Shown piece after piece: positions 1 to 39,875 of a stretch of 39,875 bases of DNA. The translations under genes and the position numbers were made by a program. Positions within the stretch are counted from its first letter, which is position 1. The number at the start of each line of letters is the position of its first letter. The notes under the pieces were generated by a model. That model did no database searches. It was not told where the DNA came from and saw only the letters and a list, made by a program, of their open reading frames with translations. The DNA comes from a virus, in the UHGV virus genome UHGV-0200725; one strand, 5' to 3'.

Positions 1-309
1 TTGGGTAGGATGAAAATGGATATAACACCCTTACTTCATGCACTTTGTGCTGTGGCTGCGCAGCTACTGATTGGTCTTTTTACCGGGAACTGGGCTTACG
101 GAGCGATAGCCGGTTGTACGTTCTTCATTGCGCGTGAACACACCCAGGCAGAATATCGCTGGATTGAAATGTTCGGACATGGCAAGCGTATGAATATGCC
201 GTGGTGGGGCGGTTTTGATCCGCGCGTGTGGGATTTGGCAAGCCTTATGGATTTTTCTGTGCCAGTGGTGGCGTGTCTGCTGGTCTGGCTGTTGATCCGT
301 TCAACATAA
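1..309 (+). CDS. 3' part of a gene for a small hydrophobic (probable inner-membrane) protein; likely host flank or boundary gene, 5' end outside window
   Basis: Frame open from position 1 to TAA at 307-309; translation has two hydrophobic helices; no family recognised. Confidence 0.3.
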   Translation: MGRMKMDITPLLHALCAVAAQLLIGLFTGNWAYGAIAGCTFFIAREHTQAEYRWIEMFGHGKRMNMPWWGGFDPRVWDLASLMDFSVPVVACLLVWLLIRST

Positions 310-498
310 AAGCCGCAGCAACTTGTCATGGCAGAATACTGCGGCTGGCTGGTGAACTTCCGATAGTGCGAGTATTGAATGATTTCCAGCCGTTACCGAT
401 TTTACTATGTTTTCAGTAGAATGCTTAGACAAAACTGAGGCGCACAAAGCTTTGCACTGGATTGCAAGACTTTGTGCTATTCGATAGTTTAAGGTCGC

Positions 499-1692
499 TC
501 ACTCTACCTTTTCATCAAGCCAGTCCGCCCACCATTGCATCATTTCTCTGCGCTTATCGAGATACTGAGCATGGTTGTAAATTCCACGTACAGATCCGCC
601 GTTGGCATGTGCCAGTTGCACTTCAATGGCGTCGGCAGGCCATTCGTGCTCGTTCATAATCGTGCTGAATTCATGCCTGAATCCGTGACCGCTTTCCAGA
701 CCTTCATAGCCGATTTGTTTGATCACAAGTAGCACCGCGTTCTCGCAGATTGGCTTCTTCTTATCGTTGCGCCCGGAAAAAACAAACTCTGATACTGGTT
801 TAGTGATTGAGCTTAGTGTAGTGAGAAGTTCAACCACCTGGTCTGACATCGGGACAACATGAATTTTGCGTCCCTTCATCACACTGGCGTCGATGGTGAT
901 AATCCTGTTTTCAAAATCGACGTTCTTCCATAGCATGGAACGAAGCTCTTTTGTTCTTAGGGCTGTGTAGCGTAAAACTTTGGTCGCAATGAGCGATACG
1001 ATACTTCCTGAAAATGTTGCAAGTGCTTTGTTGAATGCCGGGATCTGGTCGGCAGGTAAAAATGGGAAGTTCTTCTTGCGGTATCCCTTCATGGCGTCAG
1101 CAAGGTCAGGTGCCGGGTTATATTTAGCCCTACCAGTGACAATAGCGTAACGGAAAACCTCGCCGCATCTTCTGCGGGCTTTGTTGGCTCGCTCCATTGC
1201 ACCGCGATCTTCAAATCTACGGATTACTTCCAGCAGTTGCATCGGCTCAATATCCTGAATTTCAAGGCCGCCGATGATAGGTAAAATGTCGTCATCAAAC
1301 ATTTTTGCAAGTTCAGTCGCATACCCTACTGACCAGACTTGCTTCTTGTGCTCGTACCATTCCTTGTAAATCGCACTAAAGGAATTGTTGTTAGACGAAG
1401 CCTTTTTCGCTTTTACCGGATCGATGCCAACCGAGATGTCTTTCCTCGCGGTCCATGCTTTATCTCTTGCCTCCTGCAAAGTCATAAGCGGATATTTTCC
1501 GACGGTCAGGATTTTCTCCTTACCGTCAATCTTGTAGCGAAGCTGCCATACCTTTTTCCCGGATACAGGAACATAAAGGTACAGGCCATTACCATCGAGA
1601 AGGCGGTATGGTTTTTCTTTCGGCTTTGCTGCTTCAATCTGCTTAACGGTGAGCATGGGTAAAAATCCGGTGGGTAAAATTATTTTATCCAC
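499..1692 (-). CDS. int: Tyrosine site-specific integrase (P4/CP4-57-like family)
   Basis: 397-aa ORF; N-terminal arm-binding-like region (KQIEAAKPKEKPYRLLDGNGLYLYV) and C-terminal catalytic region with conserved R...H..R..Y spacing (HGFRHEF...RGIYNHAQY); track start at 1692 is GTG, Met13 at 1656 is an alternative start. Confidence 0.9.
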   Translation of the reverse strand: MDKIILPTGFLPMLTVKQIEAAKPKEKPYRLLDGNGLYLYVPVSGKKVWQLRYKIDGKEKILTVGKYPLMTLQEARDKAWTARKDISVGIDPVKAKKASSNNNSFSAIYKEWYEHKKQVWSVGYATELAKMFDDDILPIIGGLEIQDIEPMQLLEVIRRFEDRGAMERANKARRRCGEVFRYAIVTGRAKYNPAPDLADAMKGYRKKNFPFLPADQIPAFNKALATFSGSIVSLIATKVLRYTALRTKELRSMLWKNVDFENRIITIDASVMKGRKIHVVPMSDQVVELLTTLSSITKPVSEFVFSGRNDKKKPICENAVLLVIKQIGYEGLESGHGFRHEFSTIMNEHEWPADAIEVQLAHANGGSVRGIYNHAQYLDKRREMMQWWADWLDEKVE

Positions 1693-1911
1693 TTTTTACC
1701 CGTCATGGAGTGCGGCTGTCAACGATCTGACGCGAACCATTACGAACTGTGAATCTACGGAAGGCTTGATATTCAGGGGATTTTGCGGACTGGTACGGAT
1801 GGGAGCGAACTGATAAATGGTGTCCCCTGCAGACATCTACTTGAAGCGGCAGGGGATTGATTGGAATGGTGTTTTTTAGGTGTGAGAAATATTTTACCCG
1901 CTATTTTACCC
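1657..1911. promoter_or_regulatory. Five copies of a 9-mer (A/T)TTTTACCC / GGGTAAAA(A/T) bracketing the int start and alpA 3' end; candidate Int arm-type or AlpA binding sites
   Basis: GGGTAAAAA 1657-1665, GGGTAAAAT 1672-1680, TTTTTACCC 1693-1701, ATTTTACCC 1891-1899 and 1903-1911, read directly. Confidence 0.3.
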
Positions 1912-2106
1912 ATTGGCGCGGCTTAAGAGCTTATTTTTGAATTCACAATGGTCACGATATAACCATCTTGCTCGCCCGTGGATAACTTTGGCTTTAGGCA
2001 GGTCGCCGGACTTAATCCGGTCATAGATGAAGGTTTTACCGAAGCCAGTATCGGCCATGATGAATTTCAAATCAACCAGTGAATCAGGTTGTAGTTCGTG
2101 TTGCAT
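1906..2106 (-). CDS. AlpA-family phage transcriptional regulator / excisionase
   Basis: 66-aa ORF directly upstream of int on same strand; small helix-turn-helix protein of AlpA/Xis type (LPKAKVIHGRARWLYRDHCEF). Confidence 0.7.
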   Translation of the reverse strand: MQHELQPDSLVDLKFIMADTGFGKTFIYDRIKSGDLPKAKVIHGRARWLYRDHCEFKNKLLSRANG

Positions 2107-2150
2107 GAGTGCTATCTCCGAATAGGGAATCGAACCTGCAAATCAGGCAA

Positions 2151-2171
2151 TAAAAAACCGCCATCAGGCGG
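2151..2171 (-). terminator. Rho-independent terminator ending the leftward early operon
   Basis: Minus strand reads CCGCC-TGAT-GGCGG followed by TTTTTT; hairpin 2158-2171, A-run on plus strand 2152-2157. Confidence 0.6.
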
Positions 2172-2331
2172 CTTGATGTTCTTTCAGTTCTTCAATTCGA
2201 ATATTGGTTACGTCTGCATGTGCTATCTGCGCCCACAGCATCCAGTGGTCATAGCAGTCATTGATGTTCTCTGCTTCGATAACTCTGTTGAATGGTTCTC
2301 CATTCCATTCACCTGTAACTCGGAAGTGCAT
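2164..2331 (-). CDS. Hypothetical small protein (55 aa), not in the supplied track
   Basis: ATG 2331-2329 preceded by GGAG; translation MHFRVTGEWNGEPFNRVIEAENINDCYDHWMLWAQIAHADVTNIRIEELKEHQAA; stop lies inside the terminator hairpin; more protein-like than track ORF 2223..2411. Confidence 0.4.
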   Translation of the reverse strand: MHFRVTGEWNGEPFNRVIEAENINDCYDHWMLWAQIAHADVTNIRIEELKEHQAA

Positions 2332-2403
2332 TTATCATCTCCATAAAACAAAACTCGCAGTAGCGAGTTCAGATAAAAGAAATCCCCGCGAGTGCGAGGA
2401 TTG

Positions 2404-2688
2404 TTATTCATTGCCGATATTTACCTTTATCGCGAACACCTTTACCGGTTTATCACCGAAGTGCGGATGCGTGATTATCTTGATTTCATATCCGTCATAC
2501 GGAACATCAATTCTTCGGCTGGAATCGTCGCGCTTCGGATATCCCTTTGTGATAATCAGGCGGTCATACTCCCGGAACATAATTCGCTTATTCCAGTAGT
2601 CATTACACAAGCGATACTCTTCCGTTTTCTCTCCGCGAATCATGGCATCGAAGTATTCACCTTTGACGGCAAGTTGCAGGTTAGCCAC
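2404..2688 (-). CDS. Hypothetical protein, possible ASCH/DUF3850-like fold
   Basis: 94-aa ORF overlapping the upstream gene by 8 nt; N-terminal GEYFDAMIRGEKTEEYR resembles ASCH-type proteins (from memory). Confidence 0.5.
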   Translation of the reverse strand: MANLQLAVKGEYFDAMIRGEKTEEYRLCNDYWNKRIMFREYDRLIITKGYPKRDDSSRRIDVPYDGYEIKIITHPHFGDKPVKVFAIKVNIGNE

Positions 2689-2983
2689 GGTTAACCTCCT
2701 GCGGAGTAGCTTTTACAAGCACTGGTGTAAATCCATCTTCATTAAGGTTATGAATATAGACTTCTGTTCTCCTGCGCTCTTCAACGTTTAATATTGTTTC
2801 TGGATCATAAACCCATACTTTCATTCGACTATTCCATGAAGAAATCGCTTCAGATCTAGTTCGTTTTTCTGGTCCTTGGGCACCACATTTGCATGACACA
2901 TAGCGCATTTTCCCTCTGATACTGAATGAGTATCCGATGTTAAGCACAGTGGAACCACAGAATGGGCAGCGATATAGATTCAT
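2681..2983 (-). CDS. Lar-family restriction-alleviation protein (zinc-ribbon)
   Basis: 100-aa ORF with CPFCG...CKCG pairs typical of the Lar family; 4-nt overlap with upstream gene. Confidence 0.6.
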   Translation of the reverse strand: MNLYRCPFCGSTVLNIGYSFSIRGKMRYVSCKCGAQGPEKRTRSEAISSWNSRMKVWVYDPETILNVEERRRTEVYIHNLNEDGFTPVLVKATPQEVNRG

Positions 2984-3819
2984 AAATCACCCACCTTAGG
3001 CGCAGCTGAGACAGCAACATTCCAGAACTCAGAAAACATATTGTATGCACCAGATAGATTGGAAGTGGCATACCCTCCAAGCTCACTTCTAATCTGAACG
3101 GCTCTCATCATTTCCGGTGTTAACTCCTTCGGCACCATAACCCAACCATCCGGAGTTACCGGATAGTTGCCAGCCAGTCTACGCAAAACAGCCTTAATCG
3201 CATCAATACGGTCATCATCGCAACTTTCCAGCGTATCTATGCGGTCGAGCATGATGATTGCGTTATCAATATCAGGATTGCCGGTCCACTCATTACCGCG
3301 ATTGGATTCGACAGCCAGGTTGCCGTATACTGTTTGATTCTCGGCTTTACCCAGTCTGTCGTCGCTGCATGAATGCCCTTCCAGCCAGGCCAGTGCTTGT
3401 CGCATGAAATACGCAATATGCTTGCCGTGGTAATCGTCTTCATCGATGTGAAAAGCGATACTGCGGATGTATTCAATTGCGTTTTCAATGGCCTCTAACG
3501 CTATCGGCGCTGGCGGAGTGGTATATAGTTTTCGACATTTGTATATCCAACCGGCATGGTCAGGCGTGTCTGTAAAGCGCAAATCGTCTTCGTAGCAATC
3601 ACGACTTCGTTCTTTCCATTCCGTCCACGGAACACCGCTATTCCAGGTGGGGCGAGTGCAGGACTGATACAGAACAGGCTCTGCTTCCAGCGATGCCAGT
3701 GCAATTCGTGCCAGTTCCCTAAGATTTTCGCTATATGGTGAAGTATTATCACGATGGATTATGTGATTAGCTGTATCTATGAGAACTTGCTTTTGTTCTT
3801 CTCTGTTCATAGTGGTCAT
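2980..3819 (-). CDS. Hypothetical protein (279 aa), acidic, unknown function
   Basis: Long ORF in the coupled early-left chain; no family recognised. Confidence 0.7.
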   Translation of the reverse strand: MTTMNREEQKQVLIDTANHIIHRDNTSPYSENLRELARIALASLEAEPVLYQSCTRPTWNSGVPWTEWKERSRDCYEDDLRFTDTPDHAGWIYKCRKLYTTPPAPIALEAIENAIEYIRSIAFHIDEDDYHGKHIAYFMRQALAWLEGHSCSDDRLGKAENQTVYGNLAVESNRGNEWTGNPDIDNAIIMLDRIDTLESCDDDRIDAIKAVLRRLAGNYPVTPDGWVMVPKELTPEMMRAVQIRSELGGYATSNLSGAYNMFSEFWNVAVSAAPKVGDL

Positions 3820-3820
3820 C

Positions 3821-4636
3821 TCACTCTCCTTTGATGCGAATGCCAGCGGCGCGGATTGCAGCGATGACTTCAGAAACTTTGTATGCCATTACCGTTTGGT
3901 AATCATCGTGAAAATCTGTTCGATGAAGCATGCTGCTACGTTCCGGGAGCGATATTTCCCGAGCATCCAGTTCCTTAACGCGTTCCTCCAGTTCGTAGAC
4001 CCTGCATTGTTCTCTATCATCAATCAGATATAACCCAAGACATTCGCTTTCTACCCAACCGCCAAAATCATGATCGTAACGCTCACATGAAAACTCACCG
4101 TCACCGTCCTTTGTTGGAATGGTGTAACTATCTAATGGGCCACCATATGTCGGCACATTCCCCAATGTTGGATGCTCAATCCACATGAAAAATGCACGTC
4201 CGGTTATTGGGCAAATATCTGGCCGCCATTGGTTACGAACAGCCTTGGTTTCGGATAATTCTTCAGCGTGTTGTTTTACTTCCTCAAGCTCAACTCTCAG
4301 CTTCCCAACCGTAAGAGCAATATCCTCGTTCTCCTGGTCACGGCGTTTGATGTATTGCTGGTTTCTTTCCCGTTCATCCAGAAGCGCCAGCACAGTAGCC
4401 GGATTGGCGGCGGCGATGAATTCAGCATTGGCCTGCTGTTCCATTTGGAAATCTTCATCGAAACCGCTTTCTGGATGCGCTCCTTCAATTCTGCAAATGG
4501 GAATATATCCAGCAACTTCACGATGAATTAGCGCATCATCACCATCAAATCGGCTCTCTCCATATTCGAGCGACCACACGCCACACGTTGCTTTCTCTGC
4601 CTTTTCACGCAGTGCCTGATAGTCAATCTTGCTCAT
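3821..4636 (-). CDS. Ea22-like early-region protein
   Basis: 271-aa ORF with central coiled-coil-like segment, resembling lambdoid ead/Ea22 proteins; start overlaps upstream stop. Confidence 0.55.
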   Translation of the reverse strand: MSKIDYQALREKAEKATCGVWSLEYGESRFDGDDALIHREVAGYIPICRIEGAHPESGFDEDFQMEQQANAEFIAAANPATVLALLDERERNQQYIKRRDQENEDIALTVGKLRVELEEVKQHAEELSETKAVRNQWRPDICPITGRAFFMWIEHPTLGNVPTYGGPLDSYTIPTKDGDGEFSCERYDHDFGGWVESECLGLYLIDDREQCRVYELEERVKELDAREISLPERSSMLHRTDFHDDYQTVMAYKVSEVIAAIRAAGIRIKGE

Positions 4637-5208
4637 TGGATGACTCCTTTACGAAGCTGTTCGGCGATATCTTCGAGAACGCCATCAGAGAATGAGCGAT
4701 CAAAATCGCCTTCCGGCGCATTAGCCATAAACTCAGTAGAGGTAAGAATCATCCTGGCAATATCCGCGGCGTTCTTCGCAGTATCATCAATAAAACCAGC
4801 TTCCCAGGCAGCCAGCATTCTGTTCGCCACAAAGTAAGCTCCCTCCTTGCGTGCTTCAGTCTTCCCTTCAGCCAGAAAAGCATCGGTGGCTGGGGTTTCA
4901 GTAATATCATCTTCCCATTCGCTAAACTCCTCACGACAAAAGTCATTAAATTCCTTCTCAGATTGCTTAAGCGAGGAATTTTCAGCAGCCATCTTCGCGC
5001 ATTTAGCCTCAAGGTTATCAATCGTGATTCCAGCAGAACGACACTCCCGCAACGCCGTTTCTAGTTTTGATTCAAGCTCACCGAACTTACGGACAAGATA
5101 TTCAGCGTTTGTTTCGTCAACCTTTAAATCACTTGGGATGCATTTACCTTTCAGAAAACCATCCATCTCAATTAGTGACATTTGTTTCATTTCTTCCCAC
5201 TCCGCCAC
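4633..5208 (-). CDS. Hypothetical protein (191 aa from GTG 5208; 185 aa from ATG 5190)
   Basis: ORF in the coupled chain; ATG at 5190 overlaps the stop of the upstream 54-aa ORF. Confidence 0.65.
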
Positions 5209-5351
5209 ATCGCATTCAGATATTTGTTTTGATTCACTGATGGAAAAGAATTTCTCTTAAGCAATTCCTCTCTCGATGGCATTGGTTTTACGCGTTGGCG
5301 AATAATCATTTCTGCCGGAAGAATGCCGGGATTGTATGCAAGTCCTCTCAT
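5187..5351 (-). CDS. Small hypothetical protein (54 aa), not in the supplied track
   Basis: ATG 5351-5349 overlaps the TGA of the upstream gene; own TGA overlaps ATG 5190 of the next gene; translation [54 protein letters not shown]. Confidence 0.35.
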
Positions 5352-5629
5352 GATTTACTCTCCACGAACTGGTCAACGGCCATGCTAAGTGACACACCTA
5401 AAGTCTCGATATGCTGCTGAATATCCTGTAGCGTCCGCGCCTGAGATAACAGAATTTCACGGTTGCATAACTCTTTAACCAGATGCTCAAACTTGCTGTA
5501 ATAACCGATACGGCTTAGTGTTTCTTTCCCTGCATTCTCACCTTCTTTGATAATTCCTCTTTCGCTAAGAATCAGATCGTGTTTGGTTCCGGTAATAACG
5601 TATTTTCCGAGGTCGATGTTTAGCTTCAT
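5348..5629 (-). CDS. Hypothetical protein (93 aa)
   Basis: ORF in coupled early-left chain. Confidence 0.65.
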
Positions 5630-5645
5630 TGTTAATTACTCCATG

Positions 5646-5960
5646 TTAATTTATTTGTATGCCTGCTCTTTTTTCATCGAGTTTTTTTAGCTTGTATCGC
5701 ATAGCTCTTACCGAATAAATTGAGCGGCAGGTTGCAATTGCTATTTCTTCTGCGGAGAACTTACCGAAAAGTGATACTTCGGCTCTTGTCCATCGTCTTC
5801 CACGAAGTCGGCTAACAATGTCAGCGCCAATCCTTGTTGCTTTCGCCATTACTGCTTTCTCAGTCCTTTCCAGTTTTTCAGCGATAACTTCAACTGGCAT
5901 TGTCGCCGCTACTTCGCGCAAGAAATCGACTTCCCATTTCTCCCATGGAGTCTTTTTCAT
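5646..5960 (-). CDS. Hypothetical protein (104 aa), basic
   Basis: ORF in early-left operon, 16 nt upstream of next gene. Confidence 0.65.
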   Translation of the reverse strand: MKKTPWEKWEVDFLREVAATMPVEVIAEKLERTEKAVMAKATRIGADIVSRLRGRRWTRAEVSLFGKFSAEEIAIATCRSIYSVRAMRYKLKKLDEKRAGIQIN

Positions 5961-5971
5961 AGGCGATACCG

Positions 5972-6460
5972 TTATTTGATAAGAAGTGAAGGTTTCCCAA
6001 CTTTGAGTTGAGCGCCGGGGATATTTATTCCTGCTTTTAGTTGGTGTTTGATTGCCAGTTTGTCGGCTTTAATTGTCGTTTCAAACTCAACGTATTCAGG
6101 AGGAAGGGCGCTTGAGTCGATGATTTCTACAGTTTCTGACGGTTTGCGGATTGTTACCTGGTGAATACCTGCTCGAATCTTTTTCTTGCCAACCATTTCA
6201 AGCGATGACGCTATATACGCCATAATGCTGTCAATCTTATTTTGAATTACTGCAGCTCGTTCATTCAGTGACTTTGCCTCTTCCTTGAGGCGTTCAGCAT
6301 AACCAGATTCATTTTTAATAATGGCAAGAAGTTGCTCTATTTTATCGGTAAATTCTCCTTCCATGCCTTCTATTGTGTCAGCAATCATCTCTGGCTCTAA
6401 ATCTGAATCCATCAATTTTGCGTATTCATTGGCAATTTCATATAGTTTGCTCACTGGCAA
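5972..6460 (-). CDS. Siphovirus Gp157-family protein
   Basis: 162-aa ORF immediately downstream of RecT, overlapping it by 23 nt; sequence character matches Gp157-like proteins (from memory). Confidence 0.55.
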   Translation of the reverse strand: MPVSKLYEIANEYAKLMDSDLEPEMIADTIEGMEGEFTDKIEQLLAIIKNESGYAERLKEEAKSLNERAAVIQNKIDSIMAYIASSLEMVGKKKIRAGIHQVTIRKPSETVEIIDSSALPPEYVEFETTIKADKLAIKHQLKAGINIPGAQLKVGKPSLLIK

Positions 6461-7349
6461 CCTCCAGTTTCTCTTTGCATTCTGCGTAAATGGCTTGTAC
6501 GTTCTGCTGCAATTTCATTCCAGATGTCAGGCGATATGCTTCTGCAAAATATCGCTTCAAATCATCCATGTTTTCAGCCTGAGCCATTTCATCACAAAGA
6601 AGTTGTGCTTTATCCGTTATTTCCTGCTGGCGTTTCCGTTCATCTTCGCGGATATCTTCCTCTGATTTGTGCGGCATAACTGGTTCAGTCCACACACCTT
6701 CTTCTTCGTTTAGTACGTGAATAGCACTATCAAGACGTGATGCCTTAGGCCAATACTTGCTTGCACGCTTTACGACCGTCTTTCGCGCCATCTCATTCCA
6801 GTGATTTACCCATGGTCCTTTATCGCTGAATGCCGCCTTGCTTGTTTTCCTTACAGCCTCAATTTCAGCCAGACTCATCTCTTCCGTTAGATAATCACCT
6901 GCTGGCGTCTTAACTGTGCAGTAAACGCCAACGATATCACCACGATCACCGAAGGCGTTGTATTTATGGGTTGGTGCTTTATCAAGCCCGTTTGACTCAT
7001 AGGTATCGTTAGCATGAACAAGTTTTGCCTGACCCCATGAGATAACACCAGACTCCATTGCAATATGGAGCAATCCCATATAACTGATATCAAGGCACAC
7101 CATGCCGTCGCGCGGAACTAGATAAGCAAGTTTGCTGGCCGGGTTTAAGGTGATGCCGATCGCCGCAACATTGATGATGGCGTTCTGTGCGCTGGTTGGA
7201 TTTGCCAGTGCCGTTTTAGCCAGGTAATCATTTTTCTGGAAATACTGAATTGCAAACTGGCTTTCCTTAGCCCATGTCACCGTCTGTTCAGTCAATGCTC
7301 CGCAGAATAACTGCTCCTGCTGTTTAACGAATTCAACGATATTGCTCAT
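6438..7349 (-). CDS. recT: RecT-family single-strand annealing recombinase
   Basis: 303-aa ORF; motifs LAYLVPRDGMVCLDISYMGL and GPWVNHWNEMARKTVVKRASKYWP match RecT-family core. Confidence 0.85.
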   Translation of the reverse strand: MSNIVEFVKQQEQLFCGALTEQTVTWAKESQFAIQYFQKNDYLAKTALANPTSAQNAIINVAAIGITLNPASKLAYLVPRDGMVCLDISYMGLLHIAMESGVISWGQAKLVHANDTYESNGLDKAPTHKYNAFGDRGDIVGVYCTVKTPAGDYLTEEMSLAEIEAVRKTSKAAFSDKGPWVNHWNEMARKTVVKRASKYWPKASRLDSAIHVLNEEEGVWTEPVMPHKSEEDIREDERKRQQEITDKAQLLCDEMAQAENMDDLKRYFAEAYRLTSGMKLQQNVQAIYAECKEKLEVASEQTI

Positions 7350-7657
7350 GCTGCTTCTCCATAAATGTGTCTGCGTTTGAATATTGCGAAGGCATATTCA
7401 GCCTTAACTCTTTCGGTTATTGCATCCCAGAACCATTCAGCGGCTTTTTCCTGATAGTCACAGTCATCATCTTCCAGCCAGTCGATAGCGTCCTTAGTGT
7501 GTTCATCTGGTTTATATGAGCGAAGCATTTCGCTTATTGGGTCGCAACGTTTGCAGAGGCGATCAACTTCACTGTTGATTCGTTCGTAATCTTCATCAGT
7601 AAAACTTGCGATTATTTGCGATATTTCACGCTTATCATTCAGAGTCAGAATCATCAT
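7346..7657 (-). CDS. Hypothetical protein (103 aa)
   Basis: ORF with 4-nt overlap to recT. Confidence 0.65.
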   Translation of the reverse strand: MMILTLNDKREISQIIASFTDEDYERINSEVDRLCKRCDPISEMLRSYKPDEHTKDAIDWLEDDDCDYQEKAAEWFWDAITERVKAEYAFAIFKRRHIYGEAA

Positions 7658-7742
7658 CTTTCTCCTGTTCTTTGTGCTGATTGAGCATTTTGTTCATCTG
7701 ACGAATGAATTCTTCGTCTGACCAGTTATCTGTAAAACTCAT
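7635..7742 (-). CDS. Micro-ORF (35 aa), not in the supplied track
   Basis: ATG 7742-7740 overlaps the TGA of the kil-like ORF; translation MSFTDNWSDEEFIRQMNKMLNQHKEQEKDDDSDSE. Confidence 0.3.
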   Translation of the reverse strand: MSFTDNWSDEEFIRQMNKMLNQHKEQEKDDDSDSE

Positions 7743-7891
7743 TTCCTGCGATACCACGGAAGGTTGATAGCTGATTTCATCGTTTTATTTGCTTCAAGCC
7801 ACATTTTTGAATCACCAATAAATCTGGCTATTACTGCTTTGTTCTGTGCAGCACGAAGCATCTGGTGATTGATGGCTATTTCATTGCGCAT
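7739..7891 (-). CDS. kil: Kil-like host-killing / division-inhibitor protein (50 aa)
   Basis: Translation MRNEIAINHQMLRAAQNKAVIARFIGDSKMWLEANKTMKSAINLPWYRRK; core IARFIGDSKMW matches my recollection of lambda Kil; sits directly after the cIII-like gene as in lambda. Confidence 0.5.
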   Translation of the reverse strand: MRNEIAINHQMLRAAQNKAVIARFIGDSKMWLEANKTMKSAINLPWYRRK

Positions 7892-8010
7892 AACGCCTCC
7901 AGTTGTTTCTTTGCTGCTCTGATTAATTGTTTAACTCGGCGTGATAATTCAGATTCGTGCGGGTAGAAAGCGGACATGACGCCGCTACCCGCGAGCTGAA
8001 AGTGCATCAT
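7876..8010 (-). CDS. cIII: cIII-like small regulator (44 aa)
   Basis: ATG at 8010 preceded by AAGGAG (8017-8022); translation MMHFQLAGSGVMSAFYPHESELSRRVKQLIRAAKKQLEALCAMK follows the lambda cIII pattern; track ORF 7876..8115 is an over-extended version. Confidence 0.6.
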   Translation of the reverse strand: MMHFQLAGSGVMSAFYPHESELSRRVKQLIRAAKKQLEALCAMK

Positions 8011-8075
8011 GGGTAACTCCTTATATTTGATTGCATAACGAAAACGCCTCGAGTGAAGCGTTATTGGTATGCATA

Positions 8076-8100
8076 TAAAAAAGCCCTCACATAGGAGGGC
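8076..8100 (-). terminator. Rho-independent terminator inside the pL operon (tL-like, expected to be overridden by N)
   Basis: Minus strand reads GCCCTC-CTATGT-GAGGGC followed by TTTTTT. Confidence 0.55.
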
Positions 8101-8195
8101 AAAGAAGATTTCCAATAATCAGAACAAGTCGGCTCCTGTTTAGTTACGAGCGACATTGCTCCGTGTATTCACTCGTTGGAATGAATACACAGTGC

Positions 8196-8399
8196 TTATT
8201 CGCGAGCTTTGAGCATTGCGTCTGCAAACTTATATGCAGCGCTTGCTGCATAATTAACAGCTCCATCAGAATCATTATCGATAATCGATGGATTGCTAAT
8301 CATTGCTTGCATAGCCTTTGCCGCGAAGTAATCACGTAATGTCGCATCACTTGCCATTTCTGGGCGTTTGATATCTGCTTCATAAAACTCGCACATCAC
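8196..8399 (-). CDS. Hypothetical protein (about 66 aa)
   Basis: ORF in pL operon between the Ral-like and cIII-like genes; track start is GTG, ATG follows at 8396. Confidence 0.6.
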   Translation of the reverse strand: MMCEFYEADIKRPEMASDATLRDYFAAKAMQAMISNPSIIDNDSDGAVNYAASAAYKFADAMLKARE

Positions 8400-8530
8400 T
8401 CACCTCCAAGAGCATTTGCAGCCTCTTTTGCTTTGTGAATCCATAGCAGAGCCATGTAGTACACAGCCTTTTCGTCGGCTCCTGTGATATCTTGCTCTGC
8501 CATCCATTTTGTGAATTCAACTGCGTTCAT
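8396..8530 (-). CDS. Small hypothetical protein (44 aa), not in the supplied track
   Basis: ATG at 8530 preceded by AGAGGTG; translation MNAVEFTKWMAEQDITGADEKAVYYMALLWIHKAKEAANALGGE; stop overlaps next start. Confidence 0.35.
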   Translation of the reverse strand: MNAVEFTKWMAEQDITGADEKAVYYMALLWIHKAKEAANALGGE

Positions 8531-8569
8531 CTTCACCTCTATTGTTTACGCCAAAAATAAAGGCCACCA

Positions 8570-8770
8570 TCAGGCAGCCTTGTTGTTCTGTTTACCAAGT
8601 TCTCTGGCAATCATTGCCGTCGTTCGCATTGCCCATTTATCGACATATTTCCCATCTTCCATCACAGGAAACATTTCTTCAGGCTTAACCATGCATTCCG
8701 ATTGCAGCTTGCATCCATTGCATCGCTTGAATTGTCCACACCATTGATTCTTATCAATAGTCGTAGTCAT
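8570..8770 (-). CDS. ral: Ral-like restriction-alleviation protein
   Basis: 66-aa Cys-rich ORF (MTTTIDKNQWCGQFKRCNGCKLQSEC...) downstream of N in the pL operon, matching lambda Ral position and sequence as recalled. Confidence 0.6.
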   Translation of the reverse strand: MTTTIDKNQWCGQFKRCNGCKLQSECMVKPEEMFPVMEDGKYVDKWAMRTTAMIARELGKQNNKAA

Positions 8771-8848
8771 AAGGGTAGTCCTGGTATTGTTCCATCACAT
8801 CCTGAGGATGCTCTTCGAACTCTTCAAATTCTTCTTCCATATATCACC

Positions 8849-9148
8849 TCAAATAAGTGGTTTGCTGCCTAATTTCATTTTCTGGCGACCAACACAAGTC
8901 ACACCCATTTCACTGCGTGGCTTGCGGTAGTAAATACGATTCTGTTTACTCTCGACTTCTTCTGCCTTCTTGCAGCGAAGGCTTCCGAGTGATGCTGCTT
9001 TATCTGCTCTGACGCAACCAGAGAGCTTTAGCGCAATTTTTCGCGCCAGTCGCTGTTCTTGCATTGCCTGCTCACGTTGAGCCTGTCTGCGTGCTCTGCG
9101 GCGATTTCTGGCGTTATCGTCAGCCAGATATGTAATGACGACTGTCAT
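8849..9148 (-). CDS. N: N-type transcription antiterminator
   Basis: 99-aa ORF with N-terminal arginine-rich motif (NARNRRRARRQAQ) and C-terminal YYRKPRSEMGVTCVGRQKMKLGSKPLI resembling lambda N C-terminus; preceded by GGAGGT. Confidence 0.8.
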   Translation of the reverse strand: MTVVITYLADDNARNRRRARRQAQREQAMQEQRLARKIALKLSGCVRADKAASLGSLRCKKAEEVESKQNRIYYRKPRSEMGVTCVGRQKMKLGSKPLI

Positions 9149-9462
9149 GTTGACCTCCGATGAAACAACTTTGGAATTTTTTTTATTACAAAGTGGTTTC
9201 CTTCCCCGCCAATTAGACGGGGATGGAAGAGCATTTATGAGCCTTCATGGACTCTGCTCGATCAGTTCTATTTAATTAATCTCTCAACTGAATGTAAGTA
9301 TTCACATAAATCCTCCTACCTCTTGTGCAGCTTTCTTGAATATGGTGGCGGCTGCATAACGCCTATGGAATTGACTTTGGCGGTGACGCGCCGGGTGCTT
9401 ATCTTCCGGTTGCCGTCGTGCAGCTGCACTTCACGTCACCCCAAAGCCAACTACTCTTTGGT

Positions 9463-9504
9463 TCCCGCATTTCGGCGGGACAATCCCATCAATGTTAAAG
9501 AGCC
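9463..9504 (-). promoter_or_regulatory. nutL (boxA and boxB)
   Basis: Minus strand: boxA GGCTCTTTAACAT (9504-9492), then boxB hairpin TCCCGC-CGAAAT-GCGGGA (9480-9463), identical to the boxB downstream of cro. Confidence 0.6.
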
Positions 9505-9548
9505 TGCCAATCTGTTCCGTTTGGCTTCCAGCGTCCTGCTGATGGCTT

Positions 9549-9640
9549 AAATTTAAGATCTCTTTAATTAATGGTCAAGAGTATTTTTGAAGAAAACTTA
9601 AATTTTCTTTCGTAACTTAAGTTTGGCTTTGATTTTTAAA
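9549..9640 (-). promoter_or_regulatory. pL promoter with OL operators
   Basis: Minus strand -35 TTGACC (9577-9572), 17-nt spacer, -10 TAAATT (9554-9549); overlapping operator-like palindromes ATTTAAGATCTCTTTAAT (9551-9568) and TTGAAGAAAACTTAAAT (9587-9603). Confidence 0.55.
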
Positions 9641-9644
9641 GGAA

Positions 9645-9669
9645 ATAAAAAAAAGGGGCGAATGCCCCC
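9645..9669 (-). terminator. Rho-independent terminator immediately after c2
   Basis: Minus strand reads GGGGGCATTCGCCCC followed by a 9-T run; starts right after the c2 stop at 9670-9672. Confidence 0.65.
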
Positions 9670-10320
9670 TTATGGAAGGTTTGCTAGTTTTGCATCGACA
9701 ACTACGCCGATGATTTTGCAGTTTCCGTTGATCTCGATCATCGGATATTGTGGGTTAAGTGGTTTTAGAAACTTCCTGCCTGCATCAATAACTAACTTCT
9801 TGAAAGTTGCCTCGTTTTCTCCTTCGAGCTTTGCAACTACCAGTTTCCCGTTACGCGGCTCTACTTCAGGATCGACGAGTATTATCATTCCTTCAGGGAT
9901 ACTGAGACCGGCCGGAGCCGTCATTGAGTCTCCCTTCACGTCCAACCAAAACGAATCTTCTGAACAGTCTACGGTTGTATCGTACCAGTTATCTATTGCA
10001 CGCTTATGATATGGTTCTACAGCTTCCATCCAGCATCCTGCGCTCACCCAGCTAATCAGAGGGAATGACCCTCTTGGATCATGCCTACTGTGATAGGCAA
10101 TGTTTGAAAGACTTTCCTCTCCTTTCATCAGATAGTCAGGGGAACACTTCAACGCATTAGCCAGGGCGAGAAGATTCTCTCCATTTGGCTCTGTCTCAGA
10201 GCGTTCCCACTGAGATATGGCAACATTAGACACGCCGACCATCTTTCCAAGTGCGGCCTGCCTGATCTTGAGTTCTTTTCTCCGAGCGCGAATGCGCTCT
10301 CCCATCAATTGAGTTTTCAT
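9670..10320 (-). CDS. c2: CI-type repressor (P22 C2-like), HTH plus S24 LexA-like autocleavage domain
   Basis: 216-aa ORF; N-terminal HTH (QAALGKMVGVSNVAISQWERSE), C-terminal Ser/Lys autoprotease region (GDSMTAPAGLSIPEGMIILVD...KLVVAKL); matches P22 C2 as recalled. Confidence 0.9.
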   Translation of the reverse strand: MKTQLMGERIRARRKELKIRQAALGKMVGVSNVAISQWERSETEPNGENLLALANALKCSPDYLMKGEESLSNIAYHSRHDPRGSFPLISWVSAGCWMEAVEPYHKRAIDNWYDTTVDCSEDSFWLDVKGDSMTAPAGLSIPEGMIILVDPEVEPRNGKLVVAKLEGENEATFKKLVIDAGRKFLKPLNPQYPMIEINGNCKIIGVVVDAKLANLP

Positions 10321-10400
10321 AGTTAAGACATCTTAAATAAACTTGACTTAAGATTCCTTTAGTGGATAATTTAAGTGTTCTTTAATTTCGGAGCGAGTCT
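10321..10400. promoter_or_regulatory. OR operator region with divergent pRM/pR
   Basis: Three operator-like sites (AGTTAAGACATCTTAAAT, ACTTAAGATTCCTTTAGT, ATTTAAGTGTTCTTTAAT) between c2 and cro starts; pR -35 TTGACT at 10344-10349. Confidence 0.7.
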
Positions 10401-10586
10401 ATGTACAAGAAAGATGTTATCGACCACTTCGGAACCCAGCGTGCTGTAGCTAAAGCGTTAGGCATTAGCGACGCAGCAGTCTCTCAGTGGAAGGAAGTCA
10501 TCCCAGAGAAAGACGCCTATCGACTGGAAGTCGTTACAGCTGGCGCCCTGAAGTATCAAGAAAGCGCTTACCGCAAAGCGGCATAA
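10401..10586 (+). CDS. cro: Cro-type repressor
   Basis: 61-aa HTH protein (GTQRAVAKALGISDAAVSQW) transcribed divergently from c2 across the operator region. Confidence 0.85.
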   Translation: MYKKDVIDHFGTQRAVAKALGISDAAVSQWKEVIPEKDAYRLEVVTAGALKYQESAYRKAA

Positions 10587-10592
10587 GCAAAT

Positions 10593-10637
10593 TGCTCTTT
10601 AACAGTCATGGTCCTCATTCCCGCCGAAATGCGGGAA
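10593..10637 (+). promoter_or_regulatory. nutR (boxA and boxB)
   Basis: boxA TGCTCTTTAACAG (10593-10605), boxB hairpin TTCCCGC-CGAAAT-GCGGGAA (10618-10637). Confidence 0.6.
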
Positions 10638-10694
10638 TACAACGCGCATAAGTTGATGCGCATAACTTCTTATTTGTTAAGGAAATACTTACAT

Positions 10695-10988
10695 ATGGTT
10701 CGTGCAAACAAACGCAACGAGGCTCTACGAATCGAGAGTGCGTTGCTTAACAAAATCGCAATGCTTGGAACTGAGAAGACAGCGGAAGCTGTGGGAGTTG
10801 ATAAGTCGCAGATCAGCAGGTGGAAGAGGGACTGGATTCCAAAGTTCTCAATGCTGCTTGCTGTTCTTGAATGGGGCGTCGTTGACGACGACATGGCTCG
10901 ATTGGCACGACAAGTTGCTTCGATTCTCACCAATAAAAAACGCCCGGCGGCAACCGAGCGTTCTGATCAAATACAAATGGAATTTTAA
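10695..10988 (+). CDS. c1: CII-type transcriptional activator (P22 C1-like)
   Basis: ATG at 10695 preceded by AAGGA; translation MVRANKRNEALRIESALLNKIAMLGTEKTAEAVGVDKSQISRWKRDW...; the track ORF from 10608 is an upstream over-extension. Confidence 0.8.
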   Translation: MVRANKRNEALRIESALLNKIAMLGTEKTAEAVGVDKSQISRWKRDWIPKFSMLLAVLEWGVVDDDMARLARQVASILTNKKRPAATERSDQIQMEF

Positions 10989-11010
10989 CAACATCCAACG
11001 AGGTAATTAT

Positions 11011-11283
11011 ATGCGAAACAAAGGCTTTAATCCACCTGATACACACAAAGAAGCTAAGCGTTTGCGCTTCCTTCGTTCCATTGATGAAAGAACTCAAATC
11101 TCTTTTGTGAAAGTTGCCAGAACTGAGCTTCTGAAGGCTGAGGCGAGGGCGTTGCTCCCGTCTCTACCAAAAGAGGAGGGATATACGTTCATTCCAAACG
11201 CATTTCTGGAAAAGCTGCTCAAAGAAGACATATCCGTAAGTCAGTTTAACGATGTTCTTAAGGTCTTTCGTCAAGGCAGGTAG
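11011..11283 (+). CDS. Hypothetical protein (90 aa) between c1 and the replication genes
   Basis: ATG 11011 preceded by AGGT; translation starts MRNKGFNPPDTHKEAKRLRF; the 193-aa track ORF is an over-extension. Confidence 0.6.
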   Translation: MRNKGFNPPDTHKEAKRLRFLRSIDERTQISFVKVARTELLKAEARALLPSLPKEEGYTFIPNAFLEKLLKEDISVSQFNDVLKVFRQGR

Positions 11284-11285
11284 TT

Positions 11286-12233
11286 ATGAGCAATACAGCA
11301 AAAATCTACGATTTCAGCGCCGCACACGAGCGCAGGAGCAACAGGATGGAGAACCAGAAAACTGGTTACATTCCGTTGTACCGGAGCATTCTGAAACAGT
11401 CATGGGCGAAAGATGTTTATCTTCGCACCCTGTGGGAAAACCTTCTCCTGAATGCCGCCAGAAAGCCATACAAAGCGAATTTCAAAGGTCATGAATGGCA
11501 TCTGCAACCCGGTCAACTGGTTGTGACAGCAGCTGATTTAGGTCTTCAGTTATGCGACAGGCATGGCAAGCCGGCAAGCCGTGATCAGGTTGAGCGGATG
11601 CTTCAGGTTTTTGTGAAAGAGGGGATGATCTCCATTGATGGAGAGAAGCAAAAAGGTCGTGTGATCACCATCACAAATTACCATGAATACGCTCAAAAAA
11701 TGGACAATTCACCCGCACATGATGCCGCACAAACAACCGCACATGATGCCGCACATGACGAAGACAGTAATGGCGCGGCTTTCAGCGCACATGCCGCACA
11801 TGAAAGCGCACATGATGCCGCACAAAAAACCGCACATCATGAACAAGAAGGTATTAACAAGAATATAAATAATACCCCCCTACCCCCCAATGGGGGAGGC
11901 GATGGGCAGGTTAAACCTGAACGTCGCAAGGCAGAACGAATCGACTACGAATCCTTCCTGAACGCCTACAACACCGAAGTCGGTGACAGACTGCCACACG
12001 CTGTTGCAGTCAACGAGAAACGCAAACGCCGCCTGAAGAAAATCATCCCGCAACTGAAAACGCCAAACGTGGACGGTTTCAGAGCGTATGTCAGGGCGTT
12101 TGTACATCAGGCCAAGCCGTTTTACTTCGGAGACAACGACACGGGATGGACGGCAGATTTTGATTACCTGCTGAGGGAAGATTCGTTAACGGGAGTTCGG
12201 GAAGGGAAGTTTGCAGACAGGGGGATTGCATGA
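11286..12233 (+). CDS. O-like replication initiator (P22 gene 18 equivalent)
   Basis: 315-aa ORF upstream of the helicase gene; contains the iteron cluster (encoding His/Ala-rich repeats) in its middle, as in lambda O. Confidence 0.8.
11711..11875. repeat. Replication origin: iterons plus AT-rich segment inside the O-like gene
   Basis: At least four direct copies of roughly CCGCACATGATGCCGCACA between 11711 and 11842, followed by AT-rich AACAAGAATATAAATAATA. Confidence 0.6.
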
Positions 12234-13606
12234 GACAGGATATCGAAGCGAGCGTTATCGGTGGCCTGCTGATTGGTGGATTAACTCCAACCGCCAGCGA
12301 CGTTCTGGCAACACTGGAGCCGGAAGCGTTTTCAATTCCGCTCTACCGGAAAGCCTTCGAGGTTATCCGCAAGCAGGCGAGAAACAGAAACCTAATCGAC
12401 GCGCTGATGGTTGCCGAGGCGTGCGGAGAGGAGCATTTCACGTCAATCCTGATGACCAGCAAAAACTGCCCGAGTGCCGCAAACCTGAAAGGATATGCCG
12501 GAATGGTCGCGGATAACTATCACCGCCGTCTGGTGCTGGAAATCATGGATGAAATGCGTGAACCAATTCAGAGCGGGACAATCGACGCATCGAGTCAGGC
12601 GATGGATGAGCTTGTAAAGCGTCTTTCAGCCATCAGAAAGCCCCGTGACGAAGTAAAACCTGTACGGTTAGGGGAAATCATTACTGACTACACTGACACG
12701 CTTGACAGGCGTCTGAGGAACGGAGAAGAGTCAGATACCCTGAAGACCGGAATCGAAGAACTTGATGCCATCACCGGAGGGATGAACGCGGAAGACCTGG
12801 TGATAATCGCTGCTCGTCCTGGTATGGGGAAAACCGAACTGGCGCTGAAGATTGCCGAAGGCGTTGCAAGCCGCGTTATTCCTGGTTCTGACGTCCGGCG
12901 CGGAGTGTTGATTTTCTCGATGGAAATGAGCGCATTGCAGATTGCAGAGCGAAGCATTGCCAACGCCGGGAGGATGTCGGTTAGCGTACTGCGAAATCCT
13001 GCATCGATGGATGACGAAGGCTGGGCGCGTGTTGCTAACGGCATGAGTCAGCTTGCAGATTTGGATGTATGGGTAGTCGATGCCTCGCGGTTATCGGTCG
13101 AAGAAATTCGCTCAATCGCAGAACGGCACAAACAGGAAAATCCAAACCTGTCACTCATCATGGCGGATTATCTTGGCCTGATTGAGAAGCCGAAAGCAGA
13201 TCGCAACGACCTCGCAATTGCTCACATCTCCGGAAGCCTGAAGGCGATGGCGAAAGACCTGAAAACGCCTGTTATCTCCCTGAGTCAGCTTTCGCGCGAT
13301 GTTGAGAAGCGACCAAACAAACGCCCGACAAACGCAGATTTGCGTGATTCAGGAAGCATTGAACAGGACGCAGACTCAATCATCATGCTCTATCGGGAAG
13401 CGGTATATGACGAGAACAGTAGCGCCGCACCATTTGCTGAAATCATCGTGACGAAAAACCGTTTTGGCTCACTTGGTACGGTTTACCAGCGGTTCTGTAA
13501 CGGACACTTTGTTGCATGTGACCAGGATGAAGCCAGACAGATTTGCACAGCATCAAATGCACCTGCTGCGCGTGGCAGACGATATGCACAAGGGGCGGAC
13601 GTATGA
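12230..13606 (+). CDS. DnaB-like replicative helicase (P22 gene 12 equivalent)
   Basis: 458-aa ORF with Walker A (GMGKT) and DnaB-type C-terminal motifs; 4-nt overlap with the O-like gene. Confidence 0.9.
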
Positions 13607-13631
13607 CCATCTACATCACTGAGCTAATAAC

Positions 13632-13664
13632 AGGCCTGCTGGTAATCGCAGGCCTTTTTATTTG
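13632..13664 (+). terminator. Rho-independent terminator after the helicase gene
   Basis: AGGCCTGC-TGGTAATC-GCAGGCCT followed by TTTTTATTTG. Confidence 0.6.
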
Positions 13665-13678
13665 GGGGAGAGGGAAGT

Positions 13679-14005
13679 GTGGCTGACTGGCAAATTCCAA
13701 TCATCATTCTTTCCGGAGCTTCGCTGGTTGCTGGCTTTATCCTGCTGAAAAAGCATAAAGACCGTGATCAAAAAGTCGAAGTTCTCTATGGGTATCCAGC
13801 GAACAGCACAACATGGCTGACCATTTACCACTACCGAAAATCAGGCCGCTGGGTATTCGAATGGGATGATCTGTTCGCTGAAAAGCGACCAAAGTCATGG
13901 GGAGACATCAGCGAATGCATGATGTTTGAAGAAAGAAAATCCGGCGCAACCCGAGAAGAGTTTAACGAAGCGTGGGCGCGATTAAGTGAGAGAGGGTATT
14001 TGTGA
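13679..14005 (+). CDS. Hypothetical membrane-anchored protein (108 aa, GTG start)
   Basis: GTG start after GGGAGAGGG; N-terminal hydrophobic helix (IPIIILSGASLVAGFILL) then soluble domain. Confidence 0.55.
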   Translation: MADWQIPIIILSGASLVAGFILLKKHKDRDQKVEVLYGYPANSTTWLTIYHYRKSGRWVFEWDDLFAEKRPKSWGDISECMMFEERKSGATREEFNEAWARLSERGYL

Positions 14006-14199
14006 GCAAGTACGAAAAATTAGATCAAAACATTCTTTCAATGCTGAGTGAAAGACCAACACCTGTTTTTGATATCTGGCTTAAATGGCGGAGCAATGGA
14101 ATGTATATCGAAACCATCGATCGCCGTATGCAATACCTGAGAAAGAAAGGGCTTGTTGCAAATGTGCGTGGGAAGGGTTGGGTGAAAATTAACCTGTAA
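14002..14199 (+). CDS. Hypothetical small protein (65 aa)
   Basis: ORF with 4-nt overlap to upstream gene. Confidence 0.55.
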   Translation: MSKYEKLDQNILSMLSERPTPVFDIWLKWRSNGMYIETIDRRMQYLRKKGLVANVRGKGWVKINL

Positions 14200-14213
14200 T
14201 AACGGGGATTGAT

Positions 14214-14570
14214 ATGGACGAATCAAGAAAGCAGTTTGAGGAATACGTTGCCAAAAAATTGAGATTACCATTCGAGATGATAACCGAGGCAAGAAATGGT
14301 GATAGGTACTTTGCATTTTCAAGCATGGATATTCGTCACTCCTTAAATGAGTGGTGGGCTTTATGGCAGGCATCGCGAGCAGCTATTGAACTGGATATCG
14401 ACTGGCCAGAATCGAATGACGACTTTTGGAAAGATGGTGAAGAAGGTGCTTATGCGATGGGTTATGAGGATGGGAGAGACAAAACGGTAATTGCAGTAAT
14501 GAAAGCTATCAGAGCCGCTGGAATTAAAGAGAAGAATTTCGATGAAGCAAACAATCTTCCTCCGAACTAA
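14214..14570 (+). CDS. Hypothetical protein (118 aa)
   Basis: ORF preceded by GGGGA; C-terminus VIAVMKAIRAAGI shares a motif with the Ea22-like protein. Confidence 0.6.
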   Translation: MDESRKQFEEYVAKKLRLPFEMITEARNGDRYFAFSSMDIRHSLNEWWALWQASRAAIELDIDWPESNDDFWKDGEEGAYAMGYEDGRDKTVIAVMKAIRAAGIKEKNFDEANNLPPN

Positions 14571-14952
14571 GCAACAACAGCAAGCTGCAATAAATGCCAT
14601 CCTCGCAACACCACTCGATAAAGACAAGCCAGTCACCATCCGCATTACTGACTACAAGCGCAACCTTGACCAGAACGCAAAATTTCACGCGATGGTCGCA
14701 GATATCGCTAGGCAAGTTCAGTGGCGCGATAAATGGTTAAAACCAGAACAATGGAAGGTTTTGTTGATCAGCGGTCATGCAGTGGCAACAAAGCAGGAAG
14801 CTGATGTTTTGCCCGGCCTTGAAGGTGAATACGTCAACATTCGCGAAAGCAGCGCGCAGATGAGCGTGAAGCGCATGGCAAGTCTGATCGAGTACACAAC
14901 AGCCTGGGCTATTGGTCAGGGTGTCAGATTTACCGACAGGAGGTACGAATGA
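14542..14952 (+). CDS. ninB: NinB (Orf-family recombination mediator)
   Basis: 136-aa ORF; motifs [22 protein letters not shown] match lambda NinB as recalled. Confidence 0.8.
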
Positions 14953-15131
14953 GACGACAGCGACGAAGTTTCACCGACATCATCTGCGAAAACTGCAAAT
15001 ACCTTCCAACGAAACGCTCCAGAAATAAACGCAAGCCAATCCCAAAAGAATCTGACGTAAAAACCTTCAACTACACGGCTCACCTGTGGGATATCCGGTG
15101 GCTTAGAGAACGTGCGAGGAAAACAAGGTGA
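14949..15131 (+). CDS. ninE: NinE-like protein
   Basis: 60-aa basic [63 protein letters not shown] in the lambda ninE position. Confidence 0.6.
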
Positions 15132-15298
15132 TTGACCAAAATCGAAGTTACGAACAAGGAAGTGTCGAGCGAGCTTTAACGTGCGCTAACTGCGGTCAGA
15201 AGCTGCATGTGCTGGAAGTTCACGTGTGCTCCGATTGCTGCGCAGAACTGATGAGCGATCCGAATAGCTCAATGTACGAGGAAGAAGGCGATGAATGA
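15128..15298 (+). CDS. ninF: NinF-like protein (56 aa, GTG start), not in the supplied track
   Basis: GTG 15128 overlaps ninE stop; translation ...[45 protein letters not shown] matches lambda NinF as recalled; stop overlaps next ATG. Confidence 0.55.
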
Positions 15299-16013
15299 GT
15301 TAATAAATGGCAATGCCATCAAAATGACAAGCATTGAAATCGCTGAGTTGGTGGGTAAGCGTCATGACAATGTGAAACGTACCATCGAAACGCTGGCTAA
15401 AAATGGTGTTATCCGGCTTCCTCAAATTGAGGATTGTGGAAGAATCAATGGGTTAGGCTTAAATCAAAGTTTTTGTGTGTATGTATTCGAAGGCGAACAA
15501 GGAAAGCGAGACAGTATTGTCGTTGTAGCCCAGTTGTCGCCGGAATTCACCGCTCGTCTTGTTGACCGTTGGCGAGAGCTTGAAGAAACTGCGGTTAATA
15601 TCCCCAAAACGCTACCAGAAGCGTTGCGCCTTGCTGCTGATCTTGCTGAGCAGAAAATGCAACTGGAAAACCAGCTCGCAATTGCCGCACCTAAAGTTGA
15701 GTTTGCCGATCGAGTTGGCGAAGCCAGCGGAATTTTGATTGGAAACTTTGCAAAGGTTGTCGGTATTGGTCCAAACAAACTGTTTGCGTGGATGCGCGAT
15801 CACAAAATCCTTATTGCTTCAGGTTCCCGGCGCAATGTGCCAATGCAGGAATATATGGATCGCGGCTATTTCACAGTGAAAGAAACAGCGGTCAACACAA
15901 ATCACGGAATACAGATATCGTTCACCACAAAAATCACCGGGCGTGGTCAACAGTGGCTGACCAGAAAGCTGCTCGATAACGGAATGCTGAAAGTAACAGG
16001 GGAGGCTGCTTAA
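15291..16013 (+). CDS. Phage regulatory protein, Rha-type N-terminus with KilAC-type antirepressor C-terminal domain
   Basis: 240-aa ORF; N-terminal [30 protein letters not shown] is Rha/ORF6N-like; inserted between ninF and ybcO-like. Confidence 0.7.
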   Translation: MNELINGNAIKMTSIEIAELVGKRHDNVKRTIETLAKNGVIRLPQIEDCGRINGLGLNQSFCVYVFEGEQGKRDSIVVVAQLSPEFTARLVDRWRELEETAVNIPKTLPEALRLAADLAEQKMQLENQLAIAAPKVEFADRVGEASGILIGNFAKVVGIGPNKLFAWMRDHKILIASGSRRNVPMQEYMDRGYFTVKETAVNTNHGIQISFTTKITGRGQQWLTRKLLDNGMLKVTGEAA

Positions 16014-16303
16014 TGGCTAATCTACGCAAAGAAGCGCGCGGCAGAGAATGCCAGGTACGTATTTACGGCGTATGCAATGGCAATCCTGAAACTACAGTTC
16101 TGGCACATTACCGGATGGCTGGAATTTGCGGAACGGGGATGAAGCCTGACGACCTGATCGGCGCATGGGCTTGTAGCGCGTGTCACGATGAAATCGACCG
16201 ACGCACCCATAATCTCGACAACAAAGACGCCAGACTTTACCACCTCGAAGGCGTGATCAGGACGCAGGCGATACTGCTGAAGGAGGGAAAGATTAAGCCA
16301 TGA
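16013..16303 (+). CDS. YbcO-like (DUF1364) putative nuclease
   Basis: 96-aa Cys/His-rich ORF (CQVRIYGVCNG...CSACHDEIDRR) upstream of rusA, as in lambdoid nin regions. Confidence 0.55.
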   Translation: MANLRKEARGRECQVRIYGVCNGNPETTVLAHYRMAGICGTGMKPDDLIGAWACSACHDEIDRRTHNLDNKDARLYHLEGVIRTQAILLKEGKIKP

Positions 16304-16662
16304 ACGAATATCAGTTTGTGCTTCCTTACCCGCCGTCGGTGAATACCTACTGGCGAAGACGGGGAAGCCAATACTACATCAGCGATAAAGGCCAGAAATA
16401 CCGAAAAGACGTTCAGCAAATCATCCGCCAACTTAAGTTAGACATTTTCACCAAATCACGACTCCGCATCAAAGTCATCGCAGACGTTCCAGACTCCCGC
16501 CGCCGCGACCTCGACAACATCCTGAAAGGTTTACTCGACTCCCTTATCCACGCCGGATTTGCGGAAGACGACGAGCAATTCGATGACATTCGCGTAATTC
16601 GTGGTGTGAAAGTACCAGGCGGAAGGCTTGGAATAAAAATCACCGAACTGGAGAACGTATGA
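16300..16662 (+). CDS. rusA: RusA Holliday-junction resolvase
   Basis: 120-aa ORF with RusA-type motifs (PPSVNTYWRRRG...DLDNILKGLLDSL). Confidence 0.85.
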   Translation: MNEYQFVLPYPPSVNTYWRRRGSQYYISDKGQKYRKDVQQIIRQLKLDIFTKSRLRIKVIADVPDSRRRDLDNILKGLLDSLIHAGFAEDDEQFDDIRVIRGVKVPGGRLGIKITELENV

Positions 16663-16847
16663 ACGCCACAATTCAAACGATACCAGAGCTTCTTATCCAG
16701 ACACGAGGCAATCAGACCGAAGTGGCGAGGATGCTTTCCTGCGCAAGAGGAACAGTGCTCAAGTACAACCGAGACAGCAAAGGCGAGCGTCACGTAATAG
16801 TTAACGGCGTCCTGATGGTCAAACAGGGCAAGAGGGGTAGACCATGA
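16659..16847 (+). CDS. ninH: NinH-like DNA-binding protein
   Basis: 62-aa ORF; GNQTEVARMLSCARGTVLKY matches lambda NinH HTH region as recalled. Confidence 0.7.
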   Translation: MNATIQTIPELLIQTRGNQTEVARMLSCARGTVLKYNRDSKGERHVIVNGVLMVKQGKRGRP

Positions 16848-17467
16848 GACTCGAAAGTGTAGCTAAATTTCATTCGCCAAAAAGCCCGATGATGAGCGAC
16901 TCACCACGGGCTACGGCTTCTGACTCTCTTTCCGGTACTGATGTGATGGCTGCTATGGGGATGGCGCAATCACAAGCCGGATTCGGAATGGCTGCATTCT
17001 GCGGTAAGCATGAACTCAGCCAGAACGACAAACAAAAGGCTATCAACTATCTGATGCAATTTGCACACAAGGTATCGGGGAAATACCGTGGTGTGGCAAA
17101 GCTCGAAGGAAATACTAAGGCAAAGGTACTGCAAGTGCTCGCAACATTCGCTTATGCGGATTATTGCCGTAGTGCCGCGACGCCGGGCGCAAGATGCAGA
17201 GATTGCCACGGTACAGGCCGTGCGGTTGATATAGCCAAAACAGAACTGTGGGGGAGAGTTGTTGAGAAAGAATGCGGAAGATGCAAAGGTGTCGGCTATT
17301 CAAGAATGCCAGCAAGCGCCGCATATCGCGCTGTAACGATGCTAATCCCAAACCTTACCCAACCCACCTGGTCACGCACTGTTAAGCCGCTGTATGACGC
17401 TCTGGTGGTGCAATGCCACAAGGAAGAGTCAATCGCAGACAACATTTTGAATGCGGTCACACGTTAG
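16844..17467 (+). CDS. Q: Late-gene antiterminator Q (lambda-type)
   Basis: 207-aa ORF with zinc-binding Cys cluster (CRDCHGTGR...CGRCKGVGY); followed by a pR'/qut/tR' region that I recall as lambda-like. Confidence 0.9.
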   Translation: MRLESVAKFHSPKSPMMSDSPRATASDSLSGTDVMAAMGMAQSQAGFGMAAFCGKHELSQNDKQKAINYLMQFAHKVSGKYRGVAKLEGNTKAKVLQVLATFAYADYCRSAATPGARCRDCHGTGRAVDIAKTELWGRVVEKECGRCKGVGYSRMPASAAYRAVTMLIPNLTQPTWSRTVKPLYDALVVQCHKEESIADNILNAVTR

Positions 17468-17509
17468 CAGCATAATTGCCACGGATGGCAACATATTAAC
17501 GGCATGATA

Positions 17510-17560
17510 TTGACTTTTTGAATAAAGTTGGGTAAATTTGACCCAACGATGGGGTAATTC
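17510..17560 (+). promoter_or_regulatory. Late promoter pR' with qut site
   Basis: -35 TTGACT (17510-17515), 17-nt spacer, -10 TAAATT (17533-17538). Confidence 0.7.
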
Positions 17561-17737
17561 GCTCGTTGTGGTAGTGAGATAAAAAGAGGCGGCGCTTACT
17601 ACCGATTCCGCCTAGTTGGTCACTTCGACGCATCGTCTGGAACTCCAACCATCGCAGGCTGAGAGGTCTGTAAAATGCAATCCCGAAACAGTTCGCAGGT
17701 AATAGTTAGAGCCTGCATAACGGTTTCGGGATTTTTT
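17545..17737 (+). ncRNA. Short terminated late leader transcript (6S-like RNA) from pR' to tR'
   Basis: Promoter at 17510-17538 and terminator at 17679-17737 define a transcript of about 190 nt, as known for lambda. Confidence 0.5.
17679..17737 (+). terminator. tR' rho-independent terminator
   Basis: Long hairpin AATCCCGAAAC...GTTTCGGGATT followed by TTTTTT. Confidence 0.75.
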
Positions 17738-18250
17738 ATATCTGTGTAACAGGTAAGAGCATTCTCCCTTATGGGGCTTGGCTTAAATGCACCGAGTGCT
17801 CTTACCGTTGTGATGAATGCACAGGCTGATGTGCCGCAACTACAGTAGTGCGCGCTTTGCGGGGCTTGCTACAACCCTGAGTCGGAGTTCAGCACCGACC
17901 ATCACAACGCAACGTTAAGAGTATTTGGCTAATTAAGCGAATGCCGGAAGCAGAACCGGATCACCAAATGCGTACAGGCGTCATCGCCGACCAGCAACAG
18001 CACAACCCAAACTGAGCCGTAGCCACTGGCTATCCTGGATTCATCAGTGATAGTTATGCTGCGGCCTTCTACACATGATCTTCGTGAAAGCGGGTGACAG
18101 GAGGTCGCGCTAACAACCTCCTGCCGTTTTGCCCGTGCATATCGGTCACGAACAAATCTGATTACTAAACACAGTAGCCTGGATTTGTTCTATCAGAAAT
18201 CGACCTTATTCCTAATTAAATAGAGCAAATCCCCTTATTGGGGGTAAGAC

Positions 18251-18574
18251 ATGAAGATGCCAGAAAAACATGACCTGTTAGCCGCTATTCTCGCGGCAAA
18301 GGAACAAGGCATCGGGGCAATCCTTGCGTTTGCAATGGCGTACCTTCGCGGCAGATATAATGGCGGTGCGTTTACAAAAACAGTAATCGACGCAACGATG
18401 TGCGCCATTATCGCCTGGTTCATTCGTGACCTTCTCGACTTCGCCGGACTAAGTAGCAATCTCGCTTATATAACGAGCGTGTTCATCGGCTACATCGGTA
18501 CTGACTCGATTGGTTCGCTTATCAAACGCTTCGCTGCTAAAAAAGCCGGAGTAGAAGATGGTGGAAATCAATAA
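18251..18574 (+). CDS. S: Class I holin (lambda S-type) with dual-start motif
   Basis: 107-aa ORF starting MKM, three transmembrane segments, charged C-terminus; matches lambda S as recalled. Confidence 0.9.
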
Positions 18575-19034
18575 TCAACGTAAGGCGTTCCTCGATATGC
18601 TGGCGTGGTCAGAGGGAACTGATAACGGACGGCAGAAAACCAGAAATCATGGTTATGACGTCATTGTTGGCGGAGAGCTATTCACTGATTACTCCGATCA
18701 CCCTCGCAAACTTGTCACGCTAAACCCCAAACTCAAATCAACAGCAGCCGGACGTTACCAGCTTCTTTCCCGTTGGTGGGATGCCTACCGTAAGCAGCTT
18801 GGACTGAAAGATTTCTCTCCGAAAAGTCAGGACGCTGTGGCATTGCAGCAGATTAAGGAGCGTGGCGCTTTACCGATGATTGATCGCGGTGATATTCGTC
18901 AGGCTATCGACCGTTGCAGCAATATCTGGGCTTCACTGCCGGGTGCTGGTTATGGTCAGTTCGAGCATAAGGCTGACAGCCTGATTGCAAAATTCAAAGA
19001 AGCAGGCGGAACGGTCAGAGAGATTGAGGTATGA
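18558..19034 (+). CDS. R: Endolysin (lambda R-type lytic transglycosylase)
   Basis: 158-aa ORF overlapping holin 3' end; catalytic region [11 protein letters not shown]. Confidence 0.9.
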
Positions 19035-19468
19035 GCAGAGTAGCCGCGATTATCTCCGCTCTGGTTATCTGCATCATCGTTTGCCTGTCATGGGCGGTCA
19101 ATCATTACCGTGATAATGCAATCGCCTACAAAGAGCAGCGCGATAAGGCCGCATCCACAATTGCTGACATGCAGAAGCGTCAACGTGATGTAGCAGTACT
19201 TGACGCCAGATACACAAAGGAGCTTGCTGATGCTAACGCGACTATCGAAAGCCTCCGTGCTGATGTTTCTGCTGGGCGTAAGCGCCTGCAAGTCGCCGCC
19301 ACCTGTGCAAAGTCAACGACCGGAGCCAGCAGCATGGGCGATGGAGAAAGCCCAAGACTTACAGCAGATGCTGAACTCAATTATTACCGTCTCCGAAGTG
19401 GAATCGACAGGATAACCGCGCAGGTTAACTACCTGCAGGAGTACATCAGGACGCAATGCCTTCGATGA
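19031..19468 (+). CDS. Rz: Rz i-spanin
   Basis: 145-aa ORF with N-terminal TM anchor and coiled-coil periplasmic domain. Confidence 0.85.
19230..19415 (+). CDS. Rz1: Rz1 o-spanin lipoprotein embedded in Rz in the +1 frame
   Basis: ATG 19230 preceded by AAAGGAG; signal peptide with lipobox LGVSAC and proline-rich mature region. Confidence 0.7.
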
Positions 19469-19642
19469 TAGCGATAATTTTACTCATCATCCTTCACATC
19501 TGGCTCTGTAGGCAGGGTGGTGATCACTTCTGGAGTAAATCCAGATTAAACATCTCATTGCTGATGCTTGATATTGAGCATCTGGCGCGCAGTAAGGGGC
19601 TGCGTTGAGATAAGAGCCAGTTCATTACAAATACCAGGATTT

Positions 19643-19668
19643 AGCCTCGCATTCGCGGGGCTTTTTAT
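19643..19668 (+). terminator. Probable rho-independent terminator downstream of the lysis cassette
   Basis: AGCCTCGC-ATTC-GCGGGGCT (one mismatch) followed by TTTTATAT. Confidence 0.45.
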
Positions 19669-19810
19669 ATCTGAATTTCACAGCGCATCTCACGCGCATA
19701 TTAACGAGAGCCTTTCAGTAAGCGAGCCTGAGAAATGCCGTTATAGGTGGCGACCTCTCTCGGGCGGCTTTTCTGTGAGACAGGTTCACTTTCTAAAAGG
19801 TAAAGACGCT

Positions 19811-20329
19811 ATGAATCATCAATTGGCTAATCTCGATTTCCGGGACATGGTGGTTGTTTCTGGTGATCGCGTGATCACAACCTCCCGCAAGGTAGCAGCT
19901 TACTTCGACAAGCAGCATCACCACATCATTCAGAAAATCGAAAAGCTAGACTGTTCGGATGAATTTCTAACCAGCAACTTTTCGCGGGTTACCTATGAAC
20001 ACAAGGGTAATCAGTATGTTGAATATGAAATTTCCAAAGACGGTGCGATGTACATCATCATGTCGTTTACCGGCAAAAAAGCTGCCGCCATCAAAGAGGC
20101 GTTTATCAAAGCATTTAATTGGATGCGTGACAGGCTGATGGAGATGGCTCACTCATACCAAAGAGAGCACAACGAGTTAATGCTGGAGTTCATGAAGGAA
20201 AAGGATGTTGCCAGTATGTCAGGACGCTTGCTGAACCGCTGGGGCAGGATCAAAAAACCGCAACTCATAGCAAGAATCAAAAGGCTTGAGCAGCAGGCGC
20301 AAATATCGATCCCCGGACTGCCAAAGTGA
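19811..20329 (+). CDS. rha: Rha-family phage regulatory protein
   Basis: 172 aa from ATG 19811; N-terminal MNHQLANLDFRDMVVVSGDRVITTSRKVAAYFDKQHHHIIQKIEKL typical of Rha proteins; track ORF from 19568 is an over-extension. Confidence 0.75.
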   Translation: MNHQLANLDFRDMVVVSGDRVITTSRKVAAYFDKQHHHIIQKIEKLDCSDEFLTSNFSRVTYEHKGNQYVEYEISKDGAMYIIMSFTGKKAAAIKEAFIKAFNWMRDRLMEMAHSYQREHNELMLEFMKEKDVASMSGRLLNRWGRIKKPQLIARIKRLEQQAQISIPGLPK

Positions 20330-20681
20330 CCATTCCAAAGCCCATCTACGGGTGGGCTTGATAATGAAACCGTGATTTACATCCCCACAATCCGGGTATG
20401 TAAAAGATAGTTCAGGCGAGAACAGATTTAACTAAATCTGTGCACCACCAGTTGCGGCAGTACAGCGAAACAACACAAGCCAGTAAGTGGGGAAATAACA
20501 CTGGCAGCCACTGAAAGATGAACCTCCTGCCTTATGGCAAAAAAGATTCTTTGTGGTGGCGGACTGATGGAAAGACATCGGTTATTGCAGAGGCCATTCA
20601 ATGAATGGTCTCGACAATGGCTTATACCCTACACGGGATAACTTAACTGATATCCCTTTTAACGGATAAACGGAGCCAACA

Positions 20682-20924
20682 ATGGCAGAGATTATTCCCA
20701 TGACTGAAGAACAGAAATTCCAGTTAGAGATTTACAAACTGGTCATGAACCAGAACGCAGCCGCAGAGGAAGCATTTCAGTTCATTGGCACTGACGAGCT
20801 GAAGCTTGAGCTATTCAAAATTCACTTCCAGTCAGGCGGCGCTAATTCGGATATCACGATCCGCACATTTGAAGCGGTGCGTAAATCGAAGGAAGCGTTA
20901 GACCTGTTCACTACCGGAGCATAA
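20682..20924 (+). CDS. Hypothetical protein (80 aa)
   Basis: ORF preceded by ACGGAG; precedes the packaging module. Confidence 0.6.
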   Translation: MAEIIPMTEEQKFQLEIYKLVMNQNAAAEEAFQFIGTDELKLELFKIHFQSGGANSDITIRTFEAVRKSKEALDLFTTGA

Positions 20925-21003
20925 ACATGGCAACTCAAGGTTTCGACAACCCATCCAAATTCCGCGATGAATGGGATAAGCAAGCAGAAGGGAAATAATC
21001 AAT

Positions 21004-21492
21004 ATGGCAGCACCAAAGGGCAACCGATTTTGGGAGGCCCGCAGTAGTCATGGGCGAAACCCTAAATTCGAATCGCCTGAGGAGCTGTGGGCTGCTTGTT
21101 GTGAATACTTCGAGTGGGTGGAAGCTAACCCGCTATGGGAGATGAAGGCGTTCTCGTATCAGGGTGAAGTGATACAAGAGCCTATCGCCAAGATGCGAGC
21201 GATGACCATTACCGGCCTCACTCTGTTCATTGATGTGACGCTTGAAACATGGCGCACATATCGCCTGCGAGAAGATTTATCTGAAGTCGTTACGCGAGCA
21301 GAGCAGGTCATCTACGACCAGAAATTCTCTGGCGCAGCCGCTGACCTTCTCAACGCTAACATCATCGCCCGTGATTTGGGCCTCAAAGAGCAGTCGCAAG
21401 TTGAAGACGTGACACCTGATAAGGGAGATCGCGATAAGCGGCGCTCTCGTATCAAGGAGCTATTCAACCGTGGAACTGGACGCGATTCTTGA
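21004..21492 (+). CDS. 3: Terminase small subunit (P22 gp3-type)
   Basis: 162-aa ORF immediately upstream of and overlapping the large terminase; matches P22 gp3 as recalled. Confidence 0.85.
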
Positions 21493-22969
21493 TAACTTGA
21501 GCGACGAAGAGCAAATCGAATTGCTCGAGCTACTCGAAGAAGAAGAGAACTACCGGAACACACACCTGCTATATGAATTTACGCCATACAGCAAACAGCG
21601 TGAGTTCATCGACGCCGGACATGACTACCCAGAGCGATGTTTTATGGCTGGTAACCAGCTTGGTAAGTCATTTACTGGTGCTGCTGAAGTCGCGTTTCAC
21701 CTTACAGGTCGTTATCCGGGCACAAAAGGCTATCCTGCTGATGGTAAATATGGCGGTGAGTGGAAAGGTAAGCGTTTCTATGAGCCTGTTGTCTTCTGGA
21801 TTGGTGGCGAGACAAACGAGACTGTAACCAAAACGACTCAACGCATCCTGTGCGGTCGTATCGAAGAGAATGATGAGCCAGGCTACGGTTCCATACCGAA
21901 AGAGGACATCATTAGCTGGAAGAAGTCTCCTTTCTTTCCGAACCTTGTTGATCATCTTCTGGTTAAGCATCACACGGCTGATGGCGTTGAAGATGGCATT
22001 TCAATCTGCTACTTCAAACCATACTCGCAAGGCCGCGCTCGCTGGCAGGGTGACACAATCCACGGCGTGTGGTTTGACGAAGAGCCACCATACAGCATTT
22101 ATGGCGAAGGTCTTACCCGTACCAACAAATACGGGCAATTCTCAATTCTGACGTTTACCCCGCTGATGGGGATGTCTGACGTTGTTACCAAGTTCCTGAA
22201 GAATCCCAGCAAGTCGCAGAAAGTGGTCAACATGACCATCTATGACGCTGAGCACTATACCGACGAGCAGAAAGAGCAAATCATCGCATCCTATCCAGAG
22301 CATGAGAGAGAGGCGCGTGCTCGCGGTATTCCTACGATGGGTAGTGGTCGAATCTTCCAGATACCGGAAGAGACGATTAAGTGTCAGCCGTTCGAGTGTC
22401 CTGATCACTTCTACGTAATTGGCGGGATGGATTTCGGATGGGATCACCCGCAGGCGCAGGTTCAGCTTTGGTGGGATAAGGACGCAGACACAATCTACGT
22501 TTCACGCGTGTGGAAGGCGAAAGAAAAAACAGCCGTTCAGGCATGGGGAGCTGTTAAATCATGGGCGCATAAAGTGCCAACAGCATGGCCTCATGACGGA
22601 AACCAGCATGAGAAGGGCGGCGGTGAGCAGCTCAAAGGGCAGTATGCAGATGCTGGTTTTATGATGTTGCAGGAGCATGCGACATGGCCTGATGGCGGTA
22701 ATGCTGTTGAGCCTGGCATCACTGAATTGCGAGACATGATGCTTGATGGTCGCTTCAAAGTATTCAACACCTGTGAGCCATTCTTTGAGGAGTTTCGCCT
22801 CTATCACCGTGATGAAAACGGGAAGATCGTCAAGCTTAACGATGACGTTCTCTCCGCCGTTCGCTATGCATACATGATGCGCCGCTTCGCCAAAATGATG
22901 CGCGACATCAAAAAACCAAAAGAGAAAAAGATACCAGCCCCAATCAGGCCCATCGCACGGAGAACTTAA
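21470..22969 (+). CDS. 2: Terminase large subunit (P22 gp2-type)
   Basis: 499-aa ORF with ATPase region (AGNQLGKS Walker A-like) and C-terminal nuclease; overlaps small subunit by 23 nt. Confidence 0.9.
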
Positions 22970-25135
22970 ATGGCCGACGAAAACAGACTCAATTCCATTC
23001 TGTGTAAGTTTGACGCAGACTGGATGGCGAGCGATGAAGCCAGAACCGAGGCGACAAATGACCTGTATTTTAGCCGAGTGTCGCAATGGGATGACTGGCT
23101 ATCAAACTACACCACCCTGCAATATCGCGGACAATTCGATGTTGTTCGCCCGGTGGTCAGGAAACTGGTCGCAGAGATGCGCCGGAACCCTATCGACGTT
23201 CTCTTCCGACCCAAAGACGGCGCTAATCCTGATGCAGCCGATGTGTTGATGGGGATGTATCGTACTGATATGCGCCATAACACGGCAAAGATTGCCGTTA
23301 ACGTTGGCGTTCGTGAGCAGATAGAGTCCGGCGTTGGTGCATGGCGTCTGGTCACACAGTACGAAGACAACGACCCAACAAGCAACAATCAGGTAATCAG
23401 ACGCCTGCCAATTCATGAAGCCTGCTCACACGTCATATGGGACGCCAACAGCAAGCAGATGGATAAGAGCGACGCTAAGCACTGCACGGTGATTAACGCC
23501 TTGTCGCGCAATGGCTGGAAAGAGTTCGCAGAGGATTACGGTATTGATCCGGACACCTTGCCATCTTTCCAGAATCCAAACGATACATGGCTGTTTCCGT
23601 GGGTATCGAATGATGTCGTCTACGTCGCTGAGTATTACGAGGTCGAAGAGAAGAAAGAGAAAGTCTTCATCTACCGCGACCCGCTGACAGGTGAGCCGGT
23701 CAGCTATTACCAGCAGGATATCAAAGACGTCATCGACGACCTGGCTAATCGTGGATTCATTAAGGTAGCAGAGCGTAAGGTCAAGCGTCGGCGTGTGTAT
23801 AAGTCGATCATCACCTGCACGCAGATACTGAAAGACCGCGAGAAGATAGCCGGAGAGCATATCCCAATCGTTCCTGTGTACGGCGAATGGTCATTCGCTG
23901 GTGACAAGGAGTGCTACGAGGGCGTGGTAAGGCTGACGAAAGACGGTCAACGCCTTCGTAACATGATCATGTCATTCAACGCCGATATTGTTGCTCGTTC
24001 ACCGAAGAAGAAACCTACCTTCTTCCCTGAGCAAATCGAAGGCTACGAATACATGTACGGTGGAAATGATGACTATCCGTACTATCTCCAGAACAGGACT
24101 GATGAAAACGGTAACGACCTGCCGATTGGTCCAATCTCCTACATGGAAAACCCTGAAGTGCCGCAAGCCAACGCTTACATGCTTGAGGCAGCCACCAACG
24201 CAGTGAAAGAGGTGGCTAGTCTTGGAGTTGATGCGCAGGCGGCAAATGGTCAGGTCGCTTTCGATACCGTCAATCAACTGAACATGCGGGCAGACCTTGA
24301 GACATACGTGTTTCAGGATAACCTGGCTACCGCAATGCGACGTGATGGCGAGATTTATGCCTCAATGGTCAACGATATTTATGACGTTCCTCGCCATGTA
24401 ACGCTGACTCTTGAAGACGGAAGCGAGAAAGACGTTCAACTCTATGCGCAAGTTGTCGATTACCAGTCCGGCAATGTGGTCACACTCAACGACATTCGCG
24501 GTCGCTATGAGTGCTATACAGACGTAGGACCATCCTTCCAGAGTATGAAGGAACAGAACCGCGCAGAGATTCAGGAGTTGCTCACCAAGGTTCCGCAAGG
24601 TACTCCAGAGTTCCAGATGCTGATGCTGCAATACTTCACGCTGCTTGACGGTAAAGGCGTCGAGATGATGCGAGAGTACGCGAACAAGCAACTGGTGATG
24701 ATGGGGCTGAAGAAGCCAGAAACACCTGAAGAGATGGAGATGGTACAGCAGGCTCAACAGCAGCCGCAGCAGCCATCAGCAGAGCAAATTCAGGCGCAGG
24801 GTATCCTTCTGCAAGGTCAGGCTGAATTGCTCAAGGCAGAGAACCAACAGGCGCAGATTCAGGTTGAAGCCGCCAAGGTTGAAGCCCAAAACCAACTCAA
24901 CGCCGCGAAGATTGCGGAAATCTTCAACAATATGGACCTCGACAAGCAGGCAGAACTGCGTGAGTACCTCAAGCTCGTAGGTCAATTCCAGCAACAGCGC
25001 AGCAAAGATGCTCGTGCTAACGCTGAGCTGCTTCTTAAAGATGCAGACCAGACTCATTCACAACGCATGGATTTCGCGAATCTTATGCGTCAAGTTCAAA
25101 TCCCCTCCGGCGGAGTAGCCGAGACACCTCAATAA
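22970..25135 (+). CDS. 1: Portal protein (P22 gp1-type) with long C-terminal helical barrel
   Basis: 721-aa ORF; Gln-rich coiled-coil C-terminus; collinear with P22 gp1 as recalled. Confidence 0.9.
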
Positions 25136-25148
25136 GAGAGAGTTAATC

Positions 25149-26060
25149 ATGGACCAAACCACCGACATTCAGGCTTCTGAAGAATTAACCCTGCCCGGCA
25201 ATCATGCAGCGGCATCTGCTGATGGCTTAGTTGTCGATAATGCCAACGACAACGCAGGTCAGGAAGAAGGCTTCGAGATTGTCCTGAAAGACGATGAGAA
25301 ACCAAAACAAGACCCGGCAACTAATGCTGAATTTGCCCGTCGCCGCATCGAACGCAAACGCCAGCGTGAGCTTGAGCAGCAGATGGAAGCGGTTAAGCGT
25401 GGAGAGTTGCCGGAGCACCTGCGGGTGAACCCTGAGTTACCAAAACAACCAGACCCTAACGATTATCTTTCCGAAGATGCACTGGCTAAGTACGACTATG
25501 ACCAGAGCCGCGCACTGGCTGCCTTCCAGCAGGCAAACAGTGAATGGCAGATCAAGGCTATGGACGCACGAAGCCAGGCTGTCGCCGAGCAGGGTCGCAA
25601 AACTCAGGAGTTCACCCAGCAATCAGCGCAATACGTCGAGGCAGCCCGTAAGCACTACGACGCAGCGGAAAAGCTCAATATCCCTGACTATCAGGAGAAA
25701 GAGGATGCATTCATGCAACTGGTGCCGCCAGCAGTCGGTGCCGACATCATGCGCCTCTTCCCGGAGAAATCCGCTGCTCTCATGTATCACCTTGGTGCTA
25801 ATCCTGAGAAAACACGCCAGTTGCTGGCGATGGACGGGCAATCCGCGCTGATTGAACTCACTCGACTGTCAGAACGTTTAACTCTCAAGCCTCGAGCCAA
25901 GCCTGTTTCAGAAGCCCCGTTACCTGATGAACCCATTCAGGGACACGCTGTTGCTGCAAATATCTCTGCGATTGAAAAGCAGATGGAAGCGGCAGCAAAC
26001 AAAGGGGATGTAGAGACATACCGCAAGCTCAAGGCGCAACTGAATAAAGGAATTCGATAA
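25149..26060 (+). CDS. 8: Scaffolding protein (P22 gp8-type)
   Basis: 303-aa acidic helical ORF between portal and coat. Confidence 0.9.
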
Positions 26061-27355
26061 TGGCATTAAATGAAGGTCAACTGGTCACGTATGCTCTGGA
26101 TGAAATCATCGAAACCGTCCAGAACCTGACGCCAATGGCGTCTAAAGTGACAAAATACACCCCTCCGGCAGAATCCATGCAGCGTTCAAGCAACACCGTG
26201 TGGATGCCTGTTGAGCAGGAAGCGCCAACCCAGACTGGCTGGGATTTAACTGGCAACGCAACCGGGATTCTGGAACTCTCCGTGAAATGCAACATGGGCG
26301 ATCCGGATAACGATTTCTTCGAGCTTCGTGCAGATGACCTGCGTGATGAGCGTTCTTACCGTCGCCGCATCCAGGCATCCGCCAAAAAACTGGCGAATAA
26401 CATTGAGTCAGCGATTGCCAAACAGGCAACTGAAATGGGCTCGCTTGTTGTTCACGATACCCGCGCAATTGGTCCATCTACTGGCCTGTCTGGCTGGGAT
26501 TTTGTTTCTGATGCAGAGCGCCTGATGTTCTCCCGTGAGCTAAACCGCGATATGGGCATCAGTTACTTCCTGAACCCTGACGATTACCGCAAAGCAGGCC
26601 GCAACCTGGTAGATGGTGACATCTTCGGGCGCGTTCCTGAAGAAGCGTATCGCAACGGTACTATTCAGCGTCAGATTGCTGGCTTTGATGAAATTCTTCG
26701 CTCACCGAAACTTCCGGCAGTTACCAAGTCAACCGCTACTGGTGTAACTGTTTCTGGTGCGCAGAAGTTTAAGCCGCAGGCATACACCCTTGATACCGAT
26801 GGTAACAAAGAGAACGTCGACAACCGTGTTGCAACGGTGACCGTATCCTCCACCACCGGATTTAAGCGCGGCGACAAAATCAGTTTCACTGGTGTGAAAT
26901 TCCTGTCTCAGATGGCGAAGAACGTGCTAACTGATGATGCGACTTTCTCAATCACCCGTGTGATCGATGGTACTCACATCGAAATCACGCCGAAACCGAT
27001 TGCACTGGATGACGCGTCACTGACAAAAGAAGAGAAGGCTTACGCTAACGTAAACACCTCTCTTGCTGATACCACTCCGGTAAACGTTCTGAACGTGGCA
27101 ACAACCACCGCTAACGTGTTCTGGGCTGATGACTCAATCCGTCTGCTGTCTCAGCCGATCCCGGTAACCCATGAACTGTTTGCTGGCATGAAAACGTCTT
27201 CCTTCAGCATTCCTGGTATTGGTGTTAACGGCATCTTCGCAACGCAGGGTGATATCAACACTCTGTCTGGTAAGTGCCGTATTGCTGTGTGGTATTCAGC
27301 ATGTGCTGTACGACCAGAGGCAATTGGTGTTGGTCTGCCTAACCAGACCGCGTGA
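26060..27355 (+). CDS. 5: Major coat protein (P22 gp5-type)
   Basis: 431-aa ORF; collinear with P22 coat protein as recalled. Confidence 0.9.
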
Positions 27356-27363
27356 TAACCAGA

Positions 27364-27386
27364 GGGAGCTTCGGCTCCCTTTTTTA
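27364..27386 (+). terminator. Strong rho-independent terminator after the coat gene
   Basis: GGGAGC-TTCG-GCTCCC followed by TTTTTTA. Confidence 0.8.
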
Positions 27387-27399
27387 TCTGGAGACAAGC

Positions 27400-27660
27400 A
27401 TGACACACATGATCTTTCGTCATGGCGACATGAAGAAGTGGAAAGGCGTTGGCTACGACTTTGAAATCGTGAAAGCCGAAGAGCTTCAGGAATATCTGGA
27501 TGCTGGCTGGTTTGCACATCCTGATGATCTTCTGAAGGATGTTGCAGAGCCAGATCCAGAGCCAGAGCCAGAGCCAGATCCAGAGCCAGAAGAAAAACAG
27601 CGTAAAAAGCCTGGTCGAAAACCTAAGGCGGCAGCAGATGAACCTGACAACGAAGGGTGA
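27400..27660 (+). CDS. Small acidic protein with (PE/PD) dipeptide repeat and basic tail (86 aa)
   Basis: ATG 27400 preceded by GGAGA; translation [86 protein letters not shown]. Confidence 0.55.
27547..27588 (+). repeat. Seven tandem hexamers (GAGCCA/GATCCA) encoding the PE/PD repeat
   Basis: GAGCCA GATCCA GAGCCA GAGCCA GAGCCA GATCCA GAGCCA read directly at 27547-27588. Confidence 0.9.
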
Positions 27661-28138
27661 TTTAGTTCTTGCGGCATTACGTAAGCTCGGTGTGGCATCA
27701 AATGCCACGTTAACCGATGTCGAACCGCAGTCTATGGAAGACGGCGTCAACGACCTTGAAATGATGATGGCTGAATGGCTTGGCGGTGATGTGTCACCTG
27801 GTATCAACGTTGGTTACATTTTCGCTGATGCAGATGTCGCTCCAGATCCGGGCGATGAGCACGGTTTATCAAATAACGCTATCAATGCTGTCATTTTCAA
27901 CCTTGCCTGCCGCATTGCACCGGATTATGCGCTGGAAGCGCCTGCAAAACTTATAACCACTGCCAGATACGGGAAAGAGCGACTCGTCAAACTGTCTGCA
28001 ATGGACAGAGCAAAAGCCGCTAAATGTAAGTCCGGTTATCCAAACCGTATGCCTGTTGGTAGCGGTAACCAGTTGGCGAAGTGGAACGGTTGGAATTACT
28101 TCCACCGAAAGGAACCTTGCGATAACGGGAGCGAATAA
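27638..28138 (+). CDS. 4: Head-completion / tail accessory protein (P22 gp4-type)
   Basis: 166 aa from ATG 27638 ([33 protein letters not shown]...); track ORF from 27539 is an over-extension. Confidence 0.8.
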
Positions 28139-29556
28139 TGCCGATTCAGCAACTTCCGCTTATGAAAGGTGTCGGCAAAGACTTCCGAAACGCCGACTAT
28201 ATCGACTATCTGCCAGTGAATATGTTGGCTACACCAAAAGAAATCCTTAACAGCAGCGGATATCTTCGCTCATTCCCGGGCATTGCCAAACGTTCTGATG
28301 TGAACGGCGTATCGCGTGGCGTCGAGTACAACATGGCGCAGAATGCTGTTTATCGCGTGTGTGGTGGCAAGCTGTACAAAGGCGAAAGTGAAGTCGGTGA
28401 TGTTGCCGGAAGTGGTCGCGTATCAATGGCACATGGTCGGACATCACAGGCGGTAGGTGTTAACGGGCAACTGGTCGAATACCGCTATGATGGCACGGTT
28501 AAAACCGTCTCAAACTGGCCTACAGACAGCGGATTCACGCAGTATGAGTTAGGTTCTGTTCGTGACATTACTCGCTTACGTGGGCGTTATGCGTGGTCAA
28601 AAGACGGCACTGATTCATGGTTTATTACTGACCCTGAAGATGAATCGCACCCTGACCGCTACAGCGCACAATATCGCGCAGAATCGCAGCCGGACGGAAT
28701 CATCGGCATCGGAACATGGCGAGACTTCATCGTCTGCTTTGGTTCATCGACGATTGAGTATTTCTCCCTGACTGGCGCAACCACAGTTGGTGCTGCTTTG
28801 TATGTCGCACAGCCATCACTGATGGTGCAAAAAGGCATCGCCGGGACTTACTGCAAAACTCCATTCGCTGATTCTTATGCGTTCATCAGCAATCCGGCAA
28901 CAGGTGCGCCGTCTGTGTATATCATCGGCTCCGGGCAGGTGTCACCAATCGCCAGCGCGAGCATTGAGAAAATCCTCCGCTCCTACACTGCTGATGAACT
29001 GGCTGATGGCGTGATGGAATCGTTGCGCTTTGATGCTCATGAGCTGCTGATTATCCATCTTCCGCGCCATGTTCTGGTGTACGACGCATCTTCAAGCGCC
29101 AATGGTCCGCAATGGTGTGTACTGAAAACAGGCCTGTATGACGATGTGTACCGCGCTATCGACTTCATTTACGAAGGCAATCAGATAACGTGCGGCGATA
29201 AGCTGGAATCGGTGACCGGGAAATTGCAGTTCGATATCAGTAGTCAGTATGGGCTACAGCAAGAACACCTGCTGTTTACTCCGTTGTTCAAAGCGGATAA
29301 CGCCAGAGTTTTCGACCTTGAAGTTGAATCGTCAACTGGCGTTGCGCAGTACGCCGACCGCCTGTTCCTCTCTGCAACCACTGACGGCATCAATTACGGG
29401 CGTGAGCAGATGATTGAGCAGAATGAACCGTTCGTTTACGACAAACGCGTTTTGTGGAAGCGAGTAGGGCGCATCAGGAAAAATGTTGGCTTCAAATTGC
29501 GCGTTATCACGAAGTCACCTGTAACTCTGTCTGGCTGCCAGATAAGGATTGAGTAA
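28138..29556 (+). CDS. 10: Tail accessory protein (P22 gp10-type)
   Basis: 472-aa ORF, same length and position as P22 gp10. Confidence 0.85.
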
Positions 29557-30509
29557 TGGCTGATTCGAATCTCAATGAGCCAGTAATCATCCAGGCTACG
29601 CGGCTCGATACATCAGTCCTTCCACGCAATATCTTCTCTCAGTCGTATCTGCTTTACGTTATTGCACAGGGTACTGATGTTGGTAATGTGGCTAACAAGG
29701 CCAACGAAGCAGGGAAGGGGGCTTATGATGCACAGGTGAAGAATGATGAGCAGGATGTCACCCTTGCAGACCATGAATCCAGAATTGAAACTGCTGAAGC
29801 AACTCTCATCAATCATGAACATAGAATCTCAGCAGCGGAAAGCACTCTTGCAGATCATGAAACAAGGATTACGGCTGCCGAAACAGAGCTGGCTGATCAC
29901 GAGACGCGAATTGCTGCCAATGAATCTGAGTTAGCAAACCATGATGCGCGAATAACTCAGAATACAACCGATATCAACGCACTTGATACCAGGCTCACAG
30001 CGGCAGAGGGAAGTATTTCGACGCTACAAAGCACAGTTGGTGATCACTCAACAAGAATATCTGCGCTTGAGTATGCCACCACGCGCAAGAAATCAGAGGT
30101 TGTTTACTCAGGAGTATCGGTAACCATTCCAACAGCGCCTACCAACCTTGTTAGCCTGCTGAAAACGCTCACGCCGTCATCAGGCACGTTGGCACCATTC
30201 TTCGACACCGTTAACAACAAGATGGTTGTGTTCAACGAGAACAAAACCCTGTTCTTCAAGCTGTCGATTGTCGGGACGTGGCCCAGCGGAACCTCCAACA
30301 GGTCAATGCAGCTAACATTTTCCGGTTCTGTACCTGACACACTGGTAAGCAGTCGTAACTCGGCGACAACAACCGATAACATCCTGTTAGCTACGTTCTT
30401 CAGCGTGGATAAAGACGGCTTTCTTGCCACAAATGGCAGCACGTTAACCATTCAGTCAAATGGGGCGGCGTTTACTGCCACAACCATCAAGATAATCGCG
30501 GAGCAGTGA
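29556..30509 (+). CDS. 26: Tail needle (P22 gp26-type) with extended coiled coil and C-terminal knob
   Basis: 317-aa ORF; N-terminus matches gp26; five tandem 14-residue heptad-pair repeats ([14 protein letters not shown] / [13 protein letters not shown] / [14 protein letters not shown] / [14 protein letters not shown] / [14 protein letters not shown]); about 150-residue beta-rich C-terminal domain. Confidence 0.8.
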
Positions 30510-30964
30510 TGATTCAGTTCAAACCAACGCGAAACATCGACCTGATCGAAGCAGTCGGAAATCACCCTGACATTATTGCCGGGAGCAACAACGGTGATGG
30601 ATACGACTACAAGCCTGAATGCCGTTACTTTGAGGTTAACGTGCACGGTCAGTTTGGCGGCATTGTTTACTATCAGGAGATTCAGCCGCTGACATTCGAT
30701 TGCCACGCCATGTACCTGCCAGAGGTTCGTGGCTTCAGCAAGGAAATCGGGCTGGCGTTCTGGCGATACATTCTGACTAACACCACTGTTCAGTGCGTCA
30801 CATCGTTCGCTGCACGCAAATTCCGCCACGGTCAGATGTACTGCGCAATGATTGGCCTTAAGCGTGTAGGAACCATCAAGAAATACTTCAAAGGCGTTGA
30901 TGACGTGACGTTTTACAGCGCCACACGCGAAGAACTAATCGACTTCCTGAATCACGGGAGATAG
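30506..30964 (+). CDS. 14: Tail accessory protein (P22 gp14-type)
   Basis: 152-aa ORF in conserved position after the needle gene. Confidence 0.75.
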
Positions 30965-30966
30965 CC

Positions 30967-31659
30967 ATGTTATATGCATTTAAGCTGGGCAGAAAACTGC
31001 GCGGCGAGGAACCTTATTGCCCTGAAAAAGGCGGGAAAGGTGGCAGCTCTGATAAAAGCGCAAAGTATGCAGCAGAAGCTCAGAAGTATGCCGCAGACCT
31101 GCAAAATCAGCAGTTCAACACCATCATGAACAACCTGAAGCCGTTTACTCCTCTGGCTGATAAGTATGTCGGCAGCCTCGAGAACTTATCGTCTCTGGAA
31201 GGGCAAGGTCAGGCACTTAACCAGTATTACAACTCTCAGCAGTACAAAGATCTTGCTGGTCAGGCTCGTTATCAGAGTCTGGCGGCAGCGGAAGCAACAG
31301 GTGGATTAGGTTCCACCGCAACCAGTAATCAGTTAGCAACAATCGCACCAACGCTAGGTCAGCAATGGCTATCTGGACAAATGAACAATTACAACAACCT
31401 GGCAAATATCGGTCTTGGCGCTCTTCAGGGGCAGGCAAACGCCGGGCAAACATATGCCAACAACATGAGTCAGATTTCTCAGCAAAGTGCGGCTCTTGCA
31501 GCGGCAAATGCCAACAGACCATCAGCAATGCAATCTGCTATTGGCGGAGGTGCGTCTGGTGCTATTGCTGGGGCCGGACTTGCGAAATTAATTGGTTCAT
31601 CAACTCCGTGGGGGGCTGCGATCGGCGGCGGTCTTGGTCTGCTTGGCTCGTTGTTTTAA
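30967..31659 (+). CDS. 7: Ejection protein (P22 gp7-type)
   Basis: 230-aa Gln/Ala/Gly-rich ORF with Gly-rich hydrophobic C-terminus. Confidence 0.8.
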   Translation: MLYAFKLGRKLRGEEPYCPEKGGKGGSSDKSAKYAAEAQKYAADLQNQQFNTIMNNLKPFTPLADKYVGSLENLSSLEGQGQALNQYYNSQQYKDLAGQARYQSLAAAEATGGLGSTATSNQLATIAPTLGQQWLSGQMNNYNNLANIGLGALQGQANAGQTYANNMSQISQQSAALAAANANRPSAMQSAIGGGASGAIAGAGLAKLIGSSTPWGAAIGGGLGLLGSLF

Positions 31660-31669
31660 GGGGTAATCA

Positions 31670-33085
31670 ATGGCTACGTGGCAACAGGGTATTAATTCTG
31701 GTGGTTTTCTGGCTGGCATCGGTACGCAAAATGAGAATGCGCCAAAGGCAAGCGACATTAACGCAACGCTTGGTCTGATCCGCGAAAACAATGAACTGGC
31801 TCGCTCAGGTGCAAATAACATTGGTCTGACCGCGTTACGTGGTCTGGCTGGAGTTGCTGATATTTACAATCAGGAACAGCAACAGAAAGCTATTAGTGCG
31901 TTCAATAAGGTTCACGCTGATGCATGGGCTTCTGGTGATCCATCTGGACTATTTAAGTTTGCCCAGGAAAATCCAGCGTTTGTTGCACAGGCACAACAGG
32001 CGTTTTCCGGTCTTAATGAGCAGCAACGCAACGATATGGGCGATTTAGCCATGAGGGCTAACGTCGCTCTTTCTCAGGGACCGGAAGCCTACAGTAAATT
32101 CATTACTGACAACAAGGACAGGTTAAATCGCGTTGGTGCTAATGCTGACTGGATGATTCAGACAGGTATCCAGAATCCAGAGCAGCTATCACACATGCTG
32201 ACTACTATGTCTCTCGGTGCGCTTGGACCAGAAAAGGCGTTTGCTGTTCAGGACAAGATGGCTGGTCGTGAGATTGACCGAGGCAGGCTGGCAGAGACAA
32301 TCCGCAGCAATCAGGCTGGTGAAGCACTTCAGGCGAGAGGGCAAAACCTTTCCTATCAGTCAGCAATGACTGGGCACAATATCGCAGCACAACGCTTGGC
32401 TCTGGATCAGCAAGAGTTCGGGTTTAAGATGCAGCAAGCGCAGGAAAAGGCTCAGCAGTTGATTAGCGAAGCACCTAAGCTGTCAGTAAACATGGAAAAA
32501 GGCATCGAGACGGCTGTAAACAATGCTACAGCATCATCAAACTCAGCCAATTCTATGAGTGCGCTTGCTCAACAGTTCAGAGCAGAAAAACCAACGACAG
32601 GTTTGTTCGGTAACGCACAGAACATGTTCGCAAAACTTACCGGAAGCGATACAACATTGCGTGATTTGCGCATTCGCCAAAATGCCCTTGTTAACAGTCA
32701 GGTTCTTAAATTCCTACCTCCCGGCCCAGCAACGGATAAAGACGTTGAGATCGTTCGACAGGGTGCGCCAACTGACATGGATAACCCTGAGACGGTCGCA
32801 AGATGGCTTGATGCAATGGCAAACCTTGAGCGACGAAACGCGCAGTTTAATGAGTTTAAAGCCGAGTGGATGAGCGCGAATGGCAACCCTGGACAATCGC
32901 GTAATGGCGGTCAGATATTGGGGTTGGATGTTAAAAAAGGTGAATCATTGGGGAGTGCCGTTAAGCGGTATATGTCAATGAATACTGACGCAGCGCCAGC
33001 ACAAGATTCGACACCTTCAGGAGAACCACGGAATCAGGTTGGATCATATACCTCAAAATCAGGCATTCAATTTACGGTGGAATGA
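31670..33085 (+). CDS. 20: Ejection protein (P22 gp20-type)
   Basis: 471-aa ORF in conserved order. Confidence 0.8.
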
Positions 33086-34923
33086 TGAAAGTAACTGCAA
33101 ACGGTAAGACATTTACCTTTCCTGATGGTACGAGCACCGAAGATATTGGCACCGCCATTGATGAGTATTTTGCTGGTCAGGCTGTTCAGCAACAAATAGT
33201 TAATCAGGCCAATAATGCACCAACACGGGAAGAACCATCATTGATGCAACAAGCTGGCGATTGGCTCACTGGTGGTCAAAGTGCAGGGCAAATTGCAGAA
33301 CAGGCTGGTCGTGGTCTGGTAAACATACCATTTGACGTATTGCAGGGCGGCGCAAGTCTGATTAATGCAATCAGTCAGGGGCTTGGTGGACCCAAGGTTT
33401 TGGATGATGTTTATCGTCCAGTAGACAGACCGACAGACCCCTACGCGCAAGCCGGTGAAACAATTGGTGGGTATTTAGTTCCAGGAGTTGGAACGGCAGG
33501 AAGCATGGCTATTGGATCACTGGCAGAGGCCGCAAATCAGAAAGGCGATTTCGCACAAAATGCAGCTAAAAATGCCGGAGTTAACCTTGCCACTCAGGGT
33601 GTTCTTTCCGCAGCAGCAAAGGGAATAGGGCGTGGAATAACGGCTATAAAAGGTGATATTGCGCCAGAAGTGGCGAAGAAAATTGCCACATCAGAATCGA
33701 TGGGCGTGACACCAATGACATCTGATGTTATCCCGCCGAAAAATGCTTTCACTCGCGGCCTAACTCAGGATGCCGAGGGGGCTTTGCTCGGGACAGGCTC
33801 AAAGCGAGCGGAGCAATATGCAACGCGTAGTAAGCTGGTAAGTAATTATTTTGACCGTTTTGGTGAGTACAACCCTGATGATGTGGTGAAATCTCTTACC
33901 ACCACGTTAAGGGGGCGGAAGGATGCCGCTGGCGCTGTTATCAATGACGTCACCAATAAAATGGGTAATGCCGCAGTTGATACCACAAATACCATGAATG
34001 CTCTGAATACAGCGATCGCAAGACAGGAACGGCTTGGGACGTCTGCCAATCAAAGCCTGCTTACATCCTTGCGTAACCTACGTGAAGAATTAGCAAACCC
34101 TGCAACTGATTTGGATGTTACGTTTGATCTCTTGCGTCAGCACAGAACAGCATTTAGATCTAATGTTCAGGGAGATGCTATGGTCTTCCCCAACCAGGCA
34201 AAAGCAGCTACCAATATGGTAGAGAATGCAATGTCAAAAGACCTTCGTAACGCAGTTGCTAAAAACCTCGGTGCATCAGACGCAGCAAAATACCTTAAAG
34301 CAAATTCCGATTATGCAAACGTTTATAATAAGGTGCTTAATAAAAACATTGCTAACAAGCTCAACAAGGCAAGCAGTGAAGCCAGTCCTGAACTTATAAA
34401 TACCGTTGTATTAAGCAGAAAACCATCTGACGTGAAACGAATATGGAGCGCCCTGGATGATAAAGGGAAAGATGCTATGCGTGCAGCTTACGTCAGCAAA
34501 ATAGCGGAAAAGGCCGGTGACTCTCCAGCCAAGTTCATCACTGAAGTTAATAAGCTGAAATCTCAGTCAGGCGGTGAAATTTACAACACTATTTTTTCTG
34601 GAAAGCACATGAAAGAGCTTGATGCTCTTCATGAAGTTCTACAGCAAACAGCAAGGTCAGACACCGCAAATGTAGTAACTCAGACGGGGCAATCACAAGC
34701 CAACAGGATAAGGACGATTGGCGCAACTGCGACTCTTGGTGTATCAATGGGGCTTGAGGCTGGCTTTGGTGCAATGATGCGTTTGTATGAGTCCAAAGCA
34801 GCAAGGAATGCTCTCTTACGTCTGGCAAACACTAAAGCTGGAACGCCAGCCTATGAAAGAGCGTTGAGTAACGCTGCAAATGCCATCAGGCCGCTGCTTG
34901 CTACTGAGGCAACACAGCAGTAA
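33082..34923 (+). CDS. 16: Ejection protein (P22 gp16-type)
   Basis: 613-aa ORF, last of the ejection-protein trio. Confidence 0.8.
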
Positions 34924-34947
34924 CGTATGGGGAATTGGATTCAATCG

Positions 34948-35337
34948 TTAACATTTTCTTTTTACTTTTCCAACAAAAGCTTTGGTTGAATCCATATTCC
35001 CATAACCAGAAATGGTTTTCGACATTAAAACTGTTCCATTAGGATGTATTACCCATGAGTCGATAACTCGTTGAGTTTCGCCATTCGCGCCGATTCCAAT
35101 GATGGAGTTTTTAGACAATGCTTTGTAAGCCATGCCGCCCGCATCCGTCCCAGAATATGTGATACTGGCATCTTCACCGTTTGTCTTAATGATGAATGTT
35201 CCACTAAAACCATCTTCTTCCGGTTGAAAATTATTTCGTTCTGAATAGCTTATTCCGTGCATATCTCCAACGACCCAGCACTCTGCTGAGACAGAAAACG
35301 AGAAGACAAGGAAAGCCATTGCTATAATCAATTTCAT
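34948..35337 (-). CDS. Secreted hypothetical protein (129 aa) with signal peptide, distal gene of the mnt operon
   Basis: N-terminal MKLIIAMAFLVFSFSVSA then ECWVV; Cys near both ends of the mature protein; beta-rich; convergent with gene 16 (24-nt gap). Confidence 0.65.
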   Translation of the reverse strand: MKLIIAMAFLVFSFSVSAECWVVGDMHGISYSERNNFQPEEDGFSGTFIIKTNGEDASITYSGTDAGGMAYKALSKNSIIGIGANGETQRVIDSWVIHPNGTVLMSKTISGYGNMDSTKAFVGKVKRKC

Positions 35338-35352
35338 TTTAAGCCCTTATTG

Positions 35353-35688
35353 TTATTGATTCTTTTTGCACGGAAATGTTTTTCCTACTGCTAGGGCGGT
35401 TAGTATAACTGCACTCTCATTTCTTGATTCTGGGTTTTTGTTTAGATATTTCTCAACGATATCGGTGTATTGATACATGTCAACGCCATCAGGAGGACAT
35501 AGAGAACCAATTAGTATCAATGAGTCAGTTACTCCGCGCAAATATCCAGTAATGTAAAGCGATGAAAAATCATCACCCTTTTTACCTTGTTGAATGTTGT
35601 AAAGAAGGTCATTACCCGTTTGAAGCTCGCGCAGCTCAGCACTGGAAGAAGAGACAACTGCTAACAAGAACAGTGATAGAAATCTCAT
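35353..35688 (-). CDS. Secreted hypothetical protein (111 aa) with signal peptide, translationally coupled to mnt
   Basis: ATG 35688-35686 overlaps the mnt TGA; N-terminal MRFLSLFLLAVVSSSSA; two Cys in mature protein; helical character. Confidence 0.65.
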   Translation of the reverse strand: MRFLSLFLLAVVSSSSAELRELQTGNDLLYNIQQGKKGDDFSSLYITGYLRGVTDSLILIGSLCPPDGVDMYQYTDIVEKYLNKNPESRNESAVILTALAVGKTFPCKKNQ

Positions 35689-35939
35689 TTCAAATCCTTT
35701 TCATAAATCTTTTTAAGTGTCTCAAACACTATAGCCTTGAACTGCTCAGCCTGCTGATCAGCCAAGCGTTCAGCTTCGTCGCGATATCCTGTAATCGGTG
35801 ATGGTTTTGATAGTGCATCCTGAACGATTTGTAATAACTCAGAGTTCATTGACCTTCCGTTAGCCTCGGCTCTTAATTTCAATTTTTCTCTTACTTCCAA
35901 AGGCATACGGAAGTTAAAGTGCGGATCATCTCTAGCCAT
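35685..35939 (-). CDS. mnt: Mnt repressor (ribbon-helix-helix)
   Basis: 84-aa ORF MARDDPHFNFRMPLEVREKLKLRAEANGRSMNSELLQIVQDAL... matching P22 Mnt as recalled; divergent from arc across an operator region. Confidence 0.85.
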   Translation of the reverse strand: MARDDPHFNFRMPLEVREKLKLRAEANGRSMNSELLQIVQDALSKPSPITGYRDEAERLADQQAEQFKAIVFETLKKIYEKDLK

Positions 35940-35961
35940 GCCATCACTCCAAGTTAGTGTA

Positions 35962-36013
35962 TTGACATGATAGAAGCACTCTACTATATTCTCAATAGGT
36001 CCACTGTGGACCT
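35962..36013. promoter_or_regulatory. Pant promoter with Arc operator and Mnt operator
   Basis: -35 TTGACA (35962-35967), -10 TATATT (35985-35990); Arc operator ATGATAGAAGCACTCTACTAT (35967-35987); palindrome AGGTCCACTGTGGACCT (35997-36013). Confidence 0.75.
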
Positions 36014-36029
36014 ATATTGTGAGGTGAAC

Positions 36030-36191
36030 ATGAAAGGAATGAGCAAAATGCCACAGTTCAATTTGCGGTGGCCTAAAGAAGTATTGGATTTGGTACGCAA
36101 GGTGGCGGAAGAAAATGGTCGGTCTGTTAATTCTGAGATTTATCAGCGAGTAATGGAAAGCTTTAAGAAGGAAGGGCGCATTGGTGCGTAA
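36030..36191 (+). CDS. arc: Arc repressor (ribbon-helix-helix)
   Basis: 53 aa from ATG 36030: MKGMSKMPQFNLRWPKEVLDLVRKVAEENGRSVNSEIYQRVMESFKKEGRIGA, matching P22 Arc as recalled. Confidence 0.85.
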   Translation: MKGMSKMPQFNLRWPKEVLDLVRKVAEENGRSVNSEIYQRVMESFKKEGRIGA

Positions 36192-36259
36192 AGTTGAAGC
36201 CCCAACTGCTGTAACAGTCAGGGCTTCGGCATCAACAAATCGGATTAGGAAATATTGAC

Positions 36260-37138
36260 ATGAAAAGTATAGCAAAGGCACAAAACGATTTCACCATCTT
36301 CAAATTCGGCGACAGTGAAATCCGCGTCATCAACAAGTGCGGTGAGCTGTGGTTTGTAGCTAAAGATGTTTGTGATGCTTTAGATTTGACTAACTCACGC
36401 AAGGCGCTTACTGCACTTGATGACGATGAAAAGGGAGTAACTTTAAGTTACACCCTTGGTGGTGAGCAGAATCTAAGCATTGTGAGCGAATCAGGTATGT
36501 ATACATTGGTTCTGCGCTGCCGCGATGCAGTCAATAAAGGTTCAGTCCCGCACAAATTCCGCAAGTGGGTAACAGCAGAAGTTCTGCCTTCAATTCGCAA
36601 ACATGGCGAGTATGTAAAAGGAAAGAAAACCACTGTTGAGGAAAGAACACCGCTACGCGATGCAGTAAACATGCTGGTAGGAAAGAAAGGACTTCGCTAT
36701 GACGATGCATACAATATGGTTCATCAGCGTTTTGGTATTGACAACATTGATGAACTTTCAATTGAACAAATCCCGCTGGCCGTAGAGTACATCCACAGGG
36801 TAGTGCTTGAAGGCGAGTTTATCGGCAAACAAGAGAAGAAAACCAACGAGCTTTCTGAAAAAGAAGCAAACAGCCTTGTATGGCTATGGGATTATGCCAA
36901 CCGCTCACAAGCATTATTCCGCGAACTGTATCCGGCGCTGAAACAAATTCAATCGAACTATTCCGGCAGATGTCATGACTGCGGTTATGAGTTCTCCCGT
37001 ATTATCGATATAGCGAGAGACGTTTTAATCAATCACTCACGAGATGTTGATATCAATGAGCCAGACGGACCAACGAATCTTTCCGCATGGATGAGACTTA
37101 AGAATAAAGAATTACCTCCTTCAGTACATAACTACTGA
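36260..37138 (+). CDS. ant: Antirepressor (Ant-like, Bro-N/KilA-N type N-terminal domain)
   Basis: 292-aa ORF downstream of arc; N-terminal region typical of phage antirepressor domains. Confidence 0.7.
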
Positions 37139-37157
37139 CAGATAACCAACGCAACGA

Positions 37158-37180
37158 CCCAGCTTCGGCTGGGTTTTTTT
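37158..37180 (+). terminator. Rho-independent terminator after ant
   Basis: CCCAGC-TTCG-GCTGGG followed by TTTTTTT. Confidence 0.8.
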
Positions 37181-37238
37181 ATGCCCAAAATTCACCGTAG
37201 CCACGCTGCGGCGATTCCTTGTATCTGGAGCAAATTAA

Positions 37239-39311
37239 ATGACAGACATTACAGCCAATGTTGTAGTGAGCATGCCTTCGCAACTCTTCACTATGGCTCG
37301 TTCTTTTAAAGCCGTAGCCAATGGCAAAATCTATATCGGTAAAATTGACACTGACCCGGTAAATCCTGAAAACCAGATTCAGGTTTATATAGAGAACGAA
37401 GACGGTTCTCACGTTCCTGTTTCGCAACCAATCATCATTAATGCGGCTGGTTACCCGGTATATAACGGACAGATTGCCAAGTTCGTAACTGTGCAAGGCC
37501 ATTCGATGGCTGTTTATGATGCATACGGTGTGCAGCAGTTCTATTTTCCTAATGTGCTGAAGTATGACCCGGATCAGTTGCGACAGCAATTATTAAACCC
37601 TGACACTGGCCTAGGAGATGCGCTTGTTATTGTTAAACAGCCATATGCTGATTCTGTACCTATTACTCAACATCAGCACAACACCTATCTCCTTACCCCT
37701 TACCACTTCGGAGCAAAGGGAGATGGTATTGCAGATGACACTCTTGCCCTAAACCGCTGGTCCAATTGCGGAGCTAAGGTACTCTATTGGCCAGCAGGAA
37801 AATATCTGGTGAGCCCTACAAATGGTGTTTCTCTGGATATGGATAACTACCATACAGGGGATTCCGCACTAACGGCGTGCGTAACCGTTCCCTATGGCGT
37901 GAAAATTTATACGGCTGGGACAGAAACCCAGTTATGCGTGAAGGATGCTGACTCAGCATCGACCGTAGGTCTGGCCGTTAGCTACCCGGAGTCAAGTTAT
38001 TCCCAGGGAGAAACCGACATCGGAAAATTCATGATTCGCCTGGAAAACGGAAATGGTCGGTACGGTATTCTTACTCCACTCAGGGAGGAAATGTTCACTG
38101 CGCACCGGGCGAAGTTCAAATTAGGAGCGCATTTCGGTCCTCAACAGGGGCGTGATGACCTGACGGTGCTACAGTATTCGTGGGTAAATGGCATGCTGAT
38201 TGGCGACGCTTTTAGCGGCTCAGTGCATGTCACTGGATACGGCAGCTATAACGTGCAGCAGGTTGAAGGTACGCAATTCCAGTGCGTGGCCGTTAAGATG
38301 AAGTCCGTTCGAGGTAACGTAGGTGTAGACATCAGATTCAACACAAACAACTGGTGGAAGTTTGTCGAACTGAGTGACGGCGTTGAAGGGTTTGTTGTCA
38401 AGGACAGCGAAGGGCTTGGGGCATTTGTTGGAATCGACCTAACCAACCCAGCCAGCGAGCCAGGTGGATTTATCGATAACGTACACGTCAACGTTAAGCA
38501 AAACGGAGTACGAGCCAGAAACAGGCCATCCCTGCAAATCGGAAACATTGAAGTCTATAAAAGTGATGGATTTGCCACTGACCTTGTTTACGATGCGGTG
38601 CTTCTGGTTGACTGCCAGGAAGTGACTATCAACTCTATTCACGCAATCGTCGGCAACTCAATCACAAATGCTCAGTCAGTAGTTAACTCGACAAACAGCA
38701 CATTCCGCCTGAACTCATACTTTGCGCAAAACATCAGGTTCGTCGATTTTGTGGTTAATAGCCCTGACTGCTATGTCGGAGAGGGGACAATTAACCAGGT
38801 CGAGGCAGTTCACTCACTTTCTGGATCACAAAGCAACGACTTCCACGGTAGTGATGTTCTGGTTAGATCCTACAGAAACAACGTTCGCCCACTTTACGCA
38901 GTGATGGATTCCGCTTTCAACAGGGCAAGGGCGAGGTTTCCACAAAATACAAGCCTCCAGGTGAGAACCTTTCTCGACTACACTGTGGCAGCAGCTGGGA
39001 CTTTAACAATAGAACCAAGGCTTGACCCCTCCAGGTACTACATCATCATGAGTGCTGGTACAGGTGCCTTCACCTATTCAATTGAGCTGGATAAAGTGTC
39101 TGCCGTAGTTGGTGATATTGTTTACATAAAGATAGCCGGGTCATCATCTGCTAACCCAACAGTTTTGGTTAAAAATGGTATTGGTGGGACAACGCTCAGC
39201 ACATTCAATAATATCGGTCCGATTCGTTTGAATTGTGCTTACAGATTTAATGAGTCAGGTAACTGGGTGGCCTACTACATTACCCAAAGCGTTGAAACCA
39301 CTTATGGCTAA
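37239..39311 (+). CDS. 9: Tailspike: P22 gp9-type head-binding N-terminal domain with a divergent receptor-binding body
   Basis: 690-aa ORF; first roughly 115 residues ([11 protein letters not shown]...VLKYDPDQ) match the P22 tailspike head-binding domain; remainder is Gly/Asn/Val-rich beta-helix-like sequence unlike P22. Confidence 0.85.
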
Positions 39312-39490
39312 TAGTCATTATCAATATCCTGCAGAAGTGACCTAACGACAAGCGTCGCCACGATGACAACCACGGAAAGGATGCCGATAACCCACCACAT
39401 AACTTACCCGCGCAAAATGAATGGACAAAAATCATCCGCCGATTAACCCTAAGCTTTGCATATTTTTTGAAGATGTGACTGTTGTGTGGC

Positions 39491-39531
39491 AAAAAATTAG
39501 CGCAAGAGGACAAAAAATCACCTTGCGCTAA
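39491..39531 (-). terminator. Possible rho-independent terminator on the minus strand
   Basis: 10-bp inverted repeat TTAGCGCAAG / CTTGCGCTAA with 15-nt loop; T-run follows on the minus strand (A-run 39491-39496 on plus). Confidence 0.35.
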
Positions 39532-39668
39532 TGCTCTGTCTCAGGTCACTAATACCATCTAAGTAGTTGATTCATAGTGACTGGATATGTTGTGTTTTGT
39601 CGCGTTTTGCAGTCTATTATTTAATCATTAAGTAATCTAATGCTATGATTTTTAAATTATTTATGTGA

Positions 39669-39848
39669 TTTTGTCATCCTTTAGGTAAAGAAGGTGAACG
39701 GTATTACACTGTAGATTATTCTGGTGTTACTGGCTTGCTTGTTCAGGTAGCCAGAGAGTCAGACGACAGAATAACAGCACTGGAAGAAGAAAACGCAGAA
39801 TTAAGACAAATGTTATCTGCAATTGAGGCGGCGCTTGCGTCTAAATAA
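39669..39848 (+). pseudogene. 3' remnant of a tail-fibre/tailspike gene: C-terminal part of an intramolecular-chaperone (peptidase S74-like) domain, no start codon
   Basis: 59 in-frame codons after a TGA with no initiator; translation ...GERYYTVDYSGVTGLLVQVARESDDRITALEEENAELRQMLSAIEAALASK resembles chaperone-domain C-termini as I recall them. Confidence 0.35.
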
Positions 39849-39854
39849 TATTAA

Positions 39855-39875
39855 GGGGCCGAGCGCCCCGTTTTA
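39855..39875 (+). terminator. Rho-independent terminator after the remnant (cut by window end)
   Basis: GGGGC-CGAGC-GCCCC followed by GTTTTA. Confidence 0.5.

Follow-up and report, generated by a model that had tools for sequence, protein, structure and literature searches.

Integration modules of argW-targeting phages

In phages Sf6, HK620 and Kapi1, and in KplE1, attP is located between int and xis (PMC8787464). The module is already known, as follows: it consists of the excisionase TorI, attP and the integrase IntS, and its target is the tRNA gene argW. In KplE1, five TorI sites have been mapped, and these are GTTCG, GATCG and GTCCG motifs (PMC2951348). The P' sites of KplE1 contain TAAA, and P'1 overlaps the -10 box of the intS promoter, whose start was mapped in K-12 by primer extension (PMC2951348). 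TorI represses intS, a sign opposite to that of activation of a cognate integrase gene, and int of phage P4 is subject to negative autoregulation (PMC2951348).

A complete module in unintegrated form

The DNA analyzed here, called the window, is a stretch of 39,875 nucleotides from a virus. Judged from its sequence, the segment 1-2106 is almost certainly the known integration/excision module of KplE1/HK620/Sf6 type, in its free, unintegrated form, of a P22-like (HK620/Sf6-like) temperate phage. It is the well-studied cassette of an argW-targeting phage and is therefore ordinary; no new biology is implied.

Read along the minus strand, the segment is ordered terminator, torI (1906-2106), attP (1657-1911), intS (499-1656), terminator (Table 1). 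torI and intS have the same orientation with attP in between, which is the gene order of the KplE1/HK620/Sf6 module. On the same strand, a sequence matching the K-12 attR P arm (283/290 identical) leads into a 16-nt core and from there into a sequence matching the K-12 attL P' arm (176/180 identical). By this alignment, an intact attP sits between torI and intS, and 1-2106 includes no prophage/host junction. The initial annotation had taken the segment for the left boundary of a prophage; it is not one, as the ends of the window are contiguous in relatives and the intact attP has its core at 1817-1832. The window consists of phage DNA only, and we infer its physical state (virion, circular or plasmid-like) from the intact attP.

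Table 1. Features of the integration/excision module and its flanks, in order along the minus strand
Feature	Position	Strand	Basis
Rho-independent terminator-like hairpin AAGCCGCC-TGAT-GGCGGTTT, then T-rich run	2149..2174	-	Scan; conserved in HK620
torI (hkaC in HK620, gene 18 in Sf6): 66-aa recombination directionality factor (RDF)/excisionase, also inhibits response regulator TorR	1906..2106	-	Identity
P arm: two tandem direct 9-mers GGGTAAAAT (1903-1911 and 1891-1899), predicted arm-type	1891..1911	-	Identical in K-12 attR and HK620
attP core CTGCAGGGGACACCAT, crossover region	1817..1832	-	Exact match to argW 3' end
Putative TorI block I1-I2 (GTTCG ... GTCCG)	1787..1814	-	28 nt identical to K-12 2464409-2464436
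Putative TorI block I3-I5 (CAGTTC, GGTTC and CAGATC cores), adjoins -35 box	1724..1751	-	Maps to K-12 2464472-2464499
PintS promoter inside attP: -35 TTGACA 1717-1722, -10 TAAAAA 1693-1698, starts 1687 and 1686	1686..1722	-	Identical to K-12 attL promoter region
P' arm: four predicted arm-type 9-mers	1657..1701	-	Repeat scan, conserved geometry
P'1 GGGTAAAAA, overlaps -10 box	1693-1701	-	9-mer scan
P'2 GGATAAAAT	1682-1690	-	One mismatch
Inverted P' 9-mer copies	1672-1680 and 1657-1665	-	Copy 1657-1665 abuts ATG
intS: P4-type tyrosine integrase, 385 aa, ATG start	499..1656	-	Identity to K-12 IntS, Pfam domains
Probable intS terminator, hairpin and U-rich tail, downstream of intS stop	430..477	-	RNA fold, terminator scan, HK620 record
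Small uncharacterized membrane protein with three helices (phrog_1443), phage cargo	16..309	+	Start at ATG 10 also possible

It is very unlikely that the module is a dead relic, that is, that it belongs to a prophage or plasmid-like element no longer using this attP or IntS. KplE1 itself is a defective prophage, and some near-identical records are extrachromosomal contigs of ~39 kb (H9-H11). Against this, both genes are intact, and their products are all but identical to proteins of demonstrated activity (PMC2951348); no mutations are seen in the core, the promoter, the TorI sites or the arm repeats; and the remainder of the 39,875-nt window is a complete P22-like genome.

IntS and its start codon

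IntS differs from K-12 IntS at one residue (384/385 identical) and from HK620 Int at 6 residues (379/385). Its Pfam domains, all above cutoffs, are Arm-DNA-bind_3 (PF13356, 2e-25), Phage_int_M/central SAM-like (PF22022, 6e-28) and Phage_integrase (PF00589, 2e-38). This is a P4-type domain set; identity to P4 Int is 35% over 402 columns (E=1e-77), and the comparison with lambda Int gave no meaningful similarity, the best segment having E=0.023 over 48 aa. The earlier view of the integrase as P4-like rather than lambda-like is thereby upheld.

The intS reading frame is open on the minus strand over 499..1692, up to a GTG at 1692 that the initial annotation chose as the start. The real start is the ATG at 1656, as both the relatives and the mapped K-12 transcription start speak against the GTG. 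The start MLT(V/I)KQ is conserved, with no in-frame start upstream of it in 17 of 26 relatives, and in K-12 the GTG codon lies 3-5 nt upstream of the mapped intS transcription start (PMC2951348).

On the 3' side of intS, RNA folding of 405-500 (minus strand) gives a hairpin of the 15-bp class with z=-3.1, a fold that none of the shuffles equals. A terminator-like scan match is found at 457..440, and the HK620 record has a terminator annotated at the homologous place.

TorI and the upstream terminator

The small regulator gene noted next to int is present and encodes a 66-aa HTH protein. All 66 residues are identical to those of K-12 TorI, HK620 HkaC and PDB 1Z4H ("Tor inhibition protein"), and the protein matches phrog_66, excisionase (E=3e-8). 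Its placement in the AlpA family did not hold up: the match to Pfam Phage_AlpA (PF05930, CP4-57 regulator) scores 12.7 bits (E=0.12), below the cutoff of 21. HTH_17 is likewise missed (16.9 bits, cutoff 27), and BLASTP detects no similarity to P4 Vis. The protein is TorI, a related small winged-helix/excisionase-like protein for which AlpA membership is not demonstrated.

A terminator had been noted between the module and the genes upstream, and it is confirmed: the hairpin and T-run upstream of torI, which end an ea-type operon before that gene. A 16-nt copy of the argW T-arm lies at 2126-2141, just upstream of torI, and is a small oddity.

Arm-type sites and the intS promoter

The window contains exactly five copies of TTTTACCC, all in 1657-1911, where shuffling leads one to expect 0.81 in the window; none of 100 shuffles reached 5. 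The five clustered 9-mers of the initial annotation are real, and a sixth, degenerate copy with one mismatch is P'2. We predict, partly by inference, that all six are IntS arm-type sites, two in the P arm and four in the P' arm. The P-arm copy nearest torI shares sequence with the end of that gene, namely its TAA stop and its last Gly codon.

The positions of the repeats are conserved in related elements. The P' geometry, with direct copies at -45 and -34 and inverted copies at -22 and -7, is kept in relatives with 58-100% IntS identity, and six relatives have GGGCATA at the same P' positions. Across 26 relatives from ~15 genera, the geometry of the repeats is kept, as are the ATG and the position of the -35 box, and the motif co-varies with integrase divergence. 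For the P arm, every copy found by scanning IMG/VR with TorI was 100% identical. These offer no diversity for a test, and therefore Klebsiella phage Chronis was used instead; its DNA is 77% identical and conserves the pair as GGGTAAAGT/GAGTAAAAT.

The mapped K-12 start coordinates, 2464536/7, convert to "TA". The -35, the -10, the start-site sequence and the five TorI pentamers, including all three cores of the I3-I5 block, are kept as in the mapped K-12 region, a conservation of sequence only. Matches to the IHF consensus WATCAANNNNTTR show no enrichment (39 vs 45 expected); a one-mismatch candidate lies at 1850-1862 in the P arm, and no IHF site is claimed.

The initial annotation left the 9-mers as either arm-type or AlpA sites. 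Of the two, the arm-type assignment is the plausible one, given the conserved positions, the co-variation with the integrase and the placement of P'1 on the -10 box. It is highly improbable that the TTTTACCC 9-mers are instead sites of the small HTH protein (TorI, or "AlpA"), even though two copies border torI at its 3' end and four fall within the intS promoter, a known target of repression by TorI (PMC2951348). The published TorI motifs, GTTCG/GATCG/GTCCG, map elsewhere, to 1724-1751 and 1787-1814, and the P' sites described for IntS, with TAAA and with P'1 on the -10 box, fit GGGTAAAAA at 1693-1701. In diverged relatives the 9-mer and the GTTCG motifs change independently, each keeping its position, and the arm repeats of P4 Int show the same layout. 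The 9-mers are best read as predicted IntS arm-type sites.

The att core and the prophage boundary

The 16-mer CTGCAGGGGACACCAT, located between torI and intS, matches the 3' end of argW tRNA-Arg(CCU) exactly, and the KplE1 core is the same 16 nt (PMC2951348). Alignments to integrated prophages break exactly at 1832. Among the relatives, 24 of 26 adjoin tRNA-Arg(CCT), in line with the earlier suggestion of a tRNA-targeting integrase family.

ARAGORN found no tRNA in the whole 39,875-nt window, which agrees with none having been seen by eye in 310-499. When 1-3000 was scanned against Rfam at E<=1, the only matches were STnc130 and Leu_leader, two chance matches below threshold that both fall on terminator hairpins. 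The att core had been sought near 310-499, a stretch with no tRNA or Rfam match; it is at 1817-1832. The prophage boundary lies elsewhere than the initial annotation placed it, an outcome which that annotation had itself named as refuting it, as integrated relatives break at 1832, and these relatives continue as phage DNA through 1-499.

A 69-nt non-coding stretch (337-405) is shared with the ykgJ-ecpE intergenic region, a second small oddity. We considered it as a second att site, in the manner of HK633, and rejected it as such for this phage: the ykgJ-ecpE copy is almost never interrupted, and other copies are in prophages at unrelated loci.

Phage cargo downstream of intS

The hydrophobic ORF ending at 309 is present. 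It belongs to phrog_1443 (E=1e-57), with no match in Pfam or NCBIfam, and its MD... start is conserved in 36 homologues. The AF2 model has a pLDDT of 93 and three helices, and Foldseek searches of PDB and BFVD with this model gave no informative fold match. The family is widespread in phages and prophages (Enterobacteriaceae, Aeromonas, Comamonas); its members are three-helix membrane proteins of ~95 aa with an invariant polar motif, AREHTQAEYRWI ... MPWWGGFD.

The ORF had been taken for a host gene flanking the prophage. It is a phage gene: phrog_1443 is a phage family, whose homologues lie downstream of tail-fibre genes in ~69 phage records, and in strain PEC41 the ORF is inside the argW-integrated prophage, with tail fibre, hydrophobic ORF, intS, tRNA-Arg and yfdC following one another. 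In the window it is placed between a tailspike/tail-fibre remnant and intS, as cargo unrelated to the module. This is the classical moron slot between tail genes and int, and therefore a role in lysogenic conversion or superinfection exclusion is conceivable. The ORF is the only uncharacterized component, and that it provides a new function of this kind is a speculative proposal, with perhaps a modest chance of being right.

The least probable reading, that an integrated prophage has its left end in 1-2106, with a lambda-like att core in 310-499 and the hydrophobic ORF as the adjacent host gene, draws on the adjacency of attP to the 3' side of int in lambda and P22, on the HK633 GenBank record, which labels the homologous stretch downstream of int "attP", and on the 93% identity of 337-405 to the K-12 ykgJ/ecpE intergenic sequence, but it is contradicted by the intact attP with its argW core between torI and intS, by the break of integrated relatives at 1832 rather than in 310-499, by the phrog_1443 family beside tail-fibre genes and inside an argW prophage, by the joining of the window ends in relatives, by a ykgJ-ecpE site that, of the 5245 genomes having it, 4951 carry without interruption, and by the same 69-nt stretch being found close to prophage ends at prfC and bio, which are unrelated sites.

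Proposed mechanism and use for annotation

For the unintegrated argW module, the following steps are carried over from the published KplE1 work by way of near-identical sequence. IntS, a P4-type heterobivalent tyrosine recombinase, would bind the arm-type GGGTAAAAW 9-mers, two in the P arm and four in the P' arm, through its N-terminal domain, and its catalytic domain would recombine the 16-bp core with its identical counterpart at the 3' end of argW in the host. Integration would part the two genes to opposite prophage ends, intS to attL and torI to attR. TorI, on its five GTTCG-type sites, would steer the reaction towards excision and would repress intS via I4 and I5, which adjoin the -35 box. 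Since the P' arm contains the intS promoter, IntS would repress its own gene at P'1, over the -10 box.

The finding is of use for the correct annotation of argW-targeting phages, namely HK620, Sf6, CUS-3, Kapi1, KplE1 and several Stx phages. In these phages attP is between the excisionase and integrase genes, and therefore the prophage boundary adjoins the 5' end of int, not the 3' end. When a lambda-like layout is assumed, the boundary is off by ~1.4 kb and phage cargo is labelled as host DNA. The HK633 GenBank record appears to share this mistake, with "attP" annotated downstream of int.

Comparison with known systems

The closest system is KplE1 (CPS-53) of E. coli K-12, with which the module shares IntS (384/385), TorI (66/66), the 16-nt core and arms of 98% identity, with PintS, the five TorI sites and the arm-type repeats among the shared features. 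The difference is one of state: here attP is joined, torI and intS are adjacent, and the module belongs to a complete P22-like phage, whereas in K-12 attL and attR are split around a 10-kb defective prophage. HK620 and Sf6 (Lederbergvirus) have the same gene order (int, attP, hkaC/gene 18) and the same attP, with module DNA that is 96-97% identical, and in the HK620 record the core and the repeats of attP are marked at homologous positions. Sf6 differs in having oac between the tailspike gene and int, where the window has a tail-fibre fragment and the phrog_1443 membrane ORF.

Satellite phage P4 is more distant. Its attP is laid out like that of the module: the far arm carries two arm repeats in tandem, the core corresponds to a tRNA gene's 3' end, a further tandem pair is joined by an inverted copy directly next to the int ATG, and the int promoter is contained in attP. 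Unlike the module, P4 has the arm motif GGGGGCAT, another core and target tRNA, and an RDF, Vis, that has no detectable TorI similarity and is not adjacent to attP. Lambda shares the general plan of a heterobivalent tyrosine integrase with a small winged-helix RDF, and arm-type and core-type sites. In lambda, however, attP is downstream of int, and xis is transcribed together with int, whereas here attP stands between the RDF gene and int, and the latter appears to have its own autoregulated promoter.

An Intact attP between torI and intS

The homologous region carries the annotations intS and torI in the E. coli genomes of RefSeq and in phage records, and the HK620 annotation places an attP core and attP repeats between the two genes. 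In the window, the corresponding 16-mer, CTGCAGGGGACACCAT, is the 3′ end of argW, encoding tRNA-Arg(CCU), and is identical to the published core of KplE1, the defective K-12 prophage at argW (PMC2951348). On the minus strand, the sequence upstream of the core matches the prophage side of K-12 attR, i.e., torI and the P arm, at 283 of 290 positions; downstream, 176 of 180 positions match the prophage side of K-12 attL, i.e., the P′ arm and the intS start. Since the attR side, core, and attL side are joined in one strand, the window contains an intact attP between torI and intS.

The initial annotation had taken 1–2106 for the left boundary of the prophage. That reading is untenable given the intact attP: alignments to integrated prophages end exactly at 1832, with a tRNA-Arg annotated beneath the match. 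Further, the whole window is a P22-like genome whose two ends are contiguous in relatives; thus, position 1 is an arbitrary cut point and not a host junction. In Sf6, HK620, KplE1, and Kapi1, int and xis are separated by attP, an arrangement that carries the genes to opposite prophage ends (PMC8787464). The gene order in strain PEC41 is tail fibre, hydrophobic ORF, intS, tRNA-Arg, and yfdC. The module is an already known, textbook case.

The raw observations of the initial annotation are real, namely the ORFs, the terminator, five clustered 9-mers, the absence of a tRNA, and the hydrophobic ORF. ARAGORN found no tRNA in the entire window, and Rfam gave no credible match over 1–3000. The suggested tRNA target is supported by the core, and tRNA-Arg(CCT) adjoins 24 of 26 relatives. 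The hairpin and T-run upstream of torI do separate the module from the upstream genes, and would uncouple torI from the ea-type operon.

Features of the integration module and its flanks
Feature	Position	Strand	Remarks
Terminator hairpin and T-run	2174–2149	−	upstream of torI
argW T-arm copy, TTGCAGGTTCGATTCC, 16 nt	2126–2141	−	between terminator and torI ATG (2106)
torI, 66 codons	2106–1906	−
46-codon ORF	1773–1913	−	spans att core and P arm; homologous to HK620 hkaB and Sf6 gene 17
P arm tandem, GGGTAAAAT	1903–1911, 1891–1899	−	first overlaps last codon and stop codon of torI
Spacer, torI to long ORF		−	213 nt (249 nt to ATG 1656)
att core, CTGCAGGGGACACCAT	1817–1832
TorI site blocks	1787–1814, 1724–1751		via K-12 coordinates
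P′ arm direct copies	1693–1701 (GGGTAAAAA), 1682–1690 (GGATAAAAT)	−
P′ arm inverted copies	1672–1680, 1657–1665	read on −	1657–1665 abuts ATG
Long ORF (intS)	GTG 1692 to stop 499	−	397 codons as opened
intS terminator	about 477–430	−	strong hairpin, U-rich tail; probable terminator downstream of intS stop
Region 310–499			3′ hairpin of hydrophobic ORF, 69-nt stretch, probable intS terminator
69-nt stretch	337–405		non-coding
Hydrophobic ORF	16–309	+	97–99 codons

The 46-codon ORF over attP, an annotated gene in several phage records, is probably spurious.

IntS and TorI

The integrase has the P4-type architecture (Arm-DNA-bind_3, Phage_int_M, and Phage_integrase domains). P4 Int aligns along its length with 35% identity (E = 1e-77) and λ Int shows no significant similarity, in agreement with the P4-type assignment made earlier. 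Read from ATG 1656, IntS differs at 1 of 385 residues from K-12 IntS and at six from HK620 Int.

The GTG start proposed initially does not hold. GTG 1692–1690 sits between the −10 box (1698–1693) and the transcription starts, which were mapped in K-12 (PMC2951348) and convert to window positions 1687 and 1686. Being downstream of the −10 box but before the mapped starts, the GTG is absent from the transcript of PintS, the intS promoter. Moreover, in all 26 relatives the protein begins MLT(V/I)KQ from the homologous ATG, upstream of which 17 have no in-frame start codon. The intS start is ATG 1656, giving a 385 aa product that matches the K-12 and HK620 annotations.

The small protein is identical at 66 of 66 residues to K-12 TorI and to HkaC of HK620, and the protein whose structure was solved as 1Z4H, “Tor inhibition protein”, is also identical. 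It had been assigned to the AlpA family, but the Pfam AlpA match is sub-threshold (12.7 bits vs. a cutoff of 21), and BLASTP found no similarity to Vis, the excisionase of satellite phage P4. The protein is therefore the recombination directionality factor (RDF) TorI, and not a demonstrable AlpA-family member.

The 9-mer Repeats

The 39,875-nt window has five copies of the 9-mer TTTTACCC, all of them within 1657–1911; shuffled sequences average 0.81 copies and never contain five. A sixth copy, GGATAAAAT, has one mismatch. The initial annotation had left open whether these were arm-type or AlpA sites. The IntS arm-type P′ sites share TAAA, with P′1 overlapping the −10 box TAAAAA, and the five TorI sites (I1–I5) are GTTCG, GATCG, or GTCCG motifs in two blocks (PMC2951348). 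The copy at 1693–1701 fits P′1 as published, and the TorI motifs map to other blocks; this assigns the 9-mers, at the level of sequence, to IntS as predicted arm-type sites rather than TorI sites.

The steps of the proposed mechanism were demonstrated in published work on KplE1 and are extended to the window through near-identity. IntS, bound to the arm-type sites and core, would recombine attP with the argW 3′ end. The intS promoter, located inside the P′ arm, would be repressed by IntS at P′1 and by TorI at I4 and I5. TorI on its five sites would set the direction to excision.

Flanking Sequences

The hydrophobic ORF had been taken for a flanking gene. It matches phrog_1443 (unknown function; E = 1e-57), a phage family that in many lambdoid and P22-like phages directly follows the tail-fibre genes, and in PEC41 it lies beside intS. 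It is thus phage cargo in a moron slot and not a host gene. The ORF has no Pfam or NCBIfam family, and its homologues, from Enterobacteriaceae, Aeromonas, and Comamonas, are all named “hypothetical”. The 37-member family alignment shows a conserved MD start, an invariant polar motif, AREHTQAEYRWI...R.NMPWWGGFD, and conserved residues D4, H10, D81, and C89. Members are predicted to be three-helix membrane proteins of roughly 95 aa (AlphaFold AF2 model, three helices, pLDDT 93); the model has no informative structural neighbour in the PDB or BFVD.

At the other window end, the last ~150 nt (39694–39848) code for no more of a tail-fibre-type protein than its C-terminal tail, ending in ITALEEENAELRQMLSAIEAALASK, and a GC-rich terminator follows. 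The tail-fibre end and the phrog_1443 ORF look like a mosaic fragment from a lambdoid siphovirus in a P22-like podovirus.

The 69-nt stretch folds only modestly, into a hairpin with z about −2. In K-12, a sequence with 93% identity to it occupies the space between ykgJ and ecpE (NC_000913.3, about 304242–304310), and 5305 of the 5426 complete E. coli genomes have the stretch. GenBank labels the homologous stretch of HK633 attP. This candidate was rejected, as interruptions of the chromosomal site are very rare and other copies lie near lambdoid prophage ends at unrelated loci (prfC, bio/att-λ); on an IntS/TorI phage the label looks like a mis-annotation.

In argW, TTGCAGGTTCGATTCC is directly left of the core; in the window it is 294 nt away, beyond torI and the P arm. 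Across K-12, HK620, and 75 of 80 IMG/VR torI loci the copy is conserved; within it is a TorI-type pentamer, GTTCG. In the HK620 annotation, a “phage integration” promoter dependent on cII covers the copy. Possible explanations are a relic of the tRNA gene or a promoter/operator element.

Conservation and Comparison with P4

The 26 relatives represent about 15 genera, with IntS identities of 58–100%. All of them share a layout of two direct repeats (around −45 and −34), one or two inverted repeats (around −22 and −7), and a −35 element, TTGAC, around −65. In Klebsiella phage Chronis, at 77% DNA identity, the two P-arm copies are retained and overlap the RDF stop codon.

In L021, an IntS-like element of Xenorhabdus hominickii, the attL P′ arm has an insertion of about eight tandem copies of CCCTTAAAT; the array separates the argW core from the RDF-type repeats.

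In the six most diverged relatives, the repeat motif is GGGCATA at unchanged positions, and other repeats replace the GTTCG motifs. At the argW-integrated loci L016, L024–L027, and L031, whose integrases are 58–72% identical to IntS, GGGTAAA upstream of int (locus positions about 2440–2500) has become GGGCATA without change of position, and short GTAAAC, GTTACC, and GAACC replace the GTTCG repeats. At these loci, arm-site and RDF-site sequences clearly co-vary with their proteins.

The relatives, Chronis, and P4 lend comparative support to the earlier suggestion that the repeats are functional. The annotated attP of P4 follows the same plan as the window, but with GGGGGCAT repeats, to which the GGGCATA of the six loci is close.

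Follow-up and report, generated by a model that had tools for sequence, protein, structure and literature searches.

Textbook mosaicism in the genome of a new Lederbergvirus of Escherichia coli

The early regions of P22-like phages are mosaic; these phages also carry a Q gene identical to that of lambda, lysis cassettes that can replace one another and an "ant moron" that varies, and the slots between their modules are already known as variable regions or morons (PMC2629481). In lambdoid phages, genes with functional interdependence move together (PMC9836094). Rad52-like recombinases are drivers of mosaicism together with Orf and Rap, and where fragments have been exchanged by homologous recombination, their borders still bear traces of it (PMC3945230).

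We compared with these systems a window of 39,875 nucleotides, the whole of the viral sequence UHGV-0200725. The window is a closed circle, phage matches being continuous over the join of positions 39875 and 1, and its best matches in the phage collection, at 95–97% identity, belong without exception to Lederbergvirus or to lambdoid coliphages. It belongs to the genus Lederbergvirus of the lambdoid group, with E. coli as host, and is a new member rather than a lambda × P22 hybrid. Very probably, it is the complete genome of a temperate P22-like podovirus that integrates at argW, of a kind that the lambdoid gene pool typically yields.

Alignment of the whole window to lambda (4,226 nt at 95% identity) and P22 (20,281 nt at 81%) bears out the sharply mosaic structure proposed in the initial annotation, and the mosaic takes in the entire window, beyond positions 499–39311. 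At module edges, identity leaps between approximately 0 and 97–99%. With five references, 44% of 99 breakpoint clusters lay no more than 30 bp from a gene boundary in comparison with 13.5% of random positions, and the observed value was reached in none of 5,000 randomizations. For 86% of the window, a panel of seven references (lambda and P22, four phages and one prophage of E. coli) contains a twin at 90% identity or higher; the approximately 5.1 kb without one consist of accessory genes and the receptor-binding part of the tailspike, which we followed to PHROG membership and E. coli prophage matches. The closest relatives of most modules are the E. coli Lederbergviruses and prophages Gally, Kapi1, HK620, APC_JM3.2 and NZ_CP104117, at 96–99%, whereas most P22-like segments are just 72–87% identical to P22.

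The attachment region and the sequence around the join contain the following features:

499–1692, minus strand: integrase of the IntS/HK620 type, a tyrosine recombinase with an arm-binding domain, 98% aa to HK620 int
1816–1832: attP core, matching the 3' end of tRNA-Arg argW, between int and xis
1906–2106, minus strand: excisionase (HK620 hkaC, TorI-like), 100% aa to HK620 hkaC
39487–39662, plus strand: relic similar to the P arm of lambda attP, 83.5% to lambda 27534–27708
39684–39848, plus strand: 3' remnant of a tail-fibre gene of long-tailed lambdoid type, without a start codon, seen in translation
10–309, plus strand: small predicted membrane protein, phrog_1443, downstream of the fibre remnant

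The integrase carries the Pfam domains Phage_integrase, Phage_int_M and Arm-DNA-bind_3. The right-end homology of prophage NZ_CP104117 ends at the attP core, within tRNA-Arg, and the Kapi1 record begins at this core, where it has an annotated 17-bp attachment site. The P arm-like relic lies away from the int gene and is also found in Gally (97%); sequence matching the fibre remnant is annotated as "tail fiber protein" in Tritos, 2G7b and HannyBb.

The early left region follows:

2164–5629, minus strand: accessory genes (lambdap35-like, o94, Lar-like restriction alleviation, o279, ead/Ea22, eae-like, DUF2737, DUF5405)
5646–7657, minus strand: recombination module (abc1-like, Sipho_Gp157, RecT, o103), 98–99% aa to Gally
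7739–8770, minus strand: kil, cIII, o67 and ral (Pfam Lambda_Kil, cIII)

The accessory region mixes lambda, P22, HK620 and APC_JM3.2 segments with unmatched stretches, and its genes were assigned by Pfam and PHROG. The recombination module has no match in lambda or P22, being neither lambda exo/bet/gam nor P22 erf/abc2. The lambdap35/ea8.5 segment (2144–2407) is 94.7% identical to lambda, and the ea10–ral segment (8072–8865) 96%; here ral and its flank are lambda-type (8072–8195 and 8538–8865 at 96% nt), ral itself at 98% aa. These two segments, cII and the P arm-like relic are lambda-identical patches absent from the initial annotation.

The immunity region combines three affinities:

8849–9148, minus strand: N antiterminator of Gally/HK620 type, 98% aa to Gally N
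9463–9503, minus strand: nutL, with boxA GCTCTTTAACA and boxB TCCCGCCGAAATGCGGGA, read directly from the sequence
9487–10607: P22-type immC cassette between the two boxA sequences, 84% nt to P22
9551–9603: OL, operator match to P22
9670–10320, minus strand: c2, 92% aa to P22, with an identical HTH
10321–10386: OR3–OR1, operator match to P22
10401–10586, plus strand: cro, 95% aa to P22
10594–10636, plus strand: nutR, boxA and boxB identical to those of nutL, read directly
10695–10988, plus strand: cII, lambda allele, 98% aa and 97.4% nt to lambda
10704–10717: pRE motif TTGC-N6-TTGC

N is 98% identical to HK620 N over its N-terminal 65%. A P22 gene 24 type was rejected for N, its similarity to P22 gp24 not being significant. 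Sequence around nutL (9370–9550) is 98.9% and that from nutR onward (10594–10697) 100% identical to HK620, whereas the aligned P22 sequence at nutL has a boxB unlike that of the window. The HK620-type N terminus and the boxB shared by the two HK620-type nut sites form a protein/site pair, and N is predicted to match its nut sites. The P22 type first proposed for c2, cro and the operators between these sites is confirmed, OR1–3 and OL being nearly identical to those of P22, and the predicted immunity specificity is that of P22. The gene taken for a P22-type c1 is actually lambda cII, only 57% aa identical to P22 C1.

Replication genes and the nin region come next:

11011–11283, plus strand: orf90, accessory gene in the cII–O slot, phrog_2519
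11286–12233, plus strand: replication initiator O (Pfam Phage_rep_O)
11713–11855: origin, about eight iterons of CCGCACATGATG within O
12230–13606, plus strand: DnaB-type helicase of P22 gene 12 type, 90% aa to P22 gp12 and 99% to Gally
13603–13678, plus strand: conserved spacer, 98.7% to the lambda ren–ninB intergenic sequence, also in P22
13679–14570, plus strand: o108, o65 and o118, accessory genes in the P–ninB slot (PHROGs 5903, 7185, 343)
14542–16847, plus strand: nin region of HK97/HK620 type (ninB, ninE, ninF, roi, ybcO-like (DUF1364), rusA, ninH)

Gally and Kapi1 have orf90 annotated at the same position. The C-terminal part of O resembles P22 gp18; homology to P22 sets in at 11859, just past the last iteron. 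The spacer is likely a recombination linker; the three genes behind it gave no match in Pfam and PADLOC searches and are mostly unmatched in the seven-reference panel. The idea of a lambda-like ninB–ninH did not hold: just 13% of the 3.2-kb region aligned to lambda, through ninE and ninF only, and the same two genes aligned to P22 (12%). These are at least 81% identical to both phages and the sole nin genes so close, ninB being 37% aa identical to each and ninH 56% to lambda. The nin proteins are 95–100% aa identical to those of HK620, ninF excepted (88%). The region shares roi, the ybcO-like gene and rusA with HK620 and lacks ninC, D, G, I and ren.

Late control and lysis are encoded by:

16844–17467, plus strand: late antiterminator Q, 100% aa and 97% nt to lambda Q
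17131–17144: paQ-like TTGC-N6-TTGC inside Q
17510–17763, plus strand: pR' (TTGACT-17-TAAATT), qut, 6S leader, tR' and orf64 region, 96–97% to lambda
18251–18574, plus strand: holin S with MKM dual start, 99% aa to lambda; P22 gp13 90% aa
18558–19034, plus strand: endolysin R, 99% aa to lambda
19031–19468, plus strand: spanin Rz, 89% aa to P22 and 58% to lambda
19230–19415, plus strand: Rz1, embedded in Rz, lipobox LGVSAC, 97% aa to P22 and 40% to lambda
19456–20924, plus strand: post-lysis accessory genes o50, Rha-family regulator (19811–20329) and DUF2560/orf80 (20682–20924)

Homology of Q to both lambda and P22 begins exactly at its start codon, where identity steps from about 45% to 98%. 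The assignment of Q as lambda-like is correct but does not discriminate, because P22 gp23 itself is 96% aa identical. That of pR'/qut/tR' to lambda stands, P22 similarity downstream of Q stopping at 17567, and Q is predicted to match its qut site. Of the lysis genes proposed as lambda-like, S and R are so, R without a counterpart in P22, but Rz and Rz1 are P22-type. Rz is in fact chimeric, with a lambda-like N-terminal membrane segment, a P22-type remainder and a crossover zone at approximately 19065–19280 by sliding identity; lambda identity fades gradually along the gene as P22 identity climbs, the trace expected from a crossover in diverged homology. Downstream, orf80 is 96% identical to P22.

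The virion genes and immI complete the circle:

21004–22969, plus strand: terminase small (gene 3) and large (gene 2) subunits
22970–27355, plus strand: portal (1), scaffold (8) and coat (5), P22-type procapsid cluster, 73–85% aa to P22
27400–30964, plus strand: orf69-like and genes 4, 10, 26, 14
30967–34923, plus strand: ejection proteins 7, 20, 16
34948–35688, minus strand: o129 and o111, two signal-peptide proteins at the position of P22 sieA
35685–37138: immI, P22-type mnt-arc-sar-ant
35685–35939, minus strand: mnt, 79% aa to P22
36030–36191, plus strand: arc, 98% aa to P22
36192–36258, minus strand: sar antisense RNA (Rfam, 65.6 bits)
36260–37138, plus strand: ant, with Bro-N N terminus and P22_AR_C C terminus, the C-terminal part P22-like
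37239–39311, plus strand: tailspike (Pfam Head_binding)

Gene order is colinear with P22 (3-2-1-8-5-4-10-26-14-7-20-16-...-9, 50–99% nt), and no homologue of an essential P22 gene is disrupted or of unusual length; pac use and viability are predictions that rest on sequence identity. From 20998 to about 22400, identity to P22 is 96–98% nt and then falls to about 72% within terL. An HK620/Sf6-type procapsid was rejected, HK620 and Gally being 27–33% identical or unmatched; APC_JM3.2, IME10 and E. coli prophages match the cluster at about 95–97% nt. Gene 26 encodes a tail needle of 317 aa with an Sf6-type knob (Pfam Phage_tail_NK), and gene 20 has a break at about 32270–32350. The proposal that the packaging-to-tailspike block follows P22 thus holds for gene order, but only aa 1–113 of the tailspike, its head-binding domain, are P22-type, with P22 nucleotide similarity confined to 37173–37576; its receptor-binding part is unrelated to P22 and has matches in E. 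coli prophages only. In the sieA position, o129 belongs to phrog_2651, and o111 is Rap1a/Tai-family immunity-like. The P22 character of mnt and arc was recognized correctly.

The initial annotation described a two-parent hybrid, a P22 backbone (immC including c1, morphogenesis, immI) with the nin, Q and lysis modules of lambda. In its favour, breakpoint mapping gave 96–99% identity to lambda for Q, pR'/qut/tR', S and R, though not for nin and Rz/Rz1, and c2, cro, the operators, mnt, arc and the virion order are P22-like. We nevertheless consider it very improbable. P22 has the same Q, so that Q cannot count as imported from lambda when P22 is the reference. The cII allele is that of lambda, N and both nut sites are of HK620 type, and nin is HK620/HK97-type, with ninE and ninF equally near to lambda and P22. 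The spanin genes Rz and Rz1 are of P22 type. Neither phage is the source of int/xis, the recombination module, the knob of the needle or the body of the tailspike, and in most P22-like segments the E. coli relatives, at 95–99%, are closer than P22. The annotation had also noted that junctions coincide with accessory genes. Such genes do fill the slots between modules, but the coincidence is largely circular because genes without a lambda or P22 homologue must break homology blocks, and every gene of this "junction cargo" falls in an existing phage protein family.

A chimeric contig, assembled from reads of at least two co-occurring lambdoid prophages, could explain why collinearity with any phage-collection record extends to 66% of a window half at most, and why coverage of 80% or more of the right 25 kb is limited to four E. 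coli genomes. This is highly unlikely, as each major joint is intact in independent genomes (Gally, Kapi1, HK620 and prophage NZ_CP104117): the run from c2-cro through cII, orf90 and O to P is unbroken in Gally at 98–100%, as is Q-S-R-Rz (chimeric)-Rz1-o50-rha, and in NZ_CP104117 a 15.7-kb stretch at 97% runs without a break through the post-lysis region, the P22-type heads, immI and the beginning of ant. The essential genes are complete and the circle closes at a typical size. Vertical descent with module-specific rates and no horizontal exchange, although compatible with gradients such as conserved gp10, gp7 and gp14 versus fast gp20, gp16 and tailspike, is just as implausible given the steps inside terL and at the Q start codon, neighbours whose best relatives have nonhomologous virions (R and cII of the siphovirus lambda beside P22 podovirus genes) and nonhomologous replacements in the same slot (R versus P22 gp19, RecT versus erf, rusA versus ninG).

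For the favoured reading, a product of the lambdoid gene pool, we propose that each functional unit was inherited or exchanged with its required cis-sites or partner domains, with joints at gene or domain boundaries or within short conserved linkers. The proposed units here are the P22-specificity c2-operator-cro, set exactly between the conserved boxA pair of HK620-type N/nutL/nutR; lambda cII with its own pRE motif and the paQ motif in lambda-type Q; the O N-terminal domain with the iterons and, separately, the O C-terminal domain with the P22-type DnaB helicase; the HK97/HK620-type nin region; lambda-type Q with pR'/qut/tR'; lambda S and R; the P22-type Rz periplasmic domain with Rz1; P22-type terS and the 5' part of terL, probably by recent exchange; an apparently older P22-type procapsid and tail cluster; conserved needle and tailspike attachment domains joined to swapped distal domains; and P22-type immI (mnt-arc-sar-ant). 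The co-inherited pairs of c2 HTH and operators, cII and pRE/paQ motifs, Q and pR'/qut, and Rz and Rz1 are consistent with this. The mechanism would be divergence-tolerant homologous recombination among co-resident lambdoid phages and prophages, plausibly assisted, judging from the literature, by RecT, NinB and RusA of the phage itself; selection for function may have filtered the rare illegitimate joins, accessory genes settling in well-known variable slots.

The direction, order and timing of exchanges lie beyond pairwise identities, and lambda and P22 serve as reference points rather than demonstrated donors. The two-parent description gives way to a broader kinship: for most modules the nearest kin is neither lambda nor P22, and E. 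coli Lederbergviruses and prophages are closer. The mosaicism is real but textbook.

We aligned the window with the lambda and P22 references by blastn and tblastn and computed coverage per module and sliding identity. Lambda aligned to 4,226 nucleotides (10.6%) at 95% identity, and P22 to 20,281 nucleotides at 81% identity. The initial annotation had described P22-type immunity, morphogenesis and immI regions joined to lambda-type nin, Q and lysis modules. Judged by their divergence from lambda, the supposed lambda-like modules fall into two sets: Q, the leader, S and R are true lambda alleles, and most of nin and Rz/Rz1 are not. With seven reference genomes (lambda, P22, four E. coli phages and one E. 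coli prophage), 86% of the window finds a twin that is at least 90% identical; the remaining part consists of the receptor-binding part of the tailspike, which is matched in E. coli prophages, and small accessory genes. Known modules in a new permutation are all that the genome presents.

A megablast search of both window halves against 50,697 phage records returned only lambdoid and P22-like coliphages and Salmonella phages, at 82-97% identity and with at most 66% of a half covered per record. When the last 875 and first 700 bases were joined as a query, several phages, including PhiR11_1, Tritos and 2G7b, matched unbroken across the join, so the 39,875-bp window is a complete genome that closes into a circle and has a size typical of P22-like phages. 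HK620 IntS is 98% identical to the integrase (499-1692). The right-end homology of a prophage in NZ_CP104117 ends at 1832, within the tRNA-Arg gene argW, and the record of phage Kapi1, which begins at its own annotated attachment site, aligns from position 1816; these two ends place attP between int and xis, at approximately 1816-1832, with predicted integration at argW. We rejected the window edges as prophage ends, the window being a circular permutation with an internal attP. An identical prophage was not found in complete E. coli genomes, the best match covering 83% of the right 25 kb. Rfam at the gathering threshold matched only the sar RNA in the whole window, and a TTGC-N6-TTGC search upstream of int found no exact pI CII-binding motif. 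The lambdoid early layout of P22-like phages (Lederbergvirus) is present, running from int-xis to N-OL/pL-repressor-OR/pR-cro-cII-O-P-nin-Q-lysis, with operators, nut sites and pR' identified.

Of the P22-type immunity, the repressor-operator-cro cassette stood, but N and the nut sites are of HK620 type and the gene called c1 is lambda cII. The c2-cro block (9487-10607) is P22-type: c2 is 92% identical to P22 in amino acids, with residues 17-53, HTH included, unchanged; cro has 95% identity; three bases distinguish OR1-3 from those of P22; and a pattern search found two OL sites of the 18-bp ATTTAAG-N4-CTTAAAT type. The exact limits of the block are the two copies of boxA:

9493-9503, boxA GCTCTTTAACA of nutL
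10594-10604, boxA GCTCTTTAACA of nutR

Just outside the cassette, nutL and nutR carry the same boxB, TCCCGCCGAAATGCGGGA, which differs from the aligned P22 sequence and is identical to that of HK620; both nut segments are 99-100% identical to HK620. The N-terminal 65% of N is 98% identical to HK620 N, and comparison of N with P22 gp24 gave no significant similarity (E = 0.04, confined to the Arg-rich motif). The arrangement is that of a clean immunity-cassette swap at 9487-10607, with boxA as the linker around a c2-operator-cro unit of P22 specificity. As c2 and the operators match those of P22, the phage is predicted to be homoimmune with P22 though an E. coli phage, while its N/nut specificity would be that of HK620. 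The supposed P22-type c1 shares 98% of its amino acids and 97.4% of its nucleotides with lambda cII as against 57% of amino acids with P22 C1; a TTGC-N6-TTGC motif at its 5' end occupies lambda's pRE position, and a second such motif lies within Q. Two anti-restriction-type genes were observed in the early left operon:

2681-2983, minus strand, Lar-like restriction alleviation protein (Pfam PF14354)
8570-8770, minus strand, ral, 98% identical in amino acids to lambda ral

The O gene contains about eight iterons, CCGCACATGATG, at 11713-11855, and similarity to P22 starts at 11859 and continues through the gp12-type helicase (90% amino acid identity); the origin-binding and helicase-recruiting halves of O are thus separate units. 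A 76-bp spacer 3' of the helicase gene (13603-13678) is kept in both lambda (98.7%) and P22 and looks like a recombination linker. Between this spacer and ninB lie three small genes in a row (13679-14570; 108, 65 and 118 amino acids), assigned to PHROGs 5903, 7185 and 343 and mostly absent from the seven reference genomes. The nin region had been called lambda-type, a label that fails: 13% of 13607-16843 aligns to lambda, through ninE and ninF only (93% and 89% amino acid identity), and P22 matches both equally well. The amino acid identity to lambda is 37% for ninB and 56% for ninH, and ren, ninC, ninD, ninG and ninI are absent from the region. As in HK620, roi, a ybcO-like gene and rusA are present, and the gene set is 88-100% identical to that phage, whose annotation refers these genes to HK97 and HK022.

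Q is 97% identical to lambda in nucleotides and 100% in amino acids but cannot separate the two phages, since P22 gp23 is itself 96% identical; P22 and epsilon34 are known to carry essentially lambda's Q (PMC2629481). The pR'/qut/6S/tR'/orf64 leader (17468-17763) proved lambda-type, with 96-97% nucleotide identity to lambda 44510-44805 and pR' hexamers TTGACT-17-TAAATT, and Q/qut specificity is predicted to be that of lambda. The lambda-type assignment also holds for S (99% amino acid identity, with an MKM dual start of the S105/S107 type) and for the transglycosylase R (99%), which is without a P22 homologue. It does not hold for Rz and Rz1, which share 89% and 97% of their amino acids with P22 as against 58% and 40% with lambda, only the first ~30 residues of Rz being lambda-like. 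Within 19065-19280, sliding identity to lambda falls gradually while that to P22 climbs, the pattern to be expected when two diverged homologous sequences cross over. A 167-bp stretch from tR' to the S upstream region (17764-17930) is unmatched in lambda, P22 and five E. coli relatives. Kapi1 has tRNA-Asn and tRNA-Thr genes at this position; a tRNA scan of the window found none there or elsewhere, ARAGORN found nothing in 17764-17930, and a permissive Rfam search of 17400-18300 was likewise empty.

The virion block is colinear with P22, as had been described, but is itself mosaic. All 13 of the 13 homologues are intact in the P22 order 3-2-1-8-5-4-10-26-14-7-20-16 ... 9, with pairwise identities of 50-99% in nucleotides and 26-99% in amino acids.

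Amino acid identity of selected virion proteins to P22
terS, 99.4%
gp10, 93%
portal, 78%
coat, 73%
gp4, 58%
gp20, 53%
tail needle (Sf6-type knob, 317 aa), 34%
tailspike, 26%

The terS gene and the first ~930 nt (5' two-thirds) of terL, at 20998-22400, are 96-98% identical to P22 in nucleotides, and identity drops abruptly to ~72% at ~22400. This step suggests a recent swap of the pac-recognition/ATPase part between Salmonella and E. coli P22-like phages. A short tail and headful (pac) packaging are predicted, terS being 99.4% identical to P22 gp3, and pac and terS function would be P22-like. The procapsid genes are P22-type and not HK620/Sf6-type, with 95-97% twins in APC_JM3.2, IME10 and E. 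coli prophages. In the gp26 needle (29556-30509), a domain swap joins a P22-like N-terminus to an Sf6-type knob (PF16532). The only tailspike part common with P22 is the head-binding domain at residues 1-113 (PF09008 Head_binding, E = 4e-67).

The P22-like nature of immI was borne out by mnt (79% amino acid identity), arc (98%), the divergent mnt and arc-ant operon arrangement and a sar RNA between arc and ant (Rfam RF00262, 65.6 bits against a gathering score of 43). The antirepressor gene ant (36260-37138) shows a domain swap, a Bro-N N-terminus that is not P22-type being fused to a P22_AR_C C-terminus.

In P22, the interval from gene 16 to mnt contains sieA; here it contains two small ORFs, o129 and o111, each with an N-terminal signal peptide (34948-35688, minus strand). 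The first belongs to family phrog_2651 and is 95% identical in nucleotides to sequence in Salmonella phages Emek and ST-35. The second (35353-35688) has the N-terminal signal-peptide-like sequence MRFLSLFLLAVVSSSSA and matches Pfam PF18602 (Rap1a/Tai-family T6SS-immunity-like) at 55.3 bits against a cut-off of 27.7. Its homologue in NZ_CP104117 lies in the same position under the PGAP name 'Rap1a/Tai family immunity protein', and searching the phage collection gave no nucleotide match to o111. Canonical Rap1a/Tai4 immunity proteins are encoded beside a cognate Tae4/Ssp-type amidase effector, which they neutralise; no effector gene adjoins o111, its neighbours being gene 16, o129 and mnt. Against PDB sequences, o111 gave only a weak match to solved Tai4 (6ijf, E = 0.08) and o129 gave only noise. 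A homologue search with o111 produced six clusters, including E. coli and Serratia, all of them Pfam Rap1a and without informative context, and nothing directly relevant was found in the literature on prophage-borne Rap1a. We entertain, with little confidence, a prophage-expressed conversion function for the pair, either as an orphan T6SS immunity protein or as a periplasmic inhibitor acting against superinfecting phages. In the former case, the immunity protein would protect lysogens from peptidoglycan-amidase effectors of competing bacteria; in the latter, the inhibitor would block proteins with which superinfecting phages degrade the cell wall. No reading as novel as this one comes from the mosaic architecture, and the sole mildly unusual item in the genome is the Rap1a/Tai-family protein, which has a signal peptide and shares the sieA slot with another secreted protein.

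Downstream of the tailspike, the segment 39487-39662 matches the P arm of lambda attP (27534-27708 in lambda) at 83.5% identity; the IntS-type int, with its real attP at 1816-1832, lies far from this segment, and the same relic occurs in Gally at 97%. Probably it is a fossil left by a former integration module of lambda type. At 39684-39848 lies the 3' remnant, lacking a start codon, of a tail-fibre gene known from long-tailed lambdoid phages (...GERYYTVDYSGVTGLL...EEENAELRQ...), with a GC-rich hairpin and the small hydrophobic ORF 10-309 (phrog_1443) coming next. Siphoviruses such as Tritos and 2G7b carry this block uninterrupted, so the post-tailspike region would record a past exchange between podovirus and siphovirus lambdoids. 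Pfam gave no significant family for the 59-aa fibre remnant, and an intramolecular-chaperone domain is not claimed for it.

We grouped the end points of nucleotide homology to five references and obtained 99 breakpoints. A gene start or stop lay no more than 30 bp away from 44% of them, compared with 13.5% of random positions, and the observed value was reached in 0 of 5000 randomisations. The breaks inside genes (O, terL, Rz, gp26, gp20, ant and the tailspike) coincide with expected domain boundaries, and joints are found at boundaries or within conserved linkers. The initial annotation had placed junctions where novel cargo accumulates: the slots after cII, the helicase gene, Rz, gene 16 and the tailspike do hold genes that are neither lambda nor P22, but the coincidence is partly circular, as genes without homologues necessarily break homology blocks. 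All accessory-slot genes belong to existing PHROG families, PADLOC matched no defence system among ten accessory proteins, and the slots themselves are already recorded as variable in P22-like phages, one example being the 'ant moron' (PMC2629481).

Modules travel with their cis-acting site or partner: c2 with its operators, N with boxB on both sides, cII with pRE and paQ, Q with qut, and Rz with Rz1. O travels as two units, the N-terminus with the iterons and the C-terminus with the helicase. The literature points to homologous recombination that tolerates divergence, between lambdoid phages and prophages residing in the same cell, as the mechanism that may have produced this architecture. 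Rad52-like recombinases and Orf/Rap-type accessory proteins promote such exchange (PMC3945230), and co-transfer of interdependent genes is selected for (PMC9836094); the window encodes RecT, NinB (Orf) and RusA. A chimeric assembly is unlikely, as each joint is intact in the independent genomes of Gally, Kapi1, HK620 and the NZ_CP104117 prophage and the essential genes are all full length. Purely vertical descent cannot explain identity steps from 98% to 72% within one gene, nor non-homologous replacements in the same slot. The importance of the genome beyond its correct annotation is slight: it adds another clean case of lambdoid modular evolution that fits established breakpoint rules, and the corrected module map stops the spread of a misleading "lambda x P22 hybrid" label.

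Compared with lambda (NC_001416), the window shares cII (98%), Q (100%, with pR'/qut/tR'), S and R (99% each), ral (98%), ninE (93%), ninF (89%) and lambdap35 (98%), whereas int, the recombination genes, cI/cro, O/P, most of nin, the Rz periplasmic domain and Rz1 differ and the virion genes are without similarity, lambda being a siphovirus. P22 (AF217253) shares the immC specificity (c2 92%, cro 95% and operators), helicase (90%), Q (96%), Rz (89%), Rz1 (97%), orf80 and terS (96-99%), the virion order and mnt, arc and sar. The window lacks the gene 24-type N and nut sites, c1, erf/abc2, gp19 lysozyme, sieA, sieB and gtrABC of P22, and it uses another int and att site. Portal, coat and gp4 reach just 58-78% amino acid identity, and there is no relation to P22 in the needle knob, the gp20 C-terminal half, the N-terminus of ant or the body of the tailspike.

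Lederbergvirus HK620 (NC_002730) is an earlier documented case of a P22-like virion combined with lambda-type Q, S and R. That phage shares the IntS-type int and xis (98-100% amino acid identity), the N N-terminus, nutL and nutR, the nin series ninB-ninE-ninF-roi-ybcO-rusA-ninH (88-100%), the lambda-type Q, S and R (99-100%), gp10, gp14 and gp7 (97-99%) and the tailspike head-binding domain (90%). It differs in its repressor and cro (42-44%), a P22-C1-like cII (63%), O and P, a Sak4/SSB recombination module, Sf6/HK620-type procapsid genes (27-33% or unmatched), a degraded immI, another Rz and an O-antigen polymerase-like gene 3' of the tailspike. Gally (OV696608) and vB_EcoP_Kapi1 (MT813197) match the early region from the RecT module on at 96-100%, the common stretch comprising c2, cro, cII, orf90 (an accessory gene between cII and O), O, P, nin-Q-S-R, the chimeric Rz/Rz1 and the post-lysis genes o50 and rha. 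The N of Gally is 98% identical in amino acids and Kapi1 shares the argW attP, but both have an HK620/Sf6-type terminase, portal and coat and other accessory genes, and the integrase of Gally is a different one, annotated at about 357 aa.

P22-type heads with lambda-type lysis in E. coli are likewise already found in APC_JM3.2 (MG197996), IME10 and several prophages. These two phages and the NZ_CP104117 prophage share the P22-type terminase-portal-scaffold-coat genes at 95-97% nucleotide identity, a lambda-type holin and endolysin and an E. coli host. APC_JM3.2 differs in its truly lambda-like nin (ninC-like, ninG, ninH and ninI phosphatase), its immunity region, the absence of immI and its tailspike. 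The NZ_CP104117 prophage shares with the window IntS at argW and the Rap1a/Tai-family gene adjoining mnt; its nin genes (Dam methylase, ninX), tailspike body and post-Rz gene are different.

Follow-up and report, generated by a model that had tools for sequence, protein, structure and literature searches.

The interval from 7635 to 8840 on the minus strand of UHGV virus genome UHGV-0200725, analysed here as a single stretch of 39,875 nucleotides (hereafter, the window), contains seven small open reading frames (ORFs) that lie head-to-tail and cover approximately 81% of it. In their order on the minus strand these are orf28 (28 aa), ral (66 aa), o44 (44 aa), o66 (66 aa), cIII (44 aa), kil (50 aa), and o35 (35 aa). 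It is highly probable (roughly 85%) that the interval comes from a P22-like lambdoid phage, in which it forms the promoter-proximal stretch of the leftward early (pL) operon and is transcribed as an N-antiterminated polycistronic mRNA encoding seven genuine small proteins. The gene stack is ordinary and none of its seven genes is new; its modules form a new mosaic. Indeed, the 28-, 35-, 44-, and 66-aa ORFs were already catalogued, all of them in PHROG families, a point that was missing from an earlier sequence-only reading of this DNA.

Gene content and layout of the probable early-left operon

The five micro-ORFs singled out by the sequence-only reading were all found on the minus strand at the positions claimed for them; the absence of several of them from the ORF track, which it had also remarked upon, is merely an effect of that track's 60-aa length cut-off. 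The first gene of the pL operon encodes an N-like antiterminator of 99 aa (8849..9148, minus strand; phrog_271, E = 1e-36), which matches PF25694 weakly and has a GGAGG 5 nt 5' of its ATG. A promoter-like site (9578-9550, minus strand) and the gene for a cI-type repressor with HTH and Peptidase_S24 domains (9670-10320) are located upstream of N. Together with this repressor, the flanking context of the interval comprises a CII gene (10608-10988; PF05269, 160.6 bits), a RecT-family recombinase gene (6438..7349, minus strand; PF03837, 112.4 bits), and a Sipho_Gp157 protein.

Translation appears to be chained along the seven genes. Good Shine-Dalgarno sites precede orf28, o44, o66, cIII, and kil, the other genes begin inside their predecessor or at its stop, and successive genes overlap by 17 nt (orf28/ral), 1 nt (o44/o66), 16 nt (cIII/kil), 4 nt (kil/o35), and 23 nt (o35/o103). 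The chain is broken twice, by a 39-nt gap after ral and by a 185-nt spacer before cIII, and at both breaks N would override terminator-like hairpins. From sequence, we infer this transcription of the interval, its antitermination, and translational coupling, as well as all biochemical functions proposed below. Mosaic breakpoints were placed at 8865/8868, 8538, 8416, 8195, approximately 8075, 7893, 7742, and 7693; the module boundaries lie at gene starts, at ribosome-binding sites (RBSs), and once inside a gene, which is the classic lambdoid mosaic. Apart from orf28, the region is textbook lambdoid mosaicism with small genes that are apparently translationally chained. None of the micro-ORFs matched NCBIfam or PADLOC, and comparison of 7000-10500 with Rfam gave no credible hit.

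The Ral-, cIII-, and Kil-like identities proposed from the letters alone were borne out, with all three proteins scoring above their Pfam thresholds. The 66-aa restriction-alleviation protein Ral (8570..8770, minus strand; PF11058, 159.8 bits against a cut-off of 25) is 98% identical to lambda Ral and would stimulate de novo methylation by type IA restriction-modification enzymes. A consensus scan identified a terminator-like hairpin with a T-run across the ral stop codon (8560..8581, minus strand), the sequence of which is common to lambda. On the opposite strand, an antisense 87-aa ORF (8484-8747, plus strand) was judged unlikely because variation tracks the ral frame.

cIII (7876..8010, minus strand) begins six nt downstream of AAGGAG, in agreement with the strong RBS claimed for it, and matches PF08134 with 104.7 bits (cut-off 25), residues 2-38 corresponding to positions 1-37 of the 37-position model; it also matches phrog_550 (E = 2.6e-13) and RefSeq WP_000972063 (44 aa). 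Its length, inside the family's range of about 40-55 aa, and its position just upstream of kil and overlapping it, in a phage with a CII gene, fit the placement of cIII, the product of which would block the FtsH protease and so stabilise CII. The start of kil had been described as overlapping the cIII stop, and the overlap exists but, at 16 nt, is not limited to the stop. Kil itself (7739..7891, minus strand; 50 aa) belongs to a family of host cell-division inhibitors (PF06301, Lambda_Kil, 69.3 bits against 27.6; phrog_2055 matched at 1-50/50, E = 7e-36) and would block FtsZ-ring formation.

The two genes between ral and the spacer probably encode conserved accessory proteins. o44 (8396..8530, minus strand) matches phrog_24660 at 1-44/44 (E = 4e-35) and is the RefSeq hypothetical protein WP_021538742; its homologues form 17 protein clusters, one from Cronobacter, and include a 45-aa annotated gene, 64% identical, in the virulent T7-like Salmonella phage KKP 3828. 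As had been proposed, o44 is joined to the following gene, its TGA and the next ATG having one base in common (TGATG). That gene, o66 (8196..8396, minus strand), had been assigned 67 aa, a length we correct to 66 aa: its start is most likely ATG 8396, with GGAGG six nt 5', and the RefSeq form (hypothetical protein WP_000333101) is also 66 aa, while a start at GTG 8399 would have a spacer of just 3 nt. o66 is predicted to form a helical hairpin (two helices in the AF2 model, pLDDT 76). None of the 1488 homologues in its family carries a Pfam domain, and a fold search returned no PDB match and only uncharacterised viral ones.

A structured non-coding spacer (8011..8195, minus strand; MFE -67.6 kcal/mol, z = -5.7) separates o66 from cIII and contains two terminator-like hairpins found by a terminator scan (8100-8083 and 8062-8043, minus strand) as well as the cIII leader. 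It corresponds to the lambda ral-ea10 spacer (33920-34045) fused to the lambda ea10-cIII leader (33483-33522). Two candidate genes in this area, a 31-aa ORF (8156-8061) and a 43-aa ORF (8275-8144), were rejected because the stretch lacks codon periodicity, is strongly structured, and is a non-coding linker common to lambda.

Coding evidence and the status of o35

Coding signatures and ORF integrity were assessed over 395 loci. The check proposed with the sequence-only reading, namely whether close relatives interrupt the micro-ORFs, was run and found them uninterrupted: all alleles were intact for orf28 (34/34), kil (63/63), o44 (9/9), and o35 (8/8), and 14 of 15 for cIII, although an intact frame says little by itself when the majority of relatives exceed 95% identity. 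An excess of variable sites at codon position 3 and of synonymous changes was observed in orf28, ral, kil (23 synonymous and 12 non-synonymous sites), and cIII, while the 185-nt intergenic control lacked codon periodicity (10:7:8). Close alleles of o44 displayed no position-3 bias, and a few frameshifted o44 variants occur. The comparative data support all seven ORFs as coding, most strongly orf28 and most weakly o35.

Divergent homologues are known for each of the short ORFs, which makes it very improbable that there are chance frames among them whose conservation reflects only the recent common ancestry of near-identical prophages. Consistent with such an origin, the majority of retrieved copies are 95-100% identical, and the close-allele statistics of o44 and o66 are based on 21 and 8 variable sites. 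However, orf28 carries in-frame indels in ST415, Kluyvera, and other contigs, the o44 homologue of the T7-like phage is 64% identical, o66 recurs at 43-76% identity across many viral contigs, and the non-coding control spacer lacks periodicity.

The 35-aa acidic micro-protein o35 (7635..7742, minus strand) is tied to kil, as had been suggested, through an ATGA overlap with the kil stop, and is annotated in phage Kapi1. It is followed by o103 (7346..7657, minus strand; 103 aa, phrog_3486), and we suggest that o35 is the leading micro-gene of an o103-RecT recombination module, at the position of P22 Arf. The geometry matches that of Arf, a micro-gene overlapping the kil stop directly before the recombinase module. 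Homology to P22 Arf (accessory recombination function, phrog_2445) could not be established: the similarity does not extend beyond the motif (W/F)SDEEFI, the PHROG match gave E = 0.06, pairwise blastp gave E = 0.005 over 12 residues, and hhalign returned a probability of 15%.

Among relatives, o35 occurs with three tail variants behind a common head, MSFTDNWSDEEFIRQM. This pattern raises the question of whether o35 is instead what module exchange has left, in truncated form, of a longer (52-60 aa) gene at the Arf position, or a chance frame in the kil-to-o103 junction that DNA-level constraints such as the o103 RBS and recombination linker sequence hold open; we regard this as rather unlikely. 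o35 shares just its first 16 codons with the 52- and 56-aa variants, the breakpoint at 7693 falls inside the ORF, and the match to phrog_17766, a profile of 60 positions, is confined to positions 1-32. The tail overlaps the RBS and start of o103, PGAP does not call o35, one of approximately 110 kil-linked copies is cut to 7 codons, and a synonymous excess is absent (3 synonymous and 11 non-synonymous variable sites, p=0.31), although position 3 is enriched (p=0.017). On the other hand, the intact full-length alleles represent 63 copies, and the frame is open in all three tail types. Moreover, in HK140, which lacks kil, o35 travels with the o103-RecT module: homology sets in precisely at its ATG, and the ATGA overlap is remade with an unrelated upstream gene. 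In P22 the corresponding place is taken by arf (47 aa), a genetically defined gene (PMC12315714).

orf28 and restriction alleviation

orf28 (8754..8840, minus strand) encodes an acidic, aromatic micro-protein with a net charge of -12 and seven aromatic residues. Its protein is identical to that of lambda orf28 (NP_040623, lambdap47) at 28/28 positions, with two synonymous nucleotide differences, and it matches phrog_16060 at 1-28/28 (E = 7e-19). As the sequence-only reading had described, GAGGTG lies upstream (GAGGT at 5 nt), providing orf28 with its own RBS, and its stop lies within the first codons of ral (start 8770), with the same 17-nt overlap as in lambda. To our knowledge, orf28 has received no functional assignment in its 40 years as part of the lambda sequence.

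Some of the orf28 sequences were fetched with a degenerate pattern that enforces its motif, and all statistics quoted here leave them out. Of the 22 variable sites, 18 are third codon positions (p=4e-6) and 12 are synonymous, compared to 13% expected, and in divergent homologues indels are in frame. orf28 is intact upstream of ral in 53/53 distinct contexts, none selected by the motif pattern; 52 of these satisfy the motif strictly, and in the last the frame is intact but an E is replaced by D. A scan of genome contigs for Ral yielded nearly exclusively lambda DNA contamination and one useful Kluyvera prophage, in which orf28 retains YQDYPYD and 4/4 changes are synonymous. A metagenome scan recovered a single contig. 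In three contigs where ral is internally deleted, an intact orf28 homologue lies behind a Lar-family restriction-alleviation gene, and two of these homologues differ at 11/87 nt, with 8 of the differences synonymous.

These patterns suggest that orf28 varies as a genuine protein does and that its neighbour is always an anti-restriction gene, which is the one mildly new point of this analysis, and we infer that orf28 is a real, selected acidic peptide linked to restriction alleviation. A more specific proposal, which we put forward tentatively, is that orf28 is neither a leader ORF nor a relic of annotation but a functional micro-protein dedicated to the alleviation of type I restriction, which would assist or modulate both Ral-type and Lar-type proteins as their partner; as part of this proposal, orf28 would be under purifying selection directly behind the Lar-family gene where ral is deleted. 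In lambda, in P22, and at every divergent ral locus seen, orf28 is joined to the ral start.

It is also possible, if doubtful, that orf28 is only a leader ORF, the translation of which brings ribosomes to a weak ral start and unfolds it, the peptide itself being functionless. The overlap of the two genes fits such a role, as ral has just AGGA with an 8-nt spacer, and a hairpin predicted to span ral codons 3-12 together with the orf28 stop would be opened by a terminating ribosome. In addition, the orf28 RBS, orf28, and ral travel together in a module bounded by 8865/8868 and 8538, and lambda forms plaques without orf28 (PMC10695390). Against this, the amino-acid sequence is conserved beyond what an open frame demands, as judged from the synonymous excess and from the Kluyvera copy, and the intact homologues behind the Lar-family gene in ral-deleted contigs count against orf28 as a mere ral leader. 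If orf28 does help Ral or Lar to evade type I restriction, a classic anti-restriction system would gain a component, and its contribution might account for the observation in one study that cloned ral by itself has little effect (PMC9410887).

Annotation and comparison with lambdoid phages

The main practical consequence concerns annotation: orf28 (87 nt including the stop codon) and o35 (108 nt), though conserved, are routinely dropped by automatic annotation. PGAP calls neither in the SJC33 and EC100 prophages and leaves orf28 uncalled in 19AR1321; the HK140 annotation as deposited likewise lacks o35.

The same gene order is found in lambda, P22, CUS-3, Kapi1, HK140, and E. coli prophages. 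The lambda pL operon, N-(sieB)-orf28-ral-ea10-cIII-kil-gam (NC_001416, 33187-35438), shares its order and strand logic with the window, along with the identical orf28 protein, the near-identical Ral, the orf28/ral overlap, the hairpin after ral, the principle of a cIII/kil overlap, and the two spacers from which the o66-cIII spacer of the window is built. In contrast, lambda has sieB between N and orf28, which the window lacks at that place, and an ea10 that splits the spacer, where the window has no ea10 and carries o44 and o66 between ral and the common spacer. The window's cIII is of the PF08134 type and scores just 12.4 bits on the lambda-type model PF02061, and kil is followed by o35-o103-RecT rather than by gam-bet-exo.

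The early-left operon of P22, 24-(sieB)-ral-orf78-orf87-17-c3-kil-arf-erf (NC_002371), has the same architecture as the window. Upstream of ral it contains an unannotated, protein-identical orf28; ral is followed by two small ORFs, the first of which ends in KALGKE*, like the NALGGE* of o44; and arf lies across the kil stop, ahead of the recombinase gene, as o35 does in the window. P22 Kil, C3, and Arf, however, are of other sequence types, and its recombinase is Erf rather than RecT. The annotation of Kapi1 lists cIII, kil, the 35-aa ORF, o103, and RecT in the order of the window. Individual modules of Kapi1, CUS-3, HK140, and the prophages of SJC33, EC100, and 19AR1321 are 96-100% identical to the window, and the best single record covers at most 83% of the 2-kb region.

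Gene layout and identities

Reading the minus strand from 7300 to 9300 and listing all ORFs of at least 20 aa revealed a leftward gene series that runs without a break from an N-like gene (9148-8849, 99 aa) to recT (7349-6438, 303 aa). Between these lie orf28 (8840-8754, 28 aa), ral (8770-8570, 66 aa), o44 (8530-8396, 44 aa), o66 (8396-8196, 66 aa), a 185-nt spacer (8195-8011), cIII (8010-7876, 44 aa), kil (7891-7739, 50 aa), o35 (7742-7635, 35 aa) and o103 (7657-7346, 103 aa), all on the minus strand, where o-names are working names by length. The seven small genes from orf28 to o35 occupy approximately 982 of the 1206 nt (81%) of the interval 7635-8840. GAGGT is found 5 nt upstream of orf28 and 4 nt upstream of o44, and AAGGAG lies upstream of cIII. 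The genes overlap by 17 nt at orf28/ral (ral's own RBS is merely AGGA at 8 nt), by 16 nt at cIII/kil (GGAGG 4 nt upstream of kil) and by 23 nt at o35/o103; the kil/o35 and o103/recT junctions are both ATGA, and o44 meets o66 in TGATG, with GGAGG 6 nt upstream of the ATG at 8396. This geometry and the ORF list bear out the coordinates and descriptions that a sequence-only reading had given for a dense micro-gene stack around cIII and kil, apart from the length of its '67-aa gene': because a GTG start at 8399 would leave a spacer of just 3 nt and the RefSeq entry has 66 aa, we read o66 as 66 aa from the ATG.

Pfam models identified Ral (PF11058, 159.8 bits), Kil (PF06301, 69.3 bits) and cIII (PF08134, 104.7 bits, versus just 12.4 bits for the lambda-type model PF02061), and PHROG families were found for all seven small genes and o103. 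The orf28 protein is identical at 28/28 residues to lambda orf28 (lambdap47, NP_040623); the DNA differs at two synonymous sites, and the 17-nt ral overlap is common to both. orf28 is also annotated in Salmonella phage UAB_Phi20 (PMC4837284), and in lambda it was non-essential for plaque formation in a CRISPRi screen (PMC10695390). RefSeq holds o44 (WP_021538742) and o66 (WP_000333101), and the annotation of E. coli phage Kapi1 includes o35. PGAP labels the 44-aa cIII 'hypothetical protein' and, in the prophages inspected, calls neither orf28 nor o35. For Kapi1 cIII (locus L003:3268-3453), the annotation takes an upstream start that gives 61 aa; RBS, Pfam and RefSeq all favour 44 aa. In phage HK140 (L002:3267-3350), the o35 ORF sits unannotated in an 84-nt 'gap'.

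Coding evidence and mosaic joints

To assess coding, 395 related loci were gathered and their distinct alleles scored against the window. The frame was intact in 34/34 alleles of orf28, 63/63 of kil, 65/72 of ral, 14/15 of cIII, 9/9 of o44, 9/10 of o66 and 8/8 of o35. Synonymous to non-synonymous variable sites numbered 23:12 in kil (p=4e-9 for excess synonymous change), 39:50 in ral (p=5e-8), 10:12 in cIII (p=0.008), 5:3 in o66 (p=0.01) and 8:13 in o44 (p=0.046), and codon periodicity was absent from the 185-nt spacer used as control (10:7:8). o66 has 1488 database homologues, and many more distant ones, at 43-76% identity, occur on viral contigs. For o44 the coding signal among close alleles is weak; an annotated 45-aa homologue, 64% identical, occurs in the virulent T7-like (Autographiviridae) Salmonella phage KKP 3828 (OR067835; L394:1501-1638), and another is present in Cronobacter. 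The KKP 3828 copy is the sole full-length homologue in a collection of 50,697 phage records, where the one other match is weak and partial (E=0.01, 41% identity). In the 99-aa database protein P0115, o44 is fused in frame with an o66-family protein, which could be a genuine fusion or a lost stop codon.

o35 is the weakest coding case of the seven: no synonymous excess was found (3:11, p=0.31), position-3 enrichment reaches just p=0.017, and one of approximately 110 kil-linked copies is interrupted by a stop after 7 codons (MSFTDNW*, L022:3150-3175). Its first 16 codons (MSFTDNWSDEEFIRQM) are common to 52- and 56-aa variants preceding Erf-type modules, with the breakpoint at 7693. HK140 lacks kil, and its homology to the window starts exactly at the o35 ATG; there an unrelated 56-aa gene ends in a new ATGA overlap with o35, which thus behaves like the leading gene of the o103-RecT module. 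o35 holds the same operon position as P22 Arf, a protein known solely to assist recombination without being essential (PMC12315714), but profile comparison did not establish homology between the two (hhalign probability 15%).

Alignment end-points cluster at 8865/8868 (just inside the N end, upstream of the orf28 RBS), 8538 (the o44 RBS), 8416, 8195 (the base after the o66 stop), approximately 8075, 7893 (the kil start), 7742 (the o35 start) and 7693. The joint at 7893 places the last five cIII codons in the kil module. The joint at 8416 corresponds to a common C-terminal tail, ...ALG(G/K/E)E*, shared by unrelated upstream proteins of 44, 78, 98 and 99 aa: ...ALGGE* in o44, ...KALGKE* in P22 orf78, ...KALGGE* in a 98-aa prophage protein of E. 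coli EC100 and ...KALGEE* in a 99-aa phage ST415 protein (window 8396-8416, minus strand; L005:980-996, L167:1935-1950, L168:2025-2040). The tail encodes the RBS of the following gene (in the window, GGAGGTGAGTGATG) and so serves both as a conserved linker and as a recombination joint.

The spacer at 8011-8195 (minus strand) is the most widely common segment (approximately 300/395 loci) and equals the ral-ea10 spacer of lambda (33920-34045) fused to its ea10-cIII leader (33483-33522). It is strongly structured (z=-5.7), with a perfect 12-bp hairpin directly after the o66 stop and two terminator-like hairpins. Luk and Szybalski, in 1983, reportedly placed the tL2 terminator cluster in the interval from bet to ral, which presumably contains the two lambda spacers matched here. 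The predicted fold would pair the cIII Shine-Dalgarno sequence with an upstream CUUCUU, recalling the structural control of cIII translation in lambda.

orf28 beside Ral and Lar

Leaving out loci retrieved by a motif-enforcing pattern, 18/22 variable sites in the part of orf28 not overlapping ral fall at codon position 3 (p=4e-6), and 12 are synonymous where 13% would be expected (p=4e-6). The frame is also kept in divergent homologues, which were located via Ral rather than orf28, namely those of Salmonella phage ST415 (MEEEFEEFDEHPQDVMNQYQEYPYGYDY) and a Kluyvera prophage (VEDEFDEHPDDDMSRYQDYPYDH) whose Ral is 59% identical; the latter carries indels of -9 and -6 nt, and its changes in YQDYPYD are 4/4 synonymous. 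Across distinct ral contexts not chosen by the motif pattern, the ORF is present in 53/53, and 52/53 pass a strict motif test, the remaining one being an intact ORF with a single E-to-D change. In Kluyvera genomosp. 1 (L192:2498-2694), the ral homologue is frameshifted near codon 48 and the upstream orf28-like ORF is intact.

That orf28 serves as a leader ORF for ral still has support, given that it overlaps the ral start, that the ral RBS is weak and that a predicted hairpin spans the orf28 stop and ral codons 3-12. However, orf28 also persists in contigs from which ral is deleted. A pattern search for the EHPDDDM subfamily yielded six more contigs with an ORF overlapping the start of a Ral homologue and, in a small sample of three independent contigs (L284, L398 and L401), the order N peptide (PF25694), Lar-family protein (PF14354, 34.0 bits with the cut-off at 28.6), orf28-like ORF. 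Here the orf28 homologue is intact and overlaps the Lar-family gene's stop (L398 reverse complement 491-791; L284; L401:1-170), and ral is cut down to approximately 8 codons, the first few joined to the last two and followed by the same terminator hairpin. Between L284 and L398, 11/87 nt of the ORF differ, nine at third positions: eight changes are synonymous, two are conservative and one converts the start from ATG to GTG; beyond the pattern-constrained part, 5 are synonymous and 2 non-synonymous, alongside the start change. orf28 therefore persists under selection independent of ral, which argues against a pure leader role. orf28 is thus associated with each of the two protein families known to alleviate type IA restriction, Ral and Lar, an association of which we found no mention in the searchable literature; we regard it as a modest lead.

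Most 'Ral' matches in GTDB species-representative genomes (L171-L191) are lambda DNA in unrelated taxa, including Shewanella, Pseudomonas, Neobacillus and Kitasatospora, on low-coverage contigs, some of approximately 48.4-48.5 kb, and almost certainly represent contamination with lambda, as a spike-in or from the laboratory. MW057783.1, 'Campylobacter phage CJLB-4' (48,361 bp), carries a lambda-type Ral, with 98.5% identity to that of the window, in the place where lambda has it, and looks like lambda itself.

The early-left operon compared with lambda and P22

The region represents a lambdoid phage's early-left (pL) operon. A cI-type repressor gene (HTH_3 and Peptidase_S24) lies upstream on the same strand, with a CII gene divergent from it; recT and a Sipho_Gp157 gene follow downstream. 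A promoter-like site is found at 9578-9550, and terminator-like hairpins on the minus strand at 8581-8560, 8100-8083 and 8062-8043. One N-antiterminated leftward transcript would bear all genes, with ribosomes entering at the strong RBSs and moved across overlapping genes by termination-reinitiation. By family name, cIII would inhibit FtsH and thereby shield CII, Kil would inhibit FtsZ and Ral would enhance type IA modification, the route by which Ral alleviates restriction (reviewed in PMC12707154). Family membership and gene geometry make this transcript, reinitiation and these functions the most likely arrangement.

By DNA similarity, the closest records are P22-like and lambda-like coliphages, together with prophages of E. 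coli, and none spans over 83% of the 2-kb region; the window therefore combines known modules in a new mosaic. The micro-gene stack is a correct, well described and ordinary finding, with no categorically new element, and it matches the lambda and P22 pL operons gene for gene. The differences are module swaps: sieB and ea10 are missing, o44 and o66 follow ral, cIII is of the PF08134 type, and o35-o103-RecT stands in place of gam-bet-exo or arf-erf.

Follow-up and report, generated by a model that had tools for sequence, protein, structure and literature searches.

N is the first gene expressed from pL and gates all delayed-early transcription, and in lambda its level is set post-transcriptionally through the leader, including by RNase III cleavage. 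The hairpin of the lambda N leader is reportedly the RNase III site controlling N translation; to our knowledge, RNase III cleavage of this large stem is known only for lambda. The level of lambda N is also under nutL-dependent self-repression: together with Nus factors, N bound at nutL represses its own translation, and a highly structured leader lies in between (PMC5725501). Here we analysed the equivalent leader in a 39.9-kb phage sequence (UHGV-0200725; the whole stretch is hereafter the window) that is ~99% identical to phage CUS-3. This leader is composite, consisting of a standard nutL-to-N leader of ~105 nt and an optional cassette of ~205 nt; as an optional structured RNA element, the cassette is previously undescribed.

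The pL leader and its large stem-loop

Gene order at the locus is cI - pL - nutL - N, and the leader features located below are on the minus strand. The pL promoter (9550-9578; -35 TTGACC at 9573-9578, a 17-nt spacer and -10 TAAATT at 9550-9555) is the sole promoter-like site within 8800-9750 and lines up with the pL annotated in HK620 and in phage 21. The 5' end of its transcript (9503-9545; CCATCAGCAGGACGCTGG...GATTGGCAGG) is near-identical across CUS-3, HK140, HK620, N7, phage 21, 611R6 and mEp235, and CATCAGCAGGACGC within it is common to lambda. Promoter-proximal and 5' of N lies nutL (9461-9503), where a consensus boxA (GCTCTTTAACA, 9493-9503) is followed by the short boxB hairpin (GTCCCGCCGAAATGCGGGAAC, 9461-9481; -10.5 kcal/mol, z = -3.8), in alignment with the annotated nutL of HK620 and boxA of HK140. 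The N gene and its ribosome-binding site (RBS) occupy 8849-9158 (SD GGAGG 9154-9158, ATG at 9148, CDS 8849-9148), and the 99-aa product matches PHROG 271, 'anti-termination protein N-like' (E = 1e-36), and weakly PF25694.

A sequence-only reading of this DNA had drawn attention to a long, structured interval of about 310 nt between nutL and N that lacked a convincing ORF on the transcribed strand. Measured on the minus strand from the end of boxB to the ATG, the interval is 312 nt. Shuffled versions of the entire 436-nt leader fold at -111.5 +/- 5.2 kcal/mol and the leader itself at -140.6 kcal/mol (z = -5.63), and its structure is kept in relatives. On the transcribed strand the interval holds only short ORFs, of 37 aa (GTG start, 9316-9429) and 29 aa (9145-9234), which drift in frame and length among relatives. 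Both outcomes that the reading had named as counting against it, a conserved ORF and a lack of structural conservation, were looked for and neither was found.

The nested palindrome which had been noticed at about 9382-9440 (GGTGACGCGCC...CACGTCACC) is indeed present, as part of a longer helix with arms at 9372-9390 and 9432-9449. The outer helix of the resulting 78-nt stem-loop (9372-9449) has 18 bp and a single bulged G (UGGCUUUGGGGUGACGUG / CGCGUCACC-G-CCAAAGUCA), and the stem-loop has a folding energy of -37.6 kcal/mol (z = -4.05), equalled in none of 200 shuffles. Its base is common to lambda (GGCUUUGGGG / CC-N-CCAAAG or, in a longer form, GGCUUUGGGGUG... / ...CACC-N-CCAAAG), and an outer helix of 16-21 bp with one bulge also occurs in lambda, HK620, 611R6 and seven IMG/VR leaders. 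The upper helix differs yet stays complementary in each of 11 leaders, a covariation that includes the pairs GUGACGUG/CGCGUCAC, GUGUGUG/CACACAC, AUUGGAUG/CAUCCAAU, AUGCGGUG/CACCGCAU and GUGUGGCAGGUU/GACCUGCACAC, among others. Judged by sequence and predicted structure, the large stem is thus a homologue of the lambda N-leader hairpin, an element type that is already known: the two agree in their position after nutL, base sequence, single bulged base, long imperfect helix and variable interior, and differ slightly in the outer helix, which has 16 bp and one bulge in lambda as opposed to 18 bp and one bulge here. Because of this homology, the suggestion that the leader contains an RNase III processing or translational control element is reasonable for the upstream palindrome.

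What sets the present leader apart is the distance from this helix to N. In all 97 cassette-less leaders sampled, only a few bases separate the 3' arm of the stem from the SD and ATG of the N-like gene downstream, and the same proximity is seen in lambda, HK620 and phage 21, whereas here a 207-nt cassette of extra structured RNA intervenes. With a leader of 397 nt rather than 190 nt, nutL and the hairpin therefore lie about twice as far from the N RBS.

The leaders of relatives carry inserts of ~90 nt and more, a tRNA-like piece, and a (CACGT)n expansion within the large stem. In every leader examined a single bulged base and the triplet CCA come directly after the upper helix, and the helix of one relative, L171, has a tRNA-like acceptor and T-arm inside it. 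More speculatively, these sequence features suggest that the lambda-family N-leader hairpin may descend from a tRNA.

The accessory leader cassette and its conservation as RNA

The earlier reading had taken the leader as one element, which the comparison with HK620, N7, phage 21 and mEp235 contradicts: about 205 nt between the large stem and the N SD (9164-9370, boundaries ~+/-3 nt) are an insertion relative to these phages. The cassette is absent also from 611R6 and present in CUS-3 and HK140. It was found in 22 of 119 sampled pL leaders (about one in five) and in 159 of 5426 complete E. coli genomes (about 3%), its bearers including the prophages of UTI89, RS218/CUS-3 and ST95/APEC strains. 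A scan of species-representative genomes gave only 16 chance matches in unrelated bacteria, and a metagenome scan gave no new deep alleles. Some 80% of related phages do without the cassette, which is therefore dispensable.

Where present, the cassette behaves as a unit. Its 5' and 3' halves always occur together and never apart, its length is constant (223-229 nt, counted from 14 nt 5' of the first ATG in the cassette as far as the next gene's start codon), and 88 of the 89 copies collected directly precede N, the exception (L043) having an inserted 66-aa ORF between cassette and N. It accompanies N proteins and boxB sequences of three specificities, HK620-type, P22 gp24-type and 933W-type. 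Short direct repeats flank it, either CCAAAGT or, in P22-type contexts, the 14-bp CAAAGCCATTTCAC. A mobile element with many target sites was considered and rejected: the cassette occurs once per examined locus, and the 89 copies with a defined downstream start are all in a pL leader. The CUS-3 record covers the same cI-N spacer with the label bsq5, a 'boundary sequence' (33288-33789, from the cI stop to just before N), which denotes a mosaic junction and no function, and which merges pL, nutL, the hairpin and the cassette.

The cassette contains five local hairpins which are kept across alleles, with hypervariable linkers between them. H1 (9326-9356; UGCAGC...GCUGCA) has six pairs which are 100% paired and never vary, around a hypervariable 19-nt loop (-6.4 kcal/mol, z = -1.9). 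Downstream of a small hairpin at 9289-9304, the AU-rich single-stranded linker GAUUAAUUAAAU (9270-9281) is conserved in alleles A, B, C and E, is replaced by another AU-rich stretch in allele D, closes two of the reading frames with stop codons and may be an RNase E-type site. H3 (9229-9259; GAGCAGAGUC..GGCUC..UGCUC, z = -2.3) has three pairs that vary in a compensatory manner, with A-U in place of G-C in L063 and L107, and with GC/UG and CG/AU between alleles A and B. H4 (9198-9228; UUCC-A-UCCCCG ... CGGGGA-A-GGAA, -20.1 kcal/mol, z = -4.47) is the hairpin that the sequence-only reading had seen as TCCCCG...CGGGGA; its existence is borne out, its placement just upstream of the N RBS is not, as a further hairpin, H5, lies between. 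The closing pair of H4 changes from GC to UA between alleles, its outer extension is re-formed by a different sequence in allele B (UUUCUG/CAGAAA), and its A.A mismatch is shifted or repaired in two variants (L074, L033). H5 (9164-9198; AACCACUUUG..CAAAGUUGUU, -4.9 kcal/mol, z = -2.7), like H1 a weak helix, repeats the CCAAAG motif of the large stem in its 3' arm and ends 5 nt 5' of the N SD; a different, stronger hairpin (UGAAAUG/CAUUUCA) takes its place in P22-type contexts.

Several comparisons point to conservation at the RNA level on the sense strand. Between CUS-3 and HK140 the flanks are ~99% identical and the cassette 70.8%, and between alleles the predicted stems are 85-96% identical and the loops 41-77%. 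In our alignment of 39 distinct cassette sequences, 55 of 74 paired columns are invariant as against 42 of 136 unpaired ones (Fisher p = 1.6e-9), although the sequences were gathered by exact-match patterns, which inflates the invariance of the bait blocks. Pairing is retained in 99.3% of stem cells, with double changes at five pairs, in a structure derived from the same alignment that was used to test it and in which 25 of 37 pairs never vary and so carry no structural information. The covariation score (0.116, against no more than 0.047 in slid controls) draws on few independent lineages, about five alleles and their recombinants. Cassette folds of seven alleles give z-scores of -1.9 to -3.4. 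The helices contain 46 G.U cells and zero A.C cells, an asymmetry that indicates the pL-sense RNA as the structured strand.

This pattern bears on the idea that the cassette has no function of its own and remains from recombination, illegitimate or homologous, at a mosaic hot spot, being tolerated by a leader that accepts insertions. The region is demonstrably insertion-tolerant, the flanking direct repeats and the absence of the cassette from most related leaders fit such an origin, the authors of the CUS-3 record gave the entire cI-N spacer no annotation beyond boundary sequence, and the predicted accessibility of the N RBS is unchanged by the cassette. Yet neutral DNA would not be expected to show invariant islands of 6-18 bases between blocks of 41-54% identity within flanks of ~99%, nor stem-biased conservation, compensatory pairs and G.U-only asymmetry, nor a length and architecture held over five alleles and three N types. 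We therefore regard an inert remnant as unlikely.

The same G.U cells, which would be mismatches on the other strand, argue against the proposal that the conserved blocks act as DNA (as a protein-binding site or secondary operator) or that the opposite strand encodes a protein or an antisense RNA. It is true that PGAP calls an antisense CDS over the interval in UTI89 (a 129-aa 'hypothetical protein') and SH19PTE6, and that the TTAATTAA block is palindromic. The antisense ORF is nevertheless split into pieces of 46 and 75 aa in the window, is 28-63 aa long or absent in alleles B-E, is unannotated in the SF-468, AJ5 and M172-1 records, and crosses nutL and the large stem as well, both of which are RNA-constrained; nor was an antisense promoter seen in the cassette (three alleles). 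A role of this kind seems very improbable.

Small ORFs translated from the cassette might instead account for its function, the candidates being an MQPP leader peptide (AUG at 9355-9357), a 9-codon ORF adjoining the start-stop site described below, and an MLF(L/H)P ORF. Every allele keeps ATGCAGCCGCCA, which encodes MQPP and then P or N; when EF-P is lacking, ribosomes stall at the motifs PPP and PPN. Alleles B-E have the 9-codon ORF (MHNFKTEVN, MPTFNFEIN, MHNFKSEEK), which uses a second AUG and ends in the TTAATTAA block, and allele A, the allele of the window and the commonest in E. coli, has a 9-codon ORF in a GUG frame; AUGUG sites can initiate in two frames (PMC9841429). The stop TGA of the 29-aa MLF(L/H)P ORF of the window overlaps the N ATG (AUGA), so that translational coupling would be possible. 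Against this, every candidate changes length or frame or loses its start between alleles: the MQPP ORF has 13, 17, 37 or 52 codons with frames differing after codon 4, and its AUG is buried in the H1 stem, preceded by nothing stronger than a weak AGG; allele A has AUA in place of the second AUG; and the MLF ORF has 7, 10, 29 or more than 29 codons, its frame being shifted by the length of an A-run (7-9 A) even within allele A, so that the AUGA overlap is not conserved. Moreover, the conserved codons are stem nucleotides, and the compensatory changes keep pairing, not amino acids. No conserved ORF was found in the cassette on either strand among the alleles compared, and a small protein or leader peptide appears quite improbable to us. 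The CDS calls HK140_048, UTI89_RS28850 and the 611R6 'proline-rich cell wall protein' are almost certainly spurious.

Other candidate functions were compared with the cassette and set aside. The leader sense strand has no terminator-like site of the kind an attenuator would have, and no C-rich, rut-like region suggests Rho-dependent termination: the C/G ratio does not exceed 1.4 over any 78 nt, and C and G make up 19% and 21% of the cassette. A second nut site, made of a boxA-like GCUCUUU and H4, was rejected: alleles C and D have GUUCUUU together with a compensating H3 change on the opposite strand, so that pairing is what is kept, and the loops of H4, of 4-9 nt, share neither sequence nor length and are the same across different N types. 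The putL and putR elements of HK022 are likewise structured, protein-independent RNA elements in a pL leader, 5' of the gene at the N position. No sequence similarity to them was found, an nhmmer profile of the cassette giving nothing in the HK022 cI-nun region at E <= 10, and with a normal nutL and N present here a put-like function would be redundant.

A conserved start-stop site in the cassette

The most conserved feature of the cassette, overlooked in the earlier reading, is a strong, accessible SD followed by AUG-UGA. It lies in the 18-nt block AGGAGGAUUUAUGUGAAU (9300-9317; SD 9312-9317, AUG-UGA 9302-9307), the longest conserved stretch of the cassette, which is identical at 17-18 of 18 positions in every allele pair. 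The arrangement AGGAGG-AUUU-AUG-UGA (9302-9317) thus comprises an SD at working distance, an AUG and an immediate stop, and AGGAGG(A/G)UUUAUGUGAAU is kept in all alleles. The start-stop is kept in all 39 distinct cassettes, L107 having one A-to-G change in the spacer base beside the SD, and the block recurs in 19 metagenome cassettes and L107 that were retrieved by a pattern not requiring AUG-UGA. The UGA sits within the small hairpin UGAAU..AUUCA (9289-9304), and opening the site is predicted to cost 6.4 kcal/mol in allele A and 8.8 kcal/mol in allele B. Pairing of the start-stop SD with CAUAAAUGCUCUUCC at long range is possible in allele A and, on reading the sequences by eye, is not kept in allele B.

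Minimal ORFs of two kinds are the closest described counterparts. The lambda barI and barII minigenes, two-codon AUG-AUA-stop sequences in the pL operon far downstream of N, act via peptidyl-tRNA(Ile) drop-off in Pth-deficient hosts. The site described here resembles them as a tiny SD-led 'minigene' on a lambdoid pL transcript, but its AUG-UGA has a single codon, so that no peptidyl-tRNA is possible, and it lies 5' of N amid conserved hairpins; we therefore do not class it with bar. In E. coli, sites with an SD and a start-stop have been found to bind ribosomes and to modulate the associated gene slightly (Meydan et al. 2019, bioRxiv 10.1101/520783). Those start-stop ORFs share with ours an SD-like sequence, an AUG and an immediate stop, but they lie inside coding genes and out of frame, whereas the present site, in a 5' leader and ~155 nt 5' of the start that would be regulated, has an SD close to the consensus, and no other part of the portable cassette is as conserved.

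An 18-nt conserved single-stranded block could also be a seed, as would suit a precursor of a trans-acting RNA excised from the pL leader. Cuts by RNase III at the large stem and by RNase E in the AU-rich linker or near H5, for example, could release an RNA that targets host or phage mRNAs, or titrates ribosomes, Hfq or CsrA, rather than acting on N in cis. The cassette is indeed a discrete, portable, structured unit, independent of N specificity and flanked upstream by a strong processing-type helix, and regulatory RNAs borne by phages and prophages are common (PMC4104026; 10.64898/2026.05.13.724894). However, neither a promoter of its own nor a terminator or other mark of a stable 3' end is present in the cassette, H5 lacks the length and strength of a good RNase III substrate, the reverse complement of the block has no match in the window with up to three mismatches, and the copies almost invariably precede N directly. 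The conserved block is exactly an SD, an AUG and a stop, and is more simply read as a ribosome site. On balance a trans-acting product is improbable.

The related suggestion of a small RNA, in the sense of a separate gene, was not upheld. Only pL lies upstream, the interval has no sigma-70-like promoter or intrinsic terminator in the three alleles analysed, no hairpin with a U-tract was found in the cassette (alleles A, B and E), and there was no Rfam match: a search of 8000-11000 against Rfam release 15 at E <= 10 gave only chance-level matches to SraG and eukaryotic lncRNA models, and so no sign of AgvB-type or other known prophage sRNAs. The Pas prophage sRNA genes lie near Q and the late genes, outside the N leader. 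A study of UTI89 sRNAs reports nothing at the cassette locus (PMC4546395).

Possible consequences for N expression

Taking these observations together, we favour, with slightly better than even confidence, a reading in which the leader joins a lambda-type RNase III hairpin to a cis-acting, ribosome-engaging 5'-UTR module of the N mRNA. By homology with lambda, the large hairpin (9372-9449) is most likely an RNase III processing site, and a cut within it would disconnect the N RBS from the N/Nus complex at nutL and so set the amount of N. The cassette, which would be transcribed only within the pL leader, would after such cleavage form the 5' UTR of the mature N mRNA. A ribosome on the start-stop, together with the flanking hairpins, might then alter the stability or translation of this mRNA, or both, and with them the timing and level of N. 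It may also be that H5 recreates beside the N SD the helix-then-SD geometry that the large stem gives to cassette-less phages. The cassette probably tunes N expression; we infer the cleavage, the binding of ribosomes to the start-stop, and both the existence and the direction of an effect on N.

One observation weighs against this reading. The N initiation region is nearly identical with and without the cassette, CUS-3 and HK620 differing by one base just inside the CDS (GTC vs GTA), and its predicted opening energy is 7.3 and 6.8 kcal/mol with the cassette and 7.2 kcal/mol without, so that there is no obvious masking or unmasking of the N RBS, and riboswitch-like sequestration of the N SD was rejected on the same grounds. 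Known 5' stabilisers, such as the Bacillus cryIIIA STAB-SD and the 5'-terminal hairpins of ompA, similarly combine an SD-like site or hairpins in a 5' UTR with a position far from the real start. If RNase III leaves a 5'-monophosphate, the cassette could by analogy protect the mRNA from 5'-end-dependent decay; the likeness to STAB-SD is a pure analogy, as the decay machinery of E. coli differs from that of Bacillus.

Even if the cassette were inert, its delineation would be useful for the annotation of the CDSs called over it. If instead the start-stop works, it would provide bacteria with a clear-cut example of such a site functioning in a 5' UTR, and natural isogenic-like pairs exist in the leaders of HK620 and CUS-3, whose nutL and N initiation regions are nearly identical. 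More tentatively, and in our view doubtfully, the cassette may represent an unrecognised class of portable 5'-UTR regulator, in which a high-affinity start-stop 'ribosome trap' and five hairpins would set the level or timing of N. Such a regulator would be exchanged among lambdoid phages of unrelated N and nut specificity, and by setting N would also set the choice between lysis and lysogeny, whether by loading ribosomes, by controlling the access of RNases or by spacing the nutL-bound complex from the N RBS. The cassette doubles the length of the leader and puts a conserved strong ribosome site ahead of N; if it does control N, it would add a new control point to a textbook circuit by way of an optional, exchangeable RNA.

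Layout of the pL leader

Over 521 bases, this locus and its surroundings match Enterobacteria phage CUS-3 at 99% identity; CUS-3 is a P22-like prophage carried by E. coli K1 strain RS218, and its record labels the cI-N interval solely as 'bsq5; boundary sequence'. All elements lie on the minus strand. A C2/cI-type repressor gene (9670-10320) is directly followed by a strong intrinsic terminator (AAGGGGGCATTCGCCCCTTTTTTTT, 9651-9671), the counterpart of HK620 tIMM just upstream of the OL/pL region. The sole promoter-like site in the region is pL (-35 TTGACC at 9573-9578, -10 TAAATT at 9550-9555); then come a conserved 5' transcript segment (9503-9545), nutL, with boxA (GCTCTTTAACA, 9493-9503) and the boxB hairpin (9461-9481), the N Shine-Dalgarno (SD) sequence GGAGG (9154-9158) and the 99-aa N gene (ATG at 9148; PHROG 271 'anti-termination protein N-like', E = 1e-36). 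Phages differing in repressor, operator and N type share a near-invariant start to the pL transcript, ~43 nt long (CCATCAGCAGGACGCTGGAAGCCAAACGGAACAGATTGGCAGG), and lambda has CATCAGCAGGACGC in common with them; we cannot attribute conservation this strong to boxA alone.

The sequence-only reading had described about 310 nt of highly structured leader between nutL and N, and the observation itself was confirmed: boxB and the N ATG are 312 nt apart, the complete leader folds with z = -5.63, and the palindrome at about 9382-9440 belongs to a 78-nt stem-loop at 9372-9449 (-37.6 kcal/mol, z = -4.05 against dinucleotide shuffles). The TCCCCG/CGGGGA hairpin is also present (9198-9228, -20.1 kcal/mol, z = -4.47), but it does not lie just upstream of the N ribosome-binding site, as another hairpin (9164-9198) intervenes. 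Palindrome and hairpin, which correspond to repeats I6, I9 and I13, both fold far better than dinucleotide shuffles.

When the pL-to-N intervals of CUS-3, HK140, HK620, N7, phage 21, mEp235 and vB_EcoP-611R6 were aligned, the 5' segment, nutL and a stem-loop proved common to all seven phages. The stem-loop directly joins the N SD in HK620, N7, phage 21, 611R6 and mEp235 (...CCAAAGTCAA meeting TCATCGGAGGTCAACATG); CUS-3 and HK140 carry ~205 additional bases, here called the cassette, at exactly this junction (about 9164-9370 in the window). The leader, counted from CCATCAGC... at its conserved 5' end, measures 397 nt in CUS-3 versus 190 nt in HK620.

The stem-loop shared with lambda

Lambda has GGCUUUGGGGUGUGUG...CACACACC-A-CCAAAGCU, with the N start AGGAGAAUCCAGAUG a few bases on, and the window counterpart is UGGCUUUGGGGUGACGUG...CGCGUCACC-G-CCAAAGUCA. 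Each of the eleven leaders that we folded (CUS-3, lambda, HK620, 611R6 and seven IMG/VR contigs of different N types) formed an outer helix with one bulged base, 16-21 bp long. The lower half of this helix is conserved in sequence, and the upper half varies yet stays complementary (GUGACGUG/CGCGUCAC, GUGUGUG/CACACAC, AUUGGAUG/CAUCCAAU, GUGUGUCU/GGGCACAC, GUGUGGCAGGUU/GACCUGCACAC, AUGCGGUG/CACCGCAU and GUGUGGUG/CACCACAC); the interior is hypervariable, and whole stem-loops span 80-167 nt. Because the lower half is shared and the upper helix complementary across these leaders, the stem-loop is the homologue of the large lambda N-leader hairpin. Wilson et al., in 1997 and 2002, reportedly found that RNase III cuts the lambda hairpin, lifting the translational repression that N/Nus exerts from nutL. 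By homology, we infer that RNase III would cleave the big stem in this phage. N/Nus repression of N translation and the highly structured intervening leader have been described (PMC5725501).

The interior of the stem-loop varies in several ways. In 611R6 (L006:1281-1421) and two loci of the same type (L010, L011), an extra ~90-nt insert lies inside the loop and the upper helix forms anew from AUUGGAUG/CAUCCAAU; the 'repetitive proline-rich cell wall protein 2' of the 611R6 record over this insert is almost certainly spurious. The 3' arm of IMG/VR contig L225 holds ~13 tandem copies of CACGT (CGTCACGTCACGT...), reflecting either slippage during replication of this stem or misassembly. The interior in contig L171 (691-760) is a tRNA-like element, called tRNA-Leu(tag) by ARAGORN and matched weakly by the Rfam tRNA clan (16.7 bits, acceptor and T-arm aligned), and L107 retains a T-arm-like GCTGGTTCGACTCCAG at ~6075-6110. 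Every leader examined, lambda and the window included, runs from upper helix through one bulged base to CCA (CGUCACC-G-CCA-AAG; cf. 9372-9390). As this arrangement resembles an acceptor stem, discriminator and CCA, the lambda-family hairpin might have descended from a tRNA; a complete ARAGORN call was obtained in only 1 of 178 leaders.

The cassette as a conserved RNA

A pattern-free blastn search with the 213-nt insert located the cassette in 159 of 5426 complete E. coli genomes, always chromosomal and in identity classes of at least 95%, about 78% and about 71%; the nutL-plus-stem portion of the leader occurred in 1029 of these genomes. The only carriers among 50,697 phage records are CUS-3 and HK140, and exact-pattern scans of IMG/VR and metagenomes yielded 89 copies (39 distinct sequences). 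Among the matches listed, pL leaders picked by a motif outside the cassette contained it in 22 of 119 cases and lacked it in 97, each of which had SD and ATG within a few bases after the big stem's 3' arm. Scanning with a motif from the 3' half gave zero loci beyond those from 5'-half motifs, so the cassette is never split; its length is constant, with 223-229 nt separating a point 14 nt before the first cassette ATG from the start codon downstream. It precedes HK620/CUS-3-type N (boxB GUCCCGCCGAAAUGCGGGAAC), P22 gp24-type N (boxB GCGCUGACAAAGCGC) and 933W-type N (boxB GCGGCUGAAAAGCCG), and is therefore independent of N specificity. A 66-aa ORF (MSSRISNEQKDRLCRLLSEFG...) in IMG/VR contig L043 sits between cassette and N in the SD context normally used by N, which follows with a new SD, so that the cassette there precedes a different first gene.

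CUS-3 and HK140 agree at ~99% of positions flanking the cassette on either side, versus 70.8% within it, the divergence being clustered in blocks. Five main alleles can be told apart (A, in the window; B, HK140; C, L063; D, L107; E, P22-type), along with A/B recombinants. We assign only a small chance to the cassette being a functionless recombination remnant, given how the RNA is conserved. RNAalifold on the 39 distinct sequences predicted five local hairpins (H1, H2b, H3, H4 and H5), with standard pairs in 99.3% of sequence-by-pair cells and both-side changes at five pairs. The covariation score, for a structure derived from the same alignment and resting on about five independent lineages with 25 of 37 pairs invariable, was 0.116, versus at most 0.047 with partners slid by 1-3 columns, and 0 of 500 column shuffles reached it. 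Among the compensated changes, L063 and L107 turn GAGCAUC/GAUGCUC into GAACAUC/GAUGUUC, and between A and B the H3 inner helix (GAGUC/GGCUC versus CGACC/GGU-G), the H4 closing pair (U-A versus G-C) and the H4 outer extension (UUCC/GGAA versus UUUCU/AGAAA) all differ. Invariant columns made up 55 of 74 paired versus 42 of 136 unpaired positions (Fisher p = 1.6e-9), with bait patterns imposing invariance at some columns and each bait block also invariant in sequences recovered by other baits. Pairwise identity was 85-96% in stems and 41-77% in loops, and alleles fold modestly better than shuffles (z = -1.9 to -3.4). Copies of allele A that are nearly identical elsewhere differ in the run of 7, 8 or 9 A within the loop of H5 (9164-9198), which shifts the frame of the 29-aa ORF overlapping the N start in the window.

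Helix cells contained 46 G.U and zero A.C, so the folding RNA is the pL-sense strand. A function at the DNA level or in antisense is highly improbable; an antisense 129-aa PGAP hypothetical protein in UTI89 is split here into 46 and 75 aa and is short or absent in other alleles. Databases place antisense CDSs of 129 and 138 aa (L008:1023-1412, UTI89_RS28850; L012:1023-1439) and a sense CDS of 41 aa (L002:1622-1747, HK140_048) over nutL, hairpin and cassette; being unconserved between alleles and interrupted in the window, they are likely annotation artefacts.

The sequence-only reading saw no convincing ORF on the transcribed strand, which agrees with the mere 37 aa (GTG start) and 29 aa present. 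Control through a small ORF is quite unlikely: candidates exist, yet no conserved coding capacity was found among the alleles on either strand. An MQPP... ORF, starting at the conserved ATGCAGCCGCCA with its AUG inside stem H1, has 13, 17, 37 or 52 codons in differing frames; a 9-codon ORF in alleles B-E loses its AUG to AUA in allele A (window); and an MLF(L/H)P... ORF has 7, 10, 29 or more codons. The TGA of the last (29 aa) overlaps the N ATG in the window, an overlap gone in A-allele variants with an A-run one base shorter.

The longest conserved stretch, AGGAGGAUUUAUGUGAAU (9300-9317), comprises a near-consensus SD, four bases, AUG and UGA; the second AUG of the 9-codon ORF comes right after this UGA. 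Alleles A, B, C and E do not differ in this start-stop block, and D has one A-to-G in the spacer base adjoining the SD. The block is present in 19 metagenome cassette sequences and L107, for which the retrieval pattern was the upstream hairpin plus GGAGG only, and its UGA sits within UGAA(U)/(A)UUCA, a hairpin that is small and conserved. In E. coli, start-stop sites led by an SD bind ribosomes with a modest effect on expression (10.1101/520783), and initiation at AUGUG sites can occur in two frames (PMC9841429). From its sequence, the cassette start-stop is predicted to bind ribosomes.

How the cassette may act

We consider it slightly better than even that the cassette is a cis-acting RNA module of the N leader. 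Several other roles were examined. Alleles A, B and E contain no sigma-70-like promoter and no hairpin with U-tract, and the cassette has no rut-type C-rich, G-poor tract (C/G at most 1.4). A second nut site was rejected: the boxA-like GCUCUUU before H4 reads GUUCUUU in C and D, a difference compensated on the opposite strand of H3, and different alleles have unrelated H4 loops. Nor does it simply mask the N ribosome-binding site, as opening the initiation region costs 7.3 (CUS-3) and 6.8 (HK140) versus 7.2 kcal/mol in HK620, without the cassette. A processed trans-acting RNA is unlikely. The cassette matches no Rfam family and shows no similarity to the HK022 putL leader, and the reverse complement of the start-stop block found no target within the phage window.

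For the favoured cis-acting module, one leader RNA is made from pL, and by homology with lambda the big stem would serve as a processing and regulatory hairpin. The RNA 3' of this stem starts with the cassette, which would be the part left on N after any cleavage, giving mature N mRNA a structured 5' UTR of ~215 nt instead of about 20 nt. The conserved, accessible SD-AUG-UGA is best explained as a ribosome-binding site without a product. A ribosome held there, together with H1-H5, could protect the message from RNase E or expose it, in view of a conserved linker at 9270-9281 that is AU-rich and single-stranded; it could also compete with or feed N initiation. It could likewise alter repression of the N ribosome-binding site by the nutL-tethered N/Nus complex, as repression through boxA is sensitive to distance and compaction (PMC5725501). 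H5 ends in CCAAAG(U), the motif ending the big stem (duplicated as a perfect 14-mer, CAAAGCCATTTCAC, in P22-type phages), and thus the cassette restores the helix-then-SD arrangement beside N. Any single one of these sub-mechanisms is well under half as probable as the module itself.

The earlier suggestion of RNase III processing, translational control or a small RNA is partly supported. Neither the nutL site nor the big hairpin departs from what is known of its kind. To the best of our knowledge, the cassette is undescribed; it would be a variant of post-transcriptional control through the N leader and not a categorically new system. We found no mention of it in the literature searched, and questionable CDSs are annotated over it in HK140 and several RefSeq records. 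A lambda specialist would be mildly surprised by a conserved, exchangeable start-stop cassette in a fifth of related phages, and natural isogenic-like phage pairs should make any effect easy to test.

Follow-up and report, generated by a model that had tools for sequence, protein, structure and literature searches.

Roi and Rha of lambdoid phages are known only as DNA-binding-type regulators, the products of which block lytic growth in IHF-deficient hosts. Roi of phage HK022 is reportedly a DNA-binding protein with a binding site located inside its own gene, beside an IHF site. For P22 and phi80, the only phages for which this Rha phenotype is known, a passage of PMC4936722 that cites Henthorn & Friedman 1995 describes Rha as harmful to lytic growth without IHF. 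Moreover, the context of roi was reported to be preserved in Stx phages (PMC3430580), and mnt, c2, c1, roi and rha were listed as the five transcriptional regulators of phage Gally (PMC9928086).

The window, meaning the whole stretch of DNA that was analysed (39,875 nucleotides, UHGV virus genome UHGV-0200725), corresponds to a complete E. coli prophage of the P22/HK620-like type (Lederbergvirus), with the gene order int, recT, c2, c1, O, a DnaB-type P gene, nin, Q, lysis, packaging, head and injection genes, immI and tailspike. Its closest whole-region match was Gally, with 96.9% identity at 90% coverage. An earlier note on this DNA had described two separate ORFs with Rha-type domains, the first one fused to a C-terminal KilAC domain and the second, shorter one following the lysis cassette, and these observations were confirmed at exactly the coordinates given in Table 1. 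The two ORFs are roi and rha, long known from lambdoid phages and lying here where they are usually found. Among 5,426 complete genomes of E. coli, 64 contained 80% or more of the stretch from roi to rha. With a probability of about 0.72, their products are considered to be lambdoid IHF-related DNA-binding regulators occupying their usual P22/HK620-like places, and not inactivators of the C2 repressor.

Table 1. Coordinates of the features discussed in the text (positions within the window)
Feature	Coordinates	Strand	Description and evidence
ninF	15128..15298	+	Pfam NinF; upstream neighbour, overlaps the roi start
roi	15291..16013	+	240 aa; predicted Roi-type DNA-binding regulator; Pfam, PHROGs, HK022 Roi orthology, nin position
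roi segment for the Rha-type N-terminal domain	15324..15587	+	Residues 12-99; Pfam Phage_pRha
Perfect 7-1-7 palindrome	15419..15433	+	TCCTCAA-A-TTGAGGA; 10 bp upstream of the IHF core
Exact IHF core consensus in roi	15443..15455	+	AATCAATGGGTTA, fits WATCAANNNNTTR; candidate site
roi segment for the KilAC/ANT domain	15666..15974	+	Residues 126-228; Pfam PF03374; nearly invariant among alleles
ybcO, rusA, ninH, Q antiterminator	16013..17467	+	Pfam YbcO, RusA, Phage_NinH, Antiterm; remainder of the nin/Q operon 3' of roi
Lysis cassette (holin, endolysin, Rz with embedded Rz1)	18251..19468	+	ORFs; annotation of matching Gally, HK620 and P22 genes; precedes rha in the late operon
Intrinsic-terminator-like hairpin and T run, between Rz and rha	19643..19672	+	8-bp stem with 6 GC pairs, then TTTTTATATCT
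rha	19811..20329	+	172 aa; Phage_pRha at residues 23-106, ORF11CD3 at residues 115-168; Pfam, NCBIfam, PHROGs
mnt	35685..35939	-	Pfam Arc with Repressor_Mnt
arc	36030..36191	+	Pfam Arc
sar antisense RNA	36192..36258	-	Rfam RF00262, 65.6 bits
ant	36260..37138	+	Pfam Bro-N with P22_AR_C

Domain searches with Pfam and PHROGs favoured the description of both proteins as Rha- or antirepressor-like in the earlier note, with different strengths for each of them. On profile evidence, the Rha-type label of the downstream ORF is solid: it matched Phage_pRha with 84.1 bits (1e-23, threshold of 29.9), ORF11CD3 (8.1e-24), the NCBIfam model TIGR02681 (phage_pRha, 76 bits vs. a threshold of 45.95) and phrog_518, 'Rha-like transcriptional regulator' (1e-79). 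The ATG assigned to this gene is nested in a longer TTG-started ORF (19568-20329). As for Roi, its C-terminus gave a strong match to ANT/KilAC (8.1e-33, 113 bits), and the protein was assigned to phrog_63, 'anti-repressor Ant' (6.5e-96). Its N-terminus matched the whole Phage_pRha profile by a small margin (6.4e-08, 33.5 bits vs. the cut-off of 29.9), and TIGR02681 found no match in Roi, only in Rha. Moreover, the N-termini of the two proteins had no significant BLASTP match to each other (17% identity, E 0.32), while an hhalign comparison of the two families aligned residues 7-55 of Roi with residues 18-65 of Rha (E 1.7e-4, probability of 49%). The Rha-type N-terminal domain of Roi is thus taken as a marginal but acceptable call from sequence profiles, very distant from that of Rha. 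Structure predictions of Roi and Rha were of low confidence (pLDDT of 36 and 41, respectively) and gave the winged-helix fold no structural support. Overall, Roi would be a two-domain protein, with a divergent, predicted Rha-type winged-helix N-terminus and a KilAC C-terminus; as proteins carrying KilAC have quite different demonstrated activities, this domain would not by itself fix the role of Roi.

At its 5' end roi shares 8 nt with the end of ninF, at its 3' end it shares 1 nt with the beginning of ybcO, and a Shine-Dalgarno-like run, GAGGAAGAAGG, precedes its ATG. The Pfam families found in its neighbourhood were NinB, NinE, NinF, YbcO, RusA, NinH and Q. The earlier note had rightly placed the gene between ninF and ybcO; however, it does not interrupt the nin order, since HK022, HK620 and Gally all show the succession ninF-roi-ybcO-rusA-ninH-Q, with overlaps of start and stop codons, as their standard arrangement. 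As judged from this synteny, roi is a constant component of a widespread nin module. In turn, rha occupies an accessory slot of variable content, with Rz on one side and the DUF2560/terminase genes on the other, which a Rha-type gene filled in 22 of the 58 roi-bearing loci with enough sequence to judge it.

The two genes belong to different transcription units. The first lies in the delayed-early nin operon, where it would be translationally coupled to its neighbours through the overlaps and transcribed from pR after antitermination. The second lies in the late operon, 3' of the lysis genes, with pR' at 17510-17538. Between the hairpin that follows Rz (19643-19662) and the rha start codon, no sigma-70 promoter of the consensus type was called, and this Q-dependent gene is probably expressed only if Q-modified RNA polymerase passes that hairpin. 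In an E. coli LF82 (AIEC) lysogen of Gally, the RNA of both roi and rha was at background level (log2 of about 3.3-4), the CI repressor of the co-resident Tritos prophage reaching log2 values of 8-11. Furthermore, the C2 repressor of the prophage studied here has a LexA-like S24 self-cleavage domain, and therefore SOS induction of the prophage needs no antirepressor.

Alignments of roi alleles revealed that the KilAC part is nearly invariant, as opposed to a hypervariable N-terminal stretch at residues about 22-65. At least seven allele classes of the Rha-type segment were distinguished among 120 roi homologues, each at least 83% identical overall. The allele of this prophage is common, as about 30 loci in IMG/VR match it with an identity of 98-100%. 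The gene is also annotated in HK97 and in H-19B/Stx phages.

Only two exact matches to the IHF core consensus occur in the 39.9-kb window, and one of them lies within roi. The same gene offset carries an exact core in the roi genes of Gally, HK620 and HK022, and also in that of Stx1a_2598. Within this core, variation among the aligned alleles was confined to three of its four N positions, and its position was kept in four otherwise hypervariable roi allele classes as well as in P22-type rha. In particular, the 21 nucleotides CGAAAAAATCAATAACTTAGG at the core are identical in rha of P22 and roi of an Stx phage, despite a domain identity below 20%. At the corresponding place, and in another reading frame, the rha gene analysed here has an IHF-like site with one mismatch (20009-20021). 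Upstream of the core in roi, the perfect palindrome listed in Table 1, one of 13 of the 7-1-7 type in the whole window, may be considered a candidate Roi operator by inference only. By orthology with HK022 Roi, the protein should bind DNA sequence-specifically, including a site in its own gene beside the IHF site. It is conceivable, if rather doubtful, that the part of roi and rha coding for the predicted 'wing' of the Rha-type domain also acts in cis as an IHF site. If such a site were functional, both genes would be self-contained IHF-sensing autoregulatory cassettes, with regulator, operator and IHF site in one ORF, and a phage carrying the pair would check the IHF level of its host, and so the growth phase, at the delayed-early and late stages of lytic development.

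The earlier note had gone further, proposing up to three antirepressor-like functions and a layered control of induction, or cross-talk with co-resident prophages. An immI-type ant is indeed present together with mnt, arc and the sar RNA, in a region (35685..37138) located upstream of the tailspike gene, and of all genes in the window ant alone belongs to a family of demonstrated antirepressors. It is improbable that Roi and/or Rha are true antirepressors acting on C2, or on the repressors of co-resident prophages, and thereby add layers beside the immI Ant. The idea draws on 'anti-repressor' family labels in PHROGs and PGAP names, on the association of KilAC with the known antirepressors Ant1 and Ant2 of P1/P7 (PMC9043618) and on the existence of trans-acting antirepressors that coordinate several prophages (PMC3121763). 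However, those of Gifsy and Fels have been described as small proteins, and none of the terms Rha, KilA and Roi turned up when the text of the same paper (PMC3121763) was searched. Moreover, for Roi and Rha the label comes from family names only, as P22_AR and Bro-N domains were absent from both in Pfam: the P22-type immI Ant combines Bro-N with P22_AR_C, Roi combines pRha with KilAC and Rha combines pRha with ORF11CD3, so that neither has a domain in common with Ant. HK022 Roi, 88% identical to the protein found here, was characterised as a DNA-binding protein. A three-layer antirepression is unsupported because both genes are part of delayed-early and late units, the expression of which begins only once C2 is gone, and because their RNA was at background in the Gally lysogen; layered control of induction fits poorly with these locations, and C2 has its own S24 domain. 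Nothing here supports a cross-talk of Roi or Rha with other prophages and nothing shows either of them to be an antirepressor, so that the observation of the earlier note was confirmed and its interpretation as a whole was partly supported.

It is likewise unlikely that Roi resembles AriS of Listeria phage phi10403S, its variable N-terminus regulating phage genes and its conserved KilAC domain dampening the host SOS response (RecA), with the consequence of tuning the induction of its own and co-resident prophages. AriS has an AntA/B + ANT/KilAC architecture, in which, as in Roi, a conserved C-terminal KilAC domain is joined to an exchangeable N-terminal regulatory domain. The ANT/KilAC domain of AriS alone inhibits the SOS response, and AriS-like proteins bear AntA/B, Bro-N or pRha N-termini, pRha-KilAC variants being listed among them (PMC9043618), an architecture that Roi fits. 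Both the contrast between the nearly invariant KilAC domain and the hypervariable N-terminal part and the identity of 35-43% between the C-terminal half of Roi and 'antirepressor' genes of Listeria, Staphylococcus and Streptococcus phages are consistent with this idea. On the other hand, AriS comes from distant Firmicute phages and its identity (about 35-40%) is limited to the KilAC domain, while the activity was demonstrated only in Listeria proteins by overexpression, AriS at its native level not inhibiting SOS (PMC9043618). Furthermore, the known phenotype of Roi concerns IHF and not SOS. Finally, it is also improbable that roi and/or rha serve mainly for competition between phages, inhibiting co-infecting or co-induced lambdoid phages and showing an IHF-dependent self-toxicity as a side effect: PADLOC defence models matched neither protein, and the Gally lysogen expresses neither gene, so that no protection of the lysogen would be obtained before induction. 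The reading as IHF-related DNA-binding regulators is preferred. Under it, Roi and Rha would belong to two classical lambdoid function sets and, by analogy with their relatives, would turn inhibitory to the phage's own lytic growth in a host without IHF. The likely mechanism would be binding of DNA by the Rha-type domain, normally restrained or organised by IHF, rather than an inactivation of C2.

Compared with the described phages, Roi matches its HK022 counterpart along 240 of 241 residues with an identity of 88% (E 1e-157), the lengths being 240 aa here and 241 aa in HK022, and the KilAC halves are essentially identical. In contrast, HK022 Roi belongs to another allele class at residues about 22-65 (...LPQIEDCGRINGLGLNQSFCVYV here vs. 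...PPALQHTNIINDLGVITGKRDFYV in HK022), and its gene has a different palindrome, CTGCA-T-TGCAG, at the columns of the one found here. Because the differences fall mainly within residues 22-65, the binding specificity of Roi may differ from that of HK022. The Roi proteins of HK620 and Gally are both 95% identical to the present one, and Gally Roi has the HK620-type variable segment. Gally bears roi and rha in the same places and its Rha is 99% identical and of the same allele, while, unlike this prophage, it has an extra ORF between ninE and ninF; Rha of phage JEP4 is 100% identical. As for P22 Rha (orf201, gp69), the identity was 45% overall and about 80% over the C-terminal 60 residues. It is annotated with 201 aa vs. 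the 172 aa of Rha here, its annotated start lying 23 codons upstream of the homologous ATG, and the protein of this prophage lacks the EKINNLG segment of P22 Rha and its gene the exact IHF core that P22 rha has at that spot. Both nevertheless have the Phage_pRha + ORF11CD3 architecture in common, and P22 rha likewise occupies a late-operon slot, between gene 15/Rz and orf80 (DUF2560)/gene 3.

The two genes described in the earlier note as Rha-type were identified, from their relatives and their matching gene positions, as roi and an allele of rha. Their coordinates and domains were confirmed by ORF listing and by the domain searches named as the check, Pfam finding KilAC on the first gene and Phage_pRha on both. 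In particular, roi encodes a strong C-terminal ANT/KilAC domain (8.1e-33, residues 126-228) and a weak N-terminal Phage_pRha domain (33.5 bits vs. a cut-off of 29.9; residues 12-99, the full profile length), and was assigned by PHROGs to phrog_63 ('anti-repressor Ant'), while the NCBIfam Rha model matched rha alone and gave no match to roi. Moreover, the N-terminal domains of the two products are barely related, as their BLASTP identity was 17% and not significant, and a profile-profile comparison of the two families aligned Roi 7-55 with Rha 18-65 at an E-value of 1.7e-4 and a probability of 49%. The label 'Rha-type' is thus marginal for roi. The gene product was 88% identical to HK022 Roi and 95% identical to the copies of HK620 and of Gally (a prophage of E. 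coli LF82 and the closest whole-region match), and the gene at this position is annotated in those three phages as roi or 'DNA-binding protein Roi'. The window's roi shares 8 nt with the end of ninF and 1 nt with the beginning of the gene that follows.

The product of rha carried Phage_pRha and ORF11CD3 domains (84 bits each in Pfam) and was assigned to phrog_518 ('Rha-like transcriptional regulator'). It was 100% identical to the 'Rha protein' of JEP4, 99% identical to the 'Rha transcriptional regulator' of Gally and 45% identical to P22 Rha (orf201, gp69), reaching ~80% over the last 60 residues. A longer, TTG-started frame (19568-20329, 253 aa) was rejected because it passes through the terminator-like hairpin and because homology to P22 Rha and other Rha alleles starts at the ATG at 19811. 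No consensus promoter was called between that hairpin with its T run and the rha start. A leader of ~150 nt 5′ of rha was also found before different rha alleles in two other compared loci (L020 and L030). Moreover, a small hydrophobic ORF of 50 aa (19456-19608, + strand) overlaps the end of Rz; by its position alone it corresponds to GALLYPH_52 of Gally, whose RNA in some LF82 samples clearly exceeded that of the adjacent genes (log2 up to 7.4 vs. ~3.5). Regarding structure and defence, PDB sequence searches gave no match for Roi and chance matches only for Rha (E ~0.8), AlphaFold2 models were unusable (mean pLDDT 36 for Roi with a 36-sequence alignment, 41 for Rha from the single sequence), and the PADLOC defence models matched neither protein nor any of six unknown neighbour ORFs.

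Features of the complete P22/HK620-like prophage in the window, and IHF cores of the reference loci
Feature	Position	Strand	Remarks
Integrase gene	499-1692	-	then RecT
C2 repressor gene, S24-type	9670-10320	-	CII/C1 homologue also present
O-like and DnaB-type helicase genes			after the C2/C1 region, before the nin genes
nin/Q genes			order ninB, ninE, ninF, roi, ybcO, rusA, ninH, Q
roi	15291-16013	+	240 aa
Palindrome TCCTCAA-A-TTGAGGA	15419-15433	+	perfect 7-1-7; in roi, 10 bp upstream of the IHF core
Exact IHF core WATCAANNNNTTR	15443-15455	+	in roi; one of two matches in the window
C1/cII-type box TTGCGAGCACTTGC	17131-17144	-	inside Q; identical to the annotated P22 C1 site activating the antisense a23 promoter
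pR'	17510-17538		holin, endolysin and Rz downstream
Strong intrinsic-terminator-like hairpin and T run	19643-19672	+	hairpin 19643-19662; between Rz and rha, late operon
rha	19811-20329	+	172 aa; after Rz; then DUF2560, gp3-type small terminase, large terminase
IHF-like site AATCAGTATGTTG	20009-20021		in rha; one mismatch; different reading frame
Box TTGCN6TTGC	20260-20273	-	inside rha, antisense
Right part			head and injection genes, immI, tailspike with P22-type head-binding domain
Mnt	35685-35939	-
Arc	36030-36191
sar antisense RNA	36192-36258	-	Rfam RF00262, 65.6 bits
Ant	36260-37138	+	Bro-N and P22_AR_C domains
Exact IHF cores, reference loci	L001 2801-2813; L002 2404-2416; L003 1295-1307; L004 2692-2704

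The immI region of this prophage is authentic. P22 Ant itself has a P22_AR_N domain where the window's Ant has Bro-N, and the window's protein would thus be a domain-swapped variant. Furthermore, two small genes (34948-35688, - strand) are flanked by the injection genes and mnt, and their products have hydrophobic, signal-peptide-like N-termini. One product falls into Rap1a (PF18602; 9.7e-15), a family of type VI secretion immunity proteins, and the other (129 aa) matched no family; both genes are likely morons. Strong induction of the rightmost prophage genes in macrophages has been reported for Gally (PMC9928086).

The earlier note had read Roi, Rha and the immI Ant as up to three antirepressor-like functions, an interpretation that is only partly supported. 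The immI ant proved real, while the antirepressor role of roi and rha turned out to be unsupported, the labels being family names, and overall the reading of both products as antirepressors is weak. KilAC domains are found in proteins of differing activity, namely the antirepressor P1 Ant, P1 KilA, the DNA-binding protein Roi and AriS of Listeria. The KilAC domain of AriS acts as an inhibitor of the SOS response, and phage genes are regulated by its N-terminal domain, which can be of the AntA/B, Bro-N or pRha type (PMC9043618). Roi and Rha have no domain in common with the window's immI Ant. In addition, roi lies within the delayed-early nin operon and rha in the late operon behind the terminator-like hairpin; both would be made only after the loss of C2. 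In LF82 RNA-seq, Gally roi and rha were at background (log2 ~3.3-4), like silent neighbours, compared with 8-11 for the CI repressor of Tritos, a prophage resident in the same strain. Moreover, since C2 carries a LexA-like S24 domain, SOS induction needs no antirepressor. The cross-talking antirepressors of Gifsy/Fels were discarded as relatives, being described as small proteins (PMC3121763), and a search of that paper's text for Rha, KilA or Roi came up empty. Cross-talk by roi and rha late in infection is likewise unsupported, and within this prophage only the immI Ant belongs to a family for which antirepression has been demonstrated.

The sole characterised relatives tie roi and rha to the IHF dependence of lytic growth. 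Roi reportedly binds a site within its own gene that adjoins an IHF site, IHF stabilising the binding (Clerget and Boccard 1996). The number of exact IHF cores in the 39.9-kb window is about the chance expectation. In the reference loci, four sequences totalling 29.9 kb, the core appeared once each, at the same roi offset in Gally, HK620 and HK022 and within rha in P22. All its specified positions were invariant in roi of the window, Gally, HK620 and HK022, with three of the four N positions varying; roi of Stx1a_2598 also has the exact core, and the 933W-type roi has it with one mismatch. Furthermore, 21 identical nt (CGAAAAAATCAATAACTTAGG) were common to P22 rha and an Stx-phage roi, encoding EKINNLG with identical codons, and other rha alleles presented an IHF-like site at the same position with 0-1 mismatch. 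Given I-N-x-L, the joint frequency of the codon choice that makes the core is ~0.02 in the window's genes, which, the alleles not being independent, is only suggestive of a constraint on the DNA. However, five of seven roi allele classes also keep the motif (K/R)IN(N/G/D)LG in the protein, so that DNA- and protein-level constraint are not cleanly separable, and this conservation together with shared allele ancestry could explain much of the pattern. The neighbouring palindrome is a candidate only for a Roi operator: it is one of 13 palindromes with 7-bp arms in the window and also encodes conserved protein, and in the corresponding alignment columns HK022 roi carries another palindrome, CTGCA-T-TGCAG. 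The core and the palindrome fit an intragenic Roi/IHF module, which is a lead and not a result.

Variation in roi is concentrated in a hypervariable segment (15354-15485, residues ~22-65), the rest of the gene being nearly invariant. At least seven allele classes of these residues were found among the best 120, near-identical homologues (at least 83% identical overall), and the window's class (…EDCGRINGLGLNQSFCVYV) differed from those of HK620/Gally, HK022 and the Stx phages. Such variability suggests a diversifying exchange of DNA-binding specificity. In the Stx1a-converting phage Stx1_8100 (L085), an in-frame TAA replaces CAA at roi codon 45, and its roi is therefore probably inactivated; this agrees with the published IS629 insertions in roi genes of Stx2a phages, and both suggest that roi is dispensable.

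Antisense transcripts from Q towards roi were reported for Gally in macrophages (PMC9928086), in agreement with the C1/cII-type box inside Q. The second box, inside rha, is present in Gally and absent at the homologous place of P22 rha; as a real C1/cII site it was set aside as probably due to chance, TTGCN6TTGC having 8 matches in the window vs. 3.3 expected.

A megablast of 14500-20700 against phage genomes matched 562 records, the best being the Escherichia phages Gally (90% coverage, 96.9% identity), E212, Kapi1, HZ41 and HK620, and 80% or more of the sequence from roi to rha was present in 64 of the 5,426 complete genomes of E. coli. The IMG/VR scan gave 557 roi relatives, with the window's exact Roi allele class in ~30 of the best 80 loci. 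Among these (L005-L084), 58 roi-bearing loci had enough sequence to survey the slot after Rz (19468-20682 in the window). It held a Rha-type gene in 22 (the window's allele in 12, other alleles of 40-90% identity in 10), a KilA-N-type gene such as HK620 hkbK in nine, and another gene or nothing in 27; rha therefore sits in a variable accessory slot between Rz and the DUF2560 gene. Co-occurrence of roi and rha is common, and the combination is already in the literature, annotated in the published phages Gally and JEP4.

Being named, widespread lambdoid accessory regulators, roi and rha matter little as a re-identification. PGAP routinely names them 'phage antirepressor KilAC domain-containing protein' and 'Rha family transcriptional regulator', and the correction to be retained is that the former label should not be taken as evidence of antirepression. 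Moreover, the biochemical roles of Rha-N, KilAC and ORF11CD3 in enterobacterial phages are poorly defined, an old question that could be approached cheaply and testably through the IHF core conserved within the genes. The feature itself is already known, with roi and rha in canonical positions of an ordinary HK620/Gally-like prophage. The order ninF-roi-ybcO-rusA-ninH-Q is common to the window, HK620, HK022 and Gally, and the place of rha in P22, with gene 15/Rz before it and orf80 (DUF2560)/gene 3 after it, is that of rha in the window.

Follow-up and report, generated by a model that had tools for sequence, protein, structure and literature searches.

A knob-tipped tail needle gene of P22-like phages and its natural variants of shaft length

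Described tail needles and the identity of the gene

The tail needles of phages P22 and Sf6 are known to plug the tail channel and to be released at infection, and it is the N-terminus of the needle that acts as the plug in the gp10 hub (PMC3741392, PMC9728967). The Sf6 needle has been modelled in the cryo-EM structure of the Sf6 tail (PMC9728967). The Sf6 and P22 needles contain 11 heptads each, while the published needle of prophage HS1 is a 317-aa protein that contains 16 heptads and has a knob formed by residues 167-317 (4K6B, 1.1 Å; Leavitt et al. 2013, PMC3741392). P22 gp26 ends in a different domain that is not a knob (PMC3741392).

Here we analyzed a stretch of 39,875 nucleotides of viral DNA (UHGV virus genome UHGV-0200725), the whole of which is referred to below as the window. 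The features of the locus of interest are collected in Table 1. The open reading frame at positions 29556-30509 is a real gene, and it is the tail needle gene of a P22-like (Lederbergvirus) phage or prophage. Its start codon overlaps the stop codon of gp10 (TAATG, 29554-29558), and its stop codon overlaps the likely ATG of the downstream gene (TGATG, 30507-30511). The 317-aa protein matched PHROG 1030, "tail needle knob" (E 6e-136), and PHROG 1219, "tail needle protein", spans its residues 1-111. Three other open reading frames (29613-29822 and 30104-30451 on the minus strand, 29743-29934 on the plus strand) are unsupported and lie inside this conserved coding gene; we rejected them as due to chance.

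In agreement with the first-pass annotation, which had proposed a gp26-like needle that is longer than that of P22 and ends in a C-terminal knob, the N-terminal 138 residues resemble P22 gp26 structures, the C-terminus shares about 99% identity with the knob structures of HS1 and Sf6, and the gene order is canonical. The P22 gp26 chains in the PDB have 233 aa, a difference of 84 aa. No evidence contradicting the identification as a tail needle was found. Almost certainly, the gene specifies the tail needle of a temperate, P22-like podovirus, a trimer of the "knobbed" type represented by Sf6 and HS1, and needle length changes in natural populations through insertions and deletions at short homologies; the trimeric state is predicted from the 97-99% identity to crystallised trimers. 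The exact 317-aa protein is also present on eight further contigs, phages JEP4, Gally and vB_EcoP-720R6 have needles of the same length, and the gene was matched over at least 80% of its length in 164 of 5,426 complete E. coli genomes.

The "tail needle knob protein" of prophage HS1 in E. coli HS (EcHS_A0316 / WP_000785558.1, PDB 4K6B) aligned to the window needle without gaps, with 307 of 317 residues identical (97%). The two proteins are alike in length, in having 16 heptads, in their knob contacts and in gene neighbourhood. Nine of the ten substitutions (given as window to HS1) are located in the N-terminal domain and shaft (E8V, K54Q, K62R, T79A, S92A, D100E, A107D, T138A and N141D), and a single one, S247A, in the knob; no architectural difference was found. 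Thus, the architecture of the window needle is already known, having been published as that of the HS1 needle, which the first-pass annotation had not noticed. The window is not prophage HS1 itself: the needle DNA is about 97% identical rather than the same, and the remaining window is a different mosaic.

Gp9 of Shigella phage Sf6 (282 aa, PDB 3RWN) shares with the window needle the plug domain, the knob (about 99% identity), the PF16532 match and synteny. It lacks 28+7 residues of the window needle (alignment columns 104-131 and 147-153), has 11 rather than 16 heptads, and contains three LxDHExRI units instead of five. Its shaft is also less similar, with 67% identity between HS1 and Sf6 (Leavitt et al. 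2013, PMC3741392).

The similarity to gp26 of Salmonella phage P22 (233 aa; 2POH, 3C9I) is restricted to the homologous N-terminal domain that binds the hub and to the beginning of the coiled coil (residues 1-138 by phmmer), with about 54% identity over residues 1-159 by tblastn. The two proteins share the NDEQD calcium motif and the LADHE-RI units and, by analogy, would share the role of channel plug. The C-terminal tip of gp26 is unrelated to the window knob: neither phmmer nor tblastn gave a match to residues 160-317, and a P22-type tip (gp26 residues ~141-233) is absent from the window needle, the P22-type matches ending at residue ~138 (phmmer) or ~159 (tblastn). Additional helical repeats can be inserted in register into the gp26 shaft, as shown by an engineered elongated gp26 fibre (PDB 4LIN, 300 aa). 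This fibre matched the window needle in two overlapping stretches because its core is duplicated; unlike the window needle, it is a laboratory construct with a P22 backbone and a P22-type tip.

Domains of the 317-residue protein

Table 1. Positions of the needle gene, its domains, repeats and short homologies, and of the neighbouring genes in the window.
Feature	Position	Strand	Basis or detail
Gp10-type tail hub, its channel presumably plugged by the needle	28138-29556	+	472 aa; PF11134 Phage_stabilise, E 2e-298
Tail needle gene, homolog of P22 gene 26 / Sf6 gene 9 / HS1 EcHS_A0316	29556-30509	+	317 aa, ATG start
N-terminal domain, residues 1-62, predicted to plug the gp10 tail-hub channel	29556-29741	+	phmmer to P22 gp26 structures
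Coiled-coil shaft, residues 63-174, 16 uninterrupted heptads	29742-30077	+	Register analysis
Five tandem 14-residue (two-heptad, 42-bp) units, residues 69-138	29760-29969	+	Core L(a)-H(d)-I(a)-A/N(d)
Short homology CTTGCAGACCATGAA	29763-29777	+	Partner CTTGCAGATCATGAA at 29847-29861, 84 bp apart
Microhomology TGATCAC (D-H codons)	29894-29900	+	Repeat at 30041-30047, 147 bp apart
Microhomology CGCGAAT	29905-29911	+	Repeat at 29947-29953, 42 bp apart
C-terminal knob, residues 175-317, TNF-like jellyroll	30078-30506	+	PDB, Pfam and Foldseek matches
Gp14-like DUF2824 protein	30509-30964	+	PF11039, E 6e-53
Ejection protein gene gp7	30967-31659	+	PF25688 and PF16928 for gp7/gp20 families
Ejection protein gene gp20	31670-33085	+	PF25688 and PF16928 for gp7/gp20 families
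Ejection protein gene gp16	33082-34923	+	ORF; gp16 homolog in related loci has PF26808

In phmmer searches, residues 3-64 of the window needle aligned with 8eap_B, a 62-aa chain corresponding to the needle N-terminus in the P22 tail (E 1.5e-27), and residues 1-138 aligned with 2poh (E 2e-42). The N-terminal 40 residues were predicted by AlphaFold2 with low confidence in the monomer model (pLDDT about 43).

The calcium-binding NxxQD motif of P22 gp26 places N at position a and Q at position d of the heptad (PMC13580157). The same motif opens the shaft of the window needle (N63, Q66 and D67), and a register analysis anchored on it revealed heptads without stutter from residue 63 to residue 174, the a positions reading NLILILILILIILIVI and the d positions QHAHAHAHNHNLALHL. 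The AlphaFold2 monomer contained a single continuous helix at residues 42-175, with pLDDT values of 92-98 across the repeats and a predicted length of ~200 Å. Structure prediction had been suggested as a check by the first-pass annotation; in the model obtained the repeats are helical and a discrete beta domain is present at residues 179-316.

The C-terminal domain, anticipated as beta-rich and of roughly 150 residues, was confirmed. Pfam family PF16532 (Phage_tail_NK) covers residues 136-317 (E 3.3e-107; 356 bits, with the cutoff at 27), the crystal chains 4k6b_A (E 3.8e-90) and 3rwn_A (E 3.1e-89) matched residues 165-317 with about 99% identity, and the same two structures, 4K6B and 3RWN, were the top Foldseek matches of the AlphaFold2 knob (target-normalised TM 0.91-0.92, rmsd about 1.9 Å). 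All residues listed as L-glutamate contacts in the HS1 knob (PMC3741392) are present (HS1 numbering: E181, K235, S283, D285, L290 and K312), and so is the phosphate-contacting triad S266-R267-N268 at the tip; binding of both ligands is predicted from this conservation. The suggestion that knobs are implicated in penetration of the cell envelope held in part. In published experiments, the knob did not determine host specificity but altered the kinetics of K+ release and of DNA delivery (PMC3741392).

For plugging and release we rely on the characterised homologs and propose the following sequence of events. The N-terminal ~60 residues of three chains would enter and plug the channel of the gp10 hub, and the plugged channel would keep the ejection proteins and the packaged DNA inside. 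The 16 heptads of residues 63-174 would assemble into an unbroken three-stranded coiled coil that carries the tip beyond the tailspikes, and the knob (residues 175-317) would have three L-glutamates bound at the subunit interfaces. Expulsion of the needle would follow tailspike processing of the O-antigen and arrival of the tip at the outer membrane, and gp7, gp20, gp16 and the DNA would then exit through the channel. The type of tip may modulate the speed of needle expulsion and delivery.

Length variants, their junctions and the fourteen-residue units

The first-pass annotation had proposed that the DNA repeats could recombine to vary needle length, and that repeat number should be surveyed among relatives. 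Natural variants were indeed found. In a set of 111 proteins (110 homologs and the window protein), shaft length was 40+7n, with 7-20 heptads, in 107 cases. Needles of 303, 289 and 268 aa are exact deletions of 42, 84 and 147 bp of the 317-aa form, respectively, and a 345-aa needle is an 84-bp duplication relative to it. The junctions of these variants are located at homologies of 7-15 bp that exist in the window, namely the pairs CGCGAAT, CTTGCAGA(C/T)CATGAA and TGATCAC. According to the DNA alignment, the CTTGCAGACCATGAA/CTTGCAGATCATGAA pair is the junction of both the 84-bp deletion (289 aa, P0042) and the 84-bp tandem duplication (345 aa, P0001), and Tandem Repeats Finder (TRF) reported a period-84 repeat of 2.5 copies on L006. 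The CGCGAAT pair is the junction of the 42-bp deletion giving the 303-aa needle (P0015), and the TGATCAC pair that of the 147-bp (seven-heptad) deletion giving the 268-aa needle (P0061). The latter junction was placed by the protein sequence and exact motif positions, MAFFT having misplaced that deletion. Homologies of only 7-15 bp point more to slippage mediated by microhomology, or to illegitimate recombination, than to classical homologous recombination as the cause of the length changes.

Mosaic homologous recombination is typical of lambdoid and P22-like phages, and the length diversity might be due for the most part to diverged needle alleles swapping entire shaft segments, with intragenic slippage being minor. 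We consider this possible but doubtful. The entire window is a mosaic of many phages, and shafts of the HS1 and Sf6 types differ by substitutions throughout as well as by the 28+7 residues; the 67% identity of these shafts, as against 98-99% in the flanking domains (Leavitt et al. 2013, PMC3741392), would fit either module exchange or old divergence. Variants within a lineage, however, are near-identical except for one clean indel with flanking microhomology. Moreover, the 345-aa and 338/310-aa forms repeat parts of their own sequence in tandem, perfectly or nearly so, and P0010 and P0012 combine the private substitutions of the window with the 42-bp deletion at the CGCGAAT junction. Segment exchange as the sole mechanism is refuted by recurrent independent indels on different backbones, as the 303-aa needles are of two kinds that represent at least two independent 14-residue deletions. 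Exchange therefore accounts for the difference between 317 and 282 aa but not for the 303/289/268/345 series, and probably both exchange and slippage operate.

It is very unlikely that the unusual lengths stem from errors of sequencing or assembly, or from decaying prophage genes, so that there would be no real functional polymorphism of length. Many variant clusters do have a single member sequence, the 345-aa form is known from one contig, and the four proteins off the heptad grid (P0008, P0051, P0053 and P0055) may be defective. On the other hand, the 303-aa and 289-aa needles were found on 17 contigs each and the 268-aa needle on seven, some of these contigs being Mb-scale and of several origins; intact portal-to-gp16 operons surround both the shortest and the longest form; and the preservation of heptad phase in nearly the whole set is unlike random errors or decay. 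The polymorphism of length and its junctions are thus present in natural sequences.

Within the window allele itself, five 14-residue units are present as first described, but the label "near-identical" does not fit them: compared in pairs, the first four share 57-71% of their residues, and the fifth shares 36-50% with the others. The 14-residue period is much stronger than expected by chance. In the shaft, lag-14 identity was about 0.43, compared to 0.09 after full shuffling and 0.24 after shuffling that preserved the composition of each heptad position, and a value as high as the observed one was never obtained in 20,000 shuffles of either kind. Identities at lags 14, 28 and 42 were 0.42, 0.39 and 0.27, against 0.14 and 0.17 at lags 7 and 21. 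The corresponding DNA segments show 38-74% identity, exact words in common within 29700-30100 reach 8 bp at most, and TRF reported no repeat over 29400-30700, even at score 30; a low-stringency repeat finder recovered the 42-bp-spaced family only at 61-74% identity. As the DNA lacks a recognisable tandem repeat, the periodicity is demonstrated at the protein level and by the low-stringency repeat finder. It also follows that the repeats of the window, with exact matches of at most 8 bp, are too diverged for efficient RecA-type recombination, and length change from this allele would be rare.

The idea that the periodicity is a convergent, low-complexity by-product of heptad constraints in the coiled coil, and that the length differences of relatives have nothing to do with the units, is disfavoured and most improbable: the low DNA identity of the units, the failure of TRF to report a repeat, the use of the same codon at only 15 of 42 lag-14 identical residues and the slight excess over background at lags 7 and 21 would suit it, but the heptad-preserving shuffles fall short of the observed value, lags 14, 28 and 42 far exceed lags 7 and 21, and natural indels are exact multiples of the unit that break at conserved unit codons.

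We therefore favour descent of the units by duplication. The 14-residue units are very probably old duplications of a two-heptad module, L-x-x-H-E-x-R-I-x-x-A-E-x-x, and conservation of its codons has left short direct homologies at spacings of 42, 84 and 147 bp. In natural populations these homologies most likely give rise to in-frame and in-register deletions and duplications in steps of whole heptads, with plug and knob undisturbed. It is conceivable, though on balance unlikely, that the two-heptad units act as built-in "length adjusters" through recurrent in-register indels at short homologies that the conserved L-x-D-H-E-x-R-I codons maintain, and that selection tunes either the reach of the knob past the tailspikes through O-antigen or capsule, or the stability of the plug and the kinetics of ejection. 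An adaptive value of the length polymorphism is speculation; the variants are known as prophage or metagenome sequences, and any effect of shaft length on function is putative.

Significance and gene neighbourhood

As an annotation, the result adds little, the window needle being a near-copy of one that has already been cloned, had its knob crystallised and been swapped into P22; differences in heptad number among P22-like needles are also already in the literature. A small added value lies in the nucleotide-level view of length change, with homologies of 7-15 bp located 42, 84 and 147 bp apart. In addition, the needles of E. coli and Shigella prophages naturally span 7-20 heptads, which extends the published range of 11-16 in both directions. 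The length variants constitute a ready-made allelic series for relating the reach of the needle to adsorption, triggering of DNA ejection and virion stability.

The Pfam families of the flanking open reading frames give the order gp10 / needle / gp14 / gp7 / gp20 / gp16, which is that of the P22-like morphogenesis operon, and this order is repeated at the needle loci of JEP4, Sf6, Gally, HS1 and metagenome contigs. The start of the gp14-like gene was placed at a GTG (30506) by the ORF finder and at the ATG at 30509 by the annotation of homologs. Next to the identical 317-aa needle, two contigs carry a tailspike of 665 aa with Head_binding and Peptidase_S74 domains, while that of the window has 690 aa; this difference speaks to some extent against a tight linkage of needle length to tailspike type. 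The contig with a 254-aa needle ends within the tailspike gene, and the contig with the 345-aa needle has no called tailspike gene.

Identity and operon setting of the needle protein

An ORF finder placed the needle gene at 29556..30509 (+), with an ATG start and encoding 317 aa, exactly as in the first-pass annotation. The gene start overlaps the stop codon of the upstream 472-aa ORF (gp10) in the sequence TAATG (29554-29558), and at the other end its stop codon shares TGATG (30507-30511) with the probable ATG of the gp14-like gene that follows; the mechanical ORF list starts the latter gene at GTG 30506, and homologs are annotated from ATG 30509. These overlaps imply translational coupling on both sides, and such tight coupling is as expected within a phage morphogenesis operon. 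The flanking ORFs were assigned by Pfam to gp10 (PF11134), a DUF2824/gp14-like protein, gp7 (PF25688) and gp20 (PF16928), and the whole window is a mosaic P22-like (Lederbergvirus) genome.

Needle residues 136-317 match PF16532 (Sf6-type tail needle knob; 356 bits versus a cutoff of 27), and the PHROGs assignments are 'tail needle knob' and 'tail needle protein'. In comparisons with PDB entries, residues 165-317 were ~99% identical to the knobs of HS1 (4K6B, E 3.8e-90) and Sf6 gp9 (3RWN, E 3.1e-89), and residues 1-138 matched P22 gp26 (233 aa; E about 1e-42). Prophage HS1 was found in the E. coli HS chromosome; its 'tail needle knob protein' is 317 aa long and identical to the window protein at 307/317 positions without any gap, the DNA being ~97% identical. 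Phages JEP4, vB_EcoP-720R6 and Gally have the same 317-aa form (97-98% identity); Sf6 gp9 (282 aa) has a shaft shorter by 28+7 residues. The gene was matched in 848 of 5,426 complete E. coli genomes, with at least 80% of its length covered in 164, and the exact protein is also present on 8 other public contigs. The window needle is an HS1-type knobbed tail needle and already known: since the HS1 and Sf6 needles have been published (PMC3741392, PMC9728967), it is a new sighting of a structurally characterised protein.

Leavitt et al. 2013 (PMC3741392) compared the HS1 needle (EcHS_A0316) with that of Sf6: the N-terminal domains are 98% identical and the knobs (HS1 residues 167-317) 99%, and the HS1 knob was solved at 1.1 A. 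They predicted a helical core of 210 A with 16 heptads for HS1, where Sf6 and P22 have 11. Across P22-like phages they gave needle lengths of 220-320 A and heptad numbers of 11-16, and they found that K+ release (i.e. DNA delivery) is slowed by changes at the tip. In the cryo-EM structure of the Sf6 tail the needle plugs the channel of the gp8 hub (PMC9728967). We infer trimerisation, plugging and release for the window needle: by homology, the N-termini of three chains would plug the gp10 channel, the 16-heptad coiled coil would reach past the tailspikes, the knob would be the first virion part at the outer membrane, and needle release would open the channel for gp7, gp20, gp16 and the DNA. 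Standard coiled-coil geometry predicts roughly 50 A more reach from the five extra heptads relative to Sf6 and P22.

Predicted fold and heptad register

An AlphaFold2 monomer model (35 homologs as input; mean pLDDT 82.6) contains one unbroken helix (residues 42-175; pLDDT 92-98 over the repeats) and a discrete beta domain of seven long strands (residues 179-316). Helical repeats and a separate C-terminal domain, both proposed in the first-pass annotation, are thus seen in the model. Foldseek against PDB matched the beta domain to 4K6B and 3RWN (target TM 0.91-0.92) and, more distantly, to TNF/C1q-like jellyrolls and PRD1 P5, in agreement with the published knob description. The L-glutamate/phosphate contact residues reported for the HS1 knob (PMC3741392) are all kept (E181, K235, S283, D285, L290, K312 and the S266-R267-N268 triad).

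In P22 gp26 the N and Q of the Ca2+-coordinating NxxQD motif occupy heptad positions a and d, respectively (PMC13580157). When the register was anchored on this motif (N63, Q66 and D67 in the window needle), the shaft consisted of 16 heptads without stutter (residues 63-174), with NLILILILILIILIVI at the a positions and QHAHAHAHNHNLALHL at the d positions. The 14-residue unit therefore is a two-heptad module in which a Leu/His pair of layers precedes an Ile/Ala (or Asn) pair.

Six His residues occupy d positions (H73, H87, H101, H115, H129 and H164; nt 29772-30047 for residues 73-164), alternating with Ala, and two Asn (N122 and N136) are also at d positions. Stacked as His3 layers in the core of a trimer, these histidines could confer pH or metal-ion sensitivity on the shaft; a limited search of the needle literature found no discussion of this.

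Length variants and the 14-residue repeat

We surveyed the length of 121 proteins, the window protein and its best 120 homologs. Two anchor motifs (NDEQD and an 11-residue motif) were both found in 111, and the distance between them was 40+7n residues in 107 of these; total lengths of the other 10 proteins all fell on the same 254+7n grid. The heptad classes observed (7, 9, 11, 12, 13, 14, 15, 16, 18, 19 and 20) are wider than the published 11-16. The length variants of the HS1 lineage are clean derivatives of the 317-aa form, and the Sf6 lineage behaves alike (254, 296, 310 and 338 aa). Homologs P0010 and P0012 (both 303 aa) are direct derivatives of the window's own allele, because they carry its private substitutions T79, S92 and N141 together with a 42-bp deletion.

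Needle repeats, length variants (changes relative to the 317-aa form) and tailspike, with window positions
Feature	Position	Strand	Description	Junction homology
Five 14-residue units (14-residue framing)	residues 69-138, nt 29760-29969	+
303 aa (P0015)			14 residues lost between units 4 and 5
303 aa, second kind (P0011)			14 residues lost between units 1 and 2; independent event
303 aa, DNA junction	29905 and 29947		42-bp deletion	CGCGAAT
289 aa (P0042)	29763 and 29847		units 1-2 lost; 84-bp deletion	CTTGCAGA(C/T)CATGAA
268 aa (P0061)	29894 and 30041		49 residues lost; 147-bp deletion	TGATCAC
345 aa (P0001)	29763 and 29847		units 1-2 perfectly duplicated in tandem; 84-bp duplication	CTTGCAGA(C/T)CATGAA
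331 aa (P0009)			P0001-type duplication plus 14-residue deletion
Tailspike	37239-39311	+	690 aa; P22 head-binding domain, residues 1-113

The DNA of four length variants was retrieved and aligned to locate the junctions. Every junction sits at a short direct homology present in the window, and Tandem Repeats Finder detected the 84-bp duplication of the 345-aa allele (period 84, 2.5 copies). The earlier proposal that the repeats could recombine to vary needle length is thereby supported in substance. Homologies as short as these (just 7-15 bp) are consistent with replication slippage or with microhomology-mediated recombination, selection for heptad phase acting as a filter, and are not consistent with ordinary homologous recombination between repeats that had been called 'near-identical'. 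In general the first interpretation was right, and recombination at the repeats is the one part that goes slightly beyond the literature consulted. The modest novelty lies in describing, down to the nucleotide, a heptad-quantised length polymorphism, which may or may not be adaptive, and in the 7-20 heptad range.

The shafts of HS1 and Sf6 are 67% identical (PMC3741392), with substitutions throughout. For this larger difference, old divergence or an exchange of modules is the better explanation. Mosaic exchange as the source of all needle-length diversity could plausibly account for the 317-aa versus 282-aa difference but not for the clean indels within lineages. Four proteins with off-grid shafts, P0008 (316 aa), P0051 (298 aa), P0053 (285 aa) and P0055 (309 aa), each a single-member cluster, may well be defective; they could represent decayed prophage genes, errors of assembly or stuttered coiled coils. 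For the variants as a whole, an origin as artefacts or decaying genes is contradicted by multi-contig support (17 contigs each for the 303-aa and 289-aa proteins, 7 for the 268-aa protein), by the conserved heptad phase and by the presence of both the shortest and the longest forms within intact operons.

Lag-14 identity over the shaft was 0.43, versus 0.09 after full shuffling and 0.24 when each heptad position kept its composition; the observed value was reached by 0/20,000 shuffles in either control. Mere heptad bias is rejected as the origin of this periodicity, since the register-preserving shuffle falls short of it and the indels are unit-sized. At the protein level units 1-4 are mutually 57-71% identical and unit 5 shares 36-50% with them; the 42-bp DNA units are 38-74% identical, and the longest exact word common within 29700-30100 is 8 bp. 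Tandem Repeats Finder reported no repeat in the window's needle gene, and a low-stringency search gave a 42-bp-spaced family at 61-74% identity. Thus, the periodicity of the five tandem units described in the first-pass annotation is real but 'near-identical' was overstated. As the signal exceeds both shuffle controls despite the low DNA identity, the repeat is real but old.

Tailspike and accessory genes

In the slot for accessory genes that separates gp16 from mnt/arc, a 110-aa ORF (35353-35688, -) matches the type VI secretion immunity family Rap1a (PF18602; E 9.6e-15, 55 bits versus a cutoff of 27.7). The neighbouring 129-aa ORF (34948-35337, -) has no Pfam match, and the pair is also present in metagenome contig L011. 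Carried by a P22-like prophage, such a T6SS-immunity-like gene could be protective for the lysogen.

In L014, a prophage with the 345-aa needle, 2.4 kb at the expected tailspike site (18226-20638) are without a called gene; the tailspike may be disrupted or uncalled, which bears on the viability of the phage carrying the longest needle. Residues 1-249 of the window tailspike resemble Sf6 gp14 (7sg7), and its remaining receptor-binding part has no PDB sequence match and a weak pectate-lyase-like match in Pfam. The identical needle protein is accompanied by a different tailspike (665 aa; Head_binding and Peptidase_S74) on two other contigs (L009 and L010), suggesting that a given needle allele is not tightly tied to one tailspike type.

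Follow-up and report, generated by a model that had tools for sequence, protein, structure and literature searches.

In a P22 lysogen, the Pant promoter of the immI region is repressed by Mnt while the Pmnt promoter stays active, and the annotated P22 record gives the gene order around this region as gene 16 - sieA - t_mnt - orf59a - mnt - arc - sar - ant - gene 9. [quoted passage not shown] Rap1a of Serratia marcescens and Tai4 of Agrobacterium tumefaciens provide periplasmic immunity against Ssp1/Tae4 T6SS peptidoglycan DL-endopeptidases; members of this family carry a signal peptide, reside in the periplasm and fold into a helical bundle with a conserved disulphide (PMC3533786, PMC5792426). 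The Rap proteins, with canonical signal peptides and a periplasmic location, are highly specific for their cognate effectors, Rap1a and Rap2a giving no cross-protection (PMC3533786). The P22 sieA gene stands between gene 16 and mnt; its product obstructs the gp20/gp16 conduit, and among 66 P22-like phages only 22 possess the gene (PMC10883804). In phage 434, hex shares its PRM transcript with cI, and an account that cites Susskind and Botstein 1980 describes Hex as required for exclusion of P22 (PMC3564112). The same study reported a 30-fold, RecA-dependent rise in spontaneous induction upon deletion of hex and a block of 434 and P22 repressor cleavage in vitro by a Hex fragment, and assigned the protein a cytoplasmic role (PMC3564112).

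The window, that is, the whole stretch of DNA analysed, is the 39,875-nt genome UHGV-0200725, a P22-like E. coli prophage. Two ORFs of 111 and 129 aa lie downstream of mnt on the same strand, as a first-pass annotation of this DNA had reported; the region it delimited, 34948-35939, takes in mnt itself. The genes and control elements concerned are the following.

33082..34923, plus strand: gene for a 613-aa DNA ejection protein of gene 16 type, named 'DNA transfer protein' by PGAP
34948..35337, minus strand: ORF129, 129 aa, Hex-family (phrog_2651), predicted exported 8-stranded beta-barrel
35353..35688, minus strand: ORF111, 111 aa, Rap1a/Tai4-family, predicted periplasmic
35685..35939, minus strand: mnt, 84 aa, opens the operon and encodes a ribbon-helix-helix repressor of Arc/Mnt type
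35967..35995, minus strand: Pmnt promoter, TTGAGA-17-TATCAT by promoter scan, divergent from and overlapping Pant
35962..36013, no strand assigned: Pant with the arc and mnt operators, coordinates carried over by alignment from the annotated P22 record
35962-35990, plus strand: Pant, transferred from P22 and found by the promoter scan too
about 35967-35987: arc operator, transferred from P22
about 35991-36013: mnt operator, transferred from P22
36030..36191, plus strand: arc, 53 aa, beginning MKGMSKMPQFNLRWP (the mechanical ORF is longer, from 35967)
36192..36258, minus strand: sar antisense RNA, Rfam RF00262, 65.6 bits against a gathering cutoff of 43
36260..37138, plus strand: ant antirepressor, 292 aa, PGAP 'P22AR C-terminal domain-containing protein / antirepressor Ant'

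Aligned to the annotated P22 record, the immI control region is intact, of P22 type and 98% identical to that of P22, with Pmnt at the position of the annotated P22 promoter. The mnt gene itself has 83.5% nucleotide identity to P22 mnt, and its product matches Pfam Arc (3.7e-28) and Repressor_Mnt (1.3e-11). ORF111 and ORF129 occupy the place of P22 orf59a and sieA, so that the sieA position suggested for them from the sequence agrees with the P22 record. The gene 16-type gene, which is convergent with ORF129 and ends 24 nt from its stop, forms the far edge of this slot (Pfam Phage_P22_gp16 is matched in the syntenic loci), and ORF129 lies between the homologs of gene 16 and gene 9, the location typical of SieA.

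The start codon of ORF111 overlaps the TGA stop of mnt (ATGA; TCAT on the plus strand at 35685-35688), exactly as had been claimed, and the ribosome-binding sites and one further signal can be read from the sequence.

35695..35699, minus strand: Shine-Dalgarno AAGGA for ORF111, within the mnt 3' end, 6 nt upstream of the start
35344..35348, minus strand: Shine-Dalgarno AAGGG for ORF129, inside the spacer past the ORF111 stop
35456..35483, minus strand: promoter-like site within ORF111, TTGACA-16-TATCGT, 10/12, a consensus match only

Translational coupling of both proteins to mnt had been proposed. This stands for ORF111; ORF129 does not overlap its neighbour and is set off by a 15-nt spacer, TAACAATAAGGGCTTAAAATG, with a Shine-Dalgarno sequence of its own, and strict coupling is therefore confined to ORF111. 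All three genes lie on one strand behind an intact Pmnt, with no minus-strand terminator-like site predicted between mnt and ORF129, and in most other prophages the Hex-like gene follows a sieA-type junction. P22 differs in that the terminator t_mnt stands after orf59a. Past ORF129, the search for an intrinsic terminator gave nothing convincing (fold z-score -0.77, and one weak pattern match within gene 16). Because the control region is 98% identical to that of P22, we infer that ORF111 and ORF129 are expressed in the lysogen, on an mnt-ORF111-ORF129 transcript from Pmnt. The promoter-like site within ORF111 could, in addition, drive ORF129 independently of Pmnt.

Both ORFs begin with predicted Sec signal peptides, called by a simple heuristic for n-, h- and c-regions.

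35638..35688, minus strand: ORF111 signal peptide, aa 1-17, MRFLSLFLLAVVSSSSA followed by ELRE
35284..35337, minus strand: ORF129 signal peptide, aa 1-18, MKLIIAMAFLVFSFSVSA followed by ECW

Each has a basic n-region, an h-region with a Kyte-Doolittle mean of about 3.0-3.2 across 10 residues and an AXA-type cleavage site (SSA|ELR in ORF111, VSA|ECW in ORF129). The mature proteins hold exactly two cysteines each, C64/C107 in ORF111 and C20/C129 in ORF129, and these pairs are invariant or near-invariant among homologs. The signal peptides and cysteine pairs noticed at first reading are thus borne out, and both proteins are probably exported by Sec, each with a single disulfide made by DsbA. Full-length homologs of both reach down to 48-67% identity, and pN stays well below pS, at 0.14 vs 0.83 and 0.19 vs 0.83 for ORF111 and 0.30 vs 0.80 and 0.07 vs 0.23 for ORF129; on the strength of these two observations from sequence comparison, ORF111 and ORF129 are real genes under purifying selection.

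No family had been recognised for either protein by the first-pass annotation, and this did not hold. ORF111 matches Pfam PF18602, the Rap1a/Tai4 T6SS amidase immunity proteins, over profile positions 1-90 of 90 (E 9.7e-15, 55.3 bits against a cutoff of 27.7). Its AF2 model (pLDDT 81) has four helices past the signal peptide, and a Foldseek search of the PDB with this model places Rap1a (3zfi/4bi8) or Tai4 (6ije/6ijf) at all of the top seven positions, each with prob 1.00 and TM 0.73-0.78, the next match falling to prob 0.57; the matches include the Ssp1-Rap1a and Tae4-Tai4 complexes. The T6SS-immunity fold that had been named as worth searching for is therefore found in ORF111. In a PDB sequence search Tai4 is the best match, with both cysteines aligned to those of Tai4 6ijf, and C64 and C107 are invariant in seven homologs. 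PGAP already names the protein 'Rap1a/Tai family immunity protein' in RefSeq E. coli genomes. By its Pfam family, fold match and PGAP name, ORF111 is a Rap1a/Tai4-family immunity protein. Scans of ORF111 and ORF129 with NCBIfam and PADLOC returned nothing.

With Rap1a and Tai4, ORF111 shares the PF18602 match, the signal peptide, a mature length of ~94 aa, the helical bundle and the cysteine pair. It differs from them in lying outside a T6SS cluster, in having no adjacent effector and in being cargo of a temperate phage coupled to mnt. Within the prophage it is flanked by mnt and the Hex-like gene, and no effector gene was found near it at this locus or in five related loci, so we regard ORF111 as an orphan immunity gene. 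Its close relatives, again unlike Rap1a and Tai4, form a clade whose members all directly follow mnt in P22-like prophages, in E. coli or in Serratia; one Serratia prophage has two Rap1a paralogs there. Like the orphan T6SS immunity genes of other mobile elements, ORF111 lacks an effector, travels on a mobile element and would be expected to protect against other bacteria; unlike those of Bacteroidales and Vibrio, it rides on a temperate phage and forms part of the operon of the prophage-maintenance repressor. A literature search on phage-borne Rap1a/Tai4 or prophage T6SS immunity brought up nothing specific, and no Rap1a/Tai4 gene described from a P22-like phage. What counts against an immunity role of ORF111 is the specificity of Rap proteins together with an identity of only 23-26% to the characterised Rap1a/Tai4 members.

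ORF129 is, by sequence, a full-length homolog of 434 Hex (= Sf6 gp38). BLASTP aligns it with 434 Hex at 29% identity over 133 columns (E 8e-15), hhalign with 434 Hex/Sf6 gp38 gives 98.9% (E 2.9e-17) over the full length, and ORF129 and 434 Hex both match phrog_2651 (2.3e-60 and 1.4e-58). Clustering at 50% identity divides this family into at least 138 clusters, with a signal-peptide-like N-terminus in 70 of 76 members and a nearly invariant cysteine pair flanking the barrel. ORF129 shares with 434 Hex this N-terminus, a mature start x-C-W and a C-terminal FVGxVxGxC. Hex, too, is encoded behind a prophage repressor gene in a lysogen-expressed operon, as ORF129 would be, the cI/hex junction being ATGA; the two differ in that hex follows cI, whereas ORF129 lies in the immI/sieA region beside gene 16 and after the Rap1a gene. 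The predicted fold of ORF129, a small 8-stranded beta-barrel, is generic, without a specific structural relative. PDB sequence searches with ORF129 alone or with a 76-member profile gave chance-level matches only, a Pfam scan of the 76 members found no family, and a narrow family alignment run against species-representative genomes hit one locus.

Several other identities for ORF129 were considered and set aside. A SieA homolog is out for both ORFs, which fall in PHROGs other than phrog_7745, and ORF129 has no extra hydrophobic segment. An outer-membrane barrel of the NspA/OmpX/Ail-Lom type is out, ORF129 being too small, with short strands, no beta-signal and a conserved terminal cysteine pair. 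A lipoprotein is also out: the residue before the cysteine is E, D, Q or K in most family members, and ORF129 accordingly has no lipobox. The lysozyme-inhibitor relationship that had been suggested for checking is absent, with no Pfam match at E<=1 for ORF129 and an hhalign value of 2.4% for the family profile against the validated E. coli MliC. ORF129 and MliC/PliC have only the general class of 8-stranded barrel in common.

In P22-like prophages, sieA, the Hex-like gene and several small membrane-protein genes share one start junction, AAAACTAAGGAGGTTGGTGTG (RBS-GTG). The gp16-proximal gene in 64 IMG/VR slots is Hex-like in 41, SieA in 8 and a small TM protein in 15, and SieA and a Hex-like protein occur together in 0 of the 64. 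The Hex-like gene is therefore, judged from these loci, allelic with sieA in P22-like prophages, and the two are mutually exclusive; among the alternatives to SieA it is the most frequent one there, and phages of the 434/Sf6 type carry it behind cI. Alleles in other E. coli prophages are similar at the nucleotide level as far as about 35288, near the boundary between the signal peptide and the mature part of ORF129 (the matches cover query positions 1-349 of 34940-35700). E. coli C (NZ_CP029371) has an identical copy. The expectation that these proteins would differ from SieA proved right: P22 SieA (phrog_7745) and ORF129 (phrog_2651) show no sequence similarity, and SieA spans the inner membrane several times, our scan giving it four hydrophobic segments, whereas ORF129 is soluble with only a predicted cleavable signal peptide. 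They share the slot between gene 16 and mnt, and the outcome we propose for ORF129 is like that of SieA, a block of DNA delivery by P22-like phages.

The pairing is not confined to this lineage; a Rap1a gene followed by a Hex-like gene stands behind mnt in one very divergent phage as well, where Mnt is only 34% identical, Rap1a 67% and the Hex-like protein 48%, and gp16 is unrelated.

We propose, with somewhat more confidence than doubt, that ORF111 and ORF129 form a two-gene module for protection in the periplasm, borne as cargo by the mnt operon and combining immunity to a Tae4/Ssp1-type toxin with exclusion of P22-like phages, both functions being assigned from family and context. In the lysogen, Mnt would repress Pant while Pmnt remained active, yielding the mnt-ORF111-ORF129 transcript; translation of ORF111 would then be coupled to that of mnt by the overlapping ATGA, and ORF129 would start from its own Shine-Dalgarno sequence 15 nt further on. 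Both products would be exported by Sec and closed by one disulfide each; cleavage at SSA|E would start mature ORF111 at E18, and cleavage at VSA|E would start mature ORF129 at E19, the position expected in the 134-aa Hex as well. By analogy with the Rap1a-Ssp1 and Tai4-Tae4 pairs, ORF111 might bind and block a Tae4/Ssp1-family DL-endopeptidase delivered by the type VI secretion of a rival; as an orphan, it would shield the lysogen from rivals and not from self-intoxication. ORF129 would act in the periplasm in superinfection exclusion of P22-like phages, plausibly by disturbing the DNA conduit made by the ejection proteins (gp7/gp20/gp16), which is the target of SieA too. We consider an exclusion factor the most likely role of ORF129 because it sits in the sieA slot, because its family and sieA are mutually exclusive and because its homolog 434 Hex is reported to exclude P22. 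Weighing against such a role are the low identity to Hex and the fact that the only biochemistry on Hex speaks for a cytoplasmic protein.

One may go further, more tentatively, and take the whole Hex family as widespread, exported periplasmic barrel proteins of exclusion, a class so far unrecognised, which would close the conduit from within the periplasm; the mechanism published for Hex would then be indirect, or an artefact of working with half of the barrel. Here the family would have been joined to a phage-specific clade of Rap1a immunity genes in one shield operon driven with Mnt, guarding the lysogen from rival bacteria, through their T6SS amidase, and from rival phages alike. We think this extension possible, though less probable than its negation.

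A different and rather unlikely possibility is that ORF129 is a second orphan immunity protein, directed against a T6SS effector, a CDI toxin or a bacteriocin, so that the pair would make a double anti-toxin shield. ORF129 does adjoin a bona fide immunity-family gene, the pair is kept across divergent phages, the second position is taken by a second Rap1a paralog in the Serratia prophage, and ORF129 is small and predicted to be exported and disulfide-bonded, as many periplasmic immunity proteins are. Yet a toxin, VgrG/Hcp/PAAR, CDI or bacteriocin gene was present in 0 of six contexts of distant ORF129-family members, the gene alternates with sieA at a common junction, and the sole homolog studied genetically, 434 Hex, is reported to exclude a phage.

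It is improbable, in our estimate, that ORF129 acts in the cytoplasm as published for 434 Hex, stabilising lysogeny by preventing the RecA-stimulated autocleavage of a LexA-like repressor. The induction phenotype and the cleavage block of PMC3564112 speak for it, the prophage has a LexA-like repressor of 216 aa (9670-10320), and one distant member of the family lies beside umuDC, another RecA-cleaved S24 system. Against it, the signal-peptide-like N-terminus and the nearly invariant cysteine pair point to the oxidising periplasm, and export signals of this kind throughout the Hex family speak against action in the cytoplasm. The stable Hex fragment begins at Glu43, which is exactly the predicted signal-peptidase site ANS|ECW, and the active fragment E43-N103, purified with GuHCl, covers only about half of the predicted barrel; export of Hex was never considered by the authors (PMC3564112). 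The gene of ORF129, moreover, lies in the mnt/sieA region and not by the repressor, and no Hex-like gene was found behind the prophage's own LexA-like repressor. The published cytoplasmic mechanism is hard to reconcile with a signal peptide predicted family-wide.

We give quite low weight to the idea that ORF111 and ORF129 inhibit the peptidoglycan hydrolases of superinfecting phages and not those of bacteria, with ORF111 recruited against a virion endopeptidase and ORF129 as a barrel acting like a lysozyme inhibitor, which would make the module wholly anti-phage. That the two ORFs are chance frames or decaying remnants without function, suggested by nothing other than their small size, is refuted by conservation, in that homologs in many phages keep the length, signal peptide and cysteine pair with pN well below pS, family HMMs match, and the ORF129 family has 138 cluster representatives, and we regard it as virtually dismissed.

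Returning to the two-gene protection module, the first-pass description of an exported, lysogen-expressed moron with a role in exclusion or immunity fits all the findings; its supposition of unrecognised proteins gives way to clear homology with characterised ones. Both proteins belong to known families, and what had not yet been described is their setting behind mnt. Neither the ORF111 nor the ORF129 finding amounts to a new kind of system. If our assignments hold, a common family of prophages in E. coli and Serratia gives its hosts immunity to a cell-wall toxin of competing Enterobacteria, from a T6SS immunity gene expressed by the very promoter that maintains lysogeny, so that the phage would pay its way in bacterial warfare, and temperate phages would be added to the mobile elements known to carry orphan T6SS immunity genes. 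The mechanism of 434 hex is reopened, since the published cytoplasmic role does not suit a protein with a predicted cleaved signal peptide. And a Hex homolog that is allelic with sieA and built for export offers a testable reason why two thirds of P22-like phages do without sieA.

The window is an Escherichia coli prophage of the P22-like (Lederbergvirus) type. Over the 4.3 kb around its mnt cargo, 31 of 5,426 complete E. coli genomes have a chromosomal prophage with 99-99.9% identity. The features at issue are as follows.

34948-35337, minus strand: ORF129, after ORF111
35353-35688, minus strand: ORF111, after mnt
35483-35456: promoter-like match within ORF111, from a promoter scan
35685-35939, minus strand: mnt, 84 aa, with Pfam Arc and Repressor_Mnt domains
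36192-36258: sar RNA, Rfam match

The mnt TGA overlaps the ORF111 ATG (ATGA), with a Shine-Dalgarno AAGGA 6 nt 5' of ORF111. Because ORF129 starts 15 nt past the ORF111 stop and has its own AAGGG, translational coupling to mnt, which the first-pass annotation had proposed for both genes, is by overlap for ORF111 only. The annotated P22 record gives the order gene 16 - sieA (own promoter) - t_mnt - orf59a - mnt - arc - sar - ant - gene 9, so that ORF111 and ORF129 stand in place of orf59a and sieA, at the sieA position as had been suggested. Both ORFs are under purifying selection (pN 0.07-0.35 against pS 0.23-0.83, five comparisons). The signal peptides and Cys pairs noticed earlier are borne out: each N-terminus combines a basic n-region, a strongly hydrophobic h-region and a predicted AXA-type cleavage site (SSA/ELR in ORF111, VSA/ECW in ORF129), and each mature part contains exactly two Cys.

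The control region is intact and of P22 type: a promoter scan located the divergent promoters Pant and Pmnt, and the 111 bp that include the arc and mnt operators are 98% identical to P22. The mnt operator (window position 36005) has one central substitution relative to P22 (GGTCCACTGTGGACC here, GGTCCACGGTGGACC in P22), and a second difference lies just beyond the operator edge. In a P22 lysogen, Mnt represses Pant while Pmnt remains active; by this immI logic the prophage would be expected to express the mnt-ORF111-ORF129 operon. The scan found no terminator-like site on the coding strand from mnt through the end of ORF129, and the promoter-like match within ORF111 could also supply ORF129 transcription.

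ORF111 belongs, we are confident, to the Rap1a/Tai4 family of T6SS amidase immunity proteins. Its match to Pfam PF18602 (Rap1a immunity proteins) spans the entire model and scores 55.3 bits (cutoff 27.7), the RefSeq name that NCBI PGAP gives it is 'Rap1a/Tai family immunity protein', and a PDB sequence search returned Agrobacterium Tai4 as the only matches, with both Cys aligned. A T6SS-immunity fold, one of those the first-pass annotation had suggested looking for, was indeed recovered: the top seven PDB fold matches of the helical AlphaFold model (pLDDT 81) are solely Serratia Rap1a and Agrobacterium Tai4 (Rap1a 3zfi, Ssp1-Rap1a complex 4bi8, Tai4 6ije, Tae4-Tai4 complex 6ijf; probability 1.00, TM 0.73-0.78, 23-26% identity), and the next match drops sharply. 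The Sec signal peptide, periplasmic location, helical bundle and conserved structural disulphide published for this family (PMC3533786, PMC5792426) are all predicted for ORF111. All sequence and structure features examined agree with the family; ORF111 differs solely in its neighbor, since neither the window nor five related loci contain an effector gene, and is thus an orphan immunity gene.

Relatives of ORF111 occur on 15 IMG/VR contigs. Its close relatives (64-82% identity) all come from P22-like E. coli and Serratia prophages, where they directly follow mnt. Among the related loci fetched for comparison (L numbers, with coordinates internal to each), a Serratia fonticola prophage (L002, 8001-8715) has tandem Rap1a-family genes behind mnt, of 112 and 119 aa and 30% mutual identity, resembling the Serratia marcescens pairs Rap1a/Rap1b and Rap2a/Rap2b. 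In a P22-like Serratia sp. JSRIV002 prophage (L118, 6536-9337), the protein at the gene 16 position has 933 aa and an SLT lytic-transglycosylase domain, with a Rap1a gene just across from it and no Hex-like gene. The one further match among deposited phage genomes is a 'Tai4' gene among the early genes of the unrelated 61.5-kb lake phage DSL-LC04 (L013, 2932-3258); its annotation reads 'type VI amidase' and the attached note Tai4, the immunity protein being given the toxin's name, probably an annotation slip.

ORF129 had no family match in Pfam, NCBIfam or PADLOC and was assigned to phrog_2651. An exhaustive profile search gathered 138 cluster representatives, nearly all of 120-140 aa. Conservation is complete at Cys20 and almost so at Gly28, Trp95, Gly123 and the C-terminal Cys, and the N-terminus resembles a signal peptide in 70 of 76 members. 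By tblastn against phage genomes, the family takes in Sf6 gene 38 as well as hex, which immediately follows cI in phages 434, HK633, HK446 and Sf101, at the position of lambda rexAB. With 29% identity to Hex over the full length (E 8e-15), hhalign at 98.9% and a common PHROG, ORF129 is almost certainly a Hex family member. Both proteins therefore have families, which the first-pass annotation had not recognised. SieA, MliC/PliC and an outer-membrane barrel were considered for ORF129 and rejected, MliC homology having tested negative.

The cI/hex junction is ATGA, repeating that of mnt/ORF111. Shkilnyj, Colon and Koudelka (PMC3564112) report that cI and hex are transcribed together from PRM. 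Citing Susskind and Botstein 1980, they state that Salmonella(lambda imm434) needs Hex to exclude superinfecting P22; they further report that loss of Hex raises spontaneous induction 30-fold, RecA-dependently, and that in vitro a 6-kDa fragment prevents the 434 and P22 repressors from undergoing RecA-stimulated cleavage. That study worked from a 158-aa ORF, never raised signal peptides, periplasm or export, and left the lethality of overexpressed full-length Hex unexplained. In the 434 cI-hex locus (L011, 2429-2908) we find a 134-aa Hex with its ATG overlapping the stop of cI. The published stable fragment 'sHex' is Glu43-Asn103 of the 158-aa ORF, both ends fitting the numbering of the present translation, and Glu43 immediately follows the predicted signal peptidase site of the 134-aa Hex, MIRIAALLSILLTTSANS/ECW (ANS/ECW). 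From the sequence, it would follow that signal-peptide cleavage accounts for the sHex N-terminus, unexplained in PMC3564112; that the lethality reflects the export signal might be guessed. sHex covers only about half of the predicted barrel.

We fetched 80 Mnt-anchored IMG/VR loci and compared the mnt-gene 16 slot in the 64 with both anchors. Beside gene 16, a Hex-like gene stands in 41 slots, sieA in eight and a gene for a small membrane protein, of four unrelated kinds, in 15; SieA and a Hex-like gene never occur together among these 64 slots. These counts agree with the finding of sieA in only 22 of 66 sequenced P22-like phages (PMC10883804). A common junction of ~20 bp, AAAACTAAGGAGGTTGGTGTG (RBS plus GTG), with unrelated flanks on both sides, stands at the start of sieA, of the Hex-like gene and of at least two small membrane-protein genes unrelated to one another (L016, L040, L050, L075, L081). 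These genes are allelic cassettes, and the junction has the look of a boundary at which cassettes are exchanged. ORF129 has lost it and has TAACAATAAGGGCTTAAAATG instead.

A Hex-like gene is present in 148 of 5,426 E. coli genomes, together with ORF111 in only 25. Against the alleles of ~120 other E. coli prophages, nucleotide similarity of ORF129 stops at ~35288, near the signal-peptide/mature boundary; the mature domain is shared, but the alleles diverge in the signal peptide (MKLIIAMAF... versus V-KQFLAAMFLF...) and throughout the upstream sequence. Most other Hex-like E. coli prophages (L014, L015, ~4015-4435) have, between the Hex-like gene and mnt, an opposite-strand lipoprotein gene of ~139 aa that the window lacks; its product has a weak PEGA-domain match and the PGAP name 'peptidase associated/transthyretin-like domain-containing protein'. 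The window arrangement is one particular mosaic that nevertheless recurs: mnt-ATGA-Rap1a (67%)-Hex-like (48%) is retained by a phage whose Mnt is 34% identical and whose gene-16 protein is unrelated, and L119 retains the same order. Elsewhere the first gene varies. In a P22-like phage (L004, 2002-2454) the Rap1a position holds an mnt-coupled 150-aa predicted lipoprotein (MKKLLIISIVVLSGC...; phrog_6067) followed by a Hex-like gene, its weak match to the Cor exclusion PHROG being confined to the signal/lipobox region; L037 has a 105-aa protein at the ORF111 position with a clear signal peptide (MKRIAILLLLCLSSIANA/ETK; phrog_19844, no Pfam match). Cytoplasmic products follow mnt in L034, L030 and L031 (a Clp-protease-like 178-aa protein) and in L094, L081 and L061 (a 239-aa protein and a PIN-domain protein), so the position is a general cargo site rather than one exclusive to exported proteins.

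We lean slightly towards the following scenario as a whole. Pmnt would drive mnt-ORF111-ORF129 in the lysogen, and both proteins would be exported by Sec and oxidised by DsbA. ORF111, which is probably a T6SS immunity protein, would bind a Tae4/Ssp1-type DL-endopeptidase that a competitor delivers through its T6SS. ORF129, for which a role as superinfection exclusion factor is a tentative assignment at somewhat less than even chances, would work within the periplasm and keep out P22-like phages, plausibly by disturbing the gp7/gp20/gp16 conduit, also the target of SieA (PMC10883804). That ORF129 is instead a second orphan toxin-immunity protein, as its adjoining Rap1a gene and the Serratia locus with a double Rap1a could suggest, seems unlikely given its allelism with sieA and six contexts of distant members free of toxin genes. 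A cytoplasmic Hex-like stabiliser of repressor accords with the published Hex data (PMC3564112) and with one family member beside umuDC, but the export signals make it quite improbable. That member (L112, 2252-4602; 27% identity) is distant and convergent with a umuD-like (Peptidase_S24) and umuC-like pair; this single case, which may be coincidence, is the sole context echoing the published Hex-RecA link. Least probable is that the two proteins form an anti-phage inhibitor of peptidoglycan hydrolases, favored only by fold class and the SLT-domain ejection protein of L118 but opposed by the rejected MliC homology.

Mobile elements are already known to carry orphan immunity genes, and prophage exclusion genes are likewise a known kind. 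In the literature searched, there appears to be no description of a phage-specific Rap1a clade wired to mnt, of Hex-family genes as the main sieA alternative, or of the export signals of Hex itself. These last make the old question of hex function directly testable.
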